A stretch of 60,915 bases of DNA, taken from NCBI GenBank assembly GCA_964400885.1, contig CAYNWH010000002.1, positions 24,668 through 85,582 on the forward strand, written 5' to 3'. How positions within the stretch are numbered: position 1 is the first letter of the stretch; every line of letters begins with the position of its first letter. Position numbers and translations under genes: made by a program. Shown here in pieces: positions 1 to 60,915 of the stretch. The notes under the pieces are model-generated. The model saw only the letters and a program-made list of their open reading frames with translations, had not been told where the DNA came from and searched no databases. This DNA comes from an uncultured Gammaproteobacteria bacterium. Lineage in GTDB: Bacteria; Patescibacteriota; Patescibacteriia; CAIXNZ01.

Positions 1-41
1 TTAAATTATAGAGTTTTAGAATTTTAGATTATAGATTTTTA

Positions 42-88
42 GTTTAGAATTTTAGTACTAAAACGCCAAAACTCTAAAATGCTAAAAT
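42..88. repeat. AT-rich palindromic spacer repeat, copy 1 (TTAGAATTTTAG...CTAAAATGCTAAAAT family)
   Basis: gtttagaattttagtactaaaacgccaaaactctaaaatgctaaaat aligns with few mismatches to 10141-10190; contains TTTTAG-TA-CTAAAA hairpin. Confidence 0.55.
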
Positions 89-366
89 ACTGATTTAGTT
101 TTAATAAGATCCCCTTCCCTCTCTGCCGCTTGTTTAATCAAATTTTCCTGATAATCACACTGGTCTATTTCATCAGCGCGATAAATATTTTCCAAACCAG
201 TGACCTGGGCCGTGATTTCCACATTGTCAGTATTAACTTCTTTAAGTTTTTCAAAATAATCCAAAACTTCAGAAAGCTGATTAGCATACTGATCTTTTTC
301 CGCCTCAGTTAATTCCAAACGGGAAAGCTGAGCGATTTTTTCTACTTCTGATTTAGTTAATTTCAT
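82..366 (-). CDS. gatC: Asp-tRNA(Asn)/Glu-tRNA(Gln) amidotransferase subunit C
   Basis: 94-aa ORF; KIAQLSRLELTEAE...VTGLEN...RADE layout typical of GatC; AT-rich, no SD. Confidence 0.85.
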   Translation of the reverse strand: MKLTKSEVEKIAQLSRLELTEAEKDQYANQLSEVLDYFEKLKEVNTDNVEITAQVTGLENIYRADEIDQCDYQENLIKQAAEREGDLIKTKSVF

Positions 367-424
367 AAAATTATCTTAACATTTTAAATTTATATTTTCA
401 ATCCAATTATTCATCGTTCATCAT

Positions 425-1441
425 TCAAAATCCCACATACTCGACTTCTTCCATTAATTGAATGCCTAATTCGTCCCGCACTTTCATTTTCACATAAGAA
501 ATCAACTGCAAAACCTGGTTAGCCGTAGCCCCGCCTAAATTAATAATAAAATTGGCATGTTTATTAGAAATCTGAGCTTGGCCGATTGTTTTGCCTTTTA
601 AATCCAATAATTCTATGAGCCAGGCAGCTGGCACTTTTTTCTTCTCTAAATATTCAGGCGGCAAATTCCTTAAATTTTTAACAGCATCCATATTGTCAGT
701 ATTAATCAAAACATTTTGGAAAATACAGCCAGCTGAAGGAGATTCTAAAGGCAGGTTATCTTTTCTTTTTTGCAAAATCTCTTTAACCGTAGCTTGAGCT
801 TTTGTCTTATCCCCTTTGGCTAACTCAAATTCCGCAGAAATAATTAAATCATTATTGCGTTTAAAAATAGAGTCGCGGTATTTAAACCCGCATTTATCTT
901 TATTTAAAACAAACTGTTTAGAACCGCGCATTACTTCCACGCCAATTAAATGATCAGCGATTTCACTGCCATAAGCGCCGGCATTGCCGCGAATTGCACC
1001 GCCTACGCTGCCAGGAATACCACCCAGGTTTTCCAAACCGACCAAACCTTGATCAATAGTTTTGTTCACCAAATCCATAAGCCAGACTCCGGCATCAGCC
1101 ACCACTTTATTGCCTTTCTTTCCGCCTGAGGCGGATCCCTGCCCGCCGGCAGGCGCGGCGCCTTTGGCGGAAATAATAACATCTTTCGCCTGGTTTAAAA
1201 TCACCAGACCGTCAAACCCAGAATCAGCCACCAAAACATTACTGCAACCGGCTAAAATATAAGTCGAAATTTTTAATTTTTTGGCAAAGGTTATGGCTCG
1301 TACTAAATCTTCATTATTTTTGGCTATAAAAAAATACTTGGCTGCCCCGCCAATTTTAAAGGTGGTGTACTTTGCAAGAGGCTCATTAGTCTCAACTTTT
1401 TTGCCTAAAAGTTTTTCTAATTCTTGAATCTGTTTATCCAT
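425..1441 (-). CDS. murB: UDP-N-acetylenolpyruvoylglucosamine reductase
   Basis: 338-aa ORF; FAD-binding N-terminus (TFKIGGAAKYF), GGIPGSVGGAIRGNAGAYG, C-terminal SAGCIFQN MurB motif; carries a GC-rich in-frame insert at 1120-1172. Confidence 0.9.
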   Translation of the reverse strand: MDKQIQELEKLLGKKVETNEPLAKYTTFKIGGAAKYFFIAKNNEDLVRAITFAKKLKISTYILAGCSNVLVADSGFDGLVILNQAKDVIISAKGAAPAGGQGSASGGKKGNKVVADAGVWLMDLVNKTIDQGLVGLENLGGIPGSVGGAIRGNAGAYGSEIADHLIGVEVMRGSKQFVLNKDKCGFKYRDSIFKRNNDLIISAEFELAKGDKTKAQATVKEILQKRKDNLPLESPSAGCIFQNVLINTDNMDAVKNLRNLPPEYLEKKKVPAAWLIELLDLKGKTIGQAQISNKHANFIINLGGATANQVLQLISYVKMKVRDELGIQLMEEVEYVGF

Positions 1442-1444
1442 AGA

Positions 1445-1993
1445 TTATTTTTTCTTCTTAGCAGCAGCCTTCTTTTTGGCGACTGTTTTTTTGGCTGCAA
1501 CTTTTTTTGTGGGCTTTGATTTTTTAACTTCTTTAACTTCTTTCTCCGGCTTTATAATTTTAGCTGCTATTAAGGCATTGATTATTTTATCAAGCTTGGC
1601 ATTTATATTGGCCAGTTGGTCGCTTTTTTGCGCCGGACCAGCACCGCTTTTGCCAAAGCACTGATCACAATATACTGGTTTGCCGGGTGTAGGCTGAAAA
1701 GGCACTTGGCATGGTTTGCCGCATTTATCGCAAATAACTGAATACATTTTCCGATCTCTATCTCTATAACGCCCCTTACCAAAATCTCGGCCTCCAGACC
1801 TCCTGGATTGGCTGCCTTGCCTTTTGGCAAAACAGGCAGTGCAATAAACTGGTTTGTCTCCCGTTGGCCTAAATGGCACTTCACATACTTGGCCGCATTC
1901 AGCACAAATTGCTTCATACATTTGTGATCTAGCGCCAGAACCTCGTCCGCCAAAATCTCTTTTTCTGGAATCTCTACCTCTTGAATTTTTCAT
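1445..1993 (-). CDS. Tandem CxxC-CxxC zinc-ribbon protein with Lys/Ala-rich C-terminal tail
   Basis: 182 aa; two copies of CxxCGxxCxVPFxPTxxKPVYCxxCF, then KKVAAKKTVAKKKAAAKKKK tail; function unknown. Confidence 0.75.
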   Translation of the reverse strand: MKNSRGRDSRKRDFGGRGSGARSQMYEAICAECGQVCEVPFRPTGDKPVYCTACFAKRQGSQSRRSGGRDFGKGRYRDRDRKMYSVICDKCGKPCQVPFQPTPGKPVYCDQCFGKSGAGPAQKSDQLANINAKLDKIINALIAAKIIKPEKEVKEVKKSKPTKKVAAKKTVAKKKAAAKKKK

Positions 1994-2064
1994 AAAATTT
2001 TTGATTATTTACTTTATTATTTAATTATATTAACATTGGCCGGTAATTTTTGCATAATAATATT

Positions 2065-2168
2065 CGAACGCCTGCTATATTTGGCGGAGGAACCGGCTAC
2101 TGAACAAGCCAAACCCATCTTTAACCGATATCCCCTAGTGGAACAACCATTCTGCGCGGGGATTTTTT
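2065..2168 (+). ncRNA. Candidate small RNA (unknown class) between two minus-strand genes
   Basis: TGcATAATA -10-like box at 2051-2059; ATCCCC...GGGGAT hairpin followed by TTTTTT (2130-2168) reads as a terminator only on the + strand, which has no ORF here. Confidence 0.25.
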
Positions 2169-2436
2169 AATTGCCCAAAGTTTCTATCATTTTCAATAGT
2201 TCCTGAAAATCTTCTCTTGTCCAGCCAGGATAAAATTGTTCTCTGGTATCCGGATCGCCTTTGCCGGCAATATATTCTTTTATTTCCCTTATAATATACT
2301 TGCCTCCGCCCTTATGATCTTCTTCCGCTCTTTTGTAGATATCAAATTTTGCTAATACCATTCTGTCTCTTTTTCTTCTATCTTCCAAAGAAGGCAATTC
2401 CGGCGCAATCGGATAATTAGGATTTTCTGATTTCAT
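2167..2436 (-). CDS. Hypothetical protein (89 aa)
   Basis: ORF only; no recognised motif. Confidence 0.5.
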   Translation of the reverse strand: MKSENPNYPIAPELPSLEDRRKRDRMVLAKFDIYKRAEEDHKGGGKYIIREIKEYIAGKGDPDTREQFYPGWTREDFQELLKMIETLGN

Positions 2437-2457
2437 ATTTTTATTGGTTAATTTTAT

Positions 2458-2823
2458 TTAGCTATTTTTTTTCATTTCTTTAGCTTGCCTTACTCTATCT
2501 CTGACAAGTTTTTCCAGGTTTTTTTTCTCTGAACGTTTCCTTCCTTTGCCCCATTCCTGTTCCAGCTGTTTAATGACTGATTCTTCATCATTATTCTCTA
2601 ACAATTCTGCTGCCCTATTAACTCTTAATTCAGAAATTATACTGCCAGTTAAATTAGCAGCTTCCAGCATTGATAGCCCAAATTTTTCTTTTAGTTCTTT
2701 TACAATTTCCATTTTATTATCCCAATCAGGCGTAAGGTTATCTTTAACAAATTTCATTGCCTGTTCTGTTACATTGCTTTCCTTTTTTAACATTGAATTT
2801 TCAGGCGTGATAGGCATATTCAT
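2458..2823 (-). CDS. Hypothetical protein (121 aa)
   Basis: ORF only; charged, helical-looking; no recognised motif. Confidence 0.5.
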   Translation of the reverse strand: MNMPITPENSMLKKESNVTEQAMKFVKDNLTPDWDNKMEIVKELKEKFGLSMLEAANLTGSIISELRVNRAAELLENNDEESVIKQLEQEWGKGRKRSEKKNLEKLVRDRVRQAKEMKKNS

Positions 2824-2880
2824 AAGTTTAGAATTTATTTATTAGAATTAATTTGGAATTTGATTATTGATAATTGGTCA

Positions 2881-4341
2881 TTACACAAGTTGCCTGGCAA
2901 CTTGGTCTATATCCCCTGCCCCCATAATCAGCACCACGTCATTACTTTGCACTTCATCCAGAATTTTGGCTTTAGTATCAGCCAGATTAGGCGCGTAAAA
3001 ATATTTTGATTTTACGCTAATACCTTTAACTAAATCTTTTGCCTCAGCCTGGGTAATTTTATCTACCAGATCCTGCGAACTAACCCTTTTAGTCACATCT
3101 TTTTCTTCCCGGCCCGCCACATCATAAATCTCTGACAAAATCACCACTTCAGCCGGAGATTGGGCAAATGCTTTGACAAAATCATCAAACAAAGCTTTAG
3201 TGCGCTGAATCTGGTGGGGTTGAAAAACTACCAGTAAACGTTTATCAGGATAAAATTCTTTGACTGCCTTAATAGTTTTAGCCACTTCAGTGGGATGATG
3301 AGCATAATCTGAAATAACCAAAGCGCCATTTTGTTCTTGGCTTAAATTTTTAATCTTGCCAATGATTTCAAACCGGCGCCAAGCGCCTTTATATTGTGCC
3401 AAAGTATCTTTGAGTACATCCTGATTAACACCTAATTCCAAAGCCATTAAACTGGCGGCAAAAGCATTGGCAATATTAAATTGGCCAGGGATTTGCAGAT
3501 TAAAATCTTTAAATTCCTGATTTTTATAAACCGGCCTAAATATCTGGCGGCCATGGTCTATTTTAATATTCTTGGCAATTAAATCAGCTGATTCATTGGT
3601 AAGAGCATAACTGACTACATGGCAATTTGGCTTTTCAATTCTTTCGCTTAAAATCGGATCATCAGCATTATAAATATAATAACCGTCAGGTGGCAGTTTA
3701 TTAATAAACTCCTGAAAAGTTTCAATCACCTGATTTAAATCTTTATAATAATCAGAATGATCAAATTCAATGTTATTAAGAATAATAACCTGCGGATTTA
3801 AATTCAGCATGTGCGCTTTGTACTCATCAGCTTCTACCACAAAATACTTGCTGGCGCCCAGCCTTAAATTACCGTCCCAGTTTTGCACTTTAGAACCCAC
3901 AATAACAGTCGGATCAAACCCAGCATTTTCCAAAATCAAACCAGCCATGGCCGTGGTCGTGGTTTTGCCATGACAGCCAGAAATAGCAATCGTATATTTG
4001 TCTTTTGAATATTCGCCAAGAAACTGAAAGTAGCTTAAACTTTCAATTTTCAACTTTTTAGCCTGCATTCTTTCCGGATTATCTTCTGGGGCCGCATCAG
4101 TGTAAATGACCAGATCCGCATCTGCCGGAACATTAGCCGCCTGATGCGGCCCGACTTTAATTTGCGCGCCAAAATTTATTAAAACTTCAATCAAAGCCGA
4201 ATCATTCAGATCAGAACCAGTCACTGTCTTGCCTAGGTTTAATAAAAGATTAGCCACGGCAGAAATGCCAATGCCGCCAATGCCTATAATGTGAACTTTT
4301 TTGAGTTTTGATAGATCCATATGTTTAAATTTTTTTCGCAA
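2881..4341 (-). CDS. murC: UDP-N-acetylmuramate--L-alanine ligase
   Basis: 486 aa; HIIGIGGIGISA N-terminus, GCHGKTTTT P-loop, Mur ligase middle and C domains; start may be the internal MDLSK (4320), which removes the overlap with the upstream gene. Confidence 0.9.
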   Translation of the reverse strand: MRKKFKHMDLSKLKKVHIIGIGGIGISAVANLLLNLGKTVTGSDLNDSALIEVLINFGAQIKVGPHQAANVPADADLVIYTDAAPEDNPERMQAKKLKIESLSYFQFLGEYSKDKYTIAISGCHGKTTTTAMAGLILENAGFDPTVIVGSKVQNWDGNLRLGASKYFVVEADEYKAHMLNLNPQVIILNNIEFDHSDYYKDLNQVIETFQEFINKLPPDGYYIYNADDPILSERIEKPNCHVVSYALTNESADLIAKNIKIDHGRQIFRPVYKNQEFKDFNLQIPGQFNIANAFAASLMALELGVNQDVLKDTLAQYKGAWRRFEIIGKIKNLSQEQNGALVISDYAHHPTEVAKTIKAVKEFYPDKRLLVVFQPHQIQRTKALFDDFVKAFAQSPAEVVILSEIYDVAGREEKDVTKRVSSQDLVDKITQAEAKDLVKGISVKSKYFYAPNLADTKAKILDEVQSNDVVLIMGAGDIDQVARQLV

Positions 4342-5026
4342 CCGTAATTATATTGCGTTTATTAGAAACATTTTTAATAATTTCAAAGCCTGTTTTTTTC
4401 ATTAAACGCGCCACGTTTAATTCAGTTAAGGCATGAATATAGCGGAAATATTTTTTTTGCCAAGGAATAAAAACATCCTGAAAATCAAGGTCTTTTAATT
4501 TAATACCCTGAGCTTCTTCATAAGGCTCAGTCAGTTTTAAAAGCGTGTATTTAATGATATATTTAAGATACTTTGGCTGCCATAAATTCCAGTTAGTCAT
4601 TAATAATTTGCCGCCTGGCTTTAAAACAGAATAGGCTTCGCGTAAAACTTTCATTCTTAAACGGCTAGAAGGTATATGATGCAACGTGGCAATTAAAAAT
4701 ACCAAGTCGAATTTTTTATTTAAAAAGGATAAATCTAATATATCAGCGACCTGAAAATTTTGGTTGGGCCATTTTACTTTTGCCTCTGCTATTAATTTTT
4801 CACTATTATCTAGACCTAAGTAATTTATTTTATAATCTTTCAGTAAATCCAAAATCCGACCATTGCCGCAGCCCAGATCCAAAATATCTTGACCATTTTG
4901 CAAATATCCTTTAAAATACTCAAATTCAGGCCAAGATGACGCGCGAGTAATAGAAAAATCTCGGGCAATCTGATCATAAAGCTCCTGGTTTTGGGCCATT
5001 ATTTTAAGAGCAGTATCTTGTTTCAT
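4325..5026 (-). CDS. Class I SAM-dependent methyltransferase
   Basis: 233 aa; ILDLGCGNGR motif I and LKPGGKLL post-motif; substrate unknown. Confidence 0.75.
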   Translation of the reverse strand: MKQDTALKIMAQNQELYDQIARDFSITRASSWPEFEYFKGYLQNGQDILDLGCGNGRILDLLKDYKINYLGLDNSEKLIAEAKVKWPNQNFQVADILDLSFLNKKFDLVFLIATLHHIPSSRLRMKVLREAYSVLKPGGKLLMTNWNLWQPKYLKYIIKYTLLKLTEPYEEAQGIKLKDLDFQDVFIPWQKKYFRYIHALTELNVARLMKKTGFEIIKNVSNKRNIITVAKKI

Positions 5027-5128
5027 AATATACTAAATAAGGCTAAATTTTGAATTTTGAATTTTAAATAAAGGCTAAATGAATCAATTTAAAATTAAGA
5101 CATTAGAAATTCAATTAAAATTTATAAT

Positions 5129-6700
5129 ATGGATATCCACCAACAAATAGTAAAAAAACTAACCAAAACCAAATTCAACAGCCAACAGGAATTAAATTAC
5201 CAGATTCGCAAGATTGCTGGCAGTTTTAAAATGGCTGCGCCGCAAAAAATTAAACTGCTTTCAGCTTATCATAAATTGCTTAAACAAGGAAGTATTAAAA
5301 AGCAAAAAAAGCTTGAAAATTGGCTAAAAAAACGGGAAATCCGCACGCTTTCCGGCGTAGCGCCTATTGCAGTTTTAACCAAGCCTTACCCCTGCCCTGG
5401 CCAGTGCATTTATTGCCCGACTGAAAGCCAGATGCCTAAATCATATTTATCCAATGAGCCAGCAGTGATGCGGGCAATATTAAATAACTTTGATCCTTAT
5501 AAACAAGTAAAAATGAGATTAAGGGCTTTAGCCATGACTGGCCATAAAACTGACAAATGCGAATTAATTGTTATGGGTGGCACCTGGTCATATTTGCCGA
5601 AAAAATACCAAACCTGGTTTATTAAACGCTGTTTTGACGCTTTTAACCAAAAGACAGCTAAAACTTTAGAAAAAGCCCAAAAGTTAAATGAAACAGCTAA
5701 ATACCGCGTGATCGGCTTAACATTGGAAACCCGGCCCGATTACATTGATATTAAAGAAATCCAAAGAATGCGTGAACTGGGCTGCACTCGGGTTGAATTA
5801 GGCGTGCAAACTATTGACGACAAGATTTTAAAAATAACCCAGCGCGGCCATTTGACTGACCAGACAATTAAAGCCACTAAATTATTAAAAGATGCTGGCT
5901 TTAAAATTTCTTATCATATGATGCCCAACCTGCCCACTTCAACGCCAGCCAAAGATTTTAAAATTTTCCAAAAATTATTTACTAATCAAAATTTCCAGCC
6001 GGACATGCTAAAAATTTATCCTTGTGTAGTGACCAGAGATAGTAAGATTTATAACTGGTATAAAAAAGGTAAATATAAAGCTTACTCTGACAAACAGCTT
6101 TTAAATCTTTTAATAAAAATAAAAAAATATATTCCGCCTTATGTGAGAATTACGCGTTTAATCCGCGACATACCCAGCGAAAGTATTATGGCTGGCAATA
6201 AAATTTCCAATCTGCGCCAGTTAATTCAGGAAAAATTAAAAGCTAACAATGAATTTTGCCAGTGCATTCGTTGCCGGGAAGCACGTAATAAACAATTAAC
6301 ATTTAACAATTTACAGTTAACTATTAAAAAATATAAAGCATCAGACGGCCTGGAATATTTTTTAAGCTATGAATCAAAGGACAAAAAAACCTTATTTGCT
6401 TTTTTAAGATTAAGAATTCCGCGAAAACCTGATTCGGAAATAATTAAGGCTTTGCCAGAATTAAAAGATGCTGCTTTAATTCGCGAAGTCCATACTTATG
6501 GCACGCTTATTCCCTTAAAATCAAAACAAAAAGCTGTGCAGCATCTTGGGCTAGGCAAAAGATTAATGCAAGAAGCAGAGAAAATCGTTAAAAAACATAA
6601 ATTTAATAAAATTGCAGTAATTGCTGGCATTGGAGTCAGAGAATATTATAAAAAGCTAGGCTATAAGCTGGCCAATACATATATGGTCAAAAAACTTTGA
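5129..6700 (+). CDS. elp3: Elp3-type radical SAM + GNAT acetyltransferase (tRNA U34 modification family)
   Basis: 523 aa; CPGQCIYCP radical-SAM cluster motif, central Elp3 region, C-terminal GNAT (HLGLGKRLMQEAE). Confidence 0.8.
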   Translation: MDIHQQIVKKLTKTKFNSQQELNYQIRKIAGSFKMAAPQKIKLLSAYHKLLKQGSIKKQKKLENWLKKREIRTLSGVAPIAVLTKPYPCPGQCIYCPTESQMPKSYLSNEPAVMRAILNNFDPYKQVKMRLRALAMTGHKTDKCELIVMGGTWSYLPKKYQTWFIKRCFDAFNQKTAKTLEKAQKLNETAKYRVIGLTLETRPDYIDIKEIQRMRELGCTRVELGVQTIDDKILKITQRGHLTDQTIKATKLLKDAGFKISYHMMPNLPTSTPAKDFKIFQKLFTNQNFQPDMLKIYPCVVTRDSKIYNWYKKGKYKAYSDKQLLNLLIKIKKYIPPYVRITRLIRDIPSESIMAGNKISNLRQLIQEKLKANNEFCQCIRCREARNKQLTFNNLQLTIKKYKASDGLEYFLSYESKDKKTLFAFLRLRIPRKPDSEIIKALPELKDAALIREVHTYGTLIPLKSKQKAVQHLGLGKRLMQEAEKIVKKHKFNKIAVIAGIGVREYYKKLGYKLANTYMVKKL

Positions 6701-6741
6701 AAAGATTTTACTTTTAAAATTTATATTGCTATAATACAAGC

Positions 6742-6972
6742 ACCTCCTTACCTTATAAAGGAAATGATCAACCCAGTAGCCAACCACTCCTAACCGAGGG
6801 AGCTAATAAAGCTCCCCAAAAAAATTACTAGCAAGCCAAAGCAGTGGCGGAAAAGCTCAATCTTCGGCTGAACGAGCAAAGCGGATCCAAACTCGGATGC
6901 GTAGAACCATGGCTAAAGGTTTGCTAGTTTCTTAAAAGGGGCTATCGCAAGATAGCCCCTTCCCTATTTTTT
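6742..6972 (+). ncRNA. Candidate ~230-nt small RNA (unknown class)
   Basis: Extended -10 TGCTATAAT at 6727-6735; ends in an 11-bp GNRA-capped stem (aaggggctatc-GCAA-gatagcccctt, 6936-6961) plus T-run; no ORF; predicted 5' end is CACCTCCTTA. Confidence 0.4.
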
Positions 6973-6995
6973 AAAAAAAATGCTATAATAAAATG

Positions 6996-7136
6996 TAATG
7001 GCGGGGTCACATAATCGACCTTTTGCCAGGTATATAGCTAGCCAAGCTAGGCACATAAAATTCCCGCCTGGGAAAATAGCCTATTGCTTGGCCCAATTCC
7101 TTTCAGGAGGGTCGCCCGACCCTCCTTTATCTTTTG
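6996..7136 (+). promoter_or_regulatory. Candidate terminator-based leader/attenuator upstream of glyA-folD
   Basis: Second identical TGCTATAAT (6981-6989); terminator aggagggtcg-ccc-cgaccctcct + T-run (7105-7136); upstream GGGGTC (7003-7008) duplicates the terminator 5' arm; GGCGGG/CCCGCC potential pairing. Confidence 0.4.
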
Positions 7137-7267
7137 ACAGGGACATTTTAAATACGTAAAATTAGAATATGATACGAATATACAAATCTGCTACAAATAT
7201 ACAAATTTTTTAAAATAATAAGGTTTACTTGTAGTAATTTGTAATTAATTCGTACATTTGTAACAAT

Positions 7268-8515
7268 ATGAAAAATTTACAAAAACAAGACAACGAAATT
7301 TATCAAAGCATAAAAAATGAATTAGACCGCCAACAATCCGGCTTGGTTATGATACCTTCAGAAAATTTCACTTCACCAGCTGTTTTAGAAACCATGGCCA
7401 GTGTTTTGAACAATAAATATGCTGAAGGTTATCCTGAAAAACGCTATTATACTGGCAATCAATTTATAGATGAGATTGAAAATTTGGCCATTAAACGGGC
7501 TAAAAAATTATTTGGCGCTGACTATGCTAATGTTCAGCCGCATGCTGGCACAACTGCAAATTTAGCCATTTATTTTGCTTTGCTCAAGCCAGGCGATAAA
7601 ATTTTATCCTTAAATTTATCTCATGGCGGTCATTTATCTCATGGCAGTAAAGTCAGCCTGGTCAGCCAATTTTATAAGATTGTCCATTATAATGTTGATC
7701 CTCTCACTTGCCTACTTGATTATGATGAGATCAGGCAAATTGCTCTCAATGAAAAGCCGCAGCTGATAATTTCAGGTTTTTCTTCTTACCCCAGAAAAAT
7801 CAACTTTAAATTTTTTAATGATATTGCTAAAGAAATAGGCGCTTATCATTTGGCAGATATTTCCCATATTGCCGGTTTAATTATTGCCAATGAACATCCA
7901 GACGCTATTCCTTATGCTGATGTGGTGATGACTACCACTCATAAAACTTTACGCGGACCCAGAGGCGCGATTATTTTAGGGAAAAAAGAATTAGCAGAAA
8001 AAATTAATAAAGCTGTTTTTCCTGGTACTCAAGGCGGACCATTTGAGCATATTATTGCGGCCAAAGCTGTTTGTTTTCAGCAGGCTATGACTAAGGAATT
8101 CATCAATGACCAAAAACAAACAGTGAAAAATGCTCAGGCCCTGGCCCAAACATTAATTAGCAATGACCTAACATTAATTACCGGAGGCACTGACACTCAT
8201 TTAATCCTGATTGATTGCCGGCCTTTAAATTTAACGGGCAAACAAGCAGCTGATTTATTAGCTGATTTAGGAATTTATACTAATGCTAATGTTATTCCTT
8301 ATGATGAAAAGCCAGCAGCCAATCCTTCTGGCTTGCGACTAGGTACGCCAGCCTTAACTACTCAAGGCATGAAAGAAAAGGAAATGCGAATGATCGGGCA
8401 AATAATTTCAGATGTGCTTAAAAATCCAAATGACTCGAATATAAAATTAAAAGCCAAAAAGTTGGTTGCAGAATTAACTGACAAGTTTTCTATTTATAAA
8501 GATTTAAAGTATTAA
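7268..8515 (+). CDS. glyA: Serine hydroxymethyltransferase
   Basis: 415 aa; LNNKYAEGYP, VQPHAGTTAN, TTTHKTLRGPRG (PLP-lysine motif). Confidence 0.95.
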   Translation: MKNLQKQDNEIYQSIKNELDRQQSGLVMIPSENFTSPAVLETMASVLNNKYAEGYPEKRYYTGNQFIDEIENLAIKRAKKLFGADYANVQPHAGTTANLAIYFALLKPGDKILSLNLSHGGHLSHGSKVSLVSQFYKIVHYNVDPLTCLLDYDEIRQIALNEKPQLIISGFSSYPRKINFKFFNDIAKEIGAYHLADISHIAGLIIANEHPDAIPYADVVMTTTHKTLRGPRGAIILGKKELAEKINKAVFPGTQGGPFEHIIAAKAVCFQQAMTKEFINDQKQTVKNAQALAQTLISNDLTLITGGTDTHLILIDCRPLNLTGKQAADLLADLGIYTNANVIPYDEKPAANPSGLRLGTPALTTQGMKEKEMRMIGQIISDVLKNPNDSNIKLKAKKLVAELTDKFSIYKDLKY

Positions 8516-8524
8516 ATATATAAA

Positions 8525-8629
8525 GGCGAAACTACCTTTTGTCCTTTCCCTGTCATCCTGAGCAAAGCGAAGGATCTGTGAATTTATAAATTCTTCGTTG
8601 CACTCAGAATAACAAAAGGCAGTTTCGCC
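8525..8629. repeat. Nested palindromic (REP/MITE-like) element between glyA and folD
   Basis: Outer arms ggcgaaactaccttttgt / acaaaaggcagtttcgcc; inner inverted modules tgtcatcctgagcaaagcgaaggatc / ttcttcgttgcactcagaat. Confidence 0.7.
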
Positions 8630-8641
8630 CTAAATTATAAT

Positions 8642-9439
8642 ATGTCTGCCCAACTCATTGATGGTAAAAAACTTGCCAATGAAATTTTAGCCAATTTGGC
8701 TAAAAAAATATCTAAACTTAAAAAACGTCCTGGTTTGGCTGCTGTTTCAATTGGTGATAATGAAGCCTCAAAACTTTATCTTAAGCTTAAAGAAAAAGCC
8801 TGCCACAATGTCGGTATTGATTTTCATTCATATTTTATAGAAAAAGATTGCTCTGAAAAAAAAGTTTTGGAAGTTATTGATTTTTTAAATCAAGATCCAC
8901 AAATTAACGGCATTTTAATCCAGCTGCCTTTGCCAAAAAGATTCAACACCAATAAAGTCATCAAAGCCATAAAGCCAGCCAAAGATATTGACGGCTTTCA
9001 CCCGCAAACAAAAATTATTTCACCCAACATTTTAGGTATTCTTGAACTGATTAAAGCAACCAGCGAAAATTTAAAAAATAAAAAAGTTACCATTTTAAGT
9101 AATTCAAAATTATTCGCAAAACCATTCAAAAAATTATTACCGCAATGTAAAATAAATTATTCCAATCCCCAATCTCCAATTTCTAGTCTCAAATCTCAAA
9201 CAAAAAATTCAGATATTCTCATCACTGCCCTTGGCAAACCTAAATTCATTAAACCAACCATGATTAAGAAAGACGCCATTTTAATTGATGTGGGCATAAA
9301 CAAAGTGCGAGGCAAAACAGTCGGTGATATTGACCCGGCTTGCGATAAAGTGGCAGCTTTCCGTTCACCTGTACCTGGCGGTGTAGGGCCAATGACAGTG
9401 GCTATGCTTTTGCAGAATTTAATAAAAATGGTAAAGTAA
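8642..9439 (+). CDS. folD: Methylenetetrahydrofolate dehydrogenase/cyclohydrolase (divergent)
   Basis: 265 aa; ASKLYLKLKEK, KDIDGFHP, PVPGGVGPMTVAML; dinucleotide loop is degenerate (ILSNSKLFAKP). Confidence 0.8.
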   Translation: MSAQLIDGKKLANEILANLAKKISKLKKRPGLAAVSIGDNEASKLYLKLKEKACHNVGIDFHSYFIEKDCSEKKVLEVIDFLNQDPQINGILIQLPLPKRFNTNKVIKAIKPAKDIDGFHPQTKIISPNILGILELIKATSENLKNKKVTILSNSKLFAKPFKKLLPQCKINYSNPQSPISSLKSQTKNSDILITALGKPKFIKPTMIKKDAILIDVGINKVRGKTVGDIDPACDKVAAFRSPVPGGVGPMTVAMLLQNLIKMVK

Positions 9440-9459
9440 ATTTAAAGGAGGGGCTCAAA

Positions 9460-9540
9460 ATGGCTTTACAAATCATTTTGACATTAGGCTTTATATGGTT
9501 AGTCGGATCAAGTTGGGACGAAGGAGATGGATATGATTAA
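9460..9540 (+). CDS. Possible 26-aa small hydrophobic peptide
   Basis: AAGGAGG SD 8 nt upstream of ATG; MALQIILTLGFIWLVGSSWDEGDGYD; followed by terminator at 9561-9594. Confidence 0.3.
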   Translation: MALQIILTLGFIWLVGSSWDEGDGYD

Positions 9541-9560
9541 AAAATGCTCTTTAGTGCGAC

Positions 9561-9594
9561 AAAAAAAGCGGACGTTCCTGACGCCCGCTTTTTA
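9561..9594. terminator. Bidirectional intrinsic terminator
   Basis: A-run, agcggacg-ttcctga-cgcccgct, T-run; lies between convergent units. Confidence 0.6.
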
Positions 9595-9619
9595 TATTTA
9601 ATTGTCTAATTACAAATTC

Positions 9620-10117
9620 CTAGCTACCGAGTTCCTTTTTCCAAGCATCTACTAATTCTCCATCAATATCTATCAGAATAACTTTTTCCAGATTAATCGG
9701 ATTTAATTTTTTGATTTCAGTAATCATTATTTTAGCTGCCTTATCTTTAGGAAAATCACCAATACCCGTGCCCATACCTGGCATGGCAATAGTTTTAAAA
9801 CCCTGATCATCAGCTAAAAGCAGAGCGCCGCGCACAGCCATTTCCACATTATAATCCATGGCTTTTTCAGCCGGACTTTCCATGGTCGGAGCATGAATAA
9901 CTGCTTTGTAAGGCAATTTACCAGCTGTGGTAGCTACGGCTTTGCCGACTTCTAATGGCGCTTTAGCCAATACTTCTTCTTCTATTTCTGGCCCGCCGAT
10001 TTTTTTTATAGCACCAGCTGATCCGCCACCCATCCAGCCCATAGCATTTGCTGGATTAACAATAGCATCAGCTTTAACTTTGGTAATGTCGCCTTTTTGA
10101 ATTTGGATATCTAGCAT
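9620..10117 (-). CDS. Macro-domain protein (ADP-ribose binding/hydrolase family)
   Basis: 165 aa; GDITKVKADAIVNPAN, GGGSAGAI, HAPTM motifs. Confidence 0.8.
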   Translation of the reverse strand: MLDIQIQKGDITKVKADAIVNPANAMGWMGGGSAGAIKKIGGPEIEEEVLAKAPLEVGKAVATTAGKLPYKAVIHAPTMESPAEKAMDYNVEMAVRGALLLADDQGFKTIAMPGMGTGIGDFPKDKAAKIMITEIKKLNPINLEKVILIDIDGELVDAWKKELGS

Positions 10118-10140
10118 ATTTTAGATTTTAGTGTTTTAGC

Positions 10141-10190
10141 GTCTTAGAATTTTAGTTCTAAAATGCTAAAATTCTATAACTCTATAACTC
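10141..10190. repeat. AT-rich palindromic spacer repeat, copy 2
   Basis: gtcttagaattttagttctaaaatgctaaaattctataactctataactc; matches 42-88. Confidence 0.55.
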
Positions 10191-10212
10191 TAATTATATT
10201 ATACCACAATGT

Positions 10213-10683
10213 TTATTTTTCTTTAAGCTTCATTATCAACCAGGAATTTTTACTAAATCCGGTTTTTACTAAAGCATAACGTCCTTTAAGTTTTTTACCC
10301 TGCAAAATAATCTCAATTTCTTTATCGGTTCTATTTAATAATTCAAATTTACCTTTGTCCCAAATTTTAACAATGCCAGCGCCATAATTACCTTTAGGAA
10401 TAATGCCTTGAAAATTAATATAATCAACCGGATGATCTTCCACGGCGACGGCTAAACGTTTAACGCCAACCTTTTCTGGTGGTCCTTTGGGCACAGCCCA
10501 AGATTTTAAGACAATATTGTTACTACCGATTTTATCTTCCATTTCCAAACGAAAATCCCAATGCAAATGGCTGGCATGGTGTTCTTGGACCACAAAACGA
10601 ACAAGCGATTTTTTAAGCGCCTTACCTTTAGGTTCTGAGGTTTTATTAAATTTACGTTTGGCCTGATATTTTTCTAAGGACAT
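10213..10683 (-). CDS. Stand-alone LigD-type 3'-phosphoesterase (PE) domain protein
   Basis: 156 aa; FVVQEHHASHLHWDFRLE and SWAVPKGP are the hallmark LigD-PE motifs; no ligase, polymerase or Ku nearby. Confidence 0.8.
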   Translation of the reverse strand: MSLEKYQAKRKFNKTSEPKGKALKKSLVRFVVQEHHASHLHWDFRLEMEDKIGSNNIVLKSWAVPKGPPEKVGVKRLAVAVEDHPVDYINFQGIIPKGNYGAGIVKIWDKGKFELLNRTDKEIEIILQGKKLKGRYALVKTGFSKNSWLIMKLKEK

Positions 10684-10740
10684 ATTGACAAAATATTAAA
10701 TTTCTAGTAATATTTAAAATCAAACAAAAGGAGGAATGAA

Positions 10741-11001
10741 ATGAACTACGGAGAGAAATGGATGGCTCTATCTGAAAATTACCTTTGGATGATGCTTACG
10801 GGCGCAGATGAAAGAAGCAAAGAAGTTAGACACATCAGAAAAGAACTCTCGCTGCATTTAGCCAATGCTTCCGATGCTGATCTGGAGACAATGATGCAAG
10901 CTCATAACCGTTACTTTCCGGATAGGCCTAAAACCATTGAAGATTTAAAAAAATTAAGGAAGCATCATCAGGAAAAACAAAAGAACAAAAGACGCTGGTA
11001 A
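10741..11001 (+). CDS. Hypothetical protein (86 aa), GC-richer cassette
   Basis: TTGACA-N17-TAATAT promoter, AAAGGAGG SD, hairpin+T-run terminator at ~11022-11047. Confidence 0.6.
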   Translation: MNYGEKWMALSENYLWMMLTGADERSKEVRHIRKELSLHLANASDADLETMMQAHNRYFPDRPKTIEDLKKLRKHHQEKQKNKRRW

Positions 11002-11134
11002 TTAAATGGTTTTCCCTATCAAGTCGAGGTTCACCTCGGCTTTTTTTGTTGGATATTAATTTACTAATCCATTACCAATATACTAATATTGCCACATTCG
11101 TATATTCGTATATATTCGTAATTTAGTAAGATAT

Positions 11135-13231
11135 TCAATCCTCTAAATCTTCATATGTCACTGAACTTAAAAATTCATGTTTTCTTAAATTCTTAGCTGG
11201 TTTGTCAAAATCAATTTCCTCATCATCTTCATCATAAATTTCTCCATCCTCATTAACCTGCCAAGGTTCAAACAAAGAATCATCAAGTTCAGAAATAAAA
11301 CTTGAGGGTTTATTAATATTCGTGCCTGTCAAATATGAAGTGGAAATGATCGGATAAGTTAAATAAAGTTCATCCTTGGCTCTGGTTACAGCCACATAAA
11401 ATAAACGGCGTTCTTCCTCTATTTCTTCAGGATGATCATAAATTTTATAATGCGGAAACTGGCCCTCAGCCAACCCTATCAAAAATACATATTTCCATTC
11501 CAAACCTTTGGCCTGATGAATTGTGCTTAAAACCAGCATTTCATCCGGCCCTTCCTGATAACCTTCAACACTTTCCCCTTTAAAGCCTTCTGACAATGTC
11601 ACGTCGGACAAAAAATCTTCCAACTTTTTATATTGTAAAGCGAAATTAGCCAGCTGGTTCAAATCCTCCAACCGATCTTTAGCGTTTTCAAAATTAGTTT
11701 TTAAATAAGCCTCGTAATCAGCCTTTAAAATCTGCCTAATTGCTGTGGCAATAAATTCATTTTTTTGTTCCAGCAAAAATTTAAACAAACTGTTTAATTT
11801 CTCTAAACTGCGGATTATTTTAGGCGAACCGGAAATTTGGTTTAATTTTTCAACTGCTGATTTAAAATTAGAAACAGCATTTAATTCCTGCCAGATTTTT
11901 TCCGCATTAGTCGCACCAATGCCTTCATACAAAAGCAAAACCCGTTTCCAGGCCATTTCATCCTGATAATTGGCAATAATTTTCAAATAAGCAACCACAT
12001 CTTTAATATGAGCTTGTTCAAAAAATTTAATGCCCCCGCGCATAGTATAAGGAATATTTCTTTTATTTAATTCTAATTCCATTTCCATGGCCTGAAAACT
12101 GGAGCGGAACAAAATCGCCATATCATTTAAAGATGAACCTTCTTCCTGCAATTCCAAAATCCTTTGGGCAATAAATTGGGCCTGTTGTTCCCCGTCGCGC
12201 AAAGCTACTAAAGCCGGGCGTTGCTTGTGTTCAATAATTGTGTTCAAGACTTTTTGGTACTGATTTAAATTATTGGCAATGCTGTCATTAGCCAGATTTA
12301 AAATTTCCGGTGAGGAACGATAATTGGTTTCAATCTTAAAAATTTTTGTGCCTTTAAATTTTTCCGGAAAACTTAAAATATTATTAATATCAGCGGCGCG
12401 AAAAGAATAAATTGATTGGCAATCATCGCCAACCACCAAAACATTTTTATGAACTGAAGCCAATTGGTTAATTATGGCGCCCTGGATGTAATTAGTATCC
12501 TGATATTCATCCACCAAAATATATTTAAACTGGCTAGCTAATTTATTTTTAATTATTTTATCTTGTTTTAAAAGTTTTAACCAATTAATCAATAAATCAT
12601 CAAAATCCATAACATTAGTTTTCTGCTTTTTCCTTTGATAGGCCTTATTAATTATTTCAATGACTGGGATTAGCTTAGGGCCTAAATAGCTGTATTTTAA
12701 TTCCACGACTTCGCTAATTGGTTTTTGGCTATTGGAAGCAAAGGAAATAATATTTAAAATAATATCAGCTTTGGGAAAATATTTATCTTTATAATTTAAA
12801 TTTAACTCACCCATTACAGCTTTGAGCAAAGTCTTGGCATCTTCCTGGTCTAAAATGGTGAATTTATTATCATAGCCTAAATTCTTGGCATAGCGCCGTA
12901 AAATAATATTGCCAATGTGGTGAAAGGTACCGCCCCATAAACCTTTAGGCTGGCATTTTAATAACACTTCTACTCTATTTAACATTTCCTTGGCGGCTTT
13001 ATTAGTAAAAGTGACTAAAAGAATATTTTTAGGATTAATGCCTTTTTCCACCAAATAAGCCACGCGATAAACCAAAGTCCGGGTTTTGCCTGATCCAGCG
13101 CCAGCCAAAACCAAACAAGGACCATCTCCATGCAAAACAACGTCCAGTTGTTCTTTATTCAATTCGTTTTGGTAATCTATTTTAAAATTACCAAGACAAA
13201 CATTCTCCTGATGTAATTTATATTGTTTCAT
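11135..13231 (-). CDS. uvrD: UvrD/PcrA/Rep-family ATP-dependent DNA helicase
   Basis: 698 aa; AGAGSGKTRTL Walker A, VDEYQDTN motif II, TIHQAKGLEW, YVAVTRAK. Confidence 0.9.
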   Translation of the reverse strand: MKQYKLHQENVCLGNFKIDYQNELNKEQLDVVLHGDGPCLVLAGAGSGKTRTLVYRVAYLVEKGINPKNILLVTFTNKAAKEMLNRVEVLLKCQPKGLWGGTFHHIGNIILRRYAKNLGYDNKFTILDQEDAKTLLKAVMGELNLNYKDKYFPKADIILNIISFASNSQKPISEVVELKYSYLGPKLIPVIEIINKAYQRKKQKTNVMDFDDLLINWLKLLKQDKIIKNKLASQFKYILVDEYQDTNYIQGAIINQLASVHKNVLVVGDDCQSIYSFRAADINNILSFPEKFKGTKIFKIETNYRSSPEILNLANDSIANNLNQYQKVLNTIIEHKQRPALVALRDGEQQAQFIAQRILELQEEGSSLNDMAILFRSSFQAMEMELELNKRNIPYTMRGGIKFFEQAHIKDVVAYLKIIANYQDEMAWKRVLLLYEGIGATNAEKIWQELNAVSNFKSAVEKLNQISGSPKIIRSLEKLNSLFKFLLEQKNEFIATAIRQILKADYEAYLKTNFENAKDRLEDLNQLANFALQYKKLEDFLSDVTLSEGFKGESVEGYQEGPDEMLVLSTIHQAKGLEWKYVFLIGLAEGQFPHYKIYDHPEEIEEERRLFYVAVTRAKDELYLTYPIISTSYLTGTNINKPSSFISELDDSLFEPWQVNEDGEIYDEDDEEIDFDKPAKNLRKHEFLSSVTYEDLED

Positions 13232-13260
13232 GCAATTTATTTTAACAAAAAAAAATCATT

Positions 13261-13378
13261 CTGTCATATCAGGGCAAAGCCTTGGTTTAGACAGGCGAAA
13301 ACGGTCCGTGTATTTGTAGAGACGTGACATGTCATGCCTCTACGTTAATACCATTCCCCCATTCAAGCCGTTTTCGCC
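13261..13378. repeat. Nested palindromic element at the left edge of the GC-rich island
   Basis: CTGTCATATCAGGGCAAAGC module; outer arms ggcgaaaacgg / ccgttttcgcc (13294-13304, 13368-13378); inner near-perfect palindrome gtagagacgtgacatgtcatgcctctac. Confidence 0.7.
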
Positions 13379-13380
13379 CA

Positions 13381-13410
13381 AAAGAAAAAGACCCGCGCAT
13401 TGCACGGGTC
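13381..13410 (-). terminator. Intrinsic terminator of the 352-aa gene
   Basis: minus strand: gacccg-tgcaatgcg-cgggtc followed by TTTTTCTTT. Confidence 0.65.
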
Positions 13411-13430
13411 AAGTAATCATGGTGAATGAA

Positions 13431-14489
13431 TTAATAATAACGCCATTCAATACGATGATCATCGCTGAGACGGTCAGGATTGCCTGATAACTCATCCTTC
13501 CAAGGGAATGAATTAACAGGAACGAATTGATAACTAAAACCGTCGGTAAACCGCCAATCATCGTCATGTCCAGTGGAATTATCCAGCATGTCAAGTATAC
13601 CGTATTGGGTGTAACAAGGACCATAAGCATAGCCACATTTGAAATCACCCTTAAATGAAAGCTGAAAATATTCCAAAGGAACTAATGGAGTAATAACAAG
13701 ACGAGGTAAATGGTCATAGCCTCGTCTGAATTTGAGCTGAACATAAGCACTCGGAGATTGCTCATAAATACTGCCTGACAAGGATTGCTGAATGCTCGGT
13801 TGATCCCAAGGGCTATCATGTTTCTGAAATCGAGATTTTATTCTCCATTTCAAGTAAAACATTTTATCAAGGCATTTTCTCCAGATACTACGATTAGCAA
13901 GTTCCTGGAGATATTCCTCATGTTCTGCATCAGCTTCCTCTTCCCATGAGGTCTTAAGACCAAGATGAGGAAGTAATCTGGTGTTGTAATCATCCCATGC
14001 ATCCCGCATGATCTGACCAACTAGCCAGCTATCCTGTTTACAGATTGGAAAAGTCATATGCCTGAATTCATACAAATATTCAGCCTGAAAAGGATTCCAG
14101 CGTTTTGACATTAATTCCCCAAGACGCTCGTAAATTTCTGAGTAAGGGCGTAACAAAAGCCGAAAGACTTCATCAAATTCATCATCGCTAAGGCAAGGAG
14201 TATCGCTATCACGATTAAATTGTTCGTTATAGCTTTTAATCCAAGCCTGGCGAGGTGTAAGTTGACGTTCAGCCTGATATTCGGCTTTTTCCATGACTGT
14301 GAATGGGTATGACAAACTATCCCACAGCCAAAAAATGTCACGAGCCTTCGGTTGTTCAGACTCATCCCAATCACGAGATTCATTCCACAATTGATGCAAG
14401 TATTTCCTGAGAGTATTAATTTCTGCATCATCAGCATCACGCAAATCAGCAGCATTGACATTGACCAAAGATTGTTTTAAGTAAATCAT
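13431..14489 (-). CDS. Hypothetical Trp/Asp/Glu-rich protein (352 aa)
   Basis: Long ORF with CGAGGAGG SD; no recognised domain; intermediate GC. Confidence 0.65.
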   Translation of the reverse strand: MIYLKQSLVNVNAADLRDADDAEINTLRKYLHQLWNESRDWDESEQPKARDIFWLWDSLSYPFTVMEKAEYQAERQLTPRQAWIKSYNEQFNRDSDTPCLSDDEFDEVFRLLLRPYSEIYERLGELMSKRWNPFQAEYLYEFRHMTFPICKQDSWLVGQIMRDAWDDYNTRLLPHLGLKTSWEEEADAEHEEYLQELANRSIWRKCLDKMFYLKWRIKSRFQKHDSPWDQPSIQQSLSGSIYEQSPSAYVQLKFRRGYDHLPRLVITPLVPLEYFQLSFKGDFKCGYAYGPCYTQYGILDMLDNSTGHDDDWRFTDGFSYQFVPVNSFPWKDELSGNPDRLSDDHRIEWRYY

Positions 14490-14662
14490 AATTTACCTCC
14501 TCGTTTTGGCCCGCCTTTTGCGAACCTTGGCTAGATTGGTTGCCGTTTGGGAAACATTCTTCTTTTTTGTTCCCTTTCTTTTTTCACGGCTTCCGAGGAG
14601 GTTTTAAAAAAATATAAAGGTACATGTTCAAACAGTTTAGCGTATTTTTAAGGATTTGTCAA
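14490..14662 (-). promoter_or_regulatory. Promoter plus ~137-nt leader with anti-SD/SD pairing
   Basis: TTGACA (14657-14662)-N17-TAAACT (14634-14639); leader CCUCCUCG (14593-14601 region) is perfectly complementary to the SD CGAGGAGG (14496-14503). Confidence 0.45.
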
Positions 14663-14690
14663 TGATAGGGCTCAATCTCTTTTCCAAATT

Positions 14691-14731
14691 AAAAAGCCCC
14701 GAACCTTCCGCATAGCGGAATAGTTCGGGGC
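14691..14731 (-). terminator. Intrinsic terminator after purC
   Basis: minus strand: gccccgaac...gttcggggc 9-bp stem followed by TTTTT. Confidence 0.75.
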
Positions 14732-14747
14732 ATGTGAGGCTTAGCCC

Positions 14748-15656
14748 TTAGGCAACGCCGAGCAGCGTTGCCAAAGAAACGTCCGGAGCCTCCGGCTTGA
14801 TGTCCAGGCTGGAAAAACCGGCGGTGATTGCGGCGATCTGCTCGAACTTCTGCTTGACCACATTGGTGTCTGCGCCATCACGGTAAAGCTGTTTGTCGAG
14901 CATGCCGCCCTTATTGAGCTGGGCCATGGCATTAGCTACGCTCAGGTCAATGGTGTTAACACCGTCGACATAGGGCCAGAGACGGAACGAGCCAGCCGTG
15001 ATTTCATCCACCAGCAGGATCTCGCCTCCGGGACCCCAGCACAGCTCGTCGCGGGCATCTCTGTCCGTCAGGATGACGCCGATTTCGATCTTGTCATCCA
15101 TGTACTGGGCCTGGGACTTGGCAAAAGCCGCTTCCAGGGCCAGGAATTGCCGCAGCTTGAGCTGGGCGATCTGGCTGAACAGGTCCATTTTTTTCTTGCG
15201 CTCGATGGTCAGCAGGAATTGCGGATCCAGAAGCGGGTCATGCAGAAAATCGTCCTTGTAGAAAAACTGCAGGAAAGGCGGGGTGAAAACCGCGCCTTCG
15301 GAGATCTTGCCGGCCCACAGTTCCAGGATAGAACCAGTGGCTACCCGGCGCATGACCACTTCTAGCTTAAGGATCTGGGTCAATTTGCGCACGATGACGA
15401 TCCGCTCTTCCGGGGAACCCAGGTAGGCCATGGGAATCCCCTGACGTTTCAGAAACTCTAGGAGATCCCGATTGGTGCGCCAGTCAACCACGGCCTTGCC
15501 CTGGATGATATCGTGTTTTTGGCCGTCGCCAGCAGTGATATCATCCTTGAACTCCAGAACTTCCGTATCCTGATTCGCCTTGTTGGCCCAGACAATCTTG
15601 GTCTTGCCCTCGGCCAGCTTTTCCCCGCGTTCCCAATCTAAGTTCAACTCCGTCAT
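14748..15656 (-). CDS. purC: Phosphoribosylaminoimidazole-succinocarboxamide (SAICAR) synthase, long form
   Basis: 302 aa; GKTKIVW, EFKDDITAGDGQKHD, EVVMRRVATGS; GC-rich; AAGGAGG SD. Confidence 0.85.
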   Translation of the reverse strand: MTELNLDWERGEKLAEGKTKIVWANKANQDTEVLEFKDDITAGDGQKHDIIQGKAVVDWRTNRDLLEFLKRQGIPMAYLGSPEERIVIVRKLTQILKLEVVMRRVATGSILELWAGKISEGAVFTPPFLQFFYKDDFLHDPLLDPQFLLTIERKKKMDLFSQIAQLKLRQFLALEAAFAKSQAQYMDDKIEIGVILTDRDARDELCWGPGGEILLVDEITAGSFRLWPYVDGVNTIDLSVANAMAQLNKGGMLDKQLYRDGADTNVVKQKFEQIAAITAGFSSLDIKPEAPDVSLATLLGVA

Positions 15657-15659
15657 TTT

Positions 15660-16184
15660 TCAGTCCTCCTTTTCAGGTGATTTTTTTTTGTCCACCTCGG
15701 GGGGCCGAGGCTTTTTCTTGGCCTTGCTCTCGAAATGTTTTTCGAAAGCCATCTGATTCACCAATAAACCGGGGTTAGTGGCCAAAATAGCCAAGGCTGC
15801 ATAGCCGGCATTGGTCACGCCCATTTTACCGCTACCAACTACCATGACTGGCAGTCCTGGCGGCATGTGGATCAGGCCGTCCACATCGCAAAAACCGTCC
15901 GCGGCGTCCACTAAAGGGACCCCAATGACTGCCACATGAGGCAACTTGGCTTTGACTGCCGAAGGCAGGTCAGCCTTGAGCCCAACCACACAGATGATGA
16001 CTTTAATGTTTCGCCGATTCAATTCATAGCAAAAATCCTGAAGTTCATCTGAGTGGCGATGAGCTGACAAGACTGACATGGTCCAAGTCACCCCAAACTC
16101 ATTGAGAAGATCGTAAAGACCGCTCTCCTCAACCACCTTTTCATCACTTTGACTGCCTAAAATCACTGCAATCTGTTGTTCCAT
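15660..16184 (-). CDS. purE: PurE (N5-CAIR mutase / AIR carboxylase family) with Lys-rich C-terminal tail
   Basis: 174 aa; IAVILGSQSD, VLSAHRHS (SAHR, class-I-like), VIGVP; C-terminal KAKKKPRPPEVDKKKSPEKED. Confidence 0.8.
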   Translation of the reverse strand: MEQQIAVILGSQSDEKVVEESGLYDLLNEFGVTWTMSVLSAHRHSDELQDFCYELNRRNIKVIICVVGLKADLPSAVKAKLPHVAVIGVPLVDAADGFCDVDGLIHMPPGLPVMVVGSGKMGVTNAGYAALAILATNPGLLVNQMAFEKHFESKAKKKPRPPEVDKKKSPEKED

Positions 16185-16283
16185 CCTTTCCTCCTCTTTA
16201 TTTTGTGGTTAATCCTCGTAACCTTCTTAACTTTATTATCAAACAGCCGCTAAAGCTGTTCATTTTTTTAAAAAACTATTACT

Positions 16284-16312
16284 AAATTAACTTAACTACG
16301 AATAAAAGTCAA
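16284..16312 (-). promoter_or_regulatory. purE-purC promoter
   Basis: TTGACT-N17-TAATTT on the minus strand; the same hexamers and spacing as the purA promoter. Confidence 0.5.
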
Positions 16313-16324
16313 GAAGAGCGCACT

Positions 16325-16404
16325 CTGTCATTCAGAGGCCATGGGCCGAAGAATCCCTAACTTAATTAAATTCAGAGACTCTTCGCTAACGCTTTGAGTG
16401 ACAG
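16325..16404. repeat. Palindromic element in the purE/purH divergent region
   Basis: ctgtcattcagaggccatgggccgaagaatcc ... agactcttcgctaacgctttgagtgacag; shares the CTGTCAT-C-GAG module with 8550 and 13261. Confidence 0.65.
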
Positions 16405-16566
16405 ATTAATTCTTTTTATTGACGGATTAATCAATTTCCGCTAAGTTATAATCATTACGTCCTTTACAATCCCTTTTAACTAAGGGTTTTAGACAAAAAA
16501 AAGTTGAAATAGATTAGGTAACAAACAAATTTCAAACCCGCCTTTGGCGGACAAGGAGGAGATCAA

Positions 16567-18324
16567 ATGACAAAACAAAAAGTAGCGGCTAAAGCAGGCG
16601 GTAAAAAGCCCCAGGGAAAAAAAACAAAAATGGCAGCAGCCAAAAAGGCCAAGAGAGAAAAACCGGCCTTGAAGGGCTTAAAAATCCCCAAAGGCAAAAA
16701 AGTCGCCTTGATCTCGGTTTTTAACAAAACCGGGATCGTGGAATTTGCCCAGGCCCTGATCAAAATGGGCTGGGTGATCCTGTCTTCAGGCGGCACAGCC
16801 AAGAAACTGAGCGAAGCCGGCCTCAAAGTCACTGACGTGGCAGAGCTAGTCGGCGGCGGCGCTATCCTGGGCCATCGCGTGGTCACCTTATCGCGTGAAG
16901 TCCATGCCGGGCTTTTGGCGCGAGAAATTCCTGAAGACATCGAGGAAATGGAAAAGCTGGGACTGCCCTACATCCACATGGTGGTCTGCGACTTTTACCC
17001 CATGAAAGACATTATTACCAAGGCTGGCGCGACCATTGAGTCAGTCGTGGAAATGACTGACATTGGCGGGCCCACCATGGTCAGAAGCGCTGCCAAAGGT
17101 GGCCGCATAGTCATCTGCGACGCGGCTGACCGCGACTGGGTCTTGGAAAGAATGAAATCCAGGAAAAAACATGATCTTTCGCCTTTTGACATCCAGCATC
17201 TGCGGGCCAAAACGGAAATCGTGGTCAGCCAGTATTGCCTGGACTCGGCCAAGTTCCATAGCCAAGGACGCTTCACCGGCTTAGCCGGCCAGTTCCTGAA
17301 AAAGTGCAAGTATGGCGAAAATCCGTACATGAACGACGAGGTTACTGGCCTTTTCACCACCGGCAGCAAAGATCGTCTGGCTTTGGAAAACTTCCAGCTG
17401 ATCGAGGGCACGGATCCGTCATTCATCAACTACACAGACATGGATCGGTTGATGCAGAGCATCACCCATATCGCGGCTGGCTTTGACCTCAATTTCAGCC
17501 GCGTGCCCCTGATCGCCTGCGCAGTCAAGCACGGCAACCCGTGCGGCGCAGCCGTTGGCTATGACCCCAAAAAAGTCATTGCCAACATGGCCATGGGTGA
17601 TAACCTGGCGCTTTTCGGCGGCCTGGTCATGACCAACTTCCCCTTGACCGAGGAGCTGGTGGAACTGCTGATGACCATTAACCAGCCCCAAGGAAAAAGG
17701 CTGCTGCTTGATGGAGTCATGGCTCCGCATGTCACAGACGAAGCCATTGCCCTGCTCAAGCGCAAAACTGACAAGTGCCGCATCCTGGTCAACAAGCATC
17801 TGATGAACATCAACAAATCCAGCCTGGACACCAATGAGCGTATCAGGCCAGTGCGCGGCGGTTTCCTGCGCCAGCCCAATTACACCTATGTTCTGGATCT
17901 GTCCGATCCGCGGTTGGTCATCACCATGCCCAAGAACCATGACGGCCTGACCGAGCTCGACTACGAGGACATTACCCTGGCCTGGGGAGTGGGAGCTACT
18001 TCCAACAGCAACACGACCTGCCTGACTCGGGAAGGCCAACTGCTCGGTGACGGTGTGGGCCAGCAAAGTCGGGTTGCCAGCTGCCAAGTGGCAGTTTTCC
18101 GCACCAAAGCAGCTGGCCATCAGACAGGAGCATCTGTGGCCTACACAGACTCGTTCTGTCCGCAGCCTGACGCACCAGAAGTCCTGGCCAACGCAGGAGT
18201 CAGCATCCTGTTCGCCAGCTCTGGCTCAGTCAACGACAAAATCGTCCAGAAGACCTGCCAAAAACGCGGGCTCATCCTGATCCAGTTGCCAGACAAAGTC
18301 TGCCGTGGCTTTTTCGGCCACTAA
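16567..18324 (+). CDS. purH: Bifunctional AICAR transformylase / IMP cyclohydrolase with Lys-rich N-terminal extension
   Basis: 585 aa; MGS-like domain (ALISVFNKTGIVEFA, SSGGTAKKL), AICARFT domain (KHGNPCGAA); ~45-aa K-rich leader sequence; strong AAGGAGG SD. Confidence 0.9.
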   Translation: MTKQKVAAKAGGKKPQGKKTKMAAAKKAKREKPALKGLKIPKGKKVALISVFNKTGIVEFAQALIKMGWVILSSGGTAKKLSEAGLKVTDVAELVGGGAILGHRVVTLSREVHAGLLAREIPEDIEEMEKLGLPYIHMVVCDFYPMKDIITKAGATIESVVEMTDIGGPTMVRSAAKGGRIVICDAADRDWVLERMKSRKKHDLSPFDIQHLRAKTEIVVSQYCLDSAKFHSQGRFTGLAGQFLKKCKYGENPYMNDEVTGLFTTGSKDRLALENFQLIEGTDPSFINYTDMDRLMQSITHIAAGFDLNFSRVPLIACAVKHGNPCGAAVGYDPKKVIANMAMGDNLALFGGLVMTNFPLTEELVELLMTINQPQGKRLLLDGVMAPHVTDEAIALLKRKTDKCRILVNKHLMNINKSSLDTNERIRPVRGGFLRQPNYTYVLDLSDPRLVITMPKNHDGLTELDYEDITLAWGVGATSNSNTTCLTREGQLLGDGVGQQSRVASCQVAVFRTKAAGHQTGASVAYTDSFCPQPDAPEVLANAGVSILFASSGSVNDKIVQKTCQKRGLILIQLPDKVCRGFFGH

Positions 18325-18340
18325 TTCCTTTCACCAACTA

Positions 18341-18371
18341 AAAAAGGGATGCGTTTTCACGCATCCCTTTT
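18341..18371. terminator. Bidirectional terminator between convergent purH and purB
   Basis: AAAAA-gggatgcg-ttttca-cgcatccc-TTTT. Confidence 0.8.
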
Positions 18372-18393
18372 ACTATTGTTATGTTTTTGACCG

Positions 18394-19755
18394 TTATTGG
18401 AAACGGGCAAAAATAGTATTAATGTGCTTCAGATCCTCTTGCGGATCAAAGCATGTTTCCAGTTCCCTTCTACTCAGAATCTTGACGATTTTCTGATTCT
18501 TAAAAACTCGCTCTTGGAAAGTCGGACCGTCCGGATTGTCAAAGACTTCCCAGCAGAGATTCTGAATAAAGGTGTGAGCCGCTTCCCTGCCCATGCCTTT
18601 GCGCGTCAGGGCCAGCATGACTTTCTGGGAGAAAATCAAACCGCCAGTCAATTCCAAGTTGCGCTTCATGTTGCGCGGATTGACCTGCAATTTTTTGATG
18701 ATGCCGGCCATCCTGGCCAAGCTATAGTCGACCAATGCTGAAGAGTCAGGCAAAATGACGCGCTCAGCCGCGGAATTGGCAATATCCCGCTCATGCCAGG
18801 TGACCATGTTTTCCAGTGCTGTGACCACATAGCCCCGTAAAGTCCGGGAATTACTGCAAACGTTTTCCGGTCCAATGGGGTTGCGTTTGTGTGGCATGGC
18901 TGAACTGCCTTTTTGGCCGCGTACGAATTCTTCCTGCACCTCGGCGATCTCAGTACGTTGAAGGTTGCGTAGCTCAGTCCCCAACCTGTCCAATGTACCG
19001 CCGATCATAGCCATGAGCGTGACATACTCGGCATGCAGATCCCGGGGCAGAATCTGAGTGGAAATACGCGCCGGTTTAATGCACAGCAAGTTGCAGACCC
19101 GCTCTTCAATCCGGGGATCAATATTGGCATAAGTGCCGACTGCCCCGGAAATCTTTCCCACGCAGATCCGCTCCAGCATCTGAAAAAGCCGCTCTTTATG
19201 GCGCTCGAATTCGTCGACATAGACCAGCAGCTTGAACCCGAAAGTAATGGGCTCGGCCTGAACCCCGTGAGTCCGGCCGATTTGAACTTGATCCTTGTAC
19301 AACTTGGCTTTAGTCCTGATCTCAGCGATCAAGCGTTCCAAGTCTGCCCTGATCAGTCCAGCTGACGCTGCCAGAATGACGGACAAAGCCGTATCCTGCA
19401 CGTCATAAGAAGTAACACCCTGGTGAAATAAAGGCAGCAGCGCAGTCAGTTCCAGCTTTTTCAGCTGAAGAGTTACATGCTTAACAAAGGCCATAACATC
19501 ATGACGATTGCCCTTTTCCTTGACTGTGCCGTCCTTGTTCTTGGCACCGTTTTCAATGCGGTTAATAATATGCGGCTTGATAACCACCTTTTCACGGGCG
19601 ATTTCAATTTCTCGCCGCACCTGCTTTGCATTATTGACCAAGCCTAAATTGCACTTGGCCAAAATTATAGCTAACTCGACTTCCAGCCAAGTTTTGAACT
19701 TGTGCTGGTCGCTCCAGCAACTACCCATTTTCTTAGGCGTATACCTGGGTATCAT
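18394..19755 (-). CDS. purB: Adenylosuccinate lyase
   Basis: 453 aa; MIPRYTPKKM start, GSSAMPHKRNP signature, fumarate-lyase fold length; GC-rich; AAGGAGG SD. Confidence 0.9.
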   Translation of the reverse strand: MIPRYTPKKMGSCWSDQHKFKTWLEVELAIILAKCNLGLVNNAKQVRREIEIAREKVVIKPHIINRIENGAKNKDGTVKEKGNRHDVMAFVKHVTLQLKKLELTALLPLFHQGVTSYDVQDTALSVILAASAGLIRADLERLIAEIRTKAKLYKDQVQIGRTHGVQAEPITFGFKLLVYVDEFERHKERLFQMLERICVGKISGAVGTYANIDPRIEERVCNLLCIKPARISTQILPRDLHAEYVTLMAMIGGTLDRLGTELRNLQRTEIAEVQEEFVRGQKGSSAMPHKRNPIGPENVCSNSRTLRGYVVTALENMVTWHERDIANSAAERVILPDSSALVDYSLARMAGIIKKLQVNPRNMKRNLELTGGLIFSQKVMLALTRKGMGREAAHTFIQNLCWEVFDNPDGPTFQERVFKNQKIVKILSRRELETCFDPQEDLKHINTIFARFQ

Positions 19756-19945
19756 TCGTAATCCTCCTTTTCAGTCTTTTTCTGCAACTATTGCAGCAGA
19801 ATTTTTGTTCTGCCGGACTTCTACCCTCAAATCTGGGATCAGGCACTAACTGATCAGTATTTCTACCGCAGCCCGGGATCGGGCATTTCAGCTTTTTTCT
19901 GGTCAGTGTTTTGTTATACCTGCCATTCTTTAATCTTCTTGCCAT
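19733..19945 (-). CDS. Small basic CxxC...CxxC protein (70 aa) overlapping the purB start
   Basis: GGAAGGAGG SD; CPIPGC and CCNSC pairs; ORF runs through the purB SD and overlaps purB by 23 nt. Confidence 0.5.
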   Translation of the reverse strand: MARRLKNGRYNKTLTRKKLKCPIPGCGRNTDQLVPDPRFEGRSPAEQKFCCNSCRKRLKRRITNDTQVYA

Positions 19946-19995
19946 ATTGCCTCCTTCCCCTTTTTTAATAAAGGCTTATCAAAGAACATTGTCTT

Positions 19996-20054
19996 AATTT
20001 AAACAAAAAAACTTAATTTGTCAACAGCGCCGTTCGTGAACGGCGTTGTCAACA
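19996..20054 (-). promoter_or_regulatory. Promoter with hairpin flanked by direct TTGTCAACA repeats
   Basis: minus strand TTGACA (20019-20024)-N17-TAAATT (19996-20001); second TTGACA at 20047-20052; cgccgtt-cgtg-aacggcg hairpin between them. Confidence 0.5.
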
Positions 20055-20353
20055 TTTTTTAAACAAAATATTACTTTTTTAATTTGCAAAAATAAAGTAA
20101 AATGGGTAAGATGAAATAACAATAAATAGTGATTAGTCTATGTTGTATGGAAGCTAGTTAAGTGCTCTATATTTAAATTCCAATTACCAATAATCAATAA
20201 TCAAACAAATACCAATTTCTAAATCTTAAACCCTAAACTGCTTAGGTCATTAGAATTTGAAAATTATAATTTGTTTGAAATTTGTGATTTGTTTTTTGGT
20301 ATTTAATATCTAAGCAGCTTCTATACTCCAGGCACCATATACTTATTAAAAAT

Positions 20354-21802
20354 ATGCCAACTAAAAAGGAAAAAAATCTTTTAGAAAAATTACCGCCGCA
20401 AAGCATTGAAGCTGAACAGTCTTTACTGGGTTCTCTTTTGATTGATAAAGACGCAATTATTAAAATTGCTGACATAGTCGGACCTGAAGATTTTTACGTT
20501 GAGAAACACAGGATAATTTTTGAATCAATTTTATATTTATTTAGCAAAAGAGAGCCAATAGATCTTTTAACATTGGCTAACCGCTTAATTGAAAAAGAAC
20601 AATTAGAAAATATCGGCGGCCGCAGTTATCTAGTTTCTTTAAGCAATCTTGTGCCTACTTCCAGCCATGTGGTCAATTATGCAGAAATTGTCCAAAAAAA
20701 AGCTACTTTGCGCAATTTGATAAAATCAGCTTCGGAAATAACTAAAATGGGCTATGATGAAGAAGAAGATGTCAGCAATATTTTGGACAAAGCTGAACAA
20801 AAATTATTTTCAGTTTCCCAGGGCCATCAAAAACAAATGTTTGTGCCTATTACCAGTATCTTGAATGAGACATTTGAAAGAATTGATGCTATTCATAAAG
20901 AAAAAGGCAAATTAAGAGGCGTGCCTACTGGTTTTACTGATCTGGATAATTTATTAGCCGGTTTGCAAAAATCAGACTTGACTATTCTAGCTGCCAGACC
21001 TTCTGTTGGTAAGACTACTTTGGCTTTAGATATTGCCCGCACCGTAGCCACTAAACATAAAGTACCTGTTGGCATTTTCAGTTTAGAAATGTCTAAAGAA
21101 CAGCTAGTTGACCGCTTGCTTTGCGCTGAAGCTAATGTTGATTTATGGAAAATGAGAACCGGCAGATTATCTGACCGGGAAGAAGATGATGATTTTCCTC
21201 GAATCGGCCATGCTTTAGGCGTTTTAGCTGAATCACCGATTTTTATTGATGATTATGCTTCAGCAAATATTATGGAAATCAGAACCAAAGCCAGAAGACT
21301 GCAAATGGAACATGATCTAGGTTTAATTGTGGTTGATTACCTGCAATTAATGGAAGGCAGGACCAGAACAGATAATCGCGTTCAGGAAATTTCAGAAATT
21401 TCCCGCGGTTTAAAACAAATTGCTAAAGAATTAAATGTGCCAGTTCTGGCGCTCTCTCAGCTAAACAGAAGTGTAGAATCACGCACGCCGCCTATACCTA
21501 AATTATCTGACTTACGCGAATCAGGTTCTATTGAACAAGATGCTGATATTGTTATGTTTATTTACCGTGAAGCAGTATATAAAAGAGACTTAGAATTTGA
21601 CCGCCGCCATTTAGCGGAGATTCATATTGCCAAACACAGAAACGGCCCGACTGGCATGGTAAAATTATTTTTTGACGAACAAAAAGTAACTTTTAGAAAT
21701 TTGGATAAAGAATTCAAATCTTCAGCGCCCAGTGAACTGCCTGAAGTTTCTGATGATGAAGGCTTGCAAAGTTCTGAGATGCAATTGCCAAAATTTGGCT
21801 AA
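20354..21802 (+). CDS. dnaB: Replicative DNA helicase
   Basis: 482 aa; PPQSIEAEQSLLGSLL N-terminus, ARPSVGKTTLAL Walker A, VVDYLQLM, RESGSIEQDAD. Confidence 0.95.
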   Translation: MPTKKEKNLLEKLPPQSIEAEQSLLGSLLIDKDAIIKIADIVGPEDFYVEKHRIIFESILYLFSKREPIDLLTLANRLIEKEQLENIGGRSYLVSLSNLVPTSSHVVNYAEIVQKKATLRNLIKSASEITKMGYDEEEDVSNILDKAEQKLFSVSQGHQKQMFVPITSILNETFERIDAIHKEKGKLRGVPTGFTDLDNLLAGLQKSDLTILAARPSVGKTTLALDIARTVATKHKVPVGIFSLEMSKEQLVDRLLCAEANVDLWKMRTGRLSDREEDDDFPRIGHALGVLAESPIFIDDYASANIMEIRTKARRLQMEHDLGLIVVDYLQLMEGRTRTDNRVQEISEISRGLKQIAKELNVPVLALSQLNRSVESRTPPIPKLSDLRESGSIEQDADIVMFIYREAVYKRDLEFDRRHLAEIHIAKHRNGPTGMVKLFFDEQKVTFRNLDKEFKSSAPSELPEVSDDEGLQSSEMQLPKFG

Positions 21803-21907
21803 AGATACAAATATACTAATTTTATACAAATCTACAAATCGTAAAGATATAAGAACATATGGCCTTTTTTAAATTTTATTATTCTAAACATATTCTGCCC
21901 ACCCTAG

Positions 21908-21993
21908 GGTTTGGGGTGGCGACTAAGCGCCAAAAACAATAACACGAAATATATTATTTGCACTAGCGCATTGAGCCACCCCAAAACTTTTTT
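21908..21993 (+). repeat. Long hairpin plus T-run downstream of dnaB
   Basis: ggtttggggtggcgactaagcgc ... gcgcattgagccaccccaaaac followed by TTTTTT. Confidence 0.5.
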
Positions 21994-22034
21994 GGTTCTT
22001 TTTTAGTTATAAAAAAGAACGATAGATTAATATT

Positions 22035-22071
22035 AAAAAACCCAGCGCCATTATGGTGCTGGGCTGTTTTT
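22035..22071. terminator. Bidirectional terminator
   Basis: AAAAAA-cccagcgcc-attat-ggtgctggg-ctgTTTTT. Confidence 0.65.
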
Positions 22072-22185
22072 AGCCTTGTCCCCTAATAATTCAGGGTGAT
22101 TTTTAATAATATAATTTGCCACAAGGACTAAACCTGTAAACAGGCATACACCTACTACTGCCAAGACAGCAATCAAAGTATCCAT
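22051..22185 (-). CDS. Possible 44-aa single-pass membrane peptide
   Basis: TAAGGAGG SD 5 nt from ATG; MDTLIAVLAVVGVCLFTGLVLVANYIIKNHPELL...; stop lies inside the terminator stem; below the ORF-track cutoff. Confidence 0.4.
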   Translation of the reverse strand: MDTLIAVLAVVGVCLFTGLVLVANYIIKNHPELLGDKAKNSPAP

Positions 22186-22334
22186 GTTTCGCCTCCTTAT
22201 TAAATTTAATTATAGCTTATTTAAAATCCTATCTGCTGTCAAATGCTAAATTCTTGTGTTTATCATAAATTTCCGTTAAAATAATCAATATCCTATCACT
22301 AATCACCAATCACCAATTACTAATTACTAAAACT

Positions 22335-22628
22335 ATGTTCAACAAATTAAAACAATTTAAAGATTTGCGTAGTCAAGCCAAACAAATCAAAGACGTACTG
22401 GGCCAGGAAACTACCCAAGGAGAAGCTGACTGGGGCAAAGTTAAAGTTAAAATTAATGGCAACCAGGAAATTTTAAATATAGAAATTGATCCTGAATTAT
22501 TATCTCCAGATAAAAAAGAAAAGCTAGAATCTGCCATTAAAGAGGCAACTAATGACGCCATTAAAAAAGTCCAGCGTATTATGGCTGAGAAAATGCGTGA
22601 ATCTGGATTCTCCTTACCAGGCATGTAG
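22335..22628 (+). CDS. ybaB: YbaB/EbfC nucleoid-associated protein
   Basis: 97 aa; typical length and KVKINGNQEILNIEIDPELL core; adjacent to recR as in many bacteria. Confidence 0.85.
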   Translation: MFNKLKQFKDLRSQAKQIKDVLGQETTQGEADWGKVKVKINGNQEILNIEIDPELLSPDKKEKLESAIKEATNDAIKKVQRIMAEKMRESGFSLPGM

Positions 22629-22745
22629 AATGAAAATTTTAAAATTATAAATTATAAATTTTAAACCAATTTTAAATTTTTTAATTATAAATTTAAATAT
22701 TTAGGCTTCAATTAAAATTTCAAATTAAAAATTTAGCCTATAAGA

Positions 22746-23348
22746 ATGATAAAGTTCCCTCAATCAATCCAAAACCTCATAGACCAATTCACCAAACTAC
22801 CGGGCATTGGCCCTAAAACAGCTGAGCGTTTAGCTTATGCTTTTTTAAAATGGTCAAAAGAAAACAAAGAAGAGTTTGCCAAGGCTTTTTCTGAAATCAA
22901 TGGCTCAATTACCCACTGTGAGATTTGCCATAATATTTCTGAAAAAAGCCCTTGTTTTATTTGCGCTGACAAAACTCGCGACAGATCAAAAATTTGCATC
23001 ATAGCTGAACCCCATGATTTGGCTGCCATTGAAAGTACTGGCGAATTCAAAGGCCTTTATCATGTTTTAGGCGGTGTTTTAGATCCTTTGCATGGCATTA
23101 CGCCTAATTTATTAAAAACAGACGAACTGGTTGCCAAAATCCAGAAGGATAAAATCTCAGAAATAATTTTGGCTTTTAACCCTGACATGGAAGGCGAAGC
23201 TACCATGATTTATTTAAAAAACTTGCTCCAGCCATTTAAAAAAATTACTATCACCCGTTTAGCCCGCGGCATGCCAGTGGGCTCTGATTTGGAATATACA
23301 GATGAAATCACCCTTTCCAATGCCTTTAAAAACAGACTAGAAATATAA
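22746..23348 (+). CDS. recR: Recombination protein RecR
   Basis: 200 aa; LPGIGPKTAERLA HhH, CxxC...CxxC zinc finger, Toprim region. Confidence 0.95.
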   Translation: MIKFPQSIQNLIDQFTKLPGIGPKTAERLAYAFLKWSKENKEEFAKAFSEINGSITHCEICHNISEKSPCFICADKTRDRSKICIIAEPHDLAAIESTGEFKGLYHVLGGVLDPLHGITPNLLKTDELVAKIQKDKISEIILAFNPDMEGEATMIYLKNLLQPFKKITITRLARGMPVGSDLEYTDEITLSNAFKNRLEI

Positions 23349-23387
23349 AGCCCCGAACCATTATGGTCCGGGGCAACTTGTCCTTGC

Positions 23388-23669
23388 CTATTTTTGCGCT
23401 GGAATAAATTCCTTTAAATCCAGGGTTTCAATGTCCATATTAAATCGGGCTAGAACCTTTTTCAGCGTTTCGTGATGCTCGGGTTTAGAACTGCTTATTC
23501 TGAAATACGGCTGCTGCTTACCTTGCGCATCAATGCAGAAATCATCACACAAGGTAATGACAGCAATGTCTTTGAGTTCTGGCGCCTCCTCGCCGATAGC
23601 CTCAAAAACCCGTTTTGCCAGGACAGAAGAATCAGTCCTGCTTAGGCCGTGCACCTCTACATTCGGCAT
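23388..23669 (-). CDS. Hypothetical 93-aa protein, possibly tautomerase-like (Pro after Met)
   Basis: AAAGGAGG SD is placed for the internal ATG (MPNVEVHGLSRTDSSVLAKRVFEAI...), not the longer track ORF; the pattern resembles 4-OT family N-termini only loosely. Confidence 0.5.
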   Translation of the reverse strand: MPNVEVHGLSRTDSSVLAKRVFEAIGEEAPELKDIAVITLCDDFCIDAQGKQQPYFRISSSKPEHHETLKKVLARFNMDIETLDLKEFIPAQK

Positions 23670-23785
23670 GCATTTCCTCCTTTTTGGGTTGGCAGACATT
23701 TAAACTTAGCAAAGAAAATAAATTTTGTCAAGAATATAAAAAATCAGCCTGTAACTGATTTAATCTTTTAGGCTGATTTTTTTAT

Positions 23786-24103
23786 CTAAGCTATTTTTTC
23801 AATTTTGACTAAAGTCTTATGCTGGCGATGGCCCAATTTCCTTCTATATCTGACTTTGGCCTTATATTTTATAACTGTAACTTTTTTATCTTTGTAATGC
23901 TTTTCTACCAGTCCGGTTACTTTAGCGCCTTTAACTAAAGGATCACCGATCTGAATATCAGTTCCTTTTTCATCAGCCACTAATAAAACTTCTTTAAAAT
24001 CAAAGGTCTTGCCTTCTTTACCATCAATTGTTTCAATTTGAATTTTATCGCCTTCGGCAACTTTATATTGTTTACCGCCTGTTTTAATAACTGCGATTTT
24101 CAT
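23786..24103 (-). CDS. rplU: 50S ribosomal protein L21
   Basis: 105 aa; MKIAVIKTGGKQYKV start; TTGACA-N17-TAAGAT promoter upstream. Confidence 0.95.
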   Translation of the reverse strand: MKIAVIKTGGKQYKVAEGDKIQIETIDGKEGKTFDFKEVLLVADEKGTDIQIGDPLVKGAKVTGLVEKHYKDKKVTVIKYKAKVRYRRKLGHRQHKTLVKIEKIA

Positions 24104-24208
24104 TACTTTAGAATTAAGTATTAAGAATTAAGTTTAAAATTAAAAAAGATTAGTACCGAGCTAAATCTTGATTAATATCTTAACTTATTTTTAAAAATCT
24201 GTCAAATG

Positions 24209-24235
24209 AAAAAGCCGCTTGGAGAACCAAGCGGC
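24209..24235 (-). terminator. Intrinsic terminator after the 144-aa gene
   Basis: minus strand gccgcttgg-ttct-ccaagcggc + TTTTT. Confidence 0.75.
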
Positions 24236-24245
24236 TATCACTGAT

Positions 24246-24680
24246 TTAGCCAGTGGGCTGGTTAAAATATTTTTTTCCTTTGGGCGGAGAAAAGATAGAG
24301 ATGAAACTGCTTTTAAGCGACCTTTCCCCGGGATGAACATGTCTAACAAAAATAATTTTCTCTACAGCCTCAAAATGTTCATTGATCTGAGCCATAATAA
24401 TCTGCTCAAGCGTTAATTCACTTAAAAAAGTGCGGAAGCTATAAGCTGGCAGATCAATCAATCTGATTTCATGAATGGATACATCACTTCCATAAATATG
24501 AACGACTTTTAAGTAAATCCCATCCACTTTTTTATAATCTATTTTGGTTTGCAGGAAATCTTCTTCAGCTTGAAAGAACCTTATGGCTGTAGAGTCTTTA
24601 TCCCAATGAGCATTGATTGCCCAAAGCCAGGGACACTTTCGCCAGAGATTTTTTAACTCTACAAACTTGTTTTTGACCAT
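24246..24680 (-). CDS. Hypothetical protein (144 aa)
   Basis: GGGAGGG SD; own TTGACA-N17-TAAGAT promoter at ~24760-24788; no recognised domain. Confidence 0.6.
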   Translation of the reverse strand: MVKNKFVELKNLWRKCPWLWAINAHWDKDSTAIRFFQAEEDFLQTKIDYKKVDGIYLKVVHIYGSDVSIHEIRLIDLPAYSFRTFLSELTLEQIIMAQINEHFEAVEKIIFVRHVHPGERSLKSSFISIFSPPKGKKYFNQPTG

Positions 24681-24790
24681 CTTTAATCCCTCCCATTTAA
24701 CACTTATAAAAAAGAACCTATTTCTCTGCCCGAGCAGGAAATCCTATGTATTGTTTAAAATCTTAAGTTAACAGCTATTTTTTGTCAAAT

Positions 24791-24817
24791 AAAAAGCCCC
24801 GAACATGATACCGGGGC
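24791..24817 (-). terminator. Intrinsic terminator after the 200-aa membrane gene
   Basis: minus strand gccccg-gtatcatgtt-cggggc + TTTTT. Confidence 0.7.
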
Positions 24818-24838
24818 AACTTTAAGATTGTTTTATTG

Positions 24839-25441
24839 TTAAATTAACTGGACCAGCCAGTGCCAGATATCCAGCAGGAAAAAGGATAAGACAATAATGG
24901 CAGTTCCGCCGGCTAGGTTGGCGAACATGCCTTTGTCCATGATGCGGATTCCAGCTATGGTCAGCCAATTTTTATGCCATTCAATGTGTTCCGGAGCATA
25001 CTTTTCCGCGCCGAACGCTGGATTAACAAAAAAGTAAAAGGTATCTTCCAACGACCAGATGAGCATCAGGGTGGCAAAGGCTCTGATTTCCAGCAGCCAA
25101 ATCGGGGCTGTCTGATAAAAACAGAGATAGATCATGAGATGAGCGACAAAAAGCTGCAGCACATCGACATTCCGATGATAATAAGTAAAATCCTTACCGC
25201 CCAGCAACGTGTTGATATAAAAGTAGTAAAAACTGCCCGGCCATTTCGTGTGATCCACCTGCTCGTAAGAATTGGAGCCAAAGGGCTTAAAAAACATCTT
25301 GCCCTCTTTAGGGTCCCAGATATACTTGCTAGTCGGCAATTCTTTGGCCCAACCGTTTTCGCCTTCGATTTCCGCCTCAAGCCTGGCGAAAATCAGACAC
25401 CAAGTGACCAAAAGCACAAGAAACCAAATTACGTTGATCAT
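24839..25441 (-). CDS. Hypothetical polytopic membrane protein (200 aa)
   Basis: AGGAGGGG SD; several hydrophobic segments, aromatic-rich; no recognised family. Confidence 0.6.
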   Translation of the reverse strand: MINVIWFLVLLVTWCLIFARLEAEIEGENGWAKELPTSKYIWDPKEGKMFFKPFGSNSYEQVDHTKWPGSFYYFYINTLLGGKDFTYYHRNVDVLQLFVAHLMIYLCFYQTAPIWLLEIRAFATLMLIWSLEDTFYFFVNPAFGAEKYAPEHIEWHKNWLTIAGIRIMDKGMFANLAGGTAIIVLSFFLLDIWHWLVQLI

Positions 25442-25584
25442 TTTCCCCTCCTGGCTGGTTTGTTTTTAAATATCAACACCGTTAAATTAGTTTAACGAAA
25501 AAATAACAAAAAGTCAAGAGTTGATTGACAAGACCTAAAACTTCTGATAAATTCATATAATATCGCTCATTACAAGGAGGAAAA

Positions 25585-26772
25585 ATGCCGCATATAATTG
25601 AATCTTTGGAAAACGCGCTCAGGCTCTGGGAAGATAACTGTTTGATTGTTAACCTCTTAAGCCGGGCTGAAAACAAAATGGGCAAAAAACAATCTTTTCC
25701 GCTTCAAGGTCCTTTTGCTCATTTTTCAGAATTCAGAAAGTATATAATTCAGTCATTCCAAAACTTTGACTCTGCTGATTTTTGCCAAAAATTCATTGAA
25801 GAAAGAGTGCCGGACAAACCCTCCCTGCTCGGTGATCTAGCAGAACTGCCTTTTGAGCTTTGCCTTTGGTCGCACACCTCAAGGCGAGCTTACCACTTAA
25901 AAACCGATTTACAACTAATGCTCAATGCAACGAGCATCAAAAATGTTTACTGGCACAATGTCAGACTGCCTTTTGAATCATTTGCAGTCATACTTGATGA
26001 ACCAATCATTGGCACAACAGTAGAACAAGATTATGACTGCATTTTAGTCAGTAGCTATGAAGCTTATGGTCATCAGATCATTGTTTTCCGACTGTTTAGC
26101 TCGGAAATCAAAAATTATGAACCGCTCTCAGAAGAAACAAAAAAACGGCTACAACAATTGCTAAAAAAAGGCCAGTTTGATAAATTTTTCAAGGCATTGA
26201 ATAAAGCTGCTCAAGCCATTCCTAATAATGTTTACATTCCCCATTTTGAATTACCGCTTACCGAGAAGATCAAAGGAACAAAAGTCACAGAATCAGTAAT
26301 AAAACTGGCTAAAGATTTTGTCAGAGAGCAAAATGTAAAAGGCATTCCCCTGCAAATAGCTGATGGAGTAGTAATGCCTGATGAGGGCAATACAGCAGTC
26401 CGGCTAGTCGTAGGTTTGTGTCTTTTCCTGACAACCAAACATGCCAGAAATATTAATTCCTATCGCTATAAGCCGCAGAAAAAAAATCGGCAAATAATAT
26501 CTTCGCCGATTACTAATGAATCAGATATTTTCAAGCTGACATTAAACCGAGTCTTAAGCCTGAGAGAGAAAAACAGTTTTTCCAGCGGCCTAAAAAGAAC
26601 AGGCGGCTATACAATAGACACACATTTTCGCAATGGCACTTGGCGTTTCCCTGCTAATAAAGCTACTGATCCAAATGCTGAAAAAAATATTTGGGTCAGT
26701 CCGAGTATTATTAACCCTCATCTCTGCACTGAGGGGTTACCTAATGGTTCTGACACTAAAATCAAGCCCTAG
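25585..26772 (+). CDS. Hypothetical protein (395 aa)
   Basis: AAGGAGG SD 4 nt from ATG; TTGACA-N17-TAAATT promoter, divergent from the membrane gene; no recognised domain. Confidence 0.65.
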   Translation: MPHIIESLENALRLWEDNCLIVNLLSRAENKMGKKQSFPLQGPFAHFSEFRKYIIQSFQNFDSADFCQKFIEERVPDKPSLLGDLAELPFELCLWSHTSRRAYHLKTDLQLMLNATSIKNVYWHNVRLPFESFAVILDEPIIGTTVEQDYDCILVSSYEAYGHQIIVFRLFSSEIKNYEPLSEETKKRLQQLLKKGQFDKFFKALNKAAQAIPNNVYIPHFELPLTEKIKGTKVTESVIKLAKDFVREQNVKGIPLQIADGVVMPDEGNTAVRLVVGLCLFLTTKHARNINSYRYKPQKKNRQIISSPITNESDIFKLTLNRVLSLREKNSFSSGLKRTGGYTIDTHFRNGTWRFPANKATDPNAEKNIWVSPSIINPHLCTEGLPNGSDTKIKP

Positions 26773-26787
26773 CTTTTGCTAGGGTTT

Positions 26788-27273
26788 TTAATATTCATAA
26801 ATTACTTCATCGCCTATTCGTATATTATTCTCCTGGACAAATCCAGACTTTACTTCCAAAACATAATCAACTTTTTGGCTGGGCTGATAAAGCGGTAAAT
26901 CTTTTTGCCCTTTTTCTGGCGCTGGAATATTTTCAGTAATATCGACTACATTATTGCCATCAAGCCAAATTATATCAATGGGAAAATTCATGTCCTTCAT
27001 CCAAAAAACCGGCAGATCCTTATTAGAAAAAATAAAGAGCATGCCTTCATCATCAGCTAATTCTGCCCTGCCACCCAAACCTTTCGCTTTTTCTTCTGAT
27101 GTTTGCGCCAAATCAACCCAGATAACTTTATCTTTAATTTTTACTTTTCCTTGCGCCAGCCCAGGACTATATTGATAAATGGAAAAAGATGTACTAATAA
27201 AATAAACTAGTAAAGCGATAAAAATTACGCCTAATGCTAAAAAAAATAATTTATTTTTATTTTTGATCAACAT
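26788..27273 (-). CDS. DUF192 family protein
   Basis: 161 aa; N-terminal TM, GLGGR...GMLFIF...MKDMNFPIDIIWLD pattern. Confidence 0.7.
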   Translation of the reverse strand: MLIKNKNKLFFLALGVIFIALLVYFISTSFSIYQYSPGLAQGKVKIKDKVIWVDLAQTSEEKAKGLGGRAELADDEGMLFIFSNKDLPVFWMKDMNFPIDIIWLDGNNVVDITENIPAPEKGQKDLPLYQPSQKVDYVLEVKSGFVQENNIRIGDEVIYEY

Positions 27274-28351
27274 AAGCCGATTTTCTTTTATATAAAAATA
27301 CTAAAGTAACAGCTAAGACTAACATAACAATTATTAAAGCCAGTAAGGCTATAAATTTGCCAAAAGTTTGCAAGACCAAAGCCAAAGAGCCAAATAAAGC
27401 CGTTAAAAATATGTAAAAAACAACTGCCCATTGCTGAGATAAGCCGACATCAAGCAGCCGAAAATGCAAATGTTTTCTGTCAGCCAGACTAATTGTCTTT
27501 TTGAAAAAAAATCTCCTGCCTATTACCCAGATAACATCTAAAATTGGAATGCCCATAATTAATAAAGTAGTTGCTACTTTTGAGCCGGAAATAATTGCCA
27601 AAGTACCTAGCATTAAGCCAGCAAACAAACTGCCGCCTTCGCCCAAAAATATCTTAGCCGGATGCCAGTTAAAAATTAAAAAGCCAGCAAATGCACCGGC
27701 CAAAATCAGAGCAATTAAACCAGTATTAGGCTGAGCAACATTTTTACTCATAGCAATACCAAAAATTATAAAGGCGCCAACTATAGTAATGCCAGATACT
27801 AAACCATCAAGCCCGTCCAAAAGTTTAGTCGTATACATCATGCCCAGGAGCCAAATAAAGGTAAATAAATCTGCGATCAAAGTTATTTTGTAAGGAATGC
27901 CCTGAAGATAAAATAAAATATATTGCCAATTATTAAAGCTGATTAAGCCGCCAAAAGGATTGCGAATGCTAGAAATCCCAATACCAGCAGCGATTATAAT
28001 TACAGATGCTAAGACAGGAAAAATTAGCTGATATTTGGGTTTAAGGCCATATTTATCATCAAAAAAACCGCCGATCATAATTATTATTCCCGCCAAAATA
28101 ATGCCCCAGATATATTTGCCTAAAATAAAATCTTTAATAATCAAATCAGTAAAAAAACTATAGTAAATTAAAACTATAGTAAAACTTAAAAAAATCGTCA
28201 AACCGCCCAAAAGCGGAATTGGCTGTTTATGAATTTTTCTCGGCTGATTAGGCAGATCAACAATTTGCAGTATAAAAGCAATTTTTCTAATTATTAAAGT
28301 AAAAACTACTGCTAAAATAAAAGCGATTATAAAGGCAAAAAAATATAACAT
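27257..28351 (-). CDS. Glycosyltransferase family 4 (MraY/WecA-type polyprenyl-phosphate sugar-1-P transferase)
   Basis: 364 aa, about 10 TM segments; PLLGGL, FFDDKYGL, LLDGLDGL motifs. Confidence 0.8.
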   Translation of the reverse strand: MLYFFAFIIAFILAVVFTLIIRKIAFILQIVDLPNQPRKIHKQPIPLLGGLTIFLSFTIVLIYYSFFTDLIIKDFILGKYIWGIILAGIIIMIGGFFDDKYGLKPKYQLIFPVLASVIIIAAGIGISSIRNPFGGLISFNNWQYILFYLQGIPYKITLIADLFTFIWLLGMMYTTKLLDGLDGLVSGITIVGAFIIFGIAMSKNVAQPNTGLIALILAGAFAGFLIFNWHPAKIFLGEGGSLFAGLMLGTLAIISGSKVATTLLIMGIPILDVIWVIGRRFFFKKTISLADRKHLHFRLLDVGLSQQWAVVFYIFLTALFGSLALVLQTFGKFIALLALIIVMLVLAVTLVFLYKRKSAYVDQK

Positions 28352-28353
28352 AG

Positions 28354-31116
28354 TTATAACTGTTTAGCTTTTTCAACACTTATTTTACCTCCTTTTTCTA
28401 AAATAGCTATATCCCGCCTGCCGATTTTTCCCTGCAATAAATAATCTGCCAGCGCATTATCAACTCTTTCCTGAATCGCCCGACGCAAAGGCCGCGCGCC
28501 ATACTGAGGGTCAAACCCAATTTCTGCCAATTCCCTAATTGCCTCATCAGCGGCTTGAAAATTAATGCCTTTAGCTTCCAAATTTTTAGCCACGTCTTTC
28601 AAAAGCAAATGTGTAATTTTAACCACATCCTCAAAAACCAATGGCTTAAAGACAATAATATTATCAAAACGGTTTAAAAATTCTGGCTTAAAATATTGTT
28701 TTAATTCTGTTTCTAAAAGCTGTTTTTTAATTTCTTCCAAGGAGACTCCAGCTGCTACTTTTTGCTGAATAAAATCAGTTTGGGCATTGGAAGTAGCAAT
28801 CAAAATCACATTGGTGAAATCTACTGTCCTGCCCGTAGCATCAGTTAAGCGGCCGTCTTCCATAACTTGTAAAAAGATATTTAAAATATCAGGATGCGCT
28901 TTTTCTAATTCATCAAGCAAAACAATAGCAAAAGACTTTTGCCTGACAGCCTCAGTCAGCAATCCGACTCCGGCCGGCGGTGCGCCGATTAAGCGTTTAA
29001 TGCTGTCAGCTTCCTGATATTCTGACATATCCAGACGAATCATATTTTCTTCACTGCCGAAATAAACAGCAGCCAAAGTTTTAGCTAATTCTGTTTTACC
29101 TACGCCAGTCGGCCCTAAAAATAATAAATTGGCAATAGGGCGGTCAATATCGCGCAATTCAGCACGGGCTCTTCTTAAACTGGAAGATACAGCTGCCACA
29201 GCTTCTTCCTGATCAACAATACGTTCATGGATGATTGCTTCTAAATTTAATAATTTTTTGCTTTCTGTCTCTGTAACTTCAGTCACTGGCATTTTAATTT
29301 TTTCTGAAACTAAACTGGCCACATCATTGCCTGTAATCATGGCTCCGGCACCTTTATTTTGCTTAGCCCAAACAGCCACTTCTTCAAGCAAAGTAATTGC
29401 CTTATAAGGCAGGAATAAATCGTGAATATATCGGTCAGTCAGCTTAACGGCCTGTTCTAAAGCATCATAAGAAAAATAAACATTATTTTTAGCTTCAATA
29501 AAGCCAATCTTGCCTTCTATTACCTGAATTGCACTATTTAAATCTGGCTCAGGAATTTCAACTTTCTTAATAATATTGCCTAAGCTAGTGTTTTCAATAC
29601 TGCGACTATAATTAAAAGGATTAGTGCTGGCAATTAAAATTATCAAATTTTTAGAAAGAGCTTCAACTAAAACTTCTGATAGATCTAAACTTTCTGGTCC
29701 GCCAGCTGAAATGCCCATAATATCATGAATATTATCAATATATAAAATAACGTTACCAGCTGAAATAGATTCATTTAAAGAAATCAAGAGCCTTTCTTGT
29801 GCCTCGCTGGCTGAAGCGCCAGAAACTAATCTAGGAATACTTAAACTAACCAAGCGTTTATCCCTTAAAAATTCAGGCACATCATCAGCTATCATTTTTT
29901 GGGCTAAGCCCTCAACAATTGAAGTTTTACCAACGCCTGGCTCGCCGACCAAAACAATGCTTTTGATTGAACTGCCTTCCAAAATTCTGAACATTTCAGT
30001 AAATTCCTTATCCCTATCAATACATAATTCTAAATGCCCCATTTTCGCCAGCATAGTCAGATCCTCAGCAAATTGGTTTAAAAAAGGAGTCTGAATAGCT
30101 GTCATGGCTCGATCAATGCCAGTTTTAGATTTTAATCTAGCTCCAGTCCGGTAAAGCTGCCACTGTTTCTGTAATAATTTTCTGATTCTAAACCATAAAA
30201 TCACATTATTCAATTTTTCCAGATTTATATTTAAATCAAAAAAGACTTCTTGAACCATCTGATCTTCTTTAACAGCTGCTTGCAGAATGTCTGTCACGTC
30301 AACCTCATTCTCTTTATTAAAATAAGCTAAACTATAAGCCTTTAATAAAATTTTCATTGAATTGCTGGAAAAAGCTGTGGCGCCCTCGCTTTCTGGATAC
30401 TTAGCAGCCACCCGTCCTATTTTACCTGCCAAATCATTCAAATCAACGCCCAGCCGCACAAAAATACTTTCCACTTTTTTTGAAACAAGCAAAGCGCCAA
30501 TCAAAAAATGCACAGGACCAACTTCCAGCGCTTTATATTTTTCAGCCACAATAAATGAACGCTCAACAGCTTTTAAAGCTTCCTGATTTAAAGCTTTAGA
30601 AATATCAATTTGATATTTATGGGCAAAACTTTTTACCTGCTGCCAGTCAATTGGCGGCGGCGCAATAACTTGTTTTTCTCCTTCTGATCTGTATTTTTTT
30701 ACAATAACTTTTTCCATTTTATCTTTGGCCAATGAAGAAAAATAAATTAAATATAAATCAGTCAAAATTGTCAGCCAAAAAATTAGATGATAATTATTTT
30801 TAACTTGCCAAAACTTAAAACTAAGAATAATCTGGGGATTAAAATTAACCAGATAAAAAGAAAAGGCCAAGCTGGCTATGCCCAGAAATGCCAAAATAAG
30901 AAGAAAGCCAATAGTAATTTTATGAATAATTGCTTCTAATTGGTACAACCTCAAATATTGGGAATTTATCTTCTTGCCCCAATATAAAATATACCCAGCT
31001 AAATAGCCAATAATCCCCTTGCTCTGGCATTGGCTGCATGTTTTACTGCCAATTTCACCCAAGCCATTACACTGGCTGCAGACTAAAAACTGCAAATTGT
31101 CATTGTTTCCCGCCAT
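28354..31116 (-). CDS. ClpC/ClpB-like double AAA+ ATPase with N-terminal zinc finger and TM segments
   Basis: 920 aa; CSQCNGLGEIGSKTCSQCQSKG, hydrophobic helices at about residues 70-125, Clp_N repeats, GEPGVGKTS and GPTGVGKTE Walker A motifs. Confidence 0.85.
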   Translation of the reverse strand: MAGNNDNLQFLVCSQCNGLGEIGSKTCSQCQSKGIIGYLAGYILYWGKKINSQYLRLYQLEAIIHKITIGFLLILAFLGIASLAFSFYLVNFNPQIILSFKFWQVKNNYHLIFWLTILTDLYLIYFSSLAKDKMEKVIVKKYRSEGEKQVIAPPPIDWQQVKSFAHKYQIDISKALNQEALKAVERSFIVAEKYKALEVGPVHFLIGALLVSKKVESIFVRLGVDLNDLAGKIGRVAAKYPESEGATAFSSNSMKILLKAYSLAYFNKENEVDVTDILQAAVKEDQMVQEVFFDLNINLEKLNNVILWFRIRKLLQKQWQLYRTGARLKSKTGIDRAMTAIQTPFLNQFAEDLTMLAKMGHLELCIDRDKEFTEMFRILEGSSIKSIVLVGEPGVGKTSIVEGLAQKMIADDVPEFLRDKRLVSLSIPRLVSGASASEAQERLLISLNESISAGNVILYIDNIHDIMGISAGGPESLDLSEVLVEALSKNLIILIASTNPFNYSRSIENTSLGNIIKKVEIPEPDLNSAIQVIEGKIGFIEAKNNVYFSYDALEQAVKLTDRYIHDLFLPYKAITLLEEVAVWAKQNKGAGAMITGNDVASLVSEKIKMPVTEVTETESKKLLNLEAIIHERIVDQEEAVAAVSSSLRRARAELRDIDRPIANLLFLGPTGVGKTELAKTLAAVYFGSEENMIRLDMSEYQEADSIKRLIGAPPAGVGLLTEAVRQKSFAIVLLDELEKAHPDILNIFLQVMEDGRLTDATGRTVDFTNVILIATSNAQTDFIQQKVAAGVSLEEIKKQLLETELKQYFKPEFLNRFDNIIVFKPLVFEDVVKITHLLLKDVAKNLEAKGINFQAADEAIRELAEIGFDPQYGARPLRRAIQERVDNALADYLLQGKIGRRDIAILEKGGKISVEKAKQL

Positions 31117-31117
31117 T

Positions 31118-31480
31118 TTAAATATTAATTACAATCTGATAAATAATAAAAAACGGCAAAATTAAATAAATGCCGATAAAAATAAGGTTTAGTAAAATTA
31201 AAACAAGTAAAGCTATGCCGCGAAAAATTATTTGCACTAACCTTAGAAAAAAGCTAATTAAGCGTCCAGCGAAATCCCTTTGGCCAAACATGGGCACAAA
31301 AAGATTTTTTAGCCAAACCATAAAGCCCAGAGTCTGTTCAAAATCTTTAATAAAATTCCAGCTGCCTTTAAGAGTTTTTAACAAGCCCCGAGAATACCAC
31401 CATAAAGGAAAATAAAAAATATCCTTAACCCCTTCAATTAAGATAAAAATAATCAATTTCCCGGCTGAAATTTGGTTCAT
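31118..31480 (-). CDS. Small membrane protein (120 aa)
   Basis: hydrophobic ORF abutting the Clp ATPase start (1-nt gap). Confidence 0.55.
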   Translation of the reverse strand: MNQISAGKLIIFILIEGVKDIFYFPLWWYSRGLLKTLKGSWNFIKDFEQTLGFMVWLKNLFVPMFGQRDFAGRLISFFLRLVQIIFRGIALLVLILLNLIFIGIYLILPFFIIYQIVINI

Positions 31481-31611
31481 ATATTAGTAACTTTATTAGT
31501 CATTAGTAAATCCGCAGCCTATTCGTAGATTCGTATCGTTATAATAATTTTAGCATAAAAAAGAAAATAAAAAAACTCCTAATTCCAAAATAAATTAAGG
31601 GATTAGGAGTA

Positions 31612-31803
31612 TTAATTTAGCTGTTCTAGCAATTGGTCTTTCAAGGCCGGAAGCCCTTCGAAAATCATGTCCAATTGCGCATCCGTTAAAGGTTCACTGT
31701 CTGCCCGGTAAATCCCGAGCAACCGGCGCAAAAGAACACTTTTTTGCACGTCGCGAATATCTAATTTTTCAATAAAATCTTCAACTTGCTCGCAAGTGGG
31801 CAT
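31612..31803 (-). CDS. Hypothetical protein (63 aa), GC-richer cassette
   Basis: AAGGAGGTG SD; TTGACA-N17-TAAGTT promoter; terminator actcctaatccc...ggaattaggagt+T-run. Confidence 0.55.
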   Translation of the reverse strand: MPTCEQVEDFIEKLDIRDVQKSVLLRRLLGIYRADSEPLTDAQLDMIFEGLPALKDQLLEQLN

Positions 31804-31932
31804 ATTTTCACCTCCTTTTTTATCCGCTATAGCTTTAGCGACGGCGGATTGTTTGATGTTTTAACTTATCATATAATGCCAAATTTGTCAATAAATTTAA
31901 AAACCTCATTTATCGTCAAGACAAATGAGGCT

Positions 31933-32328
31933 TTACTCCTGGGCTTGCTTTTTTAATTGCATTTTCAGTTTTGTCAGTTCATTCATAGTACAAGGACTGA
32001 TATCCTCAAAGCCAATCAATCCTCGGACTAAAAGGAATTCCACGTCTGCAATTTGTCGCTGCAAGTCTTGAGGTGGAAGCTTGCCTTGCTGAAATGCCTG
32101 CCAGCCATCAACAAACTCTCTGGCTTTTGACTTGTGGGCAATTTCTTTTTCCAGAAAATTTAATTCTTCTGGATTAGTACCCAAATCGTCCCAGCTGACC
32201 TCCTCAGCCTCAACAGCTTCAATGATCCTGCCAATTAAGCAACTACTTGTCTCCGGACTATGGTTTAATGACCTCAAGCTGTTTAAAGACGCCTTCAAAA
32301 GAACCAATTTTTCTGGATTTGAAAACAT
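31933..32328 (-). CDS. Hypothetical protein (131 aa)
   Basis: GAAGGGAGGG SD positions the internal ATG (MFSNPEK); own terminator aaagcctcattt...aaatgaggttttt. Confidence 0.55.
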   Translation of the reverse strand: MFSNPEKLVLLKASLNSLRSLNHSPETSSCLIGRIIEAVEAEEVSWDDLGTNPEELNFLEKEIAHKSKAREFVDGWQAFQQGKLPPQDLQRQIADVEFLLVRGLIGFEDISPCTMNELTKLKMQLKKQAQE

Positions 32329-32463
32329 TTTCCCTCCCTTCGACCTCCGAAGCTCACCAAAGGTAAGCGAAGGCAAGCTTGTTGATTTTAATTTAATTAT
32401 AATACTTTTAAAAAATAATAAAAGCCGCGCAATGCGGCTTTATTGATATTTGATATTTTCAGT

Positions 32464-32709
32464 TCAGGGTATTTTGTTCAGATTTGCTTCCACGACCATT
32501 TGGCCGGTCTGAGGATCAAAAGAAAGAATCTTGAAAGAACGGCCTTCCATGCCCTTGGCTGTTAAGACTGCCTCCACGTAGGCAGACAAAGGCTGATTTT
32601 CCATGGCCTGATGGCTAGGTTTACCATAAGACCAGCCACTGGGATTTTGGAACTGGATCTCCAATCCACCAGTAAATTTCATATTCGGATCAACGGCTTG
32701 ATTGGACAT
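32464..32709 (-). CDS. Hypothetical protein (81 aa)
   Basis: AAGGAGG SD; follows the 105-aa gene by 13 nt; terminator agccgcattgcgcggct+T-run. Confidence 0.55.
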   Translation of the reverse strand: MSNQAVDPNMKFTGGLEIQFQNPSGWSYGKPSHQAMENQPLSAYVEAVLTAKGMEGRSFKILSFDPQTGQMVVEANLNKIP

Positions 32710-32722
32710 TTGCTCCTCCTTT

Positions 32723-33040
32723 TTAATCGAATTTGACCCTTAAATCGTTTGCATCACCCGTTACTGTAACGGATGTGGCTGATTTGCTTTCCAGCTTAAT
32801 TCCCTTTTCGCTGGATAAAGCTGACCCTATATTCTGCTGCTCGCCAGAAAGTGAAACCTCAACTTTCACGCCTTTGGCTAAACCGGATAACTCCAACTCG
32901 CTGATCATACTTTTCTTAATCTCAATGCCACGCTGACTGGGATAAATCACACCAAGCACGCGATTCCCCATTTTTACATGTACGACAGGACCGCCAAAAT
33001 AATTGGGGTCAGTTGCTAATTCAAAACTAATTCCTGGCAT
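32723..33040 (-). CDS. Hypothetical protein (105 aa)
   Basis: AAGGAGGG SD is 6 nt from the second ATG (MPGISFE); TTGACA-N17-TAAGTT promoter. Confidence 0.55.
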   Translation of the reverse strand: MPGISFELATDPNYFGGPVVHVKMGNRVLGVIYPSQRGIEIKKSMISELELSGLAKGVKVEVSLSGEQQNIGSALSSEKGIKLESKSATSVTVTGDANDLRVKFD

Positions 33041-33106
33041 TTTCATCCCTCCTTTTAAATTAATTATTTCAACTTAGCAATTTTTTAAAAAAATGTCAAT
33101 TAGTCT

Positions 33107-34222
33107 TTAAATTTCAGAGCTTAAAATTCCAGCTCTTATCTTTTTCATTAATTCCAAATAAAATTCCAGATTGTTCATGGTTGCCAAGCGCAAGCCCAAG
33201 CCTTCCTGCGTTTTAAACAAATGGTGCAAATATGCTTTGGTATATTCCCTTAATAGCTTAACCTCTGAAGCTTTATTAATCGGTTGAAAATCAGTTTTGT
33301 ATTTTTCATTAGTGGCGATCAAAGTTTTGTATGCTAATTTGCCAAAGAGCTTAATTGCGCCTTTTTCTTTCTGAGTACAAAATTGATACAAACGCCCATG
33401 GCGCGCTTCCCGAGTCGGAATCACGCAATCGAACATATCAACACCTTGCTTAACTGCAAAAACAATTTCTTCAGGCCGACCCAAGCCCATTAAATAGCGG
33501 GGCTTATCAGCTGGCATTTGCGGAGTTATGTACTCTAAAATTTTAAACATTTTATCGCGCGGCTCACCGACTGCCAAACCGCCTATCGCATAGCCAGGCA
33601 AATCCAAGCTGCTAATCTGAGCCAAACTTTCATCACGCAAATTTTTAAAAATCCCGCCTTGAACAATTCCAAATAACATTTGCTTTTTCTTAGCTTTTGA
33701 CCAGGCAGCTTTACATCTTTGCGCCCAGCTAAAAGTTATTTCATTAGCCTGCCTGACTTCTTCAAATTCAGCCTGGCCAGGAGGGCAAACATCCAGCGCC
33801 ATCATAATATCTACGCCCAAATCCTGCTGAATTTGAATTGATTTTTCCGGAGTTAATAAATGCTTAGAACCGTCTAAATGGGATTGAAATTCCACGCCTT
33901 CAGGCTTTATTTTCCTAATTCTAGATAATGAAAAAACCTGATAACCTCCAGAATCAGTTAAAATCGGGCCAGGCCAGTTTAAAAATTTATGCAACCCGCC
34001 GTGCGCTTTAATTATTTTTTCGCCTGGCTGCAAATATAAATGATAAGTATTAGCCAAAATTATCTGGGAATCTAAATCTTTTAACTCTGCAGTAGAAATA
34101 TTTTTCACTGCCGCTTTAGTAGCAATAGGCATAAAAAACGGGGTTTTAATTTGACCATGAGCAGTTTTTAAGCTGGCCAAACGCGCCAGTGATTTTTTCG
34201 ATTTTGTTATTAGTTTAAACAT
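33107..34222 (-). CDS. tgt: tRNA-guanine transglycosylase
   Basis: 371 aa; FMPIATKAAVK, LTDSGGYQVFSL, LMGLGRPEE. Confidence 0.95.
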   Translation of the reverse strand: MFKLITKSKKSLARLASLKTAHGQIKTPFFMPIATKAAVKNISTAELKDLDSQIILANTYHLYLQPGEKIIKAHGGLHKFLNWPGPILTDSGGYQVFSLSRIRKIKPEGVEFQSHLDGSKHLLTPEKSIQIQQDLGVDIMMALDVCPPGQAEFEEVRQANEITFSWAQRCKAAWSKAKKKQMLFGIVQGGIFKNLRDESLAQISSLDLPGYAIGGLAVGEPRDKMFKILEYITPQMPADKPRYLMGLGRPEEIVFAVKQGVDMFDCVIPTREARHGRLYQFCTQKEKGAIKLFGKLAYKTLIATNEKYKTDFQPINKASEVKLLREYTKAYLHHLFKTQEGLGLRLATMNNLEFYLELMKKIRAGILSSEI

Positions 34223-34334
34223 AATAATTTACAAAAATAAAGAAATCTGATACATTAATATTGGTCTAAATGACCGATCCTGTCAACAATGTTGACTTAA
34301 CCCAATGTTATAAAATTCCATAAGGAGGAGGAAG

Positions 34335-35096
34335 ATGTCAGAATCAAAAGTTCTTTCAAACGCTGAAGGTCGGGAAGGAAAGCCGAAAGTCAAAAAAAGC
34401 GACTATTTTTTCTATTGCGTGTTTTACCCGGTTTTTAAGCTACCTTTAGCAGTCACGCCAAACCATATTTCCTATGCCAGACTCATCCTCTGTGTGCCGC
34501 TCAGTTACCTGATGGTTACCGGGCATTTAAAAACCGCCGGCGCCCTTTTTATTTTCATGGCGCTCATGGACGGACTGGACGGATCAATGGCCAGGATGCG
34601 CGGACAAATCACTTCCAAGGGCAAGGTAGTTGACCCTATCGCAGACAAAGGCCAGACCATAACTGTGCTTGTTAATTTCAACTTGCTCATTCTGGTCGTC
34701 TCATACTTCTGGCTAAGCTTGCTGATGATAGGAATCGACATAACCCTTTTGCTGGTAGCCCTGCTGCAATACCTTATCCATGATGTGCTGCCAAAAGCGG
34801 GTCCGAATCACTGGCTGGCAAAATGGTTAAGCCCTGGATCAATTTTACGCAAAATAAAAGTCAAAGAAACTGGCGCCAATAATTGGGGCAAAGGCAAAAT
34901 GGTTGTGCTGGTAATCACCTTATCAGCCATGTTGCTTTTTCATCCCAATGCTGATTACTTCATTTTTTCCAGCCTCAAACTGCCTTGGCATCTGACCATG
35001 TATAATATTTTTTATCAGCAGCTGCTGGCAATCTGTGTTGTTTTGGGATTAATGAGTCTTCGGGGACACCTAAAAGTCTTCAAATTCCAAAATTAA
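34335..35096 (+). CDS. CDP-alcohol phosphatidyltransferase family protein
   Basis: 253 aa; exact D-x2-DG-x2-AR-x8-G-x3-D-x3-D (DGLDGSMARMRGQITSKGKVVDPIADK); GGAGGAGG SD; GC-richer. Confidence 0.8.
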   Translation: MSESKVLSNAEGREGKPKVKKSDYFFYCVFYPVFKLPLAVTPNHISYARLILCVPLSYLMVTGHLKTAGALFIFMALMDGLDGSMARMRGQITSKGKVVDPIADKGQTITVLVNFNLLILVVSYFWLSLLMIGIDITLLLVALLQYLIHDVLPKAGPNHWLAKWLSPGSILRKIKVKETGANNWGKGKMVVLVITLSAMLLFHPNADYFIFSSLKLPWHLTMYNIFYQQLLAICVVLGLMSLRGHLKVFKFQN

Positions 35097-35171
35097 ACTC
35101 CGCAACTGACACAAAAGCCCGGACTAATCAAAAAAGATAGTCCGGGTTCTTTTTTATCTATAATATATTTT

Positions 35172-35537
35172 TTAACGGTTGATTGCCACTGAAGTGCCAT
35201 TAGGCCGCAGGTATTCAACTCTGGCTACAGCCACCATTTCCAAATTTTCCACTTCACGGCTTATTCTTTCAGTTGAACGCAATTCTGTTATCTCTAATTC
35301 TAAAGATTTATTTTTAGTGCGCAAATCAGCGACTCTTTCTTCTAAATCTTTTATTTTATAGCCTTTTGTAGCTAAACTATTAACCTGAACTAAATAGCAA
35401 AGTCCGATTGCTACAGTCAATATAAAAACAAATATAACCAAATTTTTAGAATTCACTCTACAATTAAGCAAAAAATTCTTTTTATAAAATTTTTCTTTGA
35501 GTTCATGCAATTTTGCACTAATCATGAATTTCGACAT
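35172..35537 (-). CDS. ftsL: FtsL-like cell-division protein
   Basis: 121 aa, single TM plus coiled coil, directly downstream of rsmH (positional call). Confidence 0.55.
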   Translation of the reverse strand: MSKFMISAKLHELKEKFYKKNFLLNCRVNSKNLVIFVFILTVAIGLCYLVQVNSLATKGYKIKDLEERVADLRTKNKSLELEITELRSTERISREVENLEMVAVARVEYLRPNGTSVAINR

Positions 35538-35576
35538 ATTTTTATCTTTATTTTTGTTATTTTATTATTTAGTGGA

Positions 35577-36515
35577 TTAATTAACAATCTTTATTACTGC
35601 TCTTAACTTTGCACTTCTGCTGCGAGGATTTATCGCTATTTCTGACTGCTGCGGCCTAATAACTTTTTTAGTCAAAATTTTTATTTGTGGCACATGCTGA
35701 CATTGGCATTCTGGTAATTCCAGCGGGCAAATACAGCCTCTTGATTCTTTCTTGAAAAATTCTTTAACTATTTTATCTTCTAACGAGTGAAAAGAGATAA
35801 CTACTAATTTACCGCCTTTAGCTAAAACTGCTAAAGCATCAGGTAAAACTTTTTTTAAATTATCCAGTTCATCATTGACTTCTATTCTCAAGGCCTGAAA
35901 AACTTTTGTAGCTACATTAATCTTTCTGGGCTTAGGCTTATTTTTATAAACTCTTTCAATTAAATCAACTAATTGATCCGTAGTTGTGATCTTATTTTTT
36001 TTACGTGCAGTTATTATTTCTTTGGCAATTAATCTGGCGTGTCTTTCTTCGCCATATTCTTTAAAAATCCTGGCTAATTCTTCTTCTTTATAATGGTTAA
36101 TAACATCAGCAGCAGTTTTATCTGTACTGCCAAACCTCATGTCTAGAAAAGCAGATCCTTTAAAGGAAAATCCCCGAGATTGATCTTGCAGCTCATAAGA
36201 GGAGAGACCAAGGTCGAGTAAAATACCACTAATTTTATTAATTCCTGCATCATATATTATTTTTGCCAAATTTTTATAATTATCACTGACTAAGACCATG
36301 CGGCTTTTAAATTCTTTCAAGTTTTTTTTGGCCGCTTCAATGGCCTGCGAATCCAAATCAATGCCTAATAATTGTCCATTTGGTGAAGTTCTTTGTAAAA
36401 TCTCTTTGGCATGCCCGCCGCCGCCCAAAGTGCAATCAATAAAATTTTCATTAGCTTGCGGCTTAAGATATTCCAGAACTTCATTAATCATAACTGGCTC
36501 ATGTTTAAACTGCAT
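35577..36515 (-). CDS. rsmH: 16S rRNA (cytosine1402-N4)-methyltransferase
   Basis: 312 aa; HEPVMINEVLEYL, DCTLGGGGH, FHSLEDKIVK. Confidence 0.95.
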   Translation of the reverse strand: MQFKHEPVMINEVLEYLKPQANENFIDCTLGGGGHAKEILQRTSPNGQLLGIDLDSQAIEAAKKNLKEFKSRMVLVSDNYKNLAKIIYDAGINKISGILLDLGLSSYELQDQSRGFSFKGSAFLDMRFGSTDKTAADVINHYKEEELARIFKEYGEERHARLIAKEIITARKKNKITTTDQLVDLIERVYKNKPKPRKINVATKVFQALRIEVNDELDNLKKVLPDALAVLAKGGKLVVISFHSLEDKIVKEFFKKESRGCICPLELPECQCQHVPQIKILTKKVIRPQQSEIAINPRSRSAKLRAVIKIVN

Positions 36516-36592
36516 TGATTTTCCTTGAATTGTAAAATATTTAAATATTTATTTTTGTTTTGGGGATAATCGCTTATCCCCGGTTGCGGAAC

Positions 36593-36811
36593 TTAGGCTG
36601 CCTGTGAACTGGCCATCCCGTGTTGTCTGGCCAATGCCAGGAGTCCGTCACCGCAGGTTCTTTGCTGTCGCCTGACTTTCGCCATGCGAGCAATGAACCT
36701 TTCAGCTGGCGTGCCAGGAGGACCTTGCCCAAAAGGAACAGACAAGGTCAATGCTCCAGTTGCTGATCCTGCCAGCGCTAACTCGCCTTTGCCGTTTTGC
36801 ATGTCTTGCAA
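36593..36811 (-). CDS. Hypothetical GC-rich ORF (72 aa; may start at an upstream TTG)
   Basis: ORF in a very GC-rich segment; GGGGGTG SD-like box upstream; Gly/Ala/Pro-rich then basic; coding status uncertain. Confidence 0.35.
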   Translation of the reverse strand: MQDMQNGKGELALAGSATGALTLSVPFGQGPPGTPAERFIARMAKVRRQQRTCGDGLLALARQHGMASSQAA

Positions 36812-36831
36812 TGCGCACCCCCTTTTCCTGG

Positions 36832-37059
36832 TTAGAAAACAAATGACTCGCTCTGGATCTCTTTTGGCCCTTGCTTAACAATTTCTTCCCAACGTTTCAT
36901 TGCCGCTGCAAAGCTTTCTTTGCTCATGTGGATAATTATTTTTTCCAAATCAGCAAGGAAATCACTGGCCTTTTGATACCAGTCTGTTGCCTGATCTTTG
37001 ACTGCCTCGACTAAACTCTTCATGTGGCTTAATATCCGTAACCTTTCATAAACTGGCAT
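36832..37059 (-). CDS. Hypothetical helical protein (75 aa)
   Basis: AAGGAGGTG SD 6 nt from ATG; preceded by a ~230-nt structured leader. Confidence 0.55.
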   Translation of the reverse strand: MPVYERLRILSHMKSLVEAVKDQATDWYQKASDFLADLEKIIIHMSKESFAAAMKRWEEIVKQGPKEIQSESFVF

Positions 37060-37292
37060 GGCTCACCTCCTTTTTGATTTTTCAATGTTTTAAAGTTTTT
37101 ACAGGAGAGAAACAGAGCAAAATAATCTTTACAAACCGTTTCTCTCCTGAATAAAACCCTACTTGTTTATCAAATTTTAATATGATTTTGTAAGGTACAT
37201 AGGAGATACCTCGAAAAAATGATAAACAAGAATTTTTTGATATATGTAAGGTGCTCGTCAGCGACGAGACTATCCTTTCTTAATTTTTCAAA

Positions 37293-37724
37293 TTAGACAT
37301 CCAAACCTTCTAATGCTTCGGCAATATCACCGCTTTGCTTTTCTGTACCCTGTTTATATTTGTTCCAATTATCTTCATCCCAGATTTCTAAACGGTTATA
37401 TAAACCGGCGATAATGCTTTTCTTTTTTAAACCAGCATACTTTCTTAAATATTCTGGCAAAACAATTCTGCCTTGCTTGTCTAATTGAACATCCATAGCG
37501 CCAGCTAGCATTAAACGGGAAAACGCTCGGGTATTGGCTTTGCTTATTGGTAAAGCAGCTAATTTAGTAGCTAATTTTTGCCATTCACCTGCTGTATAAA
37601 CAAATAAACAATTATCAAGACCTTTAGTCACAACTGCGCCTTTGGTTAACTTAGCTCTGAATTTAGCTGGCACAGCTAAACGGCCTTTTTCATCTAAATT
37701 GTGTTGATATTCGCCTATAAACAT
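37293..37724 (-). CDS. mraZ: Transcriptional regulator MraZ
   Basis: 143 aa; MFIGEYQHNLDEKGRLAVPAKFR and second GRIVLP SpoVT/AbrB repeat. Confidence 0.95.
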   Translation of the reverse strand: MFIGEYQHNLDEKGRLAVPAKFRAKLTKGAVVTKGLDNCLFVYTAGEWQKLATKLAALPISKANTRAFSRLMLAGAMDVQLDKQGRIVLPEYLRKYAGLKKKSIIAGLYNRLEIWDEDNWNKYKQGTEKQSGDIAEALEGLDV

Positions 37725-37755
37725 ATTAAATAAGCTTATTTTGGGTTAAATTGGG

Positions 37756-37796
37756 TTATCCACAATTATATTTAGTTATCCCCACTTTCATCCACA
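37756..37796 (-). promoter_or_regulatory. DnaA-box-like / MraZ-operator-like direct repeats in the mraZ 5' region
   Basis: TTATCCACA (37756-64, perfect DnaA box), TTATCCCCA (37776-84), TCATCCACA (37788-96), all in the same orientation; on the mraZ strand they read GTGGA-N5-GTGGG (10-bp phasing) ... GTGGA. Confidence 0.5.
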
Positions 37797-37814
37797 TTAC
37801 TATCTTATATATCC

Positions 37815-37843
37815 ATTATACCCCACACAACAAAACTCGTCAA
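37815..37843 (-). promoter_or_regulatory. mraZ promoter
   Basis: minus strand TTGACG-N17-TATAAT. Confidence 0.55.
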
Positions 37844-38020
37844 CCACTTTATACACAAGCTAAATTACGCTGAATATAAAGAAAAAAATTAAATTGTGCA
37901 TAACTTAATATTTTAAAATAAATATACTGTGTATTCCTCACTCTAATATATTTCCACAAATAAAAAAGACCGCCTCGTTAAAACGATTTGGTCCTTATGT
38001 TTAAATACTGATTTCAGCTA

Positions 38021-38569
38021 TTATTCATATTTAATCTGCGCGCTGCAAAACAGATCGCTGCATTTCATCATTAGTAGCTCTAAAAACGGATTTTTACTGA
38101 TCTGCGCAATTTTTTGAGCTTCGGAAAAAGTAATCCAGCGGAAAACCAGCCAGATAACCAAAGTAACAGCTTCATCACCATGCTCCACCAAGCCGGAAAC
38201 AGCGCCGATTAAGTCCCTGCCATCTTCAAGCCCTTGGCCGTCAGATGGAGCTGCGATCGCTCCGCCGTATTTTTTGTTTTCAATGTCACGGCTTTGCCAG
38301 CCGCTAAGATGGCCTGAACCCTGCCAGGCTGCAAGCCGTATAACTTTTTCCTGGCAATAGCGGAAGCATCCTTCAGCCAGATCAGCTTTGCAGGTTCCCA
38401 GCTCATTAACAAAGAGCATCTTTTGACCGTCCGTAGATTGATGCAATACAGCCATAAATCCGCCTGTCCGCTCCGGCTTGGGATTGCCCGGCAAACCCAC
38501 GAAGTGAGCCATTACCTCTTCTGCTACAGCTAGAAATTCCACTCTTGGTACTCTGCCTATTCTTTGCAT
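38021..38569 (-). CDS. Hypothetical protein (182 aa), weak GlcG/DUF336-like resemblance
   Basis: AAGGAGG SD; QEKVIRLAAW and GGAI...LIGAVSGL..HGDE resemble GlcG-family motifs (from memory only). Confidence 0.55.
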   Translation of the reverse strand: MQRIGRVPRVEFLAVAEEVMAHFVGLPGNPKPERTGGFMAVLHQSTDGQKMLFVNELGTCKADLAEGCFRYCQEKVIRLAAWQGSGHLSGWQSRDIENKKYGGAIAAPSDGQGLEDGRDLIGAVSGLVEHGDEAVTLVIWLVFRWITFSEAQKIAQISKNPFLELLMMKCSDLFCSAQIKYE

Positions 38570-38586
38570 CCCTTCCTCCTTTTTGA

Positions 38587-38883
38587 TTAAACAAAAGTTC
38601 CTTTGCAGATATCGGCCAAATCAGGACCAACAGCCTCTCTCATTAATTGGTCATGTTCAGGCAAAAGTTCCTTTATCGCTTCCGTTGCCGTATATACCTG
38701 CTTTGCATTACCTAAAACTTTAACTACGGCTCTGCCGCCAAAGTAATACCAATCAACTTTTTGGCCTGATCGCCTTGCTACTTTTTTCACCCATTTATCA
38801 AATTTTTTAGCTGGAATGCTATGGCTAGTAAAGATATGATGTCCCTTCCTCCAAATCTTTTTATTGCAAGGTTTTAATCCCAT
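38587..38883 (-). CDS. Hypothetical basic protein (98 aa)
   Basis: AAGGAGGG SD; starts 15 nt after the tsaB stop with no promoter in between. Confidence 0.55.
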   Translation of the reverse strand: MGLKPCNKKIWRKGHHIFTSHSIPAKKFDKWVKKVARRSGQKVDWYYFGGRAVVKVLGNAKQVYTATEAIKELLPEHDQLMREAVGPDLADICKGTFV

Positions 38884-38898
38884 TTATTTCCCTCCTTT

Positions 38899-39300
38899 TT
38901 AAGTGGTGTTTGGTTCCTGATTGTAAAAAGGCAAAAGATATTTATTAGCTTTTGCTTGCTTTAATTTGCTTAAGCCTAACTTAACCAATTTTTCATTATT
39001 TGTCAATCCTTGTTTATTAGTCAGGCCAGCAACCGGAATTTTTAAAGCATAAGCCAAAGTATTAGCCACAGCCACCCCAATTCTTATAGAAGTAAAAGGG
39101 CCAGGACCAGTAACTGCTATAATGCCATTTAGTTGTTTAATGTTAAGCTTGCTTTTCCTTAAAAGCTTATCAATGGCTTTAAGCAAATTTTCAGAAACTT
39201 TAAAATCACCCTTGCGAATAATTTTATCAGTTATTTTACTTTGTCTAATTAAAAAAACATCTAACTGTTTATCTTTAGATGCATTAATAAATAAAACCAT
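38899..39300 (-). CDS. tsaB: tRNA t6A biosynthesis protein TsaB (short form)
   Basis: 133 aa; GIIAVTGPGPFTSIRIGVAVANTLA motif; only the N-terminal ASKHA half is present. Confidence 0.7.
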   Translation of the reverse strand: MVLFINASKDKQLDVFLIRQSKITDKIIRKGDFKVSENLLKAIDKLLRKSKLNIKQLNGIIAVTGPGPFTSIRIGVAVANTLAYALKIPVAGLTNKQGLTNNEKLVKLGLSKLKQAKANKYLLPFYNQEPNTT

Positions 39301-39308
39301 AAGCTTAT

Positions 39309-39923
39309 TTATTCATTTTCTGCCTCATTAGAAATCGGCTTTAAAGTATTCATTATTTCATCTATCATAACTATTTTCTCTGAATCTAAAATAGAATATA
39401 AAAACCTATCAGCTACGCTGCGTCGATATTCAAATTCATCTTTATCTAAAAGCGTATAATTTATTTCGCGCCTAAAATATTTTTCGAAATTTTTTAGCAG
39501 CTTTTCAAATTTTTTCTTATTTAATTTGCCTACCACTAACATATCAATCGGTACATTTTTATTGCCCACAAAAAGTCCGGTTAGCGCCAAATAATACACC
39601 TTGCCGATTTTCTGCAAAGATTTAGCAAATTTTTTTTCCAGCAAAAACTGGGATTTCTGTAAAATTGATTTTAATTCTGAATATAAAACAAATTTGGTAT
39701 CTGCCTTATAAAATTTACGGTTTTGTTTTGAATCACCCTCTTTAACCTCGACCTCATTAATTATACCTATCTCTTCCAGATTTTGCAGCTCTCGCCTAAC
39801 TGCATTTATTTGCGATTCTAAATCACGAGTCAGTTCTCTGACAAAGTATTGCTCATCAGGATTAATCAAAAAAATATGCAAAAGCTTAACTCTAGTTTGT
39901 GAACCAAATAATTGTTCAAGCAT
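39309..39923 (-). CDS. Winged-helix (ArsR-like) transcriptional regulator with C-terminal domain
   Basis: 204 aa; TRVKLLHIFL...YFVRELTRDLESQINAVRRELQNLEEIGII. Confidence 0.6.
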   Translation of the reverse strand: MLEQLFGSQTRVKLLHIFLINPDEQYFVRELTRDLESQINAVRRELQNLEEIGIINEVEVKEGDSKQNRKFYKADTKFVLYSELKSILQKSQFLLEKKFAKSLQKIGKVYYLALTGLFVGNKNVPIDMLVVGKLNKKKFEKLLKNFEKYFRREINYTLLDKDEFEYRRSVADRFLYSILDSEKIVMIDEIMNTLKPISNEAENE

Positions 39924-40032
39924 ATTTTAAGCTAGTTTAATGATAATGAAATAAGACTGTCTAACCCCTTTTAAAATTTGCCTATATTTAGTATAATACA
40001 AATAGCAAAAATAAGTCAATTTTCTCAAAGCA

Positions 40033-42321
40033 ATGACCAAGATTTTAACCCAATTTTCCCACATTTTTATTCATTATTACTCGAATAAATCCTCATCTAC
40101 GAGTAAGCTATTTATCAGTGAGCCCAATAAGCTATTAGAAGATAAAATGGGCCGCCTTTTTGGTATTTTAGAAATTAACACTCCTAGCCGGGAAAATTCA
40201 CAAATTATCGCCCAATTAATCGGCAGCCTGGAAGACAATTATTACAATCAGATTGAAAATGAAAATTTTGACATTGAAAAAGCTTTTGAAAATGCCCTAG
40301 AAGAAACGAATAAAGAATTCGTAAAGATGCTCCAGGAAAAGAAATTTTATCTAGTCGGTAATTTAAATGAACAGACAATCAAAGAAAAAATCAATTTGGC
40401 AGTAGGTCTCATAAAAAATGATCAATTACTTATCTCTTATCTTAATAATGCCGGCGCCTTTTTGATTCACAAAACAAAACAGGATTACAAATTGATTGAT
40501 ATAAAAAAGATAAGCAAGGGAGAAAATAATACTAAAAAAGAAGAAGAAAGCAATAAGCTCTTTACTAATTTATTGCAAGGCCAACTTAATCCGCCAGACT
40601 ATCTATGTGTTGCCAATAATAATTTCTTAAACTATGTTTCCCTGGAAAGAATTCAAAAAACAATCACATCCCTGCCCATTCACAAAGCAGCTGAGTATTT
40701 TAAAAATTCCCTACTCCAGCATGAAGGCTATAATTTTGCAGCCATAATTATTAAAAATACAAAAGAAGAACAAACTAAAACGCCGGAATCAGCCTCTTTA
40801 ACTTCGATTACTGAATTAAATTATACAGAATCATCAACAGAAAGACTGCTTTCTCCTTCTTTCTGGACTGGCTTTAAAAAAATAATTAACCACATCATTA
40901 ATTTATTTCAAAAAGGAAAACAACTGCAAAAAAAAGAAAATGAATTGTCAATGGAAAGCCCCGAAACTGACAGCTTAGCAGCAGAATCAATTGAGAATCA
41001 AACCGAAATTGAGAATCAAGCCGAACCAGAAAAAATGACAAAATATCCTTCTGGAATTTTAATAGGCTGGCAAAAATTTTATGGCAGGATAAAAAGAACA
41101 ACTAAAAATTTCTTCACTAAAAATACAGTTATTTTAGACAATCTGCAAAAAATAAAAAATTATTTACGCTTAAAATTAGCTTATCTGGGCACATATTTAA
41201 AAAAGATTCCCAATCTTAGTAAGATACTGCTGATTATAGGTATTCTATTAATAATTTTATTTATATATAGCACCAGTTATTTTAAACATCAGCAAAATGA
41301 AGCCATAGATTCTCAAGCATTTCAAAATTCAACCAATCAGATAGAAGAAAAAATAAATCTGGCTGAATCTGATATTATCTTTGGCGATGAAACAAAAGCC
41401 AGAGAAGAAATCAGCCAGGCTCAGGAATTATTAGACTCGCTTGTTGTCAATTCGCAAAAGCAAAAAGAGAAACAAGGAGAATTAAGCAGTTCAATTGAAG
41501 CAGTAATTGCAAAATTAAGACATATTACTAATATTACGGAACCAACCCTAATTGCAGACTTAAGCACAGAACAAGATAATAATATTAATATTCAGAATAT
41601 TATTTATCAAAATAATTCTATTTTGGCGTTTGATTCAATTAATAATAACAGCTATGAAATAAATCTTGACACTCGTGAAATAAATAAAATCTATTCGAAT
41701 TTATCAGATATTGGCAAAATCATTAAAGCTAAAAATGTTGGCAACCAAATTCTGGTTTATCATGATAAAAATGGCTTTGTTCAATTTAAAGATAATAAAT
41801 TTGTACCGCTGAATATTGGCCTACAAAGCAATGGGCAAATCATTGACTTCGCCAGTTATTCGGGCCGCCTTTATACTGTGGATATAAAAAATAATCAAAT
41901 TTACAGGTATCAGCCAATTGACAATGGCTATGCTAATGGACTGGCCTGGCTAAAAGAAGCCAATTTTGACTTAAAAAATATTAATTCCATAGGCATAGAT
42001 ACAAATATCTGGCTTTTGAGCAATGACGGCCAAATCTTCAAATTTAATAAAGGTTTGAAACGCGATTTTACTGTTAAAAATTTAGAACCGGCTTTAGAGT
42101 CGCCGACTGCCTTTTTTACCAATGATGAAACAAATTTTCTTTATATACTAGAACCAGTTAATAAAAGAATTGTAGTTTTGGATAAAGAAGGCAATCTGGT
42201 GACGCAATATTACAGCGAAGCTTTTGATAACCTCAAATCATTTGAGATTATTGAAAGCGAAAAAAAGATATTTGTAGTTAATGATAATAAGATTTTATTT
42301 TTTAACCTCACCAATATTTAA
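40033..42321 (+). CDS. Large membrane-anchored hypothetical protein (762 aa) with repeat-rich C-terminal domain
   Basis: one clear TM (ILLIIGILLIILFIY); the C-terminal ~280 aa has a beta-propeller-like periodicity; the N-terminal domain is unassigned. Confidence 0.6.
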   Translation: MTKILTQFSHIFIHYYSNKSSSTSKLFISEPNKLLEDKMGRLFGILEINTPSRENSQIIAQLIGSLEDNYYNQIENENFDIEKAFENALEETNKEFVKMLQEKKFYLVGNLNEQTIKEKINLAVGLIKNDQLLISYLNNAGAFLIHKTKQDYKLIDIKKISKGENNTKKEEESNKLFTNLLQGQLNPPDYLCVANNNFLNYVSLERIQKTITSLPIHKAAEYFKNSLLQHEGYNFAAIIIKNTKEEQTKTPESASLTSITELNYTESSTERLLSPSFWTGFKKIINHIINLFQKGKQLQKKENELSMESPETDSLAAESIENQTEIENQAEPEKMTKYPSGILIGWQKFYGRIKRTTKNFFTKNTVILDNLQKIKNYLRLKLAYLGTYLKKIPNLSKILLIIGILLIILFIYSTSYFKHQQNEAIDSQAFQNSTNQIEEKINLAESDIIFGDETKAREEISQAQELLDSLVVNSQKQKEKQGELSSSIEAVIAKLRHITNITEPTLIADLSTEQDNNINIQNIIYQNNSILAFDSINNNSYEINLDTREINKIYSNLSDIGKIIKAKNVGNQILVYHDKNGFVQFKDNKFVPLNIGLQSNGQIIDFASYSGRLYTVDIKNNQIYRYQPIDNGYANGLAWLKEANFDLKNINSIGIDTNIWLLSNDGQIFKFNKGLKRDFTVKNLEPALESPTAFFTNDETNFLYILEPVNKRIVVLDKEGNLVTQYYSEAFDNLKSFEIIESEKKIFVVNDNKILFFNLTNI

Positions 42322-42380
42322 AATAACTTAAATAAACTTAAAAGCGCCCCCGCTACGCGGGGGCGCTTTTAAAATAGAAT

Positions 42381-42806
42381 TTATTTCAAATTAACTGTAG
42401 CGCCAGCTTCTTCTAATTTTTTCTTCATTTCTTCAGCTTCTTCTTTTTTAACAGCTTTCTTAACAATTTGCGGAGCGCCATCAACCAAATCCTTAGCTTC
42501 TTTTAAGCCTAAACCTGAAATTTCCTTAACCACTTTAATCACTCCAATTTTATTATCACCGCTAGCTGCTAATTCAATGTCAAATTCGCTTTTTTCCGGA
42601 GCAGCTTCAGCGGCTCCAGCAGCGCCAGCCATAGCCACAGCCACAGGCGCAGCAGCTGAAACGCCAAATTTATCCTCTAAAATTTTGACTAATTCAGCCA
42701 GGTCTAAAACTGACATTTTTTCAATCTCTTCAACTAAAGATTGGAACTTTTTAGGAACTTCAACTTCTTTTTTTTCTTCTTTTTTAACTTCTTTTTCTTC
42801 TGCCAT
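42381..42806 (-). CDS. rplL: 50S ribosomal protein L7/L12
   Basis: 141 aa; Ala-rich hinge, [24 protein letters not shown]. Confidence 0.95.
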
Positions 42807-42846
42807 ATTTTTGTTTAAATTAATTATTAATTATATTTATTAATTA

Positions 42847-43371
42847 TTAAGCTTTTTGATCTTTAATAGCGTTTAAAACAGTCAATAAACCTCTTAAATT
42901 ACCGGCCAAAACATTGACAAAGCCAGAAATTGGAGAATTCAAGCTGCCAACTAATTTAGCCAAAAGTTCAACTTTGGAAGGTATTTTAGATAAGGCTTCA
43001 ACTTGAGCCAAGTCAATAAACTTATTTTCCATAATGCCGCCTAAAAGCTTTAAGGCCTCATGATCTTTAGTAAAATTAGCTGCTAACTTAGCCGGCGCTA
43101 CTTCATCTTCAAAACCAACTACCAAAGCTAGATTACCAGTCATATTTTTAACATCAATATCTTTAAAGCCAGCTTTATCCAAGGCTAATTGAATTAATGT
43201 TTTTTTAGCTACAAGATATTCTGCACCCTGTTCTCTGGCTAATTTACGAATAGCAGAAGCTTCAGCCACGGTTAAACCTTTATAATCAGTAAAAACAAGA
43301 CTTTTAAACTTAGCTAATTTATCAGCTAAATCATCAACAATTTGTTTTTTTTGTTCTTTAGTTTTAGGCAT
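42847..43371 (-). CDS. rplJ: 50S ribosomal protein L10
   Basis: 174 aa; upstream of rplL; typical L10 N-terminus. Confidence 0.9.
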   Translation of the reverse strand: MPKTKEQKKQIVDDLADKLAKFKSLVFTDYKGLTVAEASAIRKLAREQGAEYLVAKKTLIQLALDKAGFKDIDVKNMTGNLALVVGFEDEVAPAKLAANFTKDHEALKLLGGIMENKFIDLAQVEALSKIPSKVELLAKLVGSLNSPISGFVNVLAGNLRGLLTVLNAIKDQKA

Positions 43372-43586
43372 ATCTTTTAGTAATTAGTAATTAGTAATTA
43401 GTTATTGGTTATTAGTGATATGAATAAAAAAATCTACGGGACACCGTAGATACAACTATAAGCTATTAGCCATAGGCCATTTGCTAAAAGTCAATTCCCT
43501 CGATAGGTTTTACGCTTTAAAAGCCACCTATTGTCTACGGTTATATTAAGTTATAAACAGTATAACATAACCAAAAATATTGTCAA
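43372..43586 (-). promoter_or_regulatory. rplJ promoter and ~185-nt leader with internal terminator (candidate L10-leader-type attenuator)
   Basis: TTGACA-N16-TGtTATACT; atctacgg-tgtc-ccgtagat + TTTTTTT (43425-43451) lies inside the leader; then a 53-nt G-free tract up to the ATG. Confidence 0.45.
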
Positions 43587-43641
43587 GAAATCCATTAAAA
43601 TTACAAAGAGCTGCTATTATTAGCAGCTCTTTTTCTCTTTT

Positions 43642-43878
43642 TTAAGAGATTGTTTGGGCGTCAAATAATCTTTTTAAGCCCTTAATTACCTCTGGCGGCC
43701 CAGTAAATGTCAGCAGATCCCTGCCATCGCCATAGGCATCTTTACTGACGCTCACCTTAACTCCATGGGGTTTTAAAGCCAGAGCAATAATTTCAATTGT
43801 ATTGTCCATACCTCCGTTACCATTGCTCAGGCTTTTACCGACCTTGAAAACAGTTTTTTTTCCCTCATCCTTTGCCAT
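43642..43878 (-). CDS. Hypothetical protein (78 aa)
   Basis: CAAGGAGG SD; GC-richer; no recognised domain. Confidence 0.55.
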   Translation of the reverse strand: MAKDEGKKTVFKVGKSLSNGNGGMDNTIEIIALALKPHGVKVSVSKDAYGDGRDLLTFTGPPEVIKGLKRLFDAQTIS

Positions 43879-43996
43879 TTTTTCCTCCTTGGTTATTTTT
43901 TAACCCTGCTTGGGCAATAAAGTAGGGTTCTTTGTCCCTTAAGCGCTGTTTTAGGCGCCTAAATTTCCGCCGCTTTTTCCTATTGTTTACCTGCAC
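43865..43996 (-). CDS. Possible 43-aa Arg/Lys-rich upstream ORF (GTG start)
   Basis: AAAGGAGG SD 5 nt from GTG; VQVNNRKKRRKFRRLKQRLRDKEPYF...; overlaps the start of the 78-aa gene out of frame. Confidence 0.25.
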   Translation of the reverse strand: MQVNNRKKRRKFRRLKQRLRDKEPYFIAQAGLKNNQGGKNGKG

Positions 43997-44165
43997 TTTT
44001 TCCTCCTTTTGTTTTTTTATATTTTAAAAAACTGACCCAAGGGCCAGCTTTTTACTATTTGAATCTGTTAATTCTTATTTAAAACACACTTAAACAAGCT
44101 GGCCATTTACGTCCGCTAAAAAAGTAAAATGTATACCAAACTTGTTTATGGGTATTCATATGTAA

Positions 44166-44194
44166 ATTATATGAATAGTCTAAAATTTTGTCAA
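44166..44194 (-). promoter_or_regulatory. Consensus sigma70-type promoter of the 78-aa unit
   Basis: minus strand TTGACA-N17-TATAAT, immediately after the terminator of the 194-aa gene. Confidence 0.65.
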
Positions 44195-44231
44195 CAAGAA
44201 AGCCCTTGTGGTAATCCACAAGGGCTTTTAA

Positions 44232-44816
44232 TTAAGAGAAATGACTTTTCTCCTTATTAATAAAGCTTAAAGCCTGAGTAACAATTTCCGGTTTATAAAA
44301 CAAGCTCAAACTTTCAAGGTATTTGTTGCCTTCAATCAACTTAACCTGAAAATTCTTTGCTAAACTATCATCGGCTTGACGCACAAAAAGCGCTTTAATC
44401 TTGTGCAGACTGCAAACTGCATCTATGGCCTCAATATTACGTTTAATTTGAGTGCCAACTGATAAATGTTCTTTAAATCCTCCCTTAAGACCGCAACACA
44501 GACAAACTAAGGCATAAGGAGGTAATGGCCTGTTTAATTCTGAGCCATATTTAAGATTTAGGCTAATTTGCCAACGGGTGGCAATCTCTGAGTCGTTCCA
44601 AATCAGCCAAGCAAATTCGGGCACTAACTCTGAATGTAGCAATACGATTTCACCGCGTTCAACTTCCTTTACTCTGATCACTTCAAGTTTACTAGCTTTT
44701 GAGGTAAAGTAAACTGCTTCGCTCAAAGGGGTTAATTTAATCAGTTCTTCTTTAAATTCAGCCGCAGATTGAGAATCAGGCTTAAACTCAAAAATCCTAT
44801 ACAATCTTAAACTCAT
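44232..44816 (-). CDS. Uncharacterised 194-aa protein under tandem SAM-riboswitch control
   Basis: AAGGAGG SD 7 nt upstream of the internal ATG (MSLRLYRIFEF...); not hydrophobic; no recognised domain; own terminator agcccttgtgg-atta-ccacaagggct. Confidence 0.7.
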   Translation of the reverse strand: MSLRLYRIFEFKPDSQSAAEFKEELIKLTPLSEAVYFTSKASKLEVIRVKEVERGEIVLLHSELVPEFAWLIWNDSEIATRWQISLNLKYGSELNRPLPPYALVCLCCGLKGGFKEHLSVGTQIKRNIEAIDAVCSLHKIKALFVRQADDSLAKNFQVKLIEGNKYLESLSLFYKPEIVTQALSFINKEKSHFS

Positions 44817-44871
44817 TTCCCTACCTCCTTGTCTTTTGTTGTTTAAAGAACACTTTGGGACGATAAGCAAA

Positions 44872-44902
44872 TAAAAAAATCTTTCCCAAAAGAGAAAGAT
44901 TT
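44872..44902 (-). terminator. Expression-platform terminator of SAM riboswitch B
   Basis: minus strand aaatctttc-tcttttg-ggaaagatt + TTTTTT; the 3' arm GGAAAGAT is identical to the aptamer P1 3' strand. Confidence 0.8.
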
Positions 44903-44926
44903 GAACTCAAAAAATTGAACTACCAG

Positions 44927-45031
44927 TTATCTTTCCCTTTTACAAGGGCGGAAATTAGCACCTACTGGCTGGTTTTTGCCAGGGTTGCCGCACAGGTCAC
45001 GGAGTCCGAACTCTCACTGTGCTCTTGATAA
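44927..45031 (-). promoter_or_regulatory. SAM-I (S-box) riboswitch aptamer, copy B (variant P2)
   Basis: minus strand TTATCAAGAGCACAG...CTGTGCGGCAACCCTGG...CCAG..GGTGCTAATTTCCGCCCTTGTAAAAGGGAAAGATAA; P1-P4 pairings are readable. Confidence 0.75.
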
Positions 45032-45062
45032 TTTTTTATTCAATTGTTAATGTACTCTAGTT

Positions 45063-45101
45063 AAAAACAAAAAATCTTACGCGCTACGAGGGGGTAAGAT
45101 C
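45063..45101 (-). terminator. Expression-platform terminator of SAM riboswitch A
   Basis: minus strand atcttac-cccctcgtagcgc-gtaagat + TTTTTGTTTTT; GATCTTACCCC can alternatively pair with the aptamer GGGGAAGAT. Confidence 0.75.
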
Positions 45102-45117
45102 TAAAATATATAACTTA

Positions 45118-45241
45118 TTATCTTCCCCCATGAGGCGGGGCTGGATTTAGCACCTTATCCTACAAAGCGTTATAAACGGCTTGGTAAGGTAGGTTGCTGG
45201 CAGAATCATGAGGCCAGTTCCGGATTCTGCTCTCTTGATAA
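45118..45241 (-). promoter_or_regulatory. SAM-I (S-box) riboswitch aptamer, copy A
   Basis: minus strand TTATCAAGAGAGCAGAATCCGGAACTGGCCTCATGATTCTGCCAGCAACC...GGTGCTAAATCCAGCCCCGCCTCATGGGGGAAGATAA matches S-box core strings (UAUCAAGAGAG, ACUGGCC, AUGA, GCAACC, GGUGCUAAAUCC, GAAGAUAA). Confidence 0.85.
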
Positions 45242-45267
45242 CTACTTATTCAGTTTTAACTATAAGC

Positions 45268-45296
45268 ATTATAGCATATCTAAACTTTTTTGTCAA
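45268..45296 (-). promoter_or_regulatory. Consensus promoter driving the tandem riboswitch leader
   Basis: minus strand TTGACA-N17-TATAAT with TGc extended -10. Confidence 0.7.
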
Positions 45297-45302
45297 ATCT
45301 CC

Positions 45303-45770
45303 TTATTTATGATATTCACTACCAGCTAAAATTTCAAAAGCCCGATAAATTTGTTCTAAAAGTAAAACCCTGATTAATTGATGAGTAAAAGTCATTTTGG
45401 AAAATGACAAAACCAAATCAACATTGGTTAAAACTTTTTCTGATAAGCCTAGAGGCCCGCCAATTATAAAACAAATTCTCGCGCTTTTAAAGTCGCGGAC
45501 TTCCTCAATTAAGTTAGCAAATTCCTCAGAAGTCTTTTGCTGGCCTAAAGAGTGCAAAGCAATATTAAAATAATCTTTATTTAATTTATCCAAGATCCGC
45601 TCCCCTTCTATTGCCATAATTTCCTCAGCCAAACGATTTTTTGTAATCGGCTCTTCTTTTAAATTCAAAACTTCCACTTCTGCATATCTTTGCAACCGCT
45701 TTAAAAATTCTGCTTCAGCCTCGCTATATTCTAATTTAGTTTTAGAAATAGTGATAATTTTTATTCTCAT
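45303..45770 (-). CDS. rlmH: 23S rRNA (pseudouridine1915-N3)-methyltransferase
   Basis: 155 aa SPOUT; ICFIIGGPLG, FSKMTFTHQL, EQIYRA. Confidence 0.9.
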   Translation of the reverse strand: MRIKIITISKTKLEYSEAEAEFLKRLQRYAEVEVLNLKEEPITKNRLAEEIMAIEGERILDKLNKDYFNIALHSLGQQKTSEEFANLIEEVRDFKSARICFIIGGPLGLSEKVLTNVDLVLSFSKMTFTHQLIRVLLLEQIYRAFEILAGSEYHK

Positions 45771-45836
45771 ATATTCTTATTTTACTTTTAGCCAAGCAAA
45801 AAGGCAAGGTTTTCACACCTTGCCTTTTAAAAAGCA

Positions 45837-47135
45837 TTAATCCCTCCAGGGATTTTGCATGATAATGGTCTGGCCTTTGTGTTGTCCGACTGAGATGGCC
45901 ACCAGCGGCACACCAGCCAGTTGGCTGATCATAAGGAAAAGTTTTTGCGCTGCTTTGGGCAAGTCCTCAAAGGCCCGACAGCCAGAGATGTCATTGTCAA
46001 AGCTGCCCATTTCCTGGAAATGAGGCTGAACATCCTGAAGATCCAGGGTATCAAGTTCATCCAAGTCTCGGATGATTCTATCTCCCTGCTGGTAATAGTC
46101 ACAGACCATGGTGTTGATGCCTTGTAAAACATCGCCCTTAGTAATGACTACTCCAGTCAGCCCACCGACACGAGAAGCTGCTCTAGTTTGCGGACCATCA
46201 TGCCAGCCGACACGTCTGGGGCGACCAGTTGAAGCGCCATACTCCTGGCCGCGCGCTCTGATTTCCTCGCCCAAGTCGCCGTCAAGCTCGGTCGGGAAAG
46301 GACCGCCGCCGACTCTGGTGCAATAAGCCTTGGTCACGCCATAGACCTCGTCAATCAGGGTGGGACCAATGCCGGCGCCAGAACAGGCACCACCAGCCAA
46401 GGTACAGGATGAAGTGACGTAAGGATAGGTGCCGTGGGTCTTGTCTAGACCTGGGCCCTGGGCCAGCTCGATCAGCACATTTTGCTCGCTGTCCCTAGCC
46501 TGGGTGACGATCTTGGACAACGGCTCCTTAAGGATGTAAGGCTCCAAGATCTGCCTGGCTTGCTCCAAGAAAGTCATGATGTCCTCGACCGTGTAAGTCT
46601 GACCGCCCCAATGAGCCAGTTCCGGATTTATTTCATTGAGGATGGTCTTGACATAAGCACGAATTTGCTCCAGATGCAGCAAGTCCGTCACCCGCAGGCC
46701 TAAACGCCTGACCTGCATTTCATAGGTAGTGCCAATGCCCCGTCCAGTGGTGCCAATGGCTGCCTTGCCCCGAGCATGTTCCCGGAATTTTTCCAGGTCC
46801 AAGCAATAAGGCATGACCAGCTGGGCCAAACGCGAGACCCCAAGCTGCTGGCATCTCAAAAAGCCCTTGGCTGTCAGGTCGGTGATCTCCTGTTCAAATC
46901 CCGTGGGATAAATGACCATGTCATTCCCCAAAAAACAACGTGCCCGGGAATGACTTACCGCACTGGGAGCCAGATGAGTGACAGCTTTTACGCCATCAAC
47001 AAATTGGGTATGGCCAGAATTAGCCCCGCCAGCTACCCGGACCACCACGTCAGCATCTTCGCCAAATTCATGAACCAATCGACCTTTGCCTTCGTCACCC
47101 CATTGATTGCCACCGTAAACAATTAATCTACCCAT
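45837..47135 (-). CDS. purA: Adenylosuccinate synthetase
   Basis: 432 aa from the SD-supported ATG (CAAGGAGG-N7-ATG; MGRLIVYGGNQWGDEGKG); GTTGRGIG, TKGDVL; very GC-rich; the 36-aa N-terminal extension of the track ORF was discarded. Confidence 0.9.
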   Translation of the reverse strand: MGRLIVYGGNQWGDEGKGRLVHEFGEDADVVVRVAGGANSGHTQFVDGVKAVTHLAPSAVSHSRARCFLGNDMVIYPTGFEQEITDLTAKGFLRCQQLGVSRLAQLVMPYCLDLEKFREHARGKAAIGTTGRGIGTTYEMQVRRLGLRVTDLLHLEQIRAYVKTILNEINPELAHWGGQTYTVEDIMTFLEQARQILEPYILKEPLSKIVTQARDSEQNVLIELAQGPGLDKTHGTYPYVTSSCTLAGGACSGAGIGPTLIDEVYGVTKAYCTRVGGGPFPTELDGDLGEEIRARGQEYGASTGRPRRVGWHDGPQTRAASRVGGLTGVVITKGDVLQGINTMVCDYYQQGDRIIRDLDELDTLDLQDVQPHFQEMGSFDNDISGCRAFEDLPKAAQKLFLMISQLAGVPLVAISVGQHKGQTIIMQNPWRD

Positions 47136-47233
47136 CACTACCTCCTTGTGATGAAGCCAACCCGGATCGGGTGGGTGAATGTTCGAAACACAATATCTAT
47201 ATAAAAAGAGCTGTAAATTACAACCCCTTTCTA

Positions 47234-47262
47234 AAATTAACAATAACTAATTAATCAGTCAA
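47234..47262 (-). promoter_or_regulatory. purA promoter
   Basis: minus strand TTGACT-N17-TAATTT, the same hexamers as the purE promoter. Confidence 0.5.
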
Positions 47263-47269
47263 GCTAATT

Positions 47270-47824
47270 TTATGCACAGTAACTTATTTGCAAGCCAGTG
47301 CCAATGTCTTTTAATTCGCTTTTATATTTTTCATCGTGATTAACATAATATAAATAATCACTCATAGCATGTTTATGCGAAATAGCATTATCAGCAATTA
47401 TAATTGCGCCTGGCTTTAATTTTGGCTCTAGTAATTTTAATTGCTGTAAATATTCATTTTTACGACCATCCAAAAAGACAAAATCAACTTTTTCATTTAA
47501 TTCCCCTAACCTCTTATTAGCATCGTCAGGAATAATTTCAACATATTTAATTAAGCCGGTTTTTTGCAAATTAGAAACTAAATCCCGGACTTTTTCTGGC
47601 ACAAATTCATAAGTAATTAATTTGGCGCCAACTTCTTTAGCTGCCTGAGCCAGCCAAATTGTTGAATAGCCATTGGAAGCACCAACTTCCACAATTACTT
47701 CTGGCTTATTCTTCAAAACTAATTTAGACAAAAACAGACCAGTGTCACGAGAAATGTTCCACTGGCCGCCCTGCTGATTTAATTCTTCAAGTTTTTTTAA
47801 AATTTTATTTATTTTTTCTTCCAT
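47270..47824 (-). CDS. Class I SAM-dependent O-methyltransferase (COMT-like family 3)
   Basis: 184 aa; EVGASNGYSTIWLA, VDFVFLDGRK. Confidence 0.75.
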   Translation of the reverse strand: MEEKINKILKKLEELNQQGGQWNISRDTGLFLSKLVLKNKPEVIVEVGASNGYSTIWLAQAAKEVGAKLITYEFVPEKVRDLVSNLQKTGLIKYVEIIPDDANKRLGELNEKVDFVFLDGRKNEYLQQLKLLEPKLKPGAIIIADNAISHKHAMSDYLYYVNHDEKYKSELKDIGTGLQISYCA

Positions 47825-47826
47825 TT

Positions 47827-48408
47827 TTATTTACTTCTACGTTTTAACTCTAGATCGTACATTATTTCTTCAATTTTTCTTAAATTATTTTTTGACTGAT
47901 CAAATTTCGGCCTTAATTTACCAAGCAGATTAAATTTAATGAGCTCGCCAACCACTTCTTCAATTGCCTGCTCGCAAGTTGCTACTTCCTTATAGCGATG
48001 CCTAGTAGCTAAAAAAACAGCCCTGCGGACTAATTCACCAGTAAAATCACAAAGTCCGCCCAAATAACTTTCCACATCAATAACCTGGCCATTAATTGAG
48101 GTAATTTTACCGGTTTTAATAAAATGCAAAAATAATTTAGCTTCCACGTATTCTTCCATCCCAGCCAAATAAGCTCCTTCATATTGCAAAGCTTCTTCTT
48201 TTTTTATTTTAGTCTGAAGATATTTTAATATTTTCTCAGCCTCATTCAAATCGCTTTCCGCTTGCTTAATATCTTCACGATGAGTGGCAAAGATAGCCTG
48301 TTTAGCAAATTTTAAGACATCATTTGAATGCTTAATAATTATTCTGCGACCGATATCATAAGAACTATACTCTTTAAGCAACTTACTAAAAAATTTTTTA
48401 TCAATCAT
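47827..48408 (-). CDS. Translin-family-like protein
   Basis: 193 aa all-helical; GMEEYVEAKLF and YLGGLCDFTGELVRRAV resemble translin/TRAX signature segments (from memory). Confidence 0.5.
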   Translation of the reverse strand: MIDKKFFSKLLKEYSSYDIGRRIIIKHSNDVLKFAKQAIFATHREDIKQAESDLNEAEKILKYLQTKIKKEEALQYEGAYLAGMEEYVEAKLFLHFIKTGKITSINGQVIDVESYLGGLCDFTGELVRRAVFLATRHRYKEVATCEQAIEEVVGELIKFNLLGKLRPKFDQSKNNLRKIEEIMYDLELKRRSK

Positions 48409-48421
48409 ATTTTTACTTTAT

Positions 48422-49474
48422 TTAGTTATTAAAATATTTTAACCGATTTTGCTTATGTTCCTCAAAAGTTTTAGAAAAAACCATATCGCCACCTGGCGTA
48501 TTGATAAAATAATAATAATCATTTTTCTCCGGATAAATAGCCGCCGTAATAGAATCCAAACCCGGATTAGTAATCGGCCCAGGCGGCAAACCCGGATACA
48601 AGTAAGTATTGTAAGGATTATCATTTTCCAAATCTTCGTAAGTAGGCCTATCTGTTGTTTTACCAGTAATATAATTAACCGTAGGATCAGCCTGCAAGGC
48701 AATACCCTTGGCTAAACGGTTATAATAAACGCCGGCAACTCTTTTCTTATTTTCTAATGTATTAGCTTCTTTTTCAATAATTGAAGCCAGCGTCAAAATC
48801 TCGTGTAAATTTTTACCTTGTTTTTTGATGTCAGTCATCATTTCTGGCGTAATTTTTTGGCCGAAATTATCAAGCATTTTTCTGACGATATCTTCGATAG
48901 TTGCATTTTTATAAATACGATATGTATCCGGAAACAAATAGCCTTCCAAGCTCAAATTTTTAGGCTTACTGGCCAAAAACGGATAATCATCACTAAAATC
49001 TTTGGGTTTGGGCAAATCTGAATTTTGGTTATAATCAATAGCCGGATAGCCGACTATGTCCAAAAAATTATTGGCTTTTGCAATATTCTGTTTTTCCAGA
49101 TAATCAGCAATATCCTGCAGATTCCAGCCCTCTATAATTGTTATATTTGTTTCATTTTCAATTGTTTTTCCAGAGATTAACGCGTTGATCAATTCACTTA
49201 TACTCCAAGTGTCCTTTATTTTATAATCTCCAGCCTTGACTTTATTTTCTGCGCCTTTTAACCAAAGTAATGTTTCAAAGATAAAAGAGCTATCCAATAA
49301 ATCTTCGTCTTTTAAATTTTTGCTGATTTGATTAACTCCTTCGCCTTGCTTGATTATGAAATTTTTAGTCTGGCCGCTGCCTTTTTGGCCTATATAAATA
49401 ACTTTAAAAAGCCAGCCACCGGCAATAACAATAACAATCAGAATCAATAAAAATAAAATTAAAAATTTTTTCAT
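48422..49474 (-). CDS. mltG: Endolytic murein transglycosylase MltG (YceG-like)
   Basis: about 350 aa from MKKFLILF; N-terminal TM, LASIIEKE, QADPTVNY, YNTYLYPGLPPGPI. Confidence 0.85.
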   Translation of the reverse strand: MKKFLILFLLILIVIVIAGGWLFKVIYIGQKGSGQTKNFIIKQGEGVNQISKNLKDEDLLDSSFIFETLLWLKGAENKVKAGDYKIKDTWSISELINALISGKTIENETNITIIEGWNLQDIADYLEKQNIAKANNFLDIVGYPAIDYNQNSDLPKPKDFSDDYPFLASKPKNLSLEGYLFPDTYRIYKNATIEDIVRKMLDNFGQKITPEMMTDIKKQGKNLHEILTLASIIEKEANTLENKKRVAGVYYNRLAKGIALQADPTVNYITGKTTDRPTYEDLENDNPYNTYLYPGLPPGPITNPGLDSITAAIYPEKNDYYYFINTPGGDMVFSKTFEEHKQNRLKYFNN

Positions 49475-49562
49475 GTTTTTTATTTTTATAAAATTTATTT
49501 TGAAAAAAATCAATTATACCTTATAATGAATTTAATAATTAATTAATATTAATAATTTAAAT

Positions 49563-49979
49563 ATGGCTTACAAAATCGTCTTAATACCTTTTATTGCTTT
49601 ATTAGTAGCACAAGTAATTAAAGTTATAATAGATTCAATTAAAGGTAAATTTTCCTGGCGCAATTTAAATAATTATGGCGGCATGCCTTCTTCCCATGCG
49701 GCAATTGTTTCAGCTTTAGCAACCGAAACTGGGATAACCTTCGGATTTGCTTCTGTTTATTTTGCTATTACGCTAGTACTTGCCTTTTTAATCATTAGAG
49801 ATGCCGTGGGTTTACGCCAATATTTAAGCAGGCATGGCAAAGTTTTAAATATGCTCATCAAAGATTTGCCTGATTATCAAGAAGATAAATATCCTTATTT
49901 AGAGGAACGGCTGGGACATACGTATCTGCAGGCTCTAGTCGGCATTTTAATCGGAATTCTAATTGCCAGCCTAATTTAA
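49563..49979 (+). CDS. Divergent PAP2 / DUF212 membrane protein
   Basis: 138 aa; YGGMPSSHAAIVSALA motif. Confidence 0.75.
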   Translation: MAYKIVLIPFIALLVAQVIKVIIDSIKGKFSWRNLNNYGGMPSSHAAIVSALATETGITFGFASVYFAITLVLAFLIIRDAVGLRQYLSRHGKVLNMLIKDLPDYQEDKYPYLEERLGHTYLQALVGILIGILIASLI

Positions 49980-50114
49980 ATTCCAAATACCAAGCACCAA
50001 AACTCAAATAATAACCAATCTCCAAATCTCAAAACCTAAACCTGTTTAGAATTTAAAATTTAGATATTAAGATTTGCTTGTAATTTAGGATTTATTATTT
50101 GGTCATTAATTCCC

Positions 50115-50531
50115 TTACTCTCCAATAATCTGGACCGTTATTAAACGGTCTCTTTTTTTATTATCAAAATCTAGCAAAACGATCTGCTGCCAGTTACCTA
50201 ACACTAATTCACTATTGATCAAAGGTACAGTTAAATGTGTGCCCAAAATCGTTGAACGAAGATGCGAATAGCCATTGCCATCCTGCCATTTATCATTATG
50301 ATGGTAATGTTTATTTTTAGGTGCAATAATTTCCAATGCTTCTTGCAAATCCTTATCTAATTCTGCGCCGACTTCCATTGTAGAAATAGAAGCTGTTGAA
50401 CCAGTCACAAAAACTAAAATCTGGCCGTTTTTGATCTTTGATTGTCCCACAATAGCCTCAACCTGTTTTGTAATGTCAAGCACATCATTATGGCCTTCGG
50501 TTTGAATTGTGAAATTATCATTGTAAACCAT
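50115..50531 (-). CDS. yjbQ: YjbQ/UPF0047 family protein
   Basis: 138 aa from MVYNDNF; DITKQVE...GQILVFVTGSTASIST...HLRSTILG; starting at this Met avoids an overlap with fpg. Confidence 0.75.
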   Translation of the reverse strand: MVYNDNFTIQTEGHNDVLDITKQVEAIVGQSKIKNGQILVFVTGSTASISTMEVGAELDKDLQEALEIIAPKNKHYHHNDKWQDGNGYSHLRSTILGTHLTVPLINSELVLGNWQQIVLLDFDNKKRDRLITVQIIGE

Positions 50532-50535
50532 ATTT

Positions 50536-51402
50536 TTATTTTTGACATTTAAGGCAATAAGAGGATGTCCTGCCTCCAATTTTTATTCTCTTAATCTCGG
50601 TGCCGCACACTTTACATTTTTCGCCATAGCGGCCATAAACTTTTAACTGCTTAGAATAAGCACCAGCTTCGCCTTCAGCATTTCTATAATTGCTAAAAGT
50701 TGTACCTTGTGCTTTTATTGAGGCTTGCAGAATTTTTTTAATGCCTTGATAAATTAATTTAATTTCTTTTTCTTTTAAATCTTTAACTAAACGATTGGGC
50801 CTAACTTTAGCATAAAAACAAACCTCATCAGAATAAATATTACCAAGACCAGCAATAATCGTCTGATCCATTAAAAATTGCTTTATCTTCTTATTTGGTT
50901 TCTTTTTAAAAATCTGTTTTAAATAATCTAAAGTAAATTCTTTACTCAATGGTTCAATGCCTAATTTCATTTTCTCAAATTCCTCAGCTAATTCATTGTC
51001 TTTATATAAACGCAACCAGCCAAACTTGCGAATATCATTAAAATATAAATGGCTTTTATCAGTAAAAGTAAAACTAGCATGGGTGAACTTATTTGGCAAG
51101 CAATCATAGCCTTCTTCAATTGGGTGTCCGCCCACTAAACATTTTGTTTTACTGCCATAAACAAGCTGTCCAGTTAATTTTAAATGAATTAGGATATCCC
51201 AGCCTTTAGATAAATCAAGAATTAACATCTTAGCTCTTCTTTTTATAGCTTCAATCTTTAAACCTTTAACAATCTTCTTATATTCAGCTAATGGCTTATT
51301 AATATTTTTCTTCCAGTCAGAACCAAAATCAGCAATTGTTTTGCCGACTATATTTTTTTCCAAGCCTCGTTTAATTGTTTCTACCTCTGGAAGTTCTGGC
51401 AT
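50536..51402 (-). CDS. mutM: Formamidopyrimidine-DNA glycosylase
   Basis: 288 aa; MPELPEVE, C-terminal CxxC-x16-CxxC zinc finger. Confidence 0.95.
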   Translation of the reverse strand: MPELPEVETIKRGLEKNIVGKTIADFGSDWKKNINKPLAEYKKIVKGLKIEAIKRRAKMLILDLSKGWDILIHLKLTGQLVYGSKTKCLVGGHPIEEGYDCLPNKFTHASFTFTDKSHLYFNDIRKFGWLRLYKDNELAEEFEKMKLGIEPLSKEFTLDYLKQIFKKKPNKKIKQFLMDQTIIAGLGNIYSDEVCFYAKVRPNRLVKDLKEKEIKLIYQGIKKILQASIKAQGTTFSNYRNAEGEAGAYSKQLKVYGRYGEKCKVCGTEIKRIKIGGRTSSYCLKCQK

Positions 51403-51405
51403 TGT

Positions 51406-51717
51406 TTATTTTTTAACAATATTCTTTAAGAATTTATCGATTTTAAGACAAAATTTTTGCAGTTTTTTTATAATAGCTCTTTGCTGCCTCGCACCTTCAT
51501 TAGACCAAACCATATCAATACTAATAAATTCGGAAAAGTTTGATTCATTAAAATAAAAAATTAAAATATCTATTATTAGAAGGATCAGCACAATAGAAAC
51601 AAAAATTAGATTATTAATCAAAACCGGCTTTATTATAATAGCTATTATTATAAAAGCTATTAATATTGCCAAGAATATAGAAATATAGAAAAAAAACTTA
51701 CTGCTTGATTTTTGCAT
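51406..51717 (-). CDS. Small membrane protein (103 aa)
   Basis: Ile/Leu-rich hydrophobic ORF immediately upstream of mutM. Confidence 0.45.
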   Translation of the reverse strand: MQKSSSKFFFYISIFLAILIAFIIIAIIIKPVLINNLIFVSIVLILLIIDILIFYFNESNFSEFISIDMVWSNEGARQQRAIIKKLQKFCLKIDKFLKNIVKK

Positions 51718-51818
51718 AAAAAATAAAATTAAAAATACAAAAGTTAAAAAATATAAAACAAAAAATAAGGAATATAATATATCTTTAATAATTTCTCCAA
51801 TTACCTATTACCTATTTT

Positions 51819-53411
51819 CTATATCAAAGAAGTCCCAGTCATCTCTTTTGGCTTTTTAACTCCCATAATTTTTAAAATTGTCGGAGCCACATCAGCCAAT
51901 ACGCCAGAGGGTGTAACTAAGCTTAAATCAGAACCCGGCCCTTCTGGCAGTCCAATATTTTTTCCTTCCCATTGATTACCAATAATAAGCAGGGGTACAG
52001 GATTAGTACTATGTTCTTTATCAATATCCCCTGTTTGAATATTTTGCAATTCCTCAGCATTGCCATGATCAGCGGTAATTGCTACCACTCCATCTTTACT
52101 TAAAACAAGTCTTACAATTTTGCCTAAACATTTATCTACTACTTCGCAGGCCTTGATCGTAGCTTTTAAATTGCCGGTATGAGCAACCATATCAGGATTA
52201 GCAAAATTCACAATATAAAGATCATATTTATTATCTGAAACAGCTTTCAATATTTCATCACAGACCTTTAAAGCTGACATTTCCGGCTTCTGATCATAAG
52301 AAGGCACGCGAGGTGAAGGAATAACAATCCTGTCTTCGCCAGGAAATGGTTCTTCTTGCCCGCCATTAAAGAAAAAAGTAACATGCGCATATTTTTCAGT
52401 TTCCGCAATATGTAATTGTTTTAAACCAGCATCGCTTATGACCTTGGCCAATGGTTCTTTTATTTCTACGGGCGGAAAAGCAATCGCATCAACTGGCAAA
52501 TCCTTATCATACTGCGTCATTCCAACAAAAAACAAATTTTTGAACTCCGAAGGTCTTTCAAATTTAGAAAAATCTGGCAAAACAAAAGCGCTTGTTATTT
52601 GCCTGGCACGATCAGCTCTAAAATTAAAAAATATTAAAGCATCTTTATCCTCAACTAATACGACTGGCTTATTTTTATAAGTAATCACCACTGGCACAAA
52701 TTCTTCATCATAAATCTTTTTTTCATAAGAGTTTTCAATTGCTTTTATAGGATTATCAAATTTTTCATCACTTTCGCCTTTAGTCATGGCAAGAAAAGCT
52801 TTTTCAGTTCTTTCCCAATGGTTATCTCGGTCCATGGCATAAAATCTGCCTGACAAAGTAGCAATTTTAGCATTAACCTTTAACTCTTTTATTTTAGCTA
52901 ACAGCTCTTCTATAAATCCTTTGCCACTATTATAAATCGTGTCCCTACCGTCTAAAATTGCATGAATATAAACTTCTCTTATATTTTGGCGCTTGGCAAA
53001 TTCAAGCAAAGCATAAAGATGTTCTGTATGAGAATGCACTCCGCCACTGCTAACTAAACCCAAAAGATGAAGTTTTGATCCATTTTTTTTTACATGATCA
53101 GCAGCATCCAAAAAAGCTTTATTTTCAAAAAAAGACCCATCCAATACAGACTTGCTTATGCGCGGCAAACTCTGATAAAAAATAAGACCAGCACCTAAAT
53201 TAGTATGACCAACTTCTGAATTGCCCATTTCACCCCATGATAAACCTACTGAATCGCCAGAAGCAGCTAAGGTTAAAGCCGGATAAGTCGCTATATATTT
53301 ATTAAGATTAGGGGTTTTTGCCTTGGCAATGGCATTTCCAGGACTGTCTGGTGCGATTCCCCAACCATCGAGAATAATCAAAATCACAGGCCTATTTTTT
53401 AATTTTGCCAT
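51819..53411 (-). CDS. gpmI: 2,3-bisphosphoglycerate-independent phosphoglycerate mutase, paralogue 1
   Basis: 530 aa; ILDGWG, GNSEVGHTNLGAG, TADHGNAE. Confidence 0.9.
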   Translation of the reverse strand: MAKLKNRPVILIILDGWGIAPDSPGNAIAKAKTPNLNKYIATYPALTLAASGDSVGLSWGEMGNSEVGHTNLGAGLIFYQSLPRISKSVLDGSFFENKAFLDAADHVKKNGSKLHLLGLVSSGGVHSHTEHLYALLEFAKRQNIREVYIHAILDGRDTIYNSGKGFIEELLAKIKELKVNAKIATLSGRFYAMDRDNHWERTEKAFLAMTKGESDEKFDNPIKAIENSYEKKIYDEEFVPVVITYKNKPVVLVEDKDALIFFNFRADRARQITSAFVLPDFSKFERPSEFKNLFFVGMTQYDKDLPVDAIAFPPVEIKEPLAKVISDAGLKQLHIAETEKYAHVTFFFNGGQEEPFPGEDRIVIPSPRVPSYDQKPEMSALKVCDEILKAVSDNKYDLYIVNFANPDMVAHTGNLKATIKACEVVDKCLGKIVRLVLSKDGVVAITADHGNAEELQNIQTGDIDKEHSTNPVPLLIIGNQWEGKNIGLPEGPGSDLSLVTPSGVLADVAPTILKIMGVKKPKEMTGTSLI

Positions 53412-53414
53412 ATT

Positions 53415-54998
53415 TTATATAGATTTATTTTTTATTAAAGTTTTGCCAGTCATTTCCTTTGGCTTCTCAACATCTAATAGCTGCAGAATACTAGGCGAGA
53501 CATCGGCTAAAATGCCATCTTTACGCAAATGTAAATTTTTATGATTAAAATCTTGATTAACAAGGATAAAAGGAACTGGATTCGTACTATGCTCAGTATC
53601 CATCTCACCTGTTTTCAAATTCATCATTTCCTCGACATTGCCATGATCTGCAGTTATAATCATGGTACCTTTTAATCTTTTTATAAAATTATAAATTCTG
53701 CCTAAACTTTTATCTACGACCTCAATGGCCTTAATCGCTGCCTTTAAATTCCCCGTATGGCCAAGCATATCTGCATTAGGAAAATTTATGGTAATAAAAT
53801 TAACTTCTCTTTCCCTTAATTTTCTCAAGATAATATTAGTAAGTCTATAACTAGACATTTGCGGCTGCTTAACATAATTATTCTGCCCTAAAGAAGGGAT
53901 AACTTCCCATTCTTCATCATTAACTGGCTGACTATAGCCGCCATTAAAGAAATAAGTCACATGAGCATATTTTTCCCGTTCGGAAATATATAGCTGTTTA
54001 AAATCTTTTAAAACAAAGGGCAAGGTATTTTCTAAAATAATACTGGGATGAGCAGTCAAAACGCTATCCAAATCAGGCCCAAAATCAGTTAAAGCGATAA
54101 ATTTAATATTTTTTAAAATTTTCTTTCTTTTAAATCCGCCGCCATTTCTTTTTTCAAAATTTTTCTGGACAAAAGGCTTGGTCATTTGCCTGGCACGATC
54201 AGACCTTAAATTAAAAAAGATAATTGCATCATTATCATTAATAAATTTTGCTTTTTTTCTTGGATTTAAAATCACTGTAGGAGTAATAAATTCATCAGTT
54301 TCTCCCCGGTTATAAGCTTCACCAACTGCTTTATAAGGATTATCAGAAGTAATTCCCTCGCCTAAAACCATGGCATTATAAGCCATTTCTGTCCTTTGCC
54401 AGGCTTTAATTCTATCCATAGCATAAAACCGGCCTATAATAGTAGAAATAATCTCATTATTTTCAAAATTATTAATCAATTTACTGACCAATCTGGCGCC
54501 AGCATGCGGCGATGAATCACGTCCATCTGTAAAAAGATGCAGATAAACGCGATGAAATTTTCTTTGTTTAAAAAAATCTAAAAGAGCATATAAATGCTCG
54601 GGCTGAGAATGAGCGCTCTGACCATCAGATAAAAGACCCATTAAATGAATATTAGATTTGAATTTTTTTGCATGATCAACCGCCTCAATAAAAGCTGGGT
54701 TTTTAAAAAAAGTACCATTTTTAATAGTCTCAGTAATATAAACTGCATCTTGCTTTACGATCCTGCCGGCACCAATATTCATGTGGCCTGCTTCTGAATT
54801 ACCATCCTGCCCCTTAGGCAAGCCCACTTTTTGTCCATGAGCAACTAAAGTTGTATTGGGATATTTTCTATAAAAAAAATCCATAATTGGCGTGTCAGCC
54901 AAACTTATGGCATTGGAAAGAGAAGCTGGTGCAATTCCCCAGCCGTCAAGAATAATCAAAATTAAGGGTAAAAATTTCTGTTTTACTTCTTTTTTCAT
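53415..54998 (-). CDS. gpmI: 2,3-bisphosphoglycerate-independent phosphoglycerate mutase, paralogue 2
   Basis: 527 aa; ILDGWG, GNSEAGHMNIGAG, TADHGNVE; 3-nt gap to paralogue 1. Confidence 0.9.
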   Translation of the reverse strand: MKKEVKQKFLPLILIILDGWGIAPASLSNAISLADTPIMDFFYRKYPNTTLVAHGQKVGLPKGQDGNSEAGHMNIGAGRIVKQDAVYITETIKNGTFFKNPAFIEAVDHAKKFKSNIHLMGLLSDGQSAHSQPEHLYALLDFFKQRKFHRVYLHLFTDGRDSSPHAGARLVSKLINNFENNEIISTIIGRFYAMDRIKAWQRTEMAYNAMVLGEGITSDNPYKAVGEAYNRGETDEFITPTVILNPRKKAKFINDNDAIIFFNLRSDRARQMTKPFVQKNFEKRNGGGFKRKKILKNIKFIALTDFGPDLDSVLTAHPSIILENTLPFVLKDFKQLYISEREKYAHVTYFFNGGYSQPVNDEEWEVIPSLGQNNYVKQPQMSSYRLTNIILRKLREREVNFITINFPNADMLGHTGNLKAAIKAIEVVDKSLGRIYNFIKRLKGTMIITADHGNVEEMMNLKTGEMDTEHSTNPVPFILVNQDFNHKNLHLRKDGILADVSPSILQLLDVEKPKEMTGKTLIKNKSI

Positions 54999-55087
54999 AT
55001 ATAACTATTTTAACTTAAAATTGATATTTATTCAACTGCCAAATAAAAATCCCCGAGCTAAGATCGGGGATAATTTTTTATCTAAAA

Positions 55088-56347
55088 TTAGCTTAATTCT
55101 TCTTCAATCTCCATCAGTCTATTATACTTAGAAACTCTTTCGCTCCTGGACATTGAACCGGTTTTAATATAATCCGCATTCACAGCCACAGCCAAGTCAG
55201 CAATGGTCGTATCACAAGTTTCACCGCTTCTATGAGAAATAATCACTTTATAATTATTTTGTTTTGCCAGATAAATAGCAGAAATAGTTTCAGTCAGGGT
55301 GCCGATCTGGTTTAGTTTAATCAAAATAGCATTAGCCACTCCCATATCAATTCCTTTTTGCAATCTTTTCATATTAGTTACAAATAAATCATCGCCGACT
55401 AACAGGCATTTAGATCCTAACTTCTTAGTTAAAGTTTGCCATTTATCCCAGTCGTCTTCGGCCAAGCCATCTTCAATAGAAATTAATTTATATCTACGCA
55501 GCCAATTTTGATATAAACTAATTAATTTATCTGATTTTATTTTTTTATTATTAATTTTATAGGTCTTATTTTTTTTGTTGTAAAATTCACTGGCAGCAGC
55601 GTCAATGGCCAAATTAACCTCTTTATGGGGCTTATAACCAGCTTTTTTTATAGCTGCTAGAATCAGCAAAAAAGCTTCTTCATTCTTTTTTAATTTTACT
55701 GCATACCCACCCTCATCTCCCACAAAAGTATCAAAGCCTTTCTTTTTTAGAATGTCGCCTAAATTATGAAATATTTCACTGCCCATTTGCACTCTTTTTG
55801 CCATTTTTTTTGCTTGTGGGACTATCATTGCTTCCTGAATATCCAACGCCCAGTTAGCATGTTTACCGCCGTTTAAAATATTCATCATTGCTAAAGGCAA
55901 ATTAAAACTTTTATAATGAATATTATAAGTTTTTCTCAAATAACGATATAAGGGCATGCCCAAAGCTTTGGCTCCGGCATGAGCACAAGCCAAAGAAACG
56001 CCTAAAATAGCATTTGCGCCCAAATCAGACTTATTAGGAGTATCATCAAGCTTAATCATTAATTTATCAATATCCTGCTGTTTGGTCACATCAACATTTT
56101 TAAGCAGATAATTTATCTCCTGATTAACATTTTTAACTGCTTTTAAAACTCCCTTGCCCAAATAACGTTTATTATTGCCATCACGCAATTCTAATGCTTC
56201 ATGGCTGCCAGTTGAAGCGCCAGAAGGCACAGCTGCTTTAGCCCAAATACCATTTTTTAACGTTACTTTAACTTCCACGGTCGGATTGCCGCGTGAATCT
56301 AAAATTTCCCGAGCTTTAATTGTTTTTATTCTTCTGGGATTTAACAT
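55088..56347 (-). CDS. eno: Enolase
   Basis: 419 aa; EILDSRGNPTVEV, SHRSGET, LNQIGT. Confidence 0.95.
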   Translation of the reverse strand: MLNPRRIKTIKAREILDSRGNPTVEVKVTLKNGIWAKAAVPSGASTGSHEALELRDGNNKRYLGKGVLKAVKNVNQEINYLLKNVDVTKQQDIDKLMIKLDDTPNKSDLGANAILGVSLACAHAGAKALGMPLYRYLRKTYNIHYKSFNLPLAMMNILNGGKHANWALDIQEAMIVPQAKKMAKRVQMGSEIFHNLGDILKKKGFDTFVGDEGGYAVKLKKNEEAFLLILAAIKKAGYKPHKEVNLAIDAAASEFYNKKNKTYKINNKKIKSDKLISLYQNWLRRYKLISIEDGLAEDDWDKWQTLTKKLGSKCLLVGDDLFVTNMKRLQKGIDMGVANAILIKLNQIGTLTETISAIYLAKQNNYKVIISHRSGETCDTTIADLAVAVNADYIKTGSMSRSERVSKYNRLMEIEEELS

Positions 56348-56357
56348 AATTTAAATA

Positions 56358-57131
56358 TTAATCTAATTCATAAGTTACTGTGGCTGTGATAATTATATCC
56401 TGGCTGCCAGCTTCAACAGCTGGTGCTACTTCGCCACCACCACCTATGCCATATGCTTTAGTATAATCTAAATATGGCTGGGGCACATTACCTCCACCCT
56501 CACTAAAAGAAACAACCTTGCCTAATTTAACATTCATAACTTGAGCTAAAGCATCTGCTTTTTCTTTGGCATTTTCTAATGCTTTAATTCTGGCTTCCTG
56601 TTTATAAGTTTCTGGATTATCAATCGTAAAACTCAAACCGCCAATCTGGTTCAAATTCAAATCACCGGCAATTTTCAAAACATCATCAACTTTATCAGTT
56701 TGCCTAATTTTCACCTGAATATTCTGAGAAACACTATAGCCTCTTAGAATTTGCTGGCCATTAATCCAATCATAAGCAGGATAAATACTATAATTGGTTG
56801 TTTGAATGTCTTCTTTGGCAATATCTAAACCTTTTATTTTTTCAATTAAAGTATTAATGGTCTTTGAATTTTCAGTTTGCGCATCTGAAACAGATTTTTT
56901 TTCAGTCATTAATCCCAAAGAAACAATAGCAATATCTGGGATAGCTGTAACTTTACCCTCACCTGTAATACTAATAGTTCTTTGGATATCAAGATTTTTA
57001 CCAATATAATAGTGCTGTTTTGCTAAATTCCAGGCCCACAAGCCGACAGCTATGCCTAAAACAATAATAAAAAGCATGGATAAAACAGCAAAAATTGGAT
57101 TTTCTTTAAATTTTGTTCCCCAATTAATCAT
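56358..57131 (-). CDS. SIMPL/DUF541 family protein
   Basis: 257 aa; N-terminal TM, then the typical DUF541 two-lobed pattern (YSVSQNIQVKIR..., ARIKALENAKEKADALA). Confidence 0.7.
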   Translation of the reverse strand: MINWGTKFKENPIFAVLSMLFIIVLGIAVGLWAWNLAKQHYYIGKNLDIQRTISITGEGKVTAIPDIAIVSLGLMTEKKSVSDAQTENSKTINTLIEKIKGLDIAKEDIQTTNYSIYPAYDWINGQQILRGYSVSQNIQVKIRQTDKVDDVLKIAGDLNLNQIGGLSFTIDNPETYKQEARIKALENAKEKADALAQVMNVKLGKVVSFSEGGGNVPQPYLDYTKAYGIGGGGEVAPAVEAGSQDIIITATVTYELD

Positions 57132-57211
57132 ATTTTTTACAAAAAATTAATTTTTAATGATAAATATTATTTAATTAATAGTTATTTTTTAGTAATCAAA
57201 ATTTATATGAA

Positions 57212-57436
57212 TTAAGCTTGCATTTTTTCAACAATTTTATTTATTTTCGTAATTATATCTTTTTCATATCCCATTTTTAGCAGCATCTCAGAAATTAACC
57301 AATTCAAATCCTCATCTTGTATGTTATGAATAATTGCATCACAAATATAAGGTGAATCTTCAGGGTTTAAAATTTCTCTAATCTCTAATAATTCTTTTTC
57401 AATTAACTCTAAATTGGCTAAATTTCTTAAATCCAC
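57212..57436 (-). CDS. Hypothetical protein (74 aa)
   Basis: ORF only. Confidence 0.4.
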   Translation of the reverse strand: MDLRNLANLELIEKELLEIREILNPEDSPYICDAIIHNIQDEDLNWLISEMLLKMGYEKDIITKINKIVEKMQA

Positions 57437-57447
57437 AATTACTAATT

Positions 57448-58644
57448 TTATTTTTTAATTAATGGTTTTAAGCCTGGTAAGGTTTTGCCTTCTAAAAATT
57501 CCAGCATGGCACCGCCAGCTGTAGAAACAAAATCATACCAATTTTTCAATTTTAATTTATCAATCAAAGCAACTGTTTCTCCGCCGCCAGCCACGCCAAA
57601 AGCCGGGCCTTTGGAAACAATCGCTGTGTTCTGAGTAATATATTCACTGCCATGACTATATTTTTCTATCTCAAACATGCCCATAGGACCATTCCAGATT
57701 AAAGTATTGGCTAATTTTATATAGCGAGAAAAATTTAATTCTGTTTTGTGGCCAATATCAATAATATAAAACTTTTTATTTTTTAACTTATTCAGATCAG
57801 CAATATTTACAATTTTAACTTCTCCTTTGCCATTCAAATTACTGCTTATGCGCACATCAACAGGCAAAATTAATTTATTTTTTGCTTTTTTTATCAATTG
57901 TTTAGCTAAAGATAAAAAATCCTTTTCATAAACCGATTGACTAATATTAATTTTCTTGGCAGCAAAAAAATTATTTGCCAAAGCGCCGCCGATCAAAACA
58001 TAATTATATTTCTTCAAGAAATTTTCAATAACTTTAATTTTTGTAGAAATCTTGACACCGCCAATAACAGCTACACCCGGGTTTTTAAAATTTTTTAAAA
58101 GCTTGCTTAAATTTTCAACTTCGTCAGCTAAATTCAATCCAGCATAAGCTGGCAAATATTTACTAATTGCGGAAACAGAAGCATGCGCGCGATGACTGAC
58201 AGCAAAAGCATCATTAACATAAATATCAGCTAAACTGGCCAGTTCTTGGGCAAATTTTGCATCATTAGCTTCTTCGCCAGGGTAAAAACGCAAATTCTCT
58301 AAAAGCAAAATTTGCCCAGCTTTAAGCTGAGCAATCTGTTTTTTAACTTTTTCACCAAGACAATCATTAACAAAATAAACATGCTCCTTTGTAATTTTAT
58401 TTAAATACTTGGCAATCGGCTGTAAACTATATTTTTTTACAACTTTGCCTTCTGGTCTGCCCAAATGCGATATCAAAACTATCTTTGCCTTATTTTTTAA
58501 TAAATAATTAATTGTTGGAAAACTCCTTTCAATTCTATCCGGCTCTAAAACTTTACCTTTTTCCATGGCAACATTATAATCAACTCTGACTAAAACTGTC
58601 TTATTTTTAAGATTTTTAAGTTGTTTTATTGTCTTTAATTTCAT
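57448..58644 (-). CDS. pgk: Phosphoglycerate kinase
   Basis: 398 aa; VRVDYNV, SHLGRP, GGGE...; TGCTATAAT is only 6 nt upstream of the ATG. Confidence 0.95.
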   Translation of the reverse strand: MKLKTIKQLKNLKNKTVLVRVDYNVAMEKGKVLEPDRIERSFPTINYLLKNKAKIVLISHLGRPEGKVVKKYSLQPIAKYLNKITKEHVYFVNDCLGEKVKKQIAQLKAGQILLLENLRFYPGEEANDAKFAQELASLADIYVNDAFAVSHRAHASVSAISKYLPAYAGLNLADEVENLSKLLKNFKNPGVAVIGGVKISTKIKVIENFLKKYNYVLIGGALANNFFAAKKINISQSVYEKDFLSLAKQLIKKAKNKLILPVDVRISSNLNGKGEVKIVNIADLNKLKNKKFYIIDIGHKTELNFSRYIKLANTLIWNGPMGMFEIEKYSHGSEYITQNTAIVSKGPAFGVAGGGETVALIDKLKLKNWYDFVSTAGGAMLEFLEGKTLPGLKPLIKK

Positions 58645-58718
58645 AGTTTAATTATAGCAAATTTTTAAAATTTTTCCTATCACAAACTACTAATTACCAA
58701 TCACTAATTACCATCTTA

Positions 58719-58973
58719 TTATTCTCCTTCAATTTCTTTCAAAACCCAACTTTCACCTTTTACTTTAGTTATTTTTACATCTAAATTCTGCGCCAAAGTA
58801 TTTTGGGCCAGCATTTTAAGATTGAATTCTAAATTTTCTGGAGAAATTTCATCGCCATGCTCAATGATACTGCCCAGTTCAATTATTGCCTTGGTAACTT
58901 TATGCAATTTATTTTGCTGAGCATAATCCAGAATAACTTTTAAAATTTTATTAGCTTCATGAAGATCGTGCAT
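58719..58973 (-). CDS. HypA-like N-terminal domain protein lacking the zinc-binding cysteines
   Basis: 84 aa; MHDLHEANKIL... matches the HypA MHE-type Ni-binding N-terminus; there is no CxxC pair anywhere in the ORF. Confidence 0.5.
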   Translation of the reverse strand: MHDLHEANKILKVILDYAQQNKLHKVTKAIIELGSIIEHGDEISPENLEFNLKMLAQNTLAQNLDVKITKVKGESWVLKEIEGE

Positions 58974-58996
58974 AATTATACAAAATTACTAATCTT

Positions 58997-59725
58997 TTAC
59001 GAATTTACAAAAAACTGAGAAATCGAACCGCAAGCAACCACTGCTGCTGTTTCAGCGCGTAAAATTCTCTTACCTAAACTAATTAAGGCTAAAGAATTTT
59101 GCCGAGCCAGGTCAATTTCAAAAGGTGAAAATCCACCTTCAGGCCCAATAAATAAATTAATTTTATTGCAATGTTTATTATCTAAAATATCAATTAAACG
59201 ATTTTCTTCCTCTTTCTCATGGCAAAGTAAATTCAAATCCTGCGGATTCAGGTTTTTGACTGCATCTTTAAATTCCACCAAAGGGCTTAAAATAGGTATA
59301 ATTTTGCCGCCAGATTGGATGGTCGCCTCTTCAATTATTTTCTGATAACGTTTAATTTTATTGGGGCTATATTCCTTAGCTACTGTAAATTCTGAATTCA
59401 TCGGTACAATTTTCTGAACACCGATTTCCGTAGCTTTCTGCAAAATCCATTCTAATTTATATTTTTTTAAAATTGCCTGATAAAGCGTAATATCAACAGG
59501 CAACTCCCTTTCAATAAAACTTCTATTAATAAATTCACAAACTAATTGCTTCTTGTTTAATCCCTTTATTCTTACCAAATATTCATTGGCATCATTGTCA
59601 AATAAAATAAAAGTGTCGCCGATTTTCTTACGCAACACCTTGGTTAATTTATGGAGAATTTCTTTATCTTTAATTACAATATTTTGAGGATCTTCGATCT
59701 TTGAATTTAAAAAAAATCGAAACAT
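58997..59725 (-). CDS. rsmE: 16S rRNA (uracil1498-N3)-methyltransferase
   Basis: 242 aa from MFRFFL (typical RsmE start); GPEGGFSPFE, LGKRILRAETA. Confidence 0.85.
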   Translation of the reverse strand: MFRFFLNSKIEDPQNIVIKDKEILHKLTKVLRKKIGDTFILFDNDANEYLVRIKGLNKKQLVCEFINRSFIERELPVDITLYQAILKKYKLEWILQKATEIGVQKIVPMNSEFTVAKEYSPNKIKRYQKIIEEATIQSGGKIIPILSPLVEFKDAVKNLNPQDLNLLCHEKEEENRLIDILDNKHCNKINLFIGPEGGFSPFEIDLARQNSLALISLGKRILRAETAAVVACGSISQFFVNS

Positions 59726-59730
59726 ATAAT

Positions 59731-60915
59731 TTAATGGGTTGCACAACTAATGCAAGGATCATAAGCCCTGACTAGAGTACGGATCTTTATACGGCGTTTA
59801 TGAATAGGCAGTTTATATATATCAGGCAAATATACTTTTAAATCAGCTTCTAGATTAGCCAAAAACTGCGCAGTCGGCGTAATAATATTAGCGGCTAAAA
59901 CCTTGCCATTTTTATCAAATTTATAATAATCAAGCAAAAGCCCGCGCGGCGCTTCAACCGCACCATAACCTTCGCTTGCTTTTAGCCTAACTTTAACCTT
60001 AATATTTTTCTGGTCAATTTTGCCGAGTTGTTTGAAAATTTTTCTAATTTCCTCTAAGCAGTGGACAATTTCTACAGCCTGAGCATAAACATTATAAAAA
60101 GTATTATAACAAGGCATGGCTAAATCTGCTTTTTGCCACAATTTCTTTGCTTGAGTATTTAATTTATCAAAATTTATATTAACTCTGGCTAGAGCGCCGC
60201 TAAAATAAGGTTTTTTACCCAAATTAACGCGCTTAACCTTTTCAAACGGCTGATGCAATTCTTTAATTGTATTATAAAATTCAGCAATCTTTATTTGCTC
60301 ACCTTTACTAGTCATAATGTCACCCCATAAAACTTCATATTCATTCTTATTATATAAAGAGATAAATTCTGTTTCTCTTTTAAAGTCAGGAACTCTTATT
60401 TTACTAACAAATTCAGCGACAGAGACAGCATCTTCTAAAAGTTGGTTGTAATTTTTCATTAATTTATTAATTTCTTCCATGGCTGGCAATTTTTTAAATC
60501 CCCCGACTTCAATGGTCAACGGATGAACAGTTCGGCCGCCAATCAGCTTAACCATATCAATGGCAAATTTTCTGACTCTTAAAATTGCATGAGTTTGTTT
60601 CGGATATTTTTTAATAAAATTCAAATCATTCTCTATCTCAAAAAAATCAGGCAAAGAAAGAAAAAACATATGCAAGGCATGAGAATGGATAATTTGCAGC
60701 AATTCCATAACTTTACGCAAAGCAATTGTCTGTTCACTAACTTTAATGCCAAAAGCTGTTTCAATTGCATGAGTTGAAGATATAAAATGGACAATCGGAC
60801 AAATACCGCAAATTCTGCCAGTAATCATAGGCACTTCAAAATAATCGCGACCCAAAAGTATGCCTTCAATCAGGCGCGCGCCTTCTAAAGTCTCCATTTT
60901 AGCCTTTTTTACATC
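59731..60915 (-). CDS. [NiFe]-hydrogenase large subunit (5'-partial, runs off the window)
   Basis: RICGICPIVH (N-terminal Ni-ligand motif) and C-terminal DPCISCATH followed directly by stop; the reading frame stays open to the window edge. Confidence 0.85.
   Translation of the reverse strand, partial: DVKKAKMETLEGARLIEGILLGRDYFEVPMITGRICGICPIVHFISSTHAIETAFGIKVSEQTIALRKVMELLQIIHSHALHMFFLSLPDFFEIENDLNFIKKYPKQTHAILRVRKFAIDMVKLIGGRTVHPLTIEVGGFKKLPAMEEINKLMKNYNQLLEDAVSVAEFVSKIRVPDFKRETEFISLYNKNEYEVLWGDIMTSKGEQIKIAEFYNTIKELHQPFEKVKRVNLGKKPYFSGALARVNINFDKLNTQAKKLWQKADLAMPCYNTFYNVYAQAVEIVHCLEEIRKIFKQLGKIDQKNIKVKVRLKASEGYGAVEAPRGLLLDYYKFDKNGKVLAANIITPTAQFLANLEADLKVYLPDIYKLPIHKRRIKIRTLVRAYDPCISCATH

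Follow-up and report, generated by a model that had tools for sequence, protein, structure and literature searches.

Shine-Dalgarno-led gene modules alternate with Shine-Dalgarno-less core genes in a Patescibacteria chromosome segment

The analyzed window, 60,915 nucleotides long, carries two kinds of genes that differ in the sequence preceding the start codon (Table 1). Core genes without a Shine-Dalgarno (SD) sequence include dnaB, uvrD, ybaB, recR, rplU, a DUF192 gene, a family-4 glycosyltransferase gene, a clpB-like gene, tgt, ftsL, rsmH, mraZ, rplJ/L, and rlmH. The other genes are led by a strong SD and include purA, purB, purC, purE, purH, a phosphatidyltransferase gene, an AcrVA2-like gene, and small orphan ORFs. 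Because the SD-led genes fall into 12 distinct blocks interspersed among core genes or operons, the at least ten alternations of cassettes and core genes described in the original prediction hold. The analysis covered ~66 kb of this genome and, for each relative (L numbers), 8-22 kb, and the proportions given below are local rather than genome-wide.

Table 1. Positions of SD-led modules and of selected core and non-coding features in the window
Feature	Position	Strand	Remarks
Candidate non-coding unit	6741-6972		Bounded by promoter and terminator
Orphan ORF, 86 aa	10741-11001	+	SD AAAAGGAGGAATGAA, -11.6 kcal/mol; promoter 10685-10713, terminator 11021-11042
Orphan ORF, 352 aa, W/D/E-rich	13431-14489	-	SD-led; promoter 14662-14634, terminator 13410-13390
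purE (15660-16184) and purC (14748-15656)	14748-16184	-	Pfam AIRC, SAICAR_synt; SD-led
purH	16567-18324	+	Pfam match; SD-led; 55% GC
purH/purB common bidirectional terminator	18342-18371
70-aa Zn-ribbon-like ORF (19733-19945) and purB (18394-19755)	18394-19945	-	Both SD-led
dnaB	20354-21802	+	SD-less core example; Pfam match; class energies >= -5.4 kcal/mol
44-aa hydrophobic peptide gene	22051-22185	-	Own promoter, SD TAAGGAGGCGAAAC, terminator; listed in the original prediction
Orphan ORF, 93 aa	23388-23669	-	SD-led; terminator 23374-23350
rplU promoter (core gene)	24177-24205	-	TTGACA-N17-TAAGAT; conserved in L025 and L030
Two units, 144 aa and 200-aa membrane protein	24246-25441	-	SD-led; rplU/AcrVA2-like slot
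AcrVA2-like protein, 395 aa	25585-26772	+	PF26125 (precomputed); SD-led; promoter 25525-25553
Four small ORFs, 63, 131, 81, 105 aa	31612-33040	-	SD-led; clpB-operon/tgt slot
tgt promoter (core gene)	34286-34257
CDP-alcohol phosphatidyltransferase	34335-35096	+	Pfam match; SD-led; GC3 0.51
75-aa ORF between mraZ and rsmH	36832-37059	-	SD-led
mraZ promoter (core gene)	37843-37815
Two-gene unit, 98 aa then 182 aa	38021-38883	-	SD-led
L10 leader promoter (core)	43586-43559
78-aa ORF	43642-43878	-	SD-led; bidirectional terminator 43632-43605
SAM-I riboswitch unit	44232-45296	-	Promoter 45296-45268, two riboswitches (45244-45115, 45034-44924), then 194-aa ORF
194-aa Cys-cluster protein	44232-44816	-	SD-led; downstream of both riboswitches
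purA	45837-47135	-	Pfam Adenylsucc_synt, 426 bits; SD-led

Pfam matches were obtained for 6 of 23 SD-class proteins and for 24 of 27 core proteins (Fisher p = 8e-6). The 10741 ORF had no Pfam or PHROG match, the 13431-14489 ORF had none in Pfam, PHROG, PADLOC, or viral contigs, and the 38021-38883 unit had no family match in the searches run; for all three modules, searches of the examined relatives and of viral contigs yielded no homologue. By word search, the 194-aa protein at 44232 was a singleton, and both SAM-I riboswitches upstream of it are complete and exceed the Rfam gathering threshold (48.8 and 59.2 bits). The AcrVA2-like protein has just 12 homologue clusters; its AF2 model (pLDDT 79) gave AcrVA2 (7ci1) as the top PDB fold match (E 2e-3, TM 0.35/0.44). 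PurH has a Lys-rich N-terminal extension. Searches of the window detected neither phage or defence families nor attC-like repeats, and the modules there are accompanied by no integrase, tRNA gene, or flanking repeats.

We next scored SD strength by computing how stably the 20 nt preceding each start pair with the canonical 16S tail, ACCUCCUUA (duplex energy). Among 68 ORFs, with five SD genes scored from the downstream start of the original prediction rather than from the longest ORF, 22 lay at or below -10.7 kcal/mol, 46 at or above -5.4, and none between. When the best in-frame start within 25 codons was allowed for every ORF, 21 were strong, 3 intermediate, and 44 without SD. All strong-SD ORFs were confined to 10741-47135, with none at 1-10.7 kb or 47.2-60.9 kb; purC and purE scored -11.6 and -12.0, respectively (50-56% GC), and purA -12.7 (54% GC). 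With the 44-aa peptide gene, the SD class amounts to 23 of 69 local genes, about one-third. AAGGAGG occurs 3-8 nt before the ATG in every SD module, and the extended form of the motif, AAGGAGGUGA, matches the canonical 16S tail. A census of both strands found 54 GGAGG pentamers; 24 of these lie 3-8 nt ahead of an ATG that starts one of the 23 SD-led ORFs. These results confirm the predicted contrast between SD-less core genes and strongly SD-led cassettes: SD strength is strictly bimodal, and GC3 also differs between the classes.

The anti-SD could be approached only indirectly because 16S rRNA was found neither in the window nor in any fetched related locus. AAGGAGG is conserved among orthologues, and the host ribosome therefore appears to use SD sequences; we infer an intact, functional 16S anti-SD in this lineage. 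Inside core genes, SD-like pentamers were mildly depleted (42 observed vs 56 +/- 7 expected, P ~0.03), which may hint at an accessible anti-SD.

GC3 was 0.47 in SD genes and 0.28 in the others (Mann-Whitney p = 1e-10), GC1/2/3 were 0.53/0.37/0.51 and 0.44/0.31/0.29 in the rest, and GC in the window climbs from ~33% to 55% across short distances. The SD-led ORFs are thus GC-richer as a class in the window, as first described, but the two ranges overlap: the SD genes 24246, 44232, 38587, and 25585 have just 37-39% GC, whereas murB, 1445-1993, and the macro-domain gene are SD-less at 40-42%. SD-led genes of 25-36% GC occur in L030, L031, L004, and L005, one with 25% GC carrying AAAAGGAGG, and the GC3 difference between the classes is not significant in L030/L031. 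Since the SD genes of L030 and L031 are AT-rich, SD status appears to be the primary trait and the GC excess secondary.

Core upstream regions are G-poor, with G at or below 0.15 at each position from -15 to -1, A at ~0.65 from -5 to -3, and T at 0.74 at -1 (consensus AAAAU-AUG). The core starts are genuine, as alignments with orthologues begin at residue 1. Of ~18 SD transcription units, 17 are followed by an intrinsic terminator, in agreement with the terminators noted originally for many of the GC-richer ORFs. TTGACA-N17-TAnnnT promoters had likewise been taken as marks of the cassettes; they do precede most SD units, but core units (rplU, the L10 leader, tgt, and mraZ) have them too, and therefore the SD alone, not the promoter, discriminates the classes.

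Whether the cassettes recur at the same sites in other genomes, a question raised by the original prediction, was answered by eight related contigs from independent assemblies. All showed the SD split, and six are syntenic, sharing the same modules slot by slot. Among 127 genes of seven relatives, 56 lay at or below -8 kcal/mol, 70 above -6, and 1 between. Of 53 upstream regions from genes orthologous to SD modules by position, 51 retain GGAGG, almost always at a spacing of 4-9 nt. Relatives sharing modules have core proteins 46-90% identical (77-90% in L025), and median identities of the SD and core classes were 64% vs 86% to L025 (p = 0.002) and 31% vs 67% to L027 (p = 0.0005). The SD thus stays while SD-class proteins evolve at about double the rate of the core. 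The phosphatidyltransferase gene beside tgt and the AcrVA2-like gene beside the DUF192 gene were present in all related contigs covering those sites. The former carries an SD in L003, L004, L005, L025, and L027 (33-75% identity), and the latter is syntenic and SD-led in L004, L005, L025, and L027; the annotated start in L030 lacks an SD, but promoter alignment reveals an SD-preceded start further upstream. Positional orthologues of 23388-23669 (51% in L025, 37% in L004, 32% in L030 and L031) are all SD-led, and a small SD-led ORF also occupies the mraZ/rsmH slot in L003, L004, L005, and L027. The pur island adjoins dnaB in three relatives, and L032, although distant and non-syntenic, also has GC-rich pur genes led by SDs. 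Most SD modules are therefore old rather than recent imports.

Slots nevertheless turn over, with modules gained, lost, and swapped, and for several modules none of the examined contigs contains a detectable homologue. The clpB-operon/tgt slot holds five modules in L025 (46-84% identity) and three in L027. At the rplU/AcrVA2-like slot, where each terminator is fused to the next promoter, the two orphan genes are replaced by argG in L025 and L030, and L027 has a 135-aa ORF there; the insert differs between genomes and the promoter flanks are conserved. The exchanged unit is thus 5'UTR, SD, ORF, and terminator, moved between conserved promoters. PurC and PurE share only ~31% identity with the fused PurCE found in both L025 and L030, a level that points to xenologous replacement; PurB, 79% identical to that of L025 and 30% to those of L030 and L031, is likewise xenologous.

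We consider a stable dual initiation regime, an SD-less core with plug-in SD-led flexible modules, the best reading, at a probability of about 60%. The ribosomes of this organism would start translation in two ways. Core genes, AT-rich and mostly operonic, would be initiated on G-poor, A/U-rich leaders. Flexible genes, namely purine and arginine biosynthesis add-ons, the phospholipid transferase, the AcrVA2-like protein, and many small orphans, would form autonomous modules of promoter, 5'UTR with SD, ORF, and terminator wedged among core operons, inherited vertically over long periods, with an occasional swap of a complete unit between the conserved promoters on either side. A strong SD may make a module translatable in any context, whereas SD-less initiation may rely on co-evolved unstructured leaders and 5' coding regions; given that dependence on context, only SD-equipped genes would persist in the exchangeable pool, of which GC-richness would be a secondary, variable property. 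The long-resident purH and phosphatidyltransferase genes count against this, with GC3 exceeding that of the core by 0.1 to 0.4 in every genome. Of the two explanations offered originally, a separate translational regime for accessory genes fits best, since the SD class is slot-conserved and keeps its SD while its proteins diverge; acquisition from a donor finds no support as formulated.

The all-or-none split, without intermediate SD strengths, could also reflect two separate channels. Most ribosomes would then be SD-blind, the anti-SD being normally sequestered as in Bacteroidia, and the SD class would be read only by a ribosome sub-population or state, e.g., lacking bS21, or gated by an anti-SD sRNA, so that the whole accessory set would be turned on or off together. 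Core leaders look like those of Bacteroidia, which are A-rich, G-poor, and unstructured (PMC13000457), and in that group an SD-led gene is read by bS21-less ribosomes (PMC9976891, PMC13000453). ACCUCCUUA would form the beginning of the non-coding unit at 6741-6972, which is predicted to be strongly structured (z = -5.5), but this candidate sRNA occurs in one genome only, and the chance of a 10-mer match somewhere in the window is ~0.1. Moreover, about one-third of local genes are SD-led, including biosynthetic genes (purA/B/C/E/H) expected to be needed constitutively. We regard this possibility as unlikely.

That a host without SD use repeatedly and recently took up complete expression units from a Firmicutes-like donor, GC-richer and SD-using, is improbable. 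The atypical composition of SD genes, the modules without homologues, the singleton at 44232, and the slot turnover with xenologous replacement speak for it. The closest PurH homologues, however, are not from Firmicutes but from Buchananbacteria (62-77% identity), followed by hundreds of Patescibacteria clusters at 51-56%. The relatives of tgt and purH place the source itself in the Patescibacteria (CPR), near Buchananbacteria/Uhrbacteria. The promoters fit the host consensus and are conserved across swaps, integration markers and phage or defence families were not detected, SD genes are AT-rich in L030 and L031, and conserved SDs imply host use. Most modules also have positional orthologues with intact SDs in relatives, and recent import is largely refuted for the conserved modules. 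The cassette idea survives in that slots gain, lose, and swap modules, but not as recent foreign import for most of them.

A physical necessity, in which GC-richer genes fold harder at the start codon and need an SD, so that the class reflects composition and not history, is slightly more doubtful still. In the window the SD genes are GC-richer, and folding predictions give their start regions more structure (-6.3 vs -3.7 kcal/mol, p = 0.003), but the folding comparison includes the G-rich SD itself, and both the AT-rich SD-led genes of the four relatives and the SD-less genes of 40-42% GC run counter to it. A chimeric assembly of two organisms, one AT-rich and one GC-richer, which the abrupt GC jumps might suggest and which was named at the outset as a refuting outcome, is excluded to a reasonable standard because the interleaving recurs in the eight other contigs, which come from separate samples and were built with different assemblers. 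The pur island is also joined to dnaB in an independent Logan assembly, Logan and JGI assemblies contain the identical PurH, and all 12 alternations have precise terminator/promoter joints.

Phage morons and flexible genomic islets are autonomous promoter-ORF-terminator units of atypical composition located between conserved genes. The SD modules likewise vary between relatives at fixed slots, but their flanks are housekeeping chromosomal operons and not a phage, PHROG matches were absent, many modules are conserved over long evolutionary distances, and their defining mark is translational. Integron gene cassettes are similarly small ORF units stacked at defined sites; by contrast, the SD modules have their own promoters and terminators and lack attC-like repeats and an integrase. 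Within the same superphylum, the anti-SD motif was detected in only 48% of Parcubacteria, its loss overlapping the uL1-lacking group (Tsurumaki et al. 2022, PMC9297842). This figure counts against our preferred reading and agrees with a reduced SD reliance of CPR ribosomes; that study concerned absence of the rRNA motif and not a bimodal gene-level pattern such as the split seen here. The conserved perfect SDs speak for retention of a functional anti-SD in this lineage.

We found no published description of this dual SD pattern in the literature. The closest known analogue is the SD-blind ribosome of Bacteroidia, in which initiation is SD-independent and rpsU is an SD-led exception (Jha 2021 PMC7797042; McNutt 2023 PMC9976891; Naeem 2026 PMC13000453). 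Most genes are SD-less there too, on A-rich, G-poor, weakly structured leaders, with a minority carrying a strong conserved SD. Flavobacterium johnsoniae, however, has about one strong-SD gene (rpsU, autoregulation), whereas the SD class here covers 23 of 69 genes of an accessory, flexible kind, in a different phylum. The Bacteroidia precedent indicates that one lineage can run two initiation modes in parallel, as may be the case in this organism.

For each start, the 20 nt preceding it were paired with the canonical 16S tail (ACCUCCUUA), and the resulting duplex energy served as the measure of Shine-Dalgarno (SD) strength. In the window, 22 of 68 ORFs had energies of −10.7 kcal/mol or lower and 46 had −5.4 kcal/mol or higher, with none between, and the split held when each ORF was assigned its best in-frame start within 25 codons. 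NCBI places the start of purH differently. GGAGG pentamers were counted on both strands (n = 54), and 24 of them sit 3–8 nt before the ATG of 23 SD-led ORFs, including a 44-aa peptide gene that was already listed in the original prediction. Between 10.7 and 47.2 kb, the SD genes form 12 blocks that alternate with SD-less, mostly housekeeping core genes; the 10.7 kb before and the 13.7 kb after this region of the window contain none. Identified SD genes are purA, purB, purC, purE, purH, a phosphatidyltransferase gene, and a gene for an AcrVA2-like protein, and the rest are orphans. Pfam matches were scarce in the SD class (6 of 23 proteins) and common in the core (24 of 27; p = 8e-6). The two gene populations of the original prediction are thus recovered both as strictly bimodal duplex energies and in the pentamer census. 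The expected GC difference was also found: GC3 was 0.47 in SD genes versus 0.28 in core genes (p = 1e-10), and SD genes exceed core genes in G+C at codon positions 1, 2, and 3, with overlapping GC distributions of the two classes.

An intrinsic terminator closes nearly every SD transcription unit, and a TTGACA-N17-TAnnnT promoter precedes most of them. The core units rplU, L10 leader, tgt, and mraZ are preceded by the same promoter type. Among the signals originally assigned to the SD class, SD itself therefore stood whereas the promoter did not, and SD alone separates the two classes. Terminator U-tracts are directly followed by the −35 box of the unit that comes next (e.g., ...GGGGCTTTTTATTTGACA...), producing compact joints, and a stem common to three terminators may reflect shared ancestry of module 3' ends (see the table).

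The window (60.9 kb) has a GC content of 36.9%, with islands at 45–56%. Its core genes include murB/C, gatC, glyA, folD, uvrD, dnaB, ybaB, recR, rplU, tgt, ftsL, rsmH, mraZ, rplJ/L, rlmH, and the genes for a clpB-like ATPase and iPGM. Among species-representative genomes, the nearest tgt relatives were Candidatus Uhrbacteria (83%) and Candidatus Buchananbacteria (76%) MAGs, followed by other Patescibacteria, which on sequence relatedness identifies the host as a CPR/Patescibacteria bacterium of the Parcubacteria/ABY1 type. A metagenome scan with glyA, dominated by the universal motif DYANVQPH, returned only distant glyA loci (≤54% identity). Exact look-ups of the clpB-like protein and the last ORF gave no match, probably because gene starts are called differently. 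The window also carries a gene of the Translin family, which is mainly eukaryotic and archaeal.

The upstream regions of core genes are G-poor, with A favored at −5 to −3 and T at −1. The signal is stronger for T at −1 and for A at −5 and −4 than for A at −3, −6, −12, and −13, where its frequency was 0.61, 0.48, 0.57, and 0.52, respectively. AAAAT was present in 26 of 46 regions versus 15.8 ± 2.8 expected. Leaderless transcription was rejected as a general explanation for core genes, since promoters give leaders of ~28–84 nt (tgt, rplU, and mraZ). Tandem G-free heptads (AATCACC/ACTAATT, 4–5 copies) at 22295-22334 (+) and 43372-43411 (−) lie directly upstream of the SD-less ybaB and rplJ starts, and similar periodic leaders (CTAAAA/AAAATTC) occur before minus-strand ORFs starting at 10117, 5026, 24103 (rplU), and 31480. 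These leaders may be enhancers of SD-less initiation.

The interleaved architecture was also found in contigs from other samples (L003, L004, L005, L025, L027, L030, and L031). Most modules, that is, self-contained SD-led units wedged between core operons, occupy the same slot in these contigs and are SD-led there; a minority are window-specific. The tgt-side CDP-alcohol phosphatidyltransferase gene is SD-led in all five relatives covering the site, and the DUF192-side AcrVA2-like gene in L004, L005, L025, and L027. The mraZ/rsmH gap holds a small SD-led ORF in L003, L004, L005, and L027, the dnaB-side pur island was found in L025, L030, and L031, and the small-ORF stack that separates the clpB operon from tgt is seen again, with 3–5 members.

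SD scores were then pooled for 127 genes from the seven relatives: 56 were at or below −8 kcal/mol, 70 were above −6 kcal/mol, and 1 was between. Of 53 regions upstream of SD genes, 51 had an exact GGAGG; the spacer was 4–9 nt in nearly all, and several SD sites extend to AAGGAGGUGA, as pairing with ...UCACCUCCUUA-3' predicts. The median orthologue identity was 64% for the SD class versus 86% for the core with respect to L025, and 31% versus 67% with respect to L027. The motif thus stays perfect while the protein drops to ~30% identity, which on these alignments indicates purifying selection on SD, and we infer from this that the ribosome of this lineage must use SD. Only 48% of Parcubacteria have the anti-SD motif, and its loss is mostly seen in the group lacking uL1 (Tsurumaki et al. 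2022, PMC9297842). Neither rRNA genes nor genes for bS21, bS18, or bS6 were found in the window or the relatives' loci. Conservation of SD slot by slot, with the proteins diverging faster, agrees with the alternative offered in the original prediction, a separate translational regime for an accessory gene set.

A stable dual initiation regime is the best-supported reading, with a probability of roughly 0.6. Core genes would start without SD on co-evolved unstructured leaders, and the flexible gene pool would consist of self-contained SD-led modules. Selection has apparently maintained the split over deep divergence. In the main alternative, which is unlikely, the anti-SD would usually be hidden, and the SD class would be read by a ribosome sub-population or be gated by a small RNA. 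The all-or-none split favors this explanation, as does a precedent in Bacteroidia: the canonical 16S anti-SD is sequestered by bS21, bS18, and bS6, and starts have low structure and are enriched in A at −3, −6, −12, and −13 (PMC7797042, PMC9976891, PMC13000453, PMC13000457). SDs are nearly absent genome-wide in Bacteroidia, with a strong SD confined to rpsU, where it serves autoregulation (PMC7797042, PMC9976891, PMC13000453). These SD-blind bacteria are the nearest known system and belong to a different phylum from the host. Unlike in Bacteroidia, SDs here are not nearly absent (46 core genes lack one, and 23 local genes have a perfect one), nor are they confined to rpsU, as they precede pur genes, the phosphatidyltransferase and AcrVA2-like genes, and orphans. 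Literature searches covering CPR, Patescibacteria, Parcubacteria, and Paceibacteria gave no earlier account of bimodal SD usage.

Recent import of the modules from an SD-using donor is improbable, because most modules lie at the same slots in relatives and the nearest homologues of PurH are from Patescibacteria. In the best-hit taxonomy, in which purH was the sole gene assessed, the nearest among the matches listed were from Buchananbacteria (62–77% identity), and next among these matches came hundreds of Patescibacteria/Paceibacterota clusters (51–56%), which does not support the Firmicutes-like donor first proposed. The pur island (purE, purC, purH, and purB) and the separate purA encode the conversion of AIR to IMP and on to AMP; the host's group usually lacks purine synthesis. 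PurH carries a Lys-rich N-terminal extension of ~45 aa and PurE a Lys-rich C-terminal tail. Across the pur islands compared, purH is orthologous. In L025 and L030, purC and purE are fused as purCE, which has only ~31% identity to the separate purC and purE of the window. The purB of the window is 79% identical to that of L025 and 30% to those of L030 and L031. These identities indicate xenologous replacement of purC/purE and purB within the clade, with purH remaining orthologous.

The slot between rplU and the AcrVA2-like gene has different occupants: two orphan units in the window, a 135-aa ORF in L027, and argG in both L025 and L030. Alignments of this slot show conserved promoters on either side, and the segment between them, comprising 5'UTR, SD, ORF, and terminator, is different. 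Cassette behavior is real but slow, and we infer exchange by homologous recombination through conserved flanks as the simplest mechanism. The proposal of acquired cassettes thus holds for slot swaps and xenologous replacement but not for mostly recent import. Pfam searches of 50 window proteins (~2/3 of ORFs) revealed no integrase or transposase domain, and neither tRNA genes nor flanking repeats were found in the window. A defense-system origin was rejected with zero PADLOC hits. A phage origin was likewise rejected, as 18 SD-class proteins gave no meaningful PHROG match and the three tried against viral contigs had no relatives; the lone PHROG match, of the CDP-alcohol phosphatidyltransferase, was weak (E 1e-4) and to a family of unknown function. 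The modules share atypical composition with genomic islands but not mobility signatures or absence from the relatives' sites. With phage morons they share a promoter-ORF-terminator unit of distinct GC between conserved genes, but their flanks are dnaB, recR, rplU, tgt, mraZ, and rplJ. Unlike integron cassettes (attC, IntI, promoterless), they have their own promoters, and no repeat family flanks them.

Structure compensation alone, in which SD is needed only because GC-rich starts fold, is very unlikely. The predicted mean MFE of the start region in the window was indeed lower for SD genes (−6.3 kcal/mol) than for core genes (−3.7 kcal/mol). However, in L030 and L031, many SD genes match the core in AT-richness, with GC as low as 25%, and GC3 does not differ significantly, which weakens this explanation. 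In L032, a distant, non-syntenic Patescibacteria contig, purH, purE, and purC are SD-led with GC3 of 0.52–0.72 versus ~0.37 for SD-less AT-rich neighbors. The long-resident purH and phosphatidyltransferase genes keep a GC3 excess in every genome. SD status is the primary mark of the class, and GC-richness is secondary. An assembly chimera, which the original prediction had named as a refuting outcome, can practically be dismissed, since an independent Logan assembly contains an identical purH on a 7.4-kb contig spanning the GC-rich island into dnaB, and contigs from other samples show the same architecture.

Coordinates of selected features in the window
Feature	Position	Strand	Description
Non-coding units	6741-6972, 6996-7136	+	extended −10 promoter (TGCTATAAT) and strong terminator each
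pur island	14748-19755		purE, purC, purH, purB
44-aa peptide gene	22051-22185		SD-led
Terminators sharing a stem	23350-23374, 24796-24817, 14687-14720		GCCCCGrAC...GTTCGGGGC; three modules
Terminator/promoter joints	24796-24760, 24236-24177, 31934-31880, 44225-44166	−	very compact, between modules
AcrVA2-like gene	25585-26772	+	L025 10001-11191; L027 3822-5015; L030 18585-19586
GC-rich segment	36593-36811	−	220 nt, 55.7% GC, between 75-aa module and rsmH
SAM-I riboswitch unit	44232-45296	−	perfect TTGACA-17-TATAAT promoter, two tandem aptamers, SD-led 194-aa protein
purA	45837-47135		apart from the pur island
Translin-family protein gene	47827-48408	−	Pfam, 84 bits; SD-less, AT-rich

Among individual modules, the two SAM-I (S-box, RF00162) aptamers scored 59.2 and 48.8 bits against the Rfam gathering threshold of 44.4, and each is complete and followed by a terminator hairpin and U-tract. 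By their sequence and arrangement, these tandem riboswitches control the 194-aa protein. A word search returned this protein as a singleton, and 1.8 billion representatives contained 15 remote homologues (26–35% identity), defining a rare Cys-cluster family with four (nearly) conserved Cys in a C-x-C-C...C pattern. Its AF2 model was confident (pLDDT 86) with zero PDB fold matches, and the protein may have a novel SAM- or sulfur-related function in a CPR bacterium. The AcrVA2-like gene is chromosomal and adjoins DUF192 in every relative covering the site. Its product had only 12 homologue clusters in 5.8 billion, a precomputed match to PF26125 with none in the local Pfam copy, and no PDB sequence match; in the fold search, AcrVA2 (7ci1) was the sole notable match, and a weak one (E 2e-3, TM 0.35/0.44). 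Structured RNA as the identity of GC-rich segments was excluded for ORFs with protein-level orthologues. The GC-rich segment next to rsmH contains only a weak TTG ORF after AGGGGGTG with a low-complexity product, had no Rfam match, and is not obviously conserved in relatives.

The two non-coding units had no Rfam match and are predicted to be strongly structured (z = −5.5 for the first and −4.0 for the second). The predicted 5' end of the first RNA, (C)ACCUCCUUA, duplicates the canonical 16S 3' tail and is thus complementary to the module SDs; the match may be coincidental, or the RNA may act as an anti-SD regulator. On a speculative and rather improbable reading, the lineage would have two separable translation channels, and the SD-led flexible genome would be a regulon block-switched via anti-SD access. 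Either heterogeneous ribosomes, as in the bS21 case of Bacteroidia, or a small anti-SD RNA acting in trans would serve as the switch; this unit is a candidate for the latter. The lasting distinctness of the SD class in GC and codons would then belong to this channel separation as well. If true, one use of the switch could be to activate or silence accessory functions in the course of the episymbiotic life cycle.

As a rule, SD usage is assigned to whole genomes, which are described as having high, low, or no usage. In this genome, and apparently in a whole branch of Patescibacteria, an all-or-none SD split tracks the divide between core and flexible genes, and the combination of "foreign-looking" composition, SD, promoter, and terminator does not equal recent transfer. 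If the pattern is general, gene calling would be affected, because start models trained on one class would mis-score the other, and SD would offer an easy way to recognize, from sequence, the flexible genome in uncultured CPR bacteria. Why SD-poor lineages keep the anti-SD would then become testable by comparative genomics, and the pattern would show that two initiation pathways of a ribosome can be held wholly apart according to gene class.

Follow-up and report, generated by a model that had tools for sequence, protein, structure and literature searches.

The question raised by this locus is why the genes for the late steps of purine synthesis stand out so sharply, in base composition and in their strong Shine–Dalgarno (SD) sites, from the AT-rich chromosome in which they lie between uvrD and dnaB. 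The usual assumption is that bacteria of the CPR rely on hosts for their nucleotides, and genes of outlying composition in their genomes tend to be interpreted as newly transferred. The host of the stretch of DNA analysed here (60.9 kb, hereafter the window) is, by its sequence, a Buchananbacteria-like Patescibacterium (CPR) with a tiny genome; its UvrD, DnaB and RecR show 78–90% identity, and collinearity, with Candidatus Buchananbacteria RBG_13_36_9 (L004) and Bin_492 (L007). The features on which the argument rests are the following.

7268..9439, plus strand: glyA and folD, a 10-formyl-THF supply for PurH
11135..13231, minus strand: uvrD/pcrA-type helicase, left border of the conserved pur slot
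13431..14489, minus strand: hypothetical ORF hyp352 (352 aa), SD-led, GC 0.40, lineage-specific
14696..14731, minus strand: likely terminator of purC and the purE–purC unit, a GC-stem hairpin and T-run read from the sequence
14748..15656, minus strand: purC, SAICAR synthetase (302 aa; TIGR00081, PDB matches)
15660..16184, minus strand: purE-like AIR carboxylase/mutase (174 aa; TIGR01162, PDB matches)
16185..16566, no strand: divergent purE/purH intergenic region, AT-rich, GC 0.35
16567..18324, plus strand: purH, AICAR transformylase/IMP cyclohydrolase (585 aa; NF002049, MGS and AICARFT_IMPCHas domains)
18342..18371, no strand: bidirectional hairpin between convergent purH and purB
18394..19755, minus strand: purB, B. 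subtilis-type 'short' adenylosuccinate lyase (453 aa; TIGR00928)
19733..19945, minus strand: basic four-Cys zinc-ribbon ORF (70 aa), SD-led, 23-nt overlap with the purB start
20354..21802, plus strand: dnaB, right border of the conserved pur slot
45837..47135, minus strand: purA, adenylosuccinate synthase (432 aa from ATG; NF002223), a second GC-rich, SD-led gene in a conserved slot of its own

In 1-kb windows the background GC is 0.30–0.38 (about 34%), with peaks of 0.53–0.55 at 14.5–16 kb, 0.52–0.55 at 16.5–19.5 kb and, over purA, 0.55 at 46–47 kb. GC and GC3 are 0.561 and 0.72 for purC, the highest GC3, 0.497 and 0.54 for purE, 0.548 and 0.68 for purH, 0.499 and 0.59 for purB, and 0.537 and 0.57 for purA, against a GC3 of 0.20–0.37 in the core genes of the window. 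The abrupt switch from AT-rich to GC-rich sequence between uvrD and dnaB that the first-pass annotation had seen by eye is therefore real (pur GC 50–56%), although purB, which it had put 'well above 50% GC', and likewise purE lie at about 50%, and its GC-rich range of 13381–19945 narrows to the pur genes at 14748–19755, the left end (13381–14747, the hyp352 ORF and spacers) having a GC of only about 0.40. The check on codon usage that it had proposed gave a sharp difference between the two gene classes described below (CTG 47% versus 9%, ATC 59% versus 10%). Spacers within the island have a GC of 0.35–0.42, so that only the coding sequences are GC-rich.

The pur genes were identified by NCBIfam and PDB searches, in which PurB and PurA alone exceed the curated cut-offs. 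PurB scores 452.5 bits against TIGR00928 (cut-off 326.2), has Lyase_1 and ADSL_C on record and carries its SSxMPxKxN signature as GSSAMPHKRNP, while PurA scores 423.4 bits against NF002223 (cut-off 402) and contains the P-loop GDEGKG (QWGDEGKG). PurC (95 bits against TIGR00081, cut-off 189.9), PurE (99.9 bits against TIGR01162, cut-off 149.6) and PurH (307.7 bits against NF002049, cut-off 402; 279 against TIGR00355, cut-off 528) score below theirs and are thus divergent proteins. PurC has PF01259 (SAICAR_synt) on record and matches PurC and PAICS structures in the PDB down to E 5e-23. PurH contains both PF02142 and PF01808 and keeps the family-invariant residues conserved across 17 sequences; its start at 16567, supported by an AAGGAGG SD at 16553–16559, gives it a Lys/Ala-rich N-terminal extension of about 44 aa, and an N-tail is also present in the relatives of groups B and C. 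With catalytic motifs in place and dN/dS of 0.08–0.17 (about 0.09 for purC against L086), the pur genes are intact, and purifying selection acts on them. Their layout is as first described: purE lies 3 nt upstream of purC (15656 versus 15660), purH is divergent and purB convergent, AAGGAGG-type SDs precede the genes, that of purC sitting within the 3′ end of purE, and hairpin terminators follow them (e.g., 14696..14731 and 18342..18371).

Two small ORFs accompany these genes. The hyp352 ORF has no match in NCBIfam, Pfam or PHROG, and its homologue is found solely in contig L001 of the same strain. The zinc-ribbon ORF has no Pfam or PHROG match; it keeps its place between purB and dnaB in relatives, with homologues in L004, L005, L008 and L088 in which C21, C26, C51 and C54 are invariant.

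For PurE, the earlier class-I-like reading from the SAHR motif is only partly upheld. The class I motifs GSxSD and SAHR are present (ILGSQSDEK, SAHRHS) and its PDB matches are class-I structures, down to E 1e-18, with no class II structure among them; class II motifs (SAHK, GRSNGLGP-type) are likewise missing from the protein. However, the 70s loop reads VGLKADLPS (VVGLKADLPS as aligned) instead of the class-I AGGAAHLPG, with His replaced by Asp, and this loop is kept in L086 and L088. The C-terminal tail is Lys-rich, and the family forms a single 50% cluster, no other cluster reaching E<1e-30 in a search of 1.84 billion representatives. The closest parallel is with the PurK-less, class-I-like or unclassifiable PurE proteins of methanogens and haloarchaea (PMC3261824), with which it shares SAHR, a genomic setting in which no purK was seen, a Lys at the position matching residue 73 of the E. 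coli enzyme, and an insertion that follows helix 1; it differs in the His75 to Asp change and in its very small family, and its activity is predicted. The lack of an adjacent purK, which the first-pass annotation had pointed out, is not diagnostic, as PurK absence does not decide the class of PurE (PMC3261824).

Does the block then represent a foreign insertion? An assembly chimera or contamination, in which foreign GC-rich pur genes ended up on an AT-rich contig of a CPR bacterium, would have the abrupt composition change as its sole support and is effectively refuted. Independent assemblies (Logan SRR9700623 and JGI 3300031552) recover the order purC–purE–purH–purB–dnaB at 100% identity, that of Logan including the purB–dnaB junction, and at least ten independent relatives from different studies show a matching architecture and GC contrast. 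The same relatives make it very improbable that the late pur block is a newcomer to the uvrD–dnaB interval, derived from a foreign donor of high GC and still unameliorated. Such an event would account for the sharp contrast in composition and codon usage, for the split purE and purC of the window where its nearest relative, L003, has a fused gene, and for the affinities of PurC, whose nearest relatives are a few Patescibacteria (76–85%) followed, outside the CPR, by KSB1 and Bathyarchaeia (44–50%). It is contradicted by synteny: the uvrD...dnaB slot holds pur genes, if in differing versions, in every relative examined (L003, L004, L005, L006, L007, L008, L086, L088, L091/92 and L093) and is empty in none, and in all of these at least ten genomes the pur genes are GC-richer than their flanks (GC3 0.33–0.70 versus 0.18–0.35). 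The slot flanks differ between relatives and window by a dS of about 1 or more which, with pur genes in the same slot, argues against a recent island. purH and purB are orthologous to the L003 copies at a dS of about 1–1.6, and purC and purE are only 76–80% identical to their L086 partners (dS 0.9–1.9). The window contains no tRNA, Pfam, NCBIfam and PHROG searches returned no integrase, transposase or mobility domain, and the island borders carry only low-complexity A/T repeats in place of att or direct repeats. The internal spacers are AT-rich, and purA shows like properties in a separate slot, between rlmH and a methyltransferase, where it also lies in L090 with a GC of 0.54. Two chromosomal slots (uvrD...dnaB and methyltransferase...rlmH) are conserved across the clade. 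The synteny extends to glyA–folD, which keep their place near the pur cassette in L004, L005, L007 and L086 but are native in style, AT-rich and SD-less, unlike the pur genes.

What does vary is the content of the slot. Relatives carry either a PAICS-like fused purC–purE or split purE and purC, and either of two PurB subfamilies, and such differences exist even where the flanks share 92–96% identity. In group A, DnaB and UvrD are 91–96% identical, yet members differ in fused versus split purC/E and in long versus short PurB, the PurB proteins sharing 53–66% identity within one type and about 30% between types; purH presence also varies, and one relative lacks it. The dS of long purB is 2.5, against 0.8–1.6 for the flanks. 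PurB of the window is 79–82% identical to that of L003 and 62–64% to that of L088, but only about 30% identical to the 'long' PurB in the same slot of six other relatives. The fused proteins of L003–L007 (454–466 aa) bear the class-II-like motifs SGHK and GMSNGLAP and find their best PDB matches in PAICS; they have the domain order of eukaryotic PAICS, a SAICAR synthetase and class II AIR carboxylase (PDB 2h31, 4ja0), unlike the window, where separate purE and purC of other origin replaced the fusion. Among these relatives, purC/purE and purB have therefore been displaced by non-orthologous equivalents from other lineages, the alternatives being a PAICS-like fused or a split purC/purE and an E. 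coli-type or a B. subtilis-type purB; recombination across the conserved flanks is the presumed route. The first-pass suggestion of horizontal acquisition is right in that the pur genes are compositional outliers and lateral exchange has shaped the locus, but not in the sense of a discrete recent island. Nor does the phylogeny of PurH favour such an island: homologues are spread across Patescibacteria, and within them the PurH proteins of the clade form one monophyletic group. PurA belongs to a small CPR clade (55–86% identity), with ordinary bacteria following at 41–46%.

Read from leaders and codons, the pur genes form a distinct gene class, with strong SDs and GC-ending codons, set apart from an SD-less, AT-rich core. 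Perfect AGGAGG sites precede the pur genes and none of the core genes; 13 of the 55 genes in the window have AGGAGG-type SDs, at a median GC3 of 0.51 versus 0.28 for the rest (p=1e-7), and the split is repeated in seven relatives. An SD and a high GC3 do not always go together, since some SD-led hypothetical ORFs are AT-rich. Bacteroidetes are likewise SD-poor in translation initiation, with A/T-rich leaders lacking an SD and a minority of genes led by perfect AGGAGG sites, but the SD-led subset of the window differs in being metabolic or accessory (pur, argG, hypotheticals) and GC3-rich. No description of such a minority in Patescibacteria was found in the literature searched.

It is also instructive to ask whether the GC3 of these genes is decaying. 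In purH, S>W changes affect 1/38 sites in the window and 5/38 in L003, compared with 13/50 and 19/50 in dnaB plus recR, and W>S changes 7/21 and 10/21, compared with 32/236 and 45/236, at Fisher p values of 0.003–0.025; the counts are small, polarised by an ancestral state fixed by at least 6/7 other taxa and dependent on saturated outgroups. A 3-class non-stationary model gives a GC* of 0.70 for the window lineage versus 0.21–0.29 elsewhere (p=0.04). PurH nevertheless has the amino-acid composition of an AT-type genome (z=−2.7 relative to the trend with GC3 across 73 PurHs), and this, together with W>S gain and S>W resistance, makes active maintenance of GC3 seem likely. On these modest counts, we infer that GC3 of purH in the window lineage has been maintained or increased at synonymous sites and is not simply decaying. 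Across the phylum, 25% of pur ORFs lie more than 0.10 above the local GC3 median and none ever lies below −0.10, whereas other ORFs are balanced at 7.1% above and 6.8% below (pur versus other, p=4e-14). Selection acting at the level of codons or mRNA could be the cause, as could gene conversion biased towards GC and tied to frequent recombination. Such conversion acts in recombining bacterial genes and would, as here, raise GC3 specifically in genes showing recombination or displacement. Its usual effects are much smaller than the pur excess (GC3 0.7 versus 0.28), and an excess that stops at the CDS ends fits codon-level selection better.

We therefore favour, with somewhat better than even confidence, a joint explanation: a late purine module occupies two old slots, belongs to an SD-led GC-rich class, has had some of its content displaced, and has kept up the GC3 of its purH. 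Less likely is a single old acquisition, in which the ancestor of the clade received purH, and possibly the entire module, from a donor of very high GC, amelioration since then being passive and uneven and the window lineage simply having changed least. A maximum-likelihood fit to 157 synonymous sites in 9 taxa puts the purH root at a GC3 of 0.96 with a GC* of 0.24, close to the values for dnaB (0.18) and uvrD (0.25); a one-equilibrium fit (GC* 0.24–0.30) is nearly as good, and GC*=0.30 is not rejected (p=0.42). The S>W excess in purH is strong in L006/L007 (44:4) and moderate in L005/L088, and the net S>W decay in groups C and A would allow slow, uneven amelioration after such an event; the PurH tree, broadly congruent with the flanks, agrees with it too. 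Against this, calibration on the flanks indicates that about half of any deviation has been lost since the window–L003 split, so that the ancestor would need a GC4 above 1; relative to its flanks, the window lineage has gained W>S changes and is short of S>W changes; and relics of a GC-rich past would be expected to lose GC-type amino acids more slowly than GC3, whereas PurH is not GC-shifted. PurH relatives that share at least 60% identity all come from AT-rich genomes, so that no GC-rich donor is seen, although Buchananbacteria with 45–56% GC exist, going by candidate-phylum names, and an unsampled GC-rich reservoir is possible. Lawrence and Ochman's model is reportedly one of amelioration of horizontally acquired genes. 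Classical genomic islands resemble the locus in atypical GC and codon usage, sharp boundaries and a gene content that varies among relatives; the pur locus differs in lacking mobility genes, a tRNA target and att repeats, in a slot and purH conserved across the clade at saturated flank dS, and in a GC3 that is apparently not decaying in the window lineage.

The module would lead from AIR through CAIR, SAICAR and AICAR to FAICAR/IMP and, by PurA and PurB, on to AMP, with the adjoining glyA–folD supplying the formyl donor. As first noted, only these AIR-to-IMP steps and purA are encoded in the window: purF/D/N/L/M and purK were not found among its ~55 annotated ORFs. Compared with canonical bacterial pur operons, the enzyme families and reaction order of purE, purC, purB, purH and purA are the same, but early genes and purK are not nearby, three of the proteins fall under curated cut-offs, and the genes are scattered over two slots in a separate codon and SD style; no riboswitch was found in the purE/purH intergenic region, nor a purine/ZTP riboswitch or other known leader at the pur genes. 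The half pathway may serve scavenging, in that a genome without purF/D/N(T)/L/M would convert imported AIR, AICAR or ribosides, supplied by a host or community, to IMP and AMP, a reading we hold possible but doubtful. It accords with the content of the window, with some 72 Patescibacteria loci in which the neighbours of purH are purB, purC, purE, glyA and folD and purD in only 3, and with reports that CPR purine synthesis is patchy and purine genes sparse (PMC6851277, PMC5220378). That view, however, covers 60.9 kb of the genome only; purD does stand beside purH in some CPR loci, no transporter or kinase for AIR or AICAR was identified, and 32% of groundwater CPR MAGs are complete to IMP (PMC11608272). 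The same figure tempers the idea of acquisition by a lineage normally lacking purine synthesis, which is sound insofar as the host belongs to the CPR, where the pathway is patchy. Retention, even replacement, of purE and purC is sensible only with AIR, whose simplest source is the early pathway, and the fact that the AIR-to-SAICAR step has outlasted gene displacement is an argument for AIR being at hand, whatever its source.

The outlier state of these purine genes is thus old, conserved by slot and probably maintained, and genomes of almost identical background fill one metabolic step with interchangeable genes that are not orthologous. More tentatively, and we think it rather unlikely, two gene styles may coexist in these CPR genomes, an SD-less AT-rich core and an SD-led, GC3-rich metabolic and accessory set (pur, argG and others) whose GC3 is held by selection or biased conversion. 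If so, the style would mark a partition built into the genome, serving separate control of translation or easy exchange between lineages, and not a scar of recent transfer, and the one-sided excess of pur GC3 across the phylum would be its footprint. The presence of an SD splits this genome into two gene classes. If confirmed, these results together would affect the calling of horizontal transfer in CPR genomes, the prediction of their gene starts and expression, and the choice of which CPR lineages count as purine-autonomous.

The purine genes of this AT-rich window are set apart from their surroundings by composition, as the first-pass annotation had noted, and this is borne out by the 1-kb GC profile, by GC3 and by codon usage. 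The background GC lies at 0.30-0.38 in most 1-kb windows, with peaks of 0.53-0.55 in three stretches, at 14.5-16 kb, 16.5-19.5 kb and 46-47 kb. Core genes have individual GC3 values of 0.20-0.37, and codon choice in the pur genes differs markedly from theirs (Leu CTG 47% vs 9%, Ile ATC 59% vs 10% and Phe TTC 57% vs 10%). The set of ORFs and their layout, including the 3-nt purE-purC gap, purH, purB and a separate purA, also match the earlier description:

11135-13231, minus strand: uvrD/pcrA
13431-14489, minus strand: hyp352, a 352-aa ORF for which no annotation was obtained
14748-15656, minus strand: purC, GC3 0.72
15660-16184, minus strand: purE, 3-nt gap to purC, GC3 0.54
16567-18324, plus strand: purH, GC3 0.68
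18394-19755, minus strand: purB, GC3 0.59
19733-19945, minus strand: zinc-ribbon ORF, 70 aa, overlapping the purB start
20354-21802, plus strand: dnaB
45837-47135, minus strand: purA, GC3 0.57

The range of 13381-19945 originally assigned to a GC-rich island holds for the pur coding sequences only, as the left 1.4 kb has a GC of only ~0.40 and the excess is limited to coding sequence, with intra-island spacers at 0.35-0.42. An assembly artefact is ruled out by the identical purC-purE-purH-purB-dnaB order in two other assemblies, Logan SRR9700623 and JGI 3300031552. Sparing of purine or adenine in the pur mRNAs was also rejected, since the purine fraction is steady at 0.52-0.54 and A and T fall equally. 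Promoter-like and terminator-like sites show no excess over shuffle expectation, and a search of the island for riboswitches and regulatory leaders gave no match at E<=1 save a chance Leu-leader. The uvrD/hyp352 interval contains a nested hairpin element (13294-13378), in which a stem GGCGAAAACGG...CCGTTTTCGCC encloses an inner palindrome at 13316-13343; its fold z-score is -4.6 when folded with the adjacent terminator, and an 11-mer from it occurs in five copies in the window against 0.8 expected. Elsewhere, a 212-aa ORF (44232-44870) without a Pfam or PHROG match is preceded by two tandem SAM riboswitches (44924-45034 and 45115-45244, minus strand; Rfam RF00162, 59 and 49 bits), and an L10 leader (43416-43558, minus strand; RF00557, 66.6 bits) precedes the L10 and L7/L12 genes. 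Tandem paralogues of cofactor-independent phosphoglycerate mutase (51819-53411 and 53415-54998, minus strand) adjoin enolase and pgk, and an ORF resembling the NiFe-hydrogenase large subunit (59731-60897, minus strand; partial match to PF00374) is located at the right window edge.

The closest PurH homologues, at 75-77% identity, are from Candidatus Buchananbacteria, followed by hundreds of Patescibacteria at 46-55%. Comparison with contigs of relatives (L003, L004 of Buchananbacteria RBG_13_36_9, L005, L006, L007 of Buchananbacteria Bin_492, L008, L086, L088, L091/92 and L093) reveals a common neighbourhood, glyA-folD-macro-uvrD-[pur genes]-dnaB-ybaB-recR-L21-argG, in which the flank proteins are 78-90% identical to those of the window and the pur genes are GC-richer than their flanks in all relatives examined (GC3 0.33-0.70 vs 0.18-0.35). 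The purA gene of a further contig, L090 (86% identity), likewise occupies the same methyltransferase/rlmH slot, with a GC of 0.54 against 0.33 in the flank. Flank dS against L003, the closest relative of the window, is 1.1-1.4, so the arrangement of the slot is old. Together with the failure to detect tRNAs, integrases, att-type or meaningful border repeats at the island, this leaves the proposal of a recent horizontal acquisition unsupported; the data do support a purine module of distinct composition, shaped by lateral exchange and carried by a CPR bacterium. In a neighbour-joining tree, PurH of the clade is monophyletic and nested among Patescibacteria, with groupings broadly as in the flanks. 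PurH sequences from Nitrospirota (L010, L011, L012, L015 and L017; 53-55% identity to window PurH) also form one clade nested among those of Patescibacteria, which suggests inter-phylum transfer of window-type PurH; the GC of these purH genes equals that of their own flanks.

Lateral shaping shows in the mosaic content of the slot. Split purE and purC genes are found in the window, L086 (76-80% identity to the window) and L088 (58-60%), while L003-L007 carry a fused purC-purE of 454-466 aa, at the following contig positions:

L003, 978-2342: PAICS-like fusion
L004, 8324-9718: PAICS-like fusion
L005, 6724-8124: PAICS-like fusion
L006, 7851-9230: PAICS-like fusion
L007, 6086-7468: PAICS-like fusion

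The PurC part of the fusion shares ~30% identity with window PurC, and its PurE part has no detectable similarity to window PurE. In the PDB, the fusion matches insect and human PAICS best, and it carries the class-II motifs SGHK and GMSNGLAP; fusion of SAICAR synthetase to a class-II AIR carboxylase is an architecture typically linked to animals. The nearest non-CPR relatives of the window PurC type are from KSB1 and Bathyarchaeia (44-50%). Similarly, a short, B. subtilis-type purB is present in the window, L003 and L088 and a long, E. coli-type purB in L004-L008 and L086, the two types being ~30% identical, and all four combinations of purC/E type with purB type occur among the genomes. Within group A (L004, L005, L086 and L088), the DnaB and UvrD proteins are 91-96% identical, yet the cassettes differ in purC/E type, purB type and the presence of purH, which is missing from L086. 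The long PurBs of this group share only 53-66% identity, with a dS of 2.5 vs 0.8-1.6 in the flanks. Vertical descent cannot explain these differences in slot content, which are repeated in-situ displacements by predicted functional equivalents and also imply selection on the AIR to SAICAR step.

The small, basic, four-Cys zinc-ribbon ORF has homologues in L004, L005, L008 and L088 and is kept between purB and dnaB whichever PurB type is present; its 23-nt overlap with the purB start suggests translational coupling. Another variable slot is found at 24246-25441 (minus strand), where argG of the relatives (SD-led, GC3 0.42-0.49, between L21 and an AcrVA2-like gene) is replaced in the window by two SD-led hypothetical ORFs, hyp144 and hyp200, the latter with a GC3 of 0.58 and 58% identity to an L006 ORF.

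The encoded module would lead from AIR to IMP, and purA and purB would extend it to AMP. No early pur gene or purK was found among the ~55 annotated window ORFs, in agreement with the first-pass annotation, and glyA and folD, for the supply of 10-formyl-THF, are directly upstream within the conserved neighbourhood. The usual neighbours of purH in other Patescibacteria are purB, purC, purE, glyA and folD, with purD beside it in only three CPR loci. The literature on CPR purine synthesis is divided: the genes have been termed uncommon (PMC6851277, PMC5220378), and 32% of groundwater CPR MAGs were scored complete to IMP (PMC11608272). The pur genes look functional, given a dN/dS of 0.08-0.17 and the retention of diagnostic motifs in their translations (PurB GSSAMPHKRNP, PurA GDEGKG, PurC GKTK and DDITAGDG, PurH KHGNPCG). 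PurE retains GSxSD and SAHR, but its 70s loop, VGLKADLPS, which is kept in L086 and L088, is unlike both class-I AGGAAHLPG and class-II GRSNGLGP. Only its own cluster reaches E<1e-30 among 1.84 billion cluster representatives, and neighbouring clusters mostly retain SAHR and have lost the loop His. A comparable case is the unclassifiable PurE of haloarchaea, with Lys at position 73 (PMC3261824). The absence of purK is not diagnostic, because many high-CO2 anaerobes have class-I-like PurEs and no PurK (PMC3261824). PurE ends in a Lys-rich tail (15660-15725) common to L086 and L088, and PurH begins with a Lys/Ala-rich, histone-H1-like extension (residues 1-44, 16567-16698); extensions of like character and other sequence are present in L003, L006 and L007 and absent in group A.

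The pur genes belong to a wider class. A perfect AGGAGG-type SD precedes 13 of 55 window genes, mostly accessory or hypothetical besides the pur genes: all five pur genes, the zinc-ribbon ORF, hyp352, hyp144, hyp200, the AcrVA2-like gene, a CDP-alcohol phosphatidyltransferase and the ORFs hyp182 and h107. Core genes, including dnaB, uvrD, recR, ybaB, L21, L10, L7/L12, glyA, folD, eno, pgk, tgt and murB, have no SDs, only A/T-rich leaders. Median GC3 is 0.51 in the SD-led set vs 0.28 in the rest (p=1e-7), and the same split is seen in L003-L006, L086, L088 and L090, where SDs precede the pur genes, argG and numerous small hypothetical ORFs but are absent from the core. We found no description of such a split in Patescibacteria in the searchable literature. 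The SD-led hypothetical ORFs gave no PHROG matches, and a phage origin for them was rejected. Many leaders (e.g., pgk and uvrD) carry a TATAAT-like box 6-7 nt 5' of the ATG, a hint that the mRNAs may lack a leader or have a very short one. A conserved taattactaattac repeat (window 22310-22334 for ybaB and 43372-43396 for L10; also L003, L004, L086 and L090) immediately precedes the ybaB, L10 and L12 start codons in several genomes and could be a promoter or leader motif that these genes share.

Across ~60 Patescibacteria loci, GC3 is more than 0.10 above the local median in 25% of pur ORFs and more than 0.10 below it in none, whereas other ORFs are symmetric (7.1% above, 6.8% below; p=4e-14). 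SD-led purH has the larger GC3 excess (median 0.11 vs 0.02, p=1e-4). The GC-rich cassette is recurrent across the phylum, since unrelated lineages show it too (L032, 10001-14817, where SD-led purH has a GC3 of 0.72 vs a local median of 0.39; also L053, L043, L069, L028 and L084). GC-rich coding is not required by the enzyme, as purH is fully native in some AT-rich CPR genomes (GC3 0.15-0.30). SD-poor flanks do not predict the excess (Spearman rho 0.006), and regression to a shared gene-pool GC is rejected because the GC of purH is above that of its flanks in GC-rich CPR hosts as well, and never below it.

Whether the GC3 of the window's clade reflects passive amelioration was probed with a non-stationary model, polarised substitutions, amino-acid composition and a donor search. 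A two-state non-stationary maximum-likelihood model (157 synonymous sites, nine taxa) fits well with decay from a root GC3 of 0.96 towards an equilibrium (GC*) of 0.24, and GC*=0.30 is not rejected, so that an ancestor of very high GC followed by passive decay is a tenable account of the clade as a whole. Giving the window/L003 lineage its own equilibrium (GC*=0.70) brings a modest improvement (p=0.04). Single-outgroup parsimony was judged biased, and changes were instead polarised at sites where at least six of seven other taxa agree. Here purH is short of G/C to A/T changes at ancestral G/C sites (1/38 in the window and 5/38 in L003 vs 13/50 and 19/50 in dnaB+recR) and rich in the reverse (7/21 and 10/21 vs 32/236 and 45/236; Fisher p 0.003-0.025). 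By the same counts, purH of L006/L007 decays as expected (implied GC* 0.23-0.30). Furthermore, the amino-acid composition of the clade's PurH is AT-type, with a GC3 of 0.70 that is off the trend set by 73 other PurHs (z=-2.7), the reverse of what is expected of a relic from a GC-rich genome. No GC-rich donor was seen among accessible relatives of at least 60% identity, all of which are in AT-rich genomes and the same slot; taxon names point to the existence of Buchananbacteria with 45-56% GC. The dS of purA (0.62 vs 1.2-1.35) and of some purH pairs (0.53 vs 0.92-0.98) is below that of the flanks, which fits synonymous constraint or later exchange.

On this modest evidence, GC3 is probably being maintained in the window lineage, and its upkeep could be due to codon or mRNA selection, or to GC-biased conversion accompanying the recombination evident here. 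The points of interest that remain are the conserved two-style architecture of SD and GC3, the interchangeable versions of the cassette and the apparent maintenance of GC3.

Follow-up and report, generated by a model that had tools for sequence, protein, structure and literature searches.

In the window, that is, the whole stretch of 60,915 nucleotides analysed here, the minus strand carries two SAM-I (S-box) riboswitch units in series, ahead of a single gene for a 194-aa protein of a rare family in which a CxCC motif is invariant. The ~445-nt leader would be driven by one consensus promoter, and both of its units would work by transcription attenuation. We consider it reasonably probable that the leader is a two-unit, unequal SAM-I OFF gate and that the CxCC protein is tied to methionine, SAM, and sulfur economy. 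In this reading, the two aptamers with their alternative pairings, the boundaries of the gene, and the family with its motif come from computation; SAM binding, termination, the weaker action of unit 1, and the role of the protein are the parts that we infer.

The whole window was searched with cmscan against Rfam 15 at gathering thresholds. Three matches are obtained, two of which are to RF00162 (SAM; gathering score, 44.4), both on the minus strand (Table 1). Both are full-length and above the gathering score, and they fall where an earlier note on this DNA had placed S-box aptamers (45241-45118 and 45031-44927). The Rfam scan and the fold energies confirm the observation of that note as a whole, tandem SAM-I riboswitches ahead of a 194-aa ORF. 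The minus-strand consensus promoter that it claimed is also present, complete with TG. The promoter is located 7 nt past the rlmH stop codon, and no terminator is seen between the stop codon and the promoter. It is the sole promoter of the leader, as none is found between the two riboswitch units. Two aptamers of the same ligand class are thus located in one 5′ UTR with their own expression platforms and no intervening promoter, in line with the published definition of a tandem arrangement (PMC9481103). At the other end, the CDS is followed by a hairpin of -22.3 kcal/mol and then by a new promoter (12/12) at 44194..44166. Therefore, the regulated unit is monocistronic, and the 194-aa CDS is, as had been claimed, the sole gene before the next terminator.

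Table 1 Features of the tandem SAM-I leader and the gene behind it, in order of transcription.
Feature	Coordinates	Strand	Details
Sigma-70-type promoter, TTGACA-N17-(TG)nTATAAT	45268..45296	-	12/12 consensus matches, TG present
SAM-I aptamer 1	45115..45244	-	RF00162, 48.8 bits, E 3.6e-08, model positions 1-108 of 108
Antiterminator 1	45090..45129	-	GGGGGAAGAU (45129-45120) with AUCUUACCCCC (45100-45090), -15.7 kcal/mol
Terminator 1	45063..45102	-	9-bp stem AGAUCUUAC (45102-45094) / GUAAGAUUU (45080-45072), 13-nt loop, U6GU5 tail
SAM-I aptamer 2, canonical	44924..45034	-	RF00162, 59.2 bits, E 3.4e-11, model positions 1-108 of 108
Antiterminator 2	44888..44941	-	AAAAGGGAAAGAU (44941-44929) with AUCUUUCUCUUUU (44900-44888), -19.3 kcal/mol
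Terminator 2	44870..44902	-	11-bp stem, UUUU loop, U7 tail; hairpin 44902-44877, -11.8 kcal/mol, z -3.9
RBS, AAGGAGGT	44823..44830	-	6 nt ahead of ATG, from sequence
CDS, 194-aa soluble protein	44232..44816	-	Regulated ORF
Terminator hairpin closing the regulated unit	44199..44228	-	13 bp, AUUA loop, -22.3 kcal/mol, z -7.5

The minimum free energy (MFE) fold of each isolated aptamer is a P1-P4 four-way junction, in accordance with the helices claimed for both copies. Read against the cmscan alignments, on which the comparison of the aptamers is based, both copies have all nucleotides reported for SAM-I aptamers as strongly conserved or in contact with the ligand, i.e., U4, A6, U7, G11, A12, G43, C44, A45, C47, G56, U57, G58, C59, A61, A87, and U88 (PMC3764141). 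In aptamer 1, the core of the SAM pocket (UUAUCAAGAG, GCAACC, GGUGCUAA, and AGAUAA) is intact, and all conserved pocket nucleotides (U7, G11, C44, A45, U57, G58, A87, U88, and their neighbours) are kept. The pseudoknot, which joins the P2 loop to J3/4, is formed by CUGG (45217-45214) and CCAG (45144-45141) in aptamer 1 and by CGGA (45008-45005) and UCCG (44952-44949) in aptamer 2. Compensatory changes distinguish the two copies in P2, P3, P4, and the pseudoknot (CUGG:CCAG versus CGGA:UCCG), indicating that neither copy is a decaying recent duplicate.

Each aptamer is followed by a hairpin and a U-tract, as had been noted. Both terminators are present, with terminator 2 recovered by a simple terminator scan as well as by the energy calculation. 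Terminator 1 is weak (-7.1 kcal/mol, 45102-45072) and is not reported by the simple scan. The 5′ arm of each terminator can also pair with the P1 3′ strand of the preceding aptamer, so the either/or pairing that had been proposed holds in both units, at -15.7 versus -7.1 kcal/mol in unit 1 and -19.3 versus -11.8 kcal/mol in unit 2. In unit 1, the antiterminator strand GGGGGAAGAU overlaps the P4/P1 3′ strands of the aptamer. The logic predicted by these alternative pairings is that of a classical OFF switch in both units. Bound SAM would stabilise P1, so that the P1/P4 3′ strand would be unavailable for antiterminator pairing, the U-tailed hairpin would form, and RNA polymerase would stop.

Polymerase would read through to the gene only if neither unit had bound SAM, so that the outputs of the two units would multiply. 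A simple two-switch model has a 90-to-10% range of 40-fold instead of 81-fold, with the maximal repression squared. Unit 2 is predicted to be a canonical, working SAM sensor with a good terminator, and it almost certainly is one. Its aptamer has the k-turn, with UGA 45016-45014 (G45015 and A45014) positioned opposite G44998 and A44997 and the bulge CGU at 45001-44999. Unit 1 keeps the pseudoknot, the four-way junction, and an intact SAM pocket but has lost the k-turn, and its terminator is weak. To judge from its sequence, unit 1 is probably a lower-affinity, leakier pre-filter, and the pair would be a two-stage gate whose stages are unequal, not a duplicate of one and the same switch. In addition, unit 1 probably ends the purA-rlmH transcripts at high SAM, because no terminator follows rlmH.

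The 194-aa protein is predicted to be a soluble α/β protein and belongs to a rare family in which every named member is from Patescibacteria (Uhrbacteria or Saccharibacteria among the names given). An exhaustive phmmer search of 1.84 billion representatives gives 15 distant relatives, and a profile search gives 14. A word-indexed homologue search with the protein alone returns the protein itself only, and no related locus is found in GTDB representatives with the protein as single query; a locus search with a sub-alignment added only a few extra family loci. The three cysteines of CxCC (C105, C107, and C108) are invariant across the family alignment, and C135, E45, T80, R146, and E162 are also conserved. 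The protein has four cysteines in all, and all four are at family-conserved positions. The pattern suggests a metal-, Fe-S-, or thiol-dependent protein. The protein had been described as having no recognisable motif. It is indeed soluble, with no match in Pfam or NCBIfam, but the family alignment reveals the invariant CxCC.

The fold resembles nothing in the databases searched. An AF2 model from the 14-sequence alignment has a pLDDT of 79 and a pTM of 0.76 (single-sequence AF2, pLDDT 42). Foldseek with the pTM 0.76 model gives nothing significant (best E, 0.96 against PDB and 1.1 against BFVD), and PDB profile searches with the family give no match below E 0.5. A defence-system or phage origin is not supported, because Pfam, NCBIfam, PHROGs, and PADLOC scans over all family members give no consistent match, and no relative is found in the scanned viral contigs. 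The window contains no paralogue of the protein, and a Pfam scan of 30 window ORFs does not reveal metK.

A second member of the family is also preceded by a SAM-I riboswitch. In a metagenomic contig (L013, from SRR22388083), a 57.5-bit SAM-I aptamer and a 20-bp terminator are located upstream of a four-gene operon, and the second gene of the operon encodes the family member P0023. P0023 and the window protein share 24% identity and belong to different clades, and the organisms differ in GC (0.49 for L013 and 0.37 for the window). The likeness between the two cases is a SAM-I aptamer with a terminator upstream of a CxCC family member. Unlike the window leader, L013 has a single aptamer, which retains A at k-turn position 1n. 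All four genes of its operon encode unknowns; apart from P0023, the encoded proteins have no Pfam match and no relative in the window or the other loci. L013 is the only one of the 12 other family contexts with a SAM-I riboswitch. The remaining 11 have none, including at E<=1 where the upstream sequence suffices, and no other riboswitch class is found at E<=1 upstream of these homologues. With the index case excluded, a rough estimate of the S-box enrichment with the family is p~0.04-0.06.

It is a real possibility, although not the one that we favour, that the link between the S-box leader and the protein is incidental and that the metabolism of SAM, methionine, and sulfur does not involve the protein. 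The gene could be fast-evolving and lineage-specific, possibly inserted behind an older S-box leader, or SAM could serve as a proxy for nutritional or host status. Consistent with this explanation, no homologue above ~32% identity is found among about 15 billion proteins, although the databases hold relatives whose DnaB is 84-87% identical; the DnaB of the window host has 82-87% identity to proteins from Uhrbacteria and Parcubacteria, which places the host in Patescibacteria. The neighbourhoods point in the same direction. Most family members have no riboswitch and are located beside TrmB-type regulators or in unrelated neighbourhoods; several adjoin TrmB-family regulators or Dus. In an all-against-all BLAST of the neighbours, a TrmB-family regulator, found in 4 contexts, is the sole recurrent partner, together with lineage-local synteny. 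No Met/Cys/SAM enzyme is adjacent to the family gene in any context, except for MsrB two genes away in one locus (L011). However, an incidental link does not readily account for the second member, from a different clade and organism, in an S-box-gated operon. In addition, the ~190 kb scanned contain ~170 other genes, none of which is found to have an S-box beside it, and the S-box regulons in the literature to date are made up largely of genes for Met/Cys/SAM synthesis and transport (PMC10853860, PMC12452182).

The SAM/methionine link of the CxCC family is thus suggestive. The earlier note had read the arrangement as a strong lead for SAM- or methionine-related biology; that inference gains from the second S-box-gated member and is weakened by the comparative support, which is thin at one of 12 other contexts. 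Patescibacteria depend on hosts for most metabolites. In the reading that we favour, the CxCC protein would be made only under SAM scarcity and would be linked to the methionine, SAM, and sulfur economy of such a host-fed organism. A bolder version is that the CxCC family is a new component of SAM/methionine/sulfur homeostasis in Patescibacteria, for which SAM-I riboswitches were recruited independently in at least two lineages, with a low-affinity, k-turn-less unit placed, unusually, ahead of a canonical, high-affinity unit here. We put this version forward tentatively and consider it unlikely in full. Within it, the CxCC protein could, for instance, be a salvage enzyme that depends on a metal or a thiol and has a fold not represented in the PDB.

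The earlier note had treated the two switches as alike. They are unequal, because aptamer 1 has no k-turn and terminator 1 is weak. P2 of aptamer 1 is an 8-bp Watson-Crick helix, the strands of which are GCAGAAUC (45230-45223) and GAUUCUGC (45207-45200); its bulge, (U)CAU (45211-45208), is a plain one. The k-turn, with its sheared G·A pairs at 1b·1n and 2b·2n, is absent from both the RF00162 alignment and the MFE fold. The residues at positions 1n, 2n, and 3n are C, U, and A, which form G-C, A-U, and U-A pairs beside the 3-4-nt bulge. The same local architecture has been engineered in the T. tengcongensis aptamer, where the A1nC substitution alone or in combination with G2nU and G3nU (a 'simple three-nucleotide bulge') results in no detectable SAM binding (PMC3651934). 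A swap of the k-turn for a pk-turn results in a ~1000-fold loss of affinity (PMC3672288). Because its k-turn positions are Watson-Crick-paired and given these data, unit 1 may be a non-functional sensor.

It is somewhat unlikely but worth weighing that unit 2 alone works and that unit 1 is a crippled relic, which folds but neither docks the P2 loop nor binds SAM at cellular concentrations. At most, unit 1 would then terminate or pause transcription weakly and constitutively, or serve to end the purA-rlmH transcripts, rlmH having no terminator of its own, and the leader would be functionally a single S-box. The score of aptamer 1, only 4 bits above the gathering score of RF00162, and its weak terminator agree with such a relic. 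However, unit 1 keeps the SAM contacts, the pseudoknot complementarity, and the overlapping antiterminator and terminator, even though its helices differ from those of copy 2, which argues for continued selection. Related SAM-I/IV aptamers, moreover, are not known to have a k-turn and still bind SAM. The T. tengcongensis bulge mutant does not bind SAM, whereas aptamer 1 differs from it in keeping all other features, with an intact expression platform, and in having P3 extended by ~22 nt. The missing k-turn may be compensated, because aptamer 1 keeps its remaining features and has this long P3 extension. The aptamer with the pk-turn, a flexible element other than a k-turn, still binds SAM, although with the lower affinity of 300 µM (PMC3672288).

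It is very improbable that one or both aptamers are specificity variants for a ligand other than SAM, as suggested by analogy with the rare spermidine-sensing variants, which resemble SAM-I to the covariance model (PMC10853860), and by the atypical gene association and the structural deviation of aptamer 1: the spermidine variants have changes at strongly conserved pocket nucleotides and are associated with polyamine genes (speE, speB, ldcC, and metK) (PMC10853860), whereas all conserved pocket positions have the SAM-I consensus in both copies, the deviation of aptamer 1 is in the peripheral k-turn, outside the pocket, and the downstream gene is not a polyamine gene, in what is a partial test that compares the variants by description only.

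The RNA device alone adds little, as tandem SAM-I riboswitches are on record and how they work is known in principle. The literature that we found says next to nothing about natural riboswitches of Patescibacteria, and a gene expressed at low SAM would, if the favoured reading is true, provide a rare handle on methyl-donor and sulfur supply in these bacteria. The CxCC family is known so far from Patescibacteria only and combines an invariant cysteine motif with no recognisable fold. Aptamer 1 is a natural test of whether a SAM-I riboswitch works without the k-turn, the loss of which kills binding in the model aptamer. Overall, our moderate conclusion is that a known kind of RNA marks an orphan protein family as a lead. 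Of the earlier interpretation, the two S-box units, their own platforms, the one promoter, and the single gene are retained; the equivalence of the units, the lack of a motif, and the strength of the SAM inference are not.

Tandem riboswitches for other ligands provide a first comparison. The tandem TPP riboswitches of Bacillus anthracis tenA, studied by Welz and Breaker in 2007, reportedly respond in a more digital manner although they are not truly cooperative. The window leader resembles them in having independent riboswitches for the same ligand in series. It differs from them in ligand and aptamer class, and its units are known from sequence, whereas the tenA units were tested in vitro. 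Closer relatives are the double SAM-I riboswitches. The tandem arrangement is not unusual: 164 double and one triple SAM-I arrangements are already catalogued and are read as pseudo-cooperative (Sherlock et al. 2022, PMC9481103). The tandem SAM-I architecture is already known, and the window pair adds one member. Like the catalogued doubles, it has two complete units in one 5′ UTR, each with an intrinsic terminator and both predicted to be OFF switches, and it shares with them the predicted pseudo-cooperative response, which would be steeper and tighter. Unlike the catalogued doubles, its units are structurally unequal, unit 1 being without the k-turn. In Bacillota, double SAM-I riboswitches precede metNIQ, hom, ssu, and amhX (PMC12452182). 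The window pair differs from these in its host, a Patescibacterium, and in its target, which is the gene for a CxCC protein rather than a gene for Met/SAM synthesis or transport.

We scanned the whole 60.9-kb window with cmscan at the gathering threshold (4227 families). Two of the three Rfam matches are RF00162 (SAM-I, S-box), both on the minus strand and above the RF00162 gathering score of 44.4, and they agree within three bases with the aptamers that the earlier note had placed by eye at 45241-45118 and 45031-44927. No better-scoring family appears in a permissive rescan of 43380-45400, in which SAM-clan competitors fall below RF00162. The P1-P4 helices, previously drawn by hand, form a four-way junction in the MFE fold of each isolated aptamer, and the proposed consensus promoter is likewise found. 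A promoter scan detects no further promoter-like site between the aptamers. As a prediction from sequence, the observation of tandem SAM-I units is confirmed.

Both predicted units (each an aptamer with its own antiterminator and terminator) follow textbook S-box OFF logic in their pairing scheme, and the computed overlaps and energies bear out the switch proposed earlier. SAM-stabilised P1 would withhold the antiterminator strand, and the terminator would then form. In unit 1, this strand is made up of the 3' sides of P4 and P1, and AUCUUAC is common to the mutually exclusive antiterminator and terminator. A hairpin with a U-tract does follow each aptamer, as claimed, but terminator 1, which has a 13-nt loop, is weak and was missed by a simple terminator scan. 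Directly upstream, the minus strand also encodes two SAM-dependent methyltransferases, an O-methyltransferase and RlmH. The rlmH stop (45303) and the S-box promoter have no terminator between them, and unit 1 would probably also end upstream transcripts at high SAM.

Features of the tandem SAM-I locus (window positions) and of loci carrying other members of the protein family (contig positions)
Feature	Position	Strand	Details
S-box promoter	45296..45268	minus	12/12 consensus match, extended -10 TG
SAM-I aptamer 1	45244-45115	minus	RF00162, 48.8 bits, E 3.6e-08, model positions 1-108 of 108
Antiterminator strand 1	45129-45120	minus	GGGGGAAGAU
Antiterminator 1 partner	45100-45090	minus	AUCUUACCCCC, pairs with GGGGGAAGAU, -15.7 kcal/mol
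Terminator 1	45080-45074 (GUAAGAU)	minus	AUCUUAC with GUAAGAU inside 9-bp hairpin, then U6GU5, -7.1 kcal/mol
SAM-I aptamer 2	45034-44924	minus	RF00162, 59.2 bits, E 3.4e-11, model positions 1-108 of 108
Antiterminator 2	44941-44929 with 44900-44888	minus	AAAAGGGAAAGAU with AUCUUUCUCUUUU, -19.3 kcal/mol
Terminator 2	44902-44877	minus	11 bp, U7 tail, competes with antiterminator 2, -11.8 kcal/mol, z -3.9
RBS	ahead of ATG at 44816	minus	AAGGAGGT
Regulated ORF	44816-44232	minus	ATG to ORF end
Closing hairpin	44228-44199	minus	-22.3 kcal/mol
Next promoter	44194..44166	minus	12/12 match
L013 SAM-I aptamer	3202-3308		57.5 bits, k-turn position 1n=A kept
L013 terminator	3388-3432		20 bp, U-tailed, after aptamer
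L013 four-gene cluster	3452-5662		closed by terminator 5669-5690
TrmB-family regulators	L004 3981-4772; L009 2392-3150; L014 1774-2568; L018 3-536

The RF00162 alignments show that both aptamers keep the highly conserved SAM-I nucleotides listed in PMC3764141: U4, A6, U7, A87 and U88 of P1, G11 and A12 of J1/2, A61, and G43, C44, A45, C47, G56, U57, G58 and C59 of P3. The G11-C44-G58 triple reads the methionine moiety in SAM-I (PMC3764141). Their helices differ by compensating changes in P2a (CAGA/UCUG in aptamer 1, ACAG/CUGU in aptamer 2), P4 (CCCC/GGGG, CCCUU/AAGGG) and the pseudoknot (CUGG:CCAG, CGGA:UCCG). Therefore, neither copy is a fresh duplicate or obviously decaying. The lower score of aptamer 1 is partly due to a ~22-nt extension of P3.

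Aptamer 1 has no k-turn. Its positions 3n, 2n and 1n are A-U-C, whereas the consensus has purines (g-G-A), and they pair Watson-Crick with U, A and G on the opposite strand. In P2 (45200-45230), GCAGAAUC and GAUUCUGC form an uninterrupted helix of 8 bp, and the bulge is a plain (U)CAU. The k-turn of aptamer 2 is canonical (UGA facing a CGU bulge, then GA). In the T. tengcongensis SAM-I aptamer, SAM binding is undetectable in the 'simple three-nucleotide bulge' variant and likewise with A1nC alone (PMC3651934). With a flexible pk-turn in place of the k-turn, SAM is still bound (300 μM vs 0.54 μM; PMC3672288). Aptamer 1 is a natural counterpart of the engineered plain-bulge variant, which does not bind SAM. 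Therefore, unit 1 would be either a low-affinity sensor or a relic. We lean modestly towards a weak but functional unit, because the pocket and pseudoknot are intact and the platform overlaps precisely.

A closing hairpin and a new promoter follow the regulated ORF. Therefore, the unit is monocistronic, in accordance with the claim that a 194-aa protein is the sole gene before the next terminator. Downstream of that promoter by ~110 nt lies a terminator-like hairpin with a U-run (44047-44032), with a possible antiterminator formed by GGCCAGCUU (44104-44096) and AAGCUGGCC (44050-44042). This element (44020-44194, minus strand) has no Rfam match and may be an unclassified attenuator or small RNA; two small ORFs follow the hairpin, one for a very basic product of 43 aa (43865-43996), the other for an orphan of 78 aa (43642-43878). 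An ordinary autoregulatory L10 leader (RF00557, 66.6 bits; 43416-43558, minus strand) precedes rplJ-rplL.

A Pfam scan of 30 window ORFs finds neither metK nor a Met/Cys biosynthesis gene. Among named relatives, those closest to the window DnaB (82-87% identity) are from Ca. Uhrbacteria, Parcubacteria, Buchananbacteria and the Patescibacteria group. A translin-family protein, here in a bacterial genome (47827-48408, minus strand; PF01997, E 1.4e-23), adjoins the O-methyltransferase (47270-47824). The late purine genes purC, purE, purH and purB form a GC-rich island (14748-19755; about 0.50 vs about 0.35 for the genome), and purA (45837-47138) is likewise GC-rich, suggesting that the IMP/AMP branch was horizontally acquired in this Patescibacterium. 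Cofactor-independent phosphoglycerate mutase is represented by two adjacent paralogues (51819-54998), and a NiFe-hydrogenase large-subunit gene lies at the window edge (59731-60897).

The 194-aa protein had been described as soluble and without a recognised motif. It has no Pfam or NCBIfam match, and hydropathy predicts that all family members are soluble, but the family does have an invariant CxCC motif. A word-indexed search of 5.8 billion proteins returns only the protein itself, exhaustive phmmer of 1.84 billion representatives finds 15 relatives (E 2e-7 to 5e-4, about 30% identity), and a profile search finds 14. All named members are from the Patescibacteria group, Ca. Uhrbacteria or Ca. 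Saccharibacteria. Across 25 sequences, five positions never vary, namely A69, F144 and the motif residues C105, C107 and C108, which follow a beta strand; E45, T80, C135, R146 and E162 are nearly invariant, and the only four cysteines of the window protein are C105, C107, C108 and C135. AlphaFold2 with a 14-sequence alignment gives an alpha/beta model (pLDDT 79, pTM 0.76), but Foldseek matches it to nothing in PDB (best E 0.96, TM below 0.3) or BFVD (best E 1.1). Over all members, no consistent match comes from PHROGs, PADLOC, NCBIfam or profile searches of the PDB, and a scan of viral contigs finds no relative. Conserved polar and cysteine residues lie mostly at or just past predicted strand ends, and the protein may be an enzyme or have a metal/cluster site. 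The regulated protein belongs to a true orphan family, marked by a cysteine motif and without a recognisable fold.

We searched upstream DNA from 12 other independent family contexts with Rfam and pattern searches. One, the metagenomic contig L013 (SRR22388083), has a SAM-I aptamer whose P1 3' strand, GAUAGGG, is able to pair with CCCUUAUC, the 5' arm of the terminator. The S-box precedes a tightly spaced cluster encoding a 173-aa protein, the family member P0023, a 266-aa protein carrying zinc-finger repeats (CxxCxGxG) like those of DnaJ, and a 94-aa protein. None of the four has a Pfam match, nor do the three proteins other than P0023 have relatives in the window or other loci. P0023 shares 24% identity with the window protein and falls in a separate clade; no S-box accompanies its closest relatives (44% identical). 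GC is 0.49 in L013 vs 0.37 in the window.

No known riboswitch was found in the remaining 11 contexts. Four independent contexts have a TrmB-family wHTH regulator next to the CxCC-family gene, in two of them in divergent orientation, and dedicated protein-based control may replace the riboswitch in these lineages. In Uhrbacteria, the family gene lies divergent to dus. On a Saccharibacteria contig (L020), a sub-threshold DUF3800-IX RNA (4407-4466, minus strand; 33.3 bits, gathering score 36.8) adjoins a DUF3800 protein gene (3659-4411). Including the index case, 2 of 13 family contexts have an S-box, vs none of the other ~170 genes in ~190 kb scanned; without it, the association (1/12) is marginal (p~0.04-0.06, our estimate). 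The link of the family to SAM is suggestive, not established. The earlier note saw a strong lead for SAM or methionine biology; an orphan family with a second, independent SAM association makes it, in our view, a moderate one.

Natural riboswitches in Patescibacteria are not described in the literature we found, and one review names riboswitches only as a possible genetic tool. Spermidine-sensing SAM-I variants have changed pocket nucleotides and ties to polyamine genes (PMC10853860); both window aptamers match the SAM-I consensus at the conserved pocket positions and the downstream gene is not a polyamine gene, which makes this assignment unlikely. Tandem SAM-I riboswitches are already catalogued (PMC9481103) and, in Bacillota, are enriched upstream of metNIQ, hom, ssuABC and amhX (PMC12452182). 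In a simple independent-sites calculation, two units narrow the 90-to-10% range from 81-fold to 40-fold and square maximal repression. The tandem arrangement in the window is an already known RNA design, and its point of interest is the natural k-turn-less first unit.
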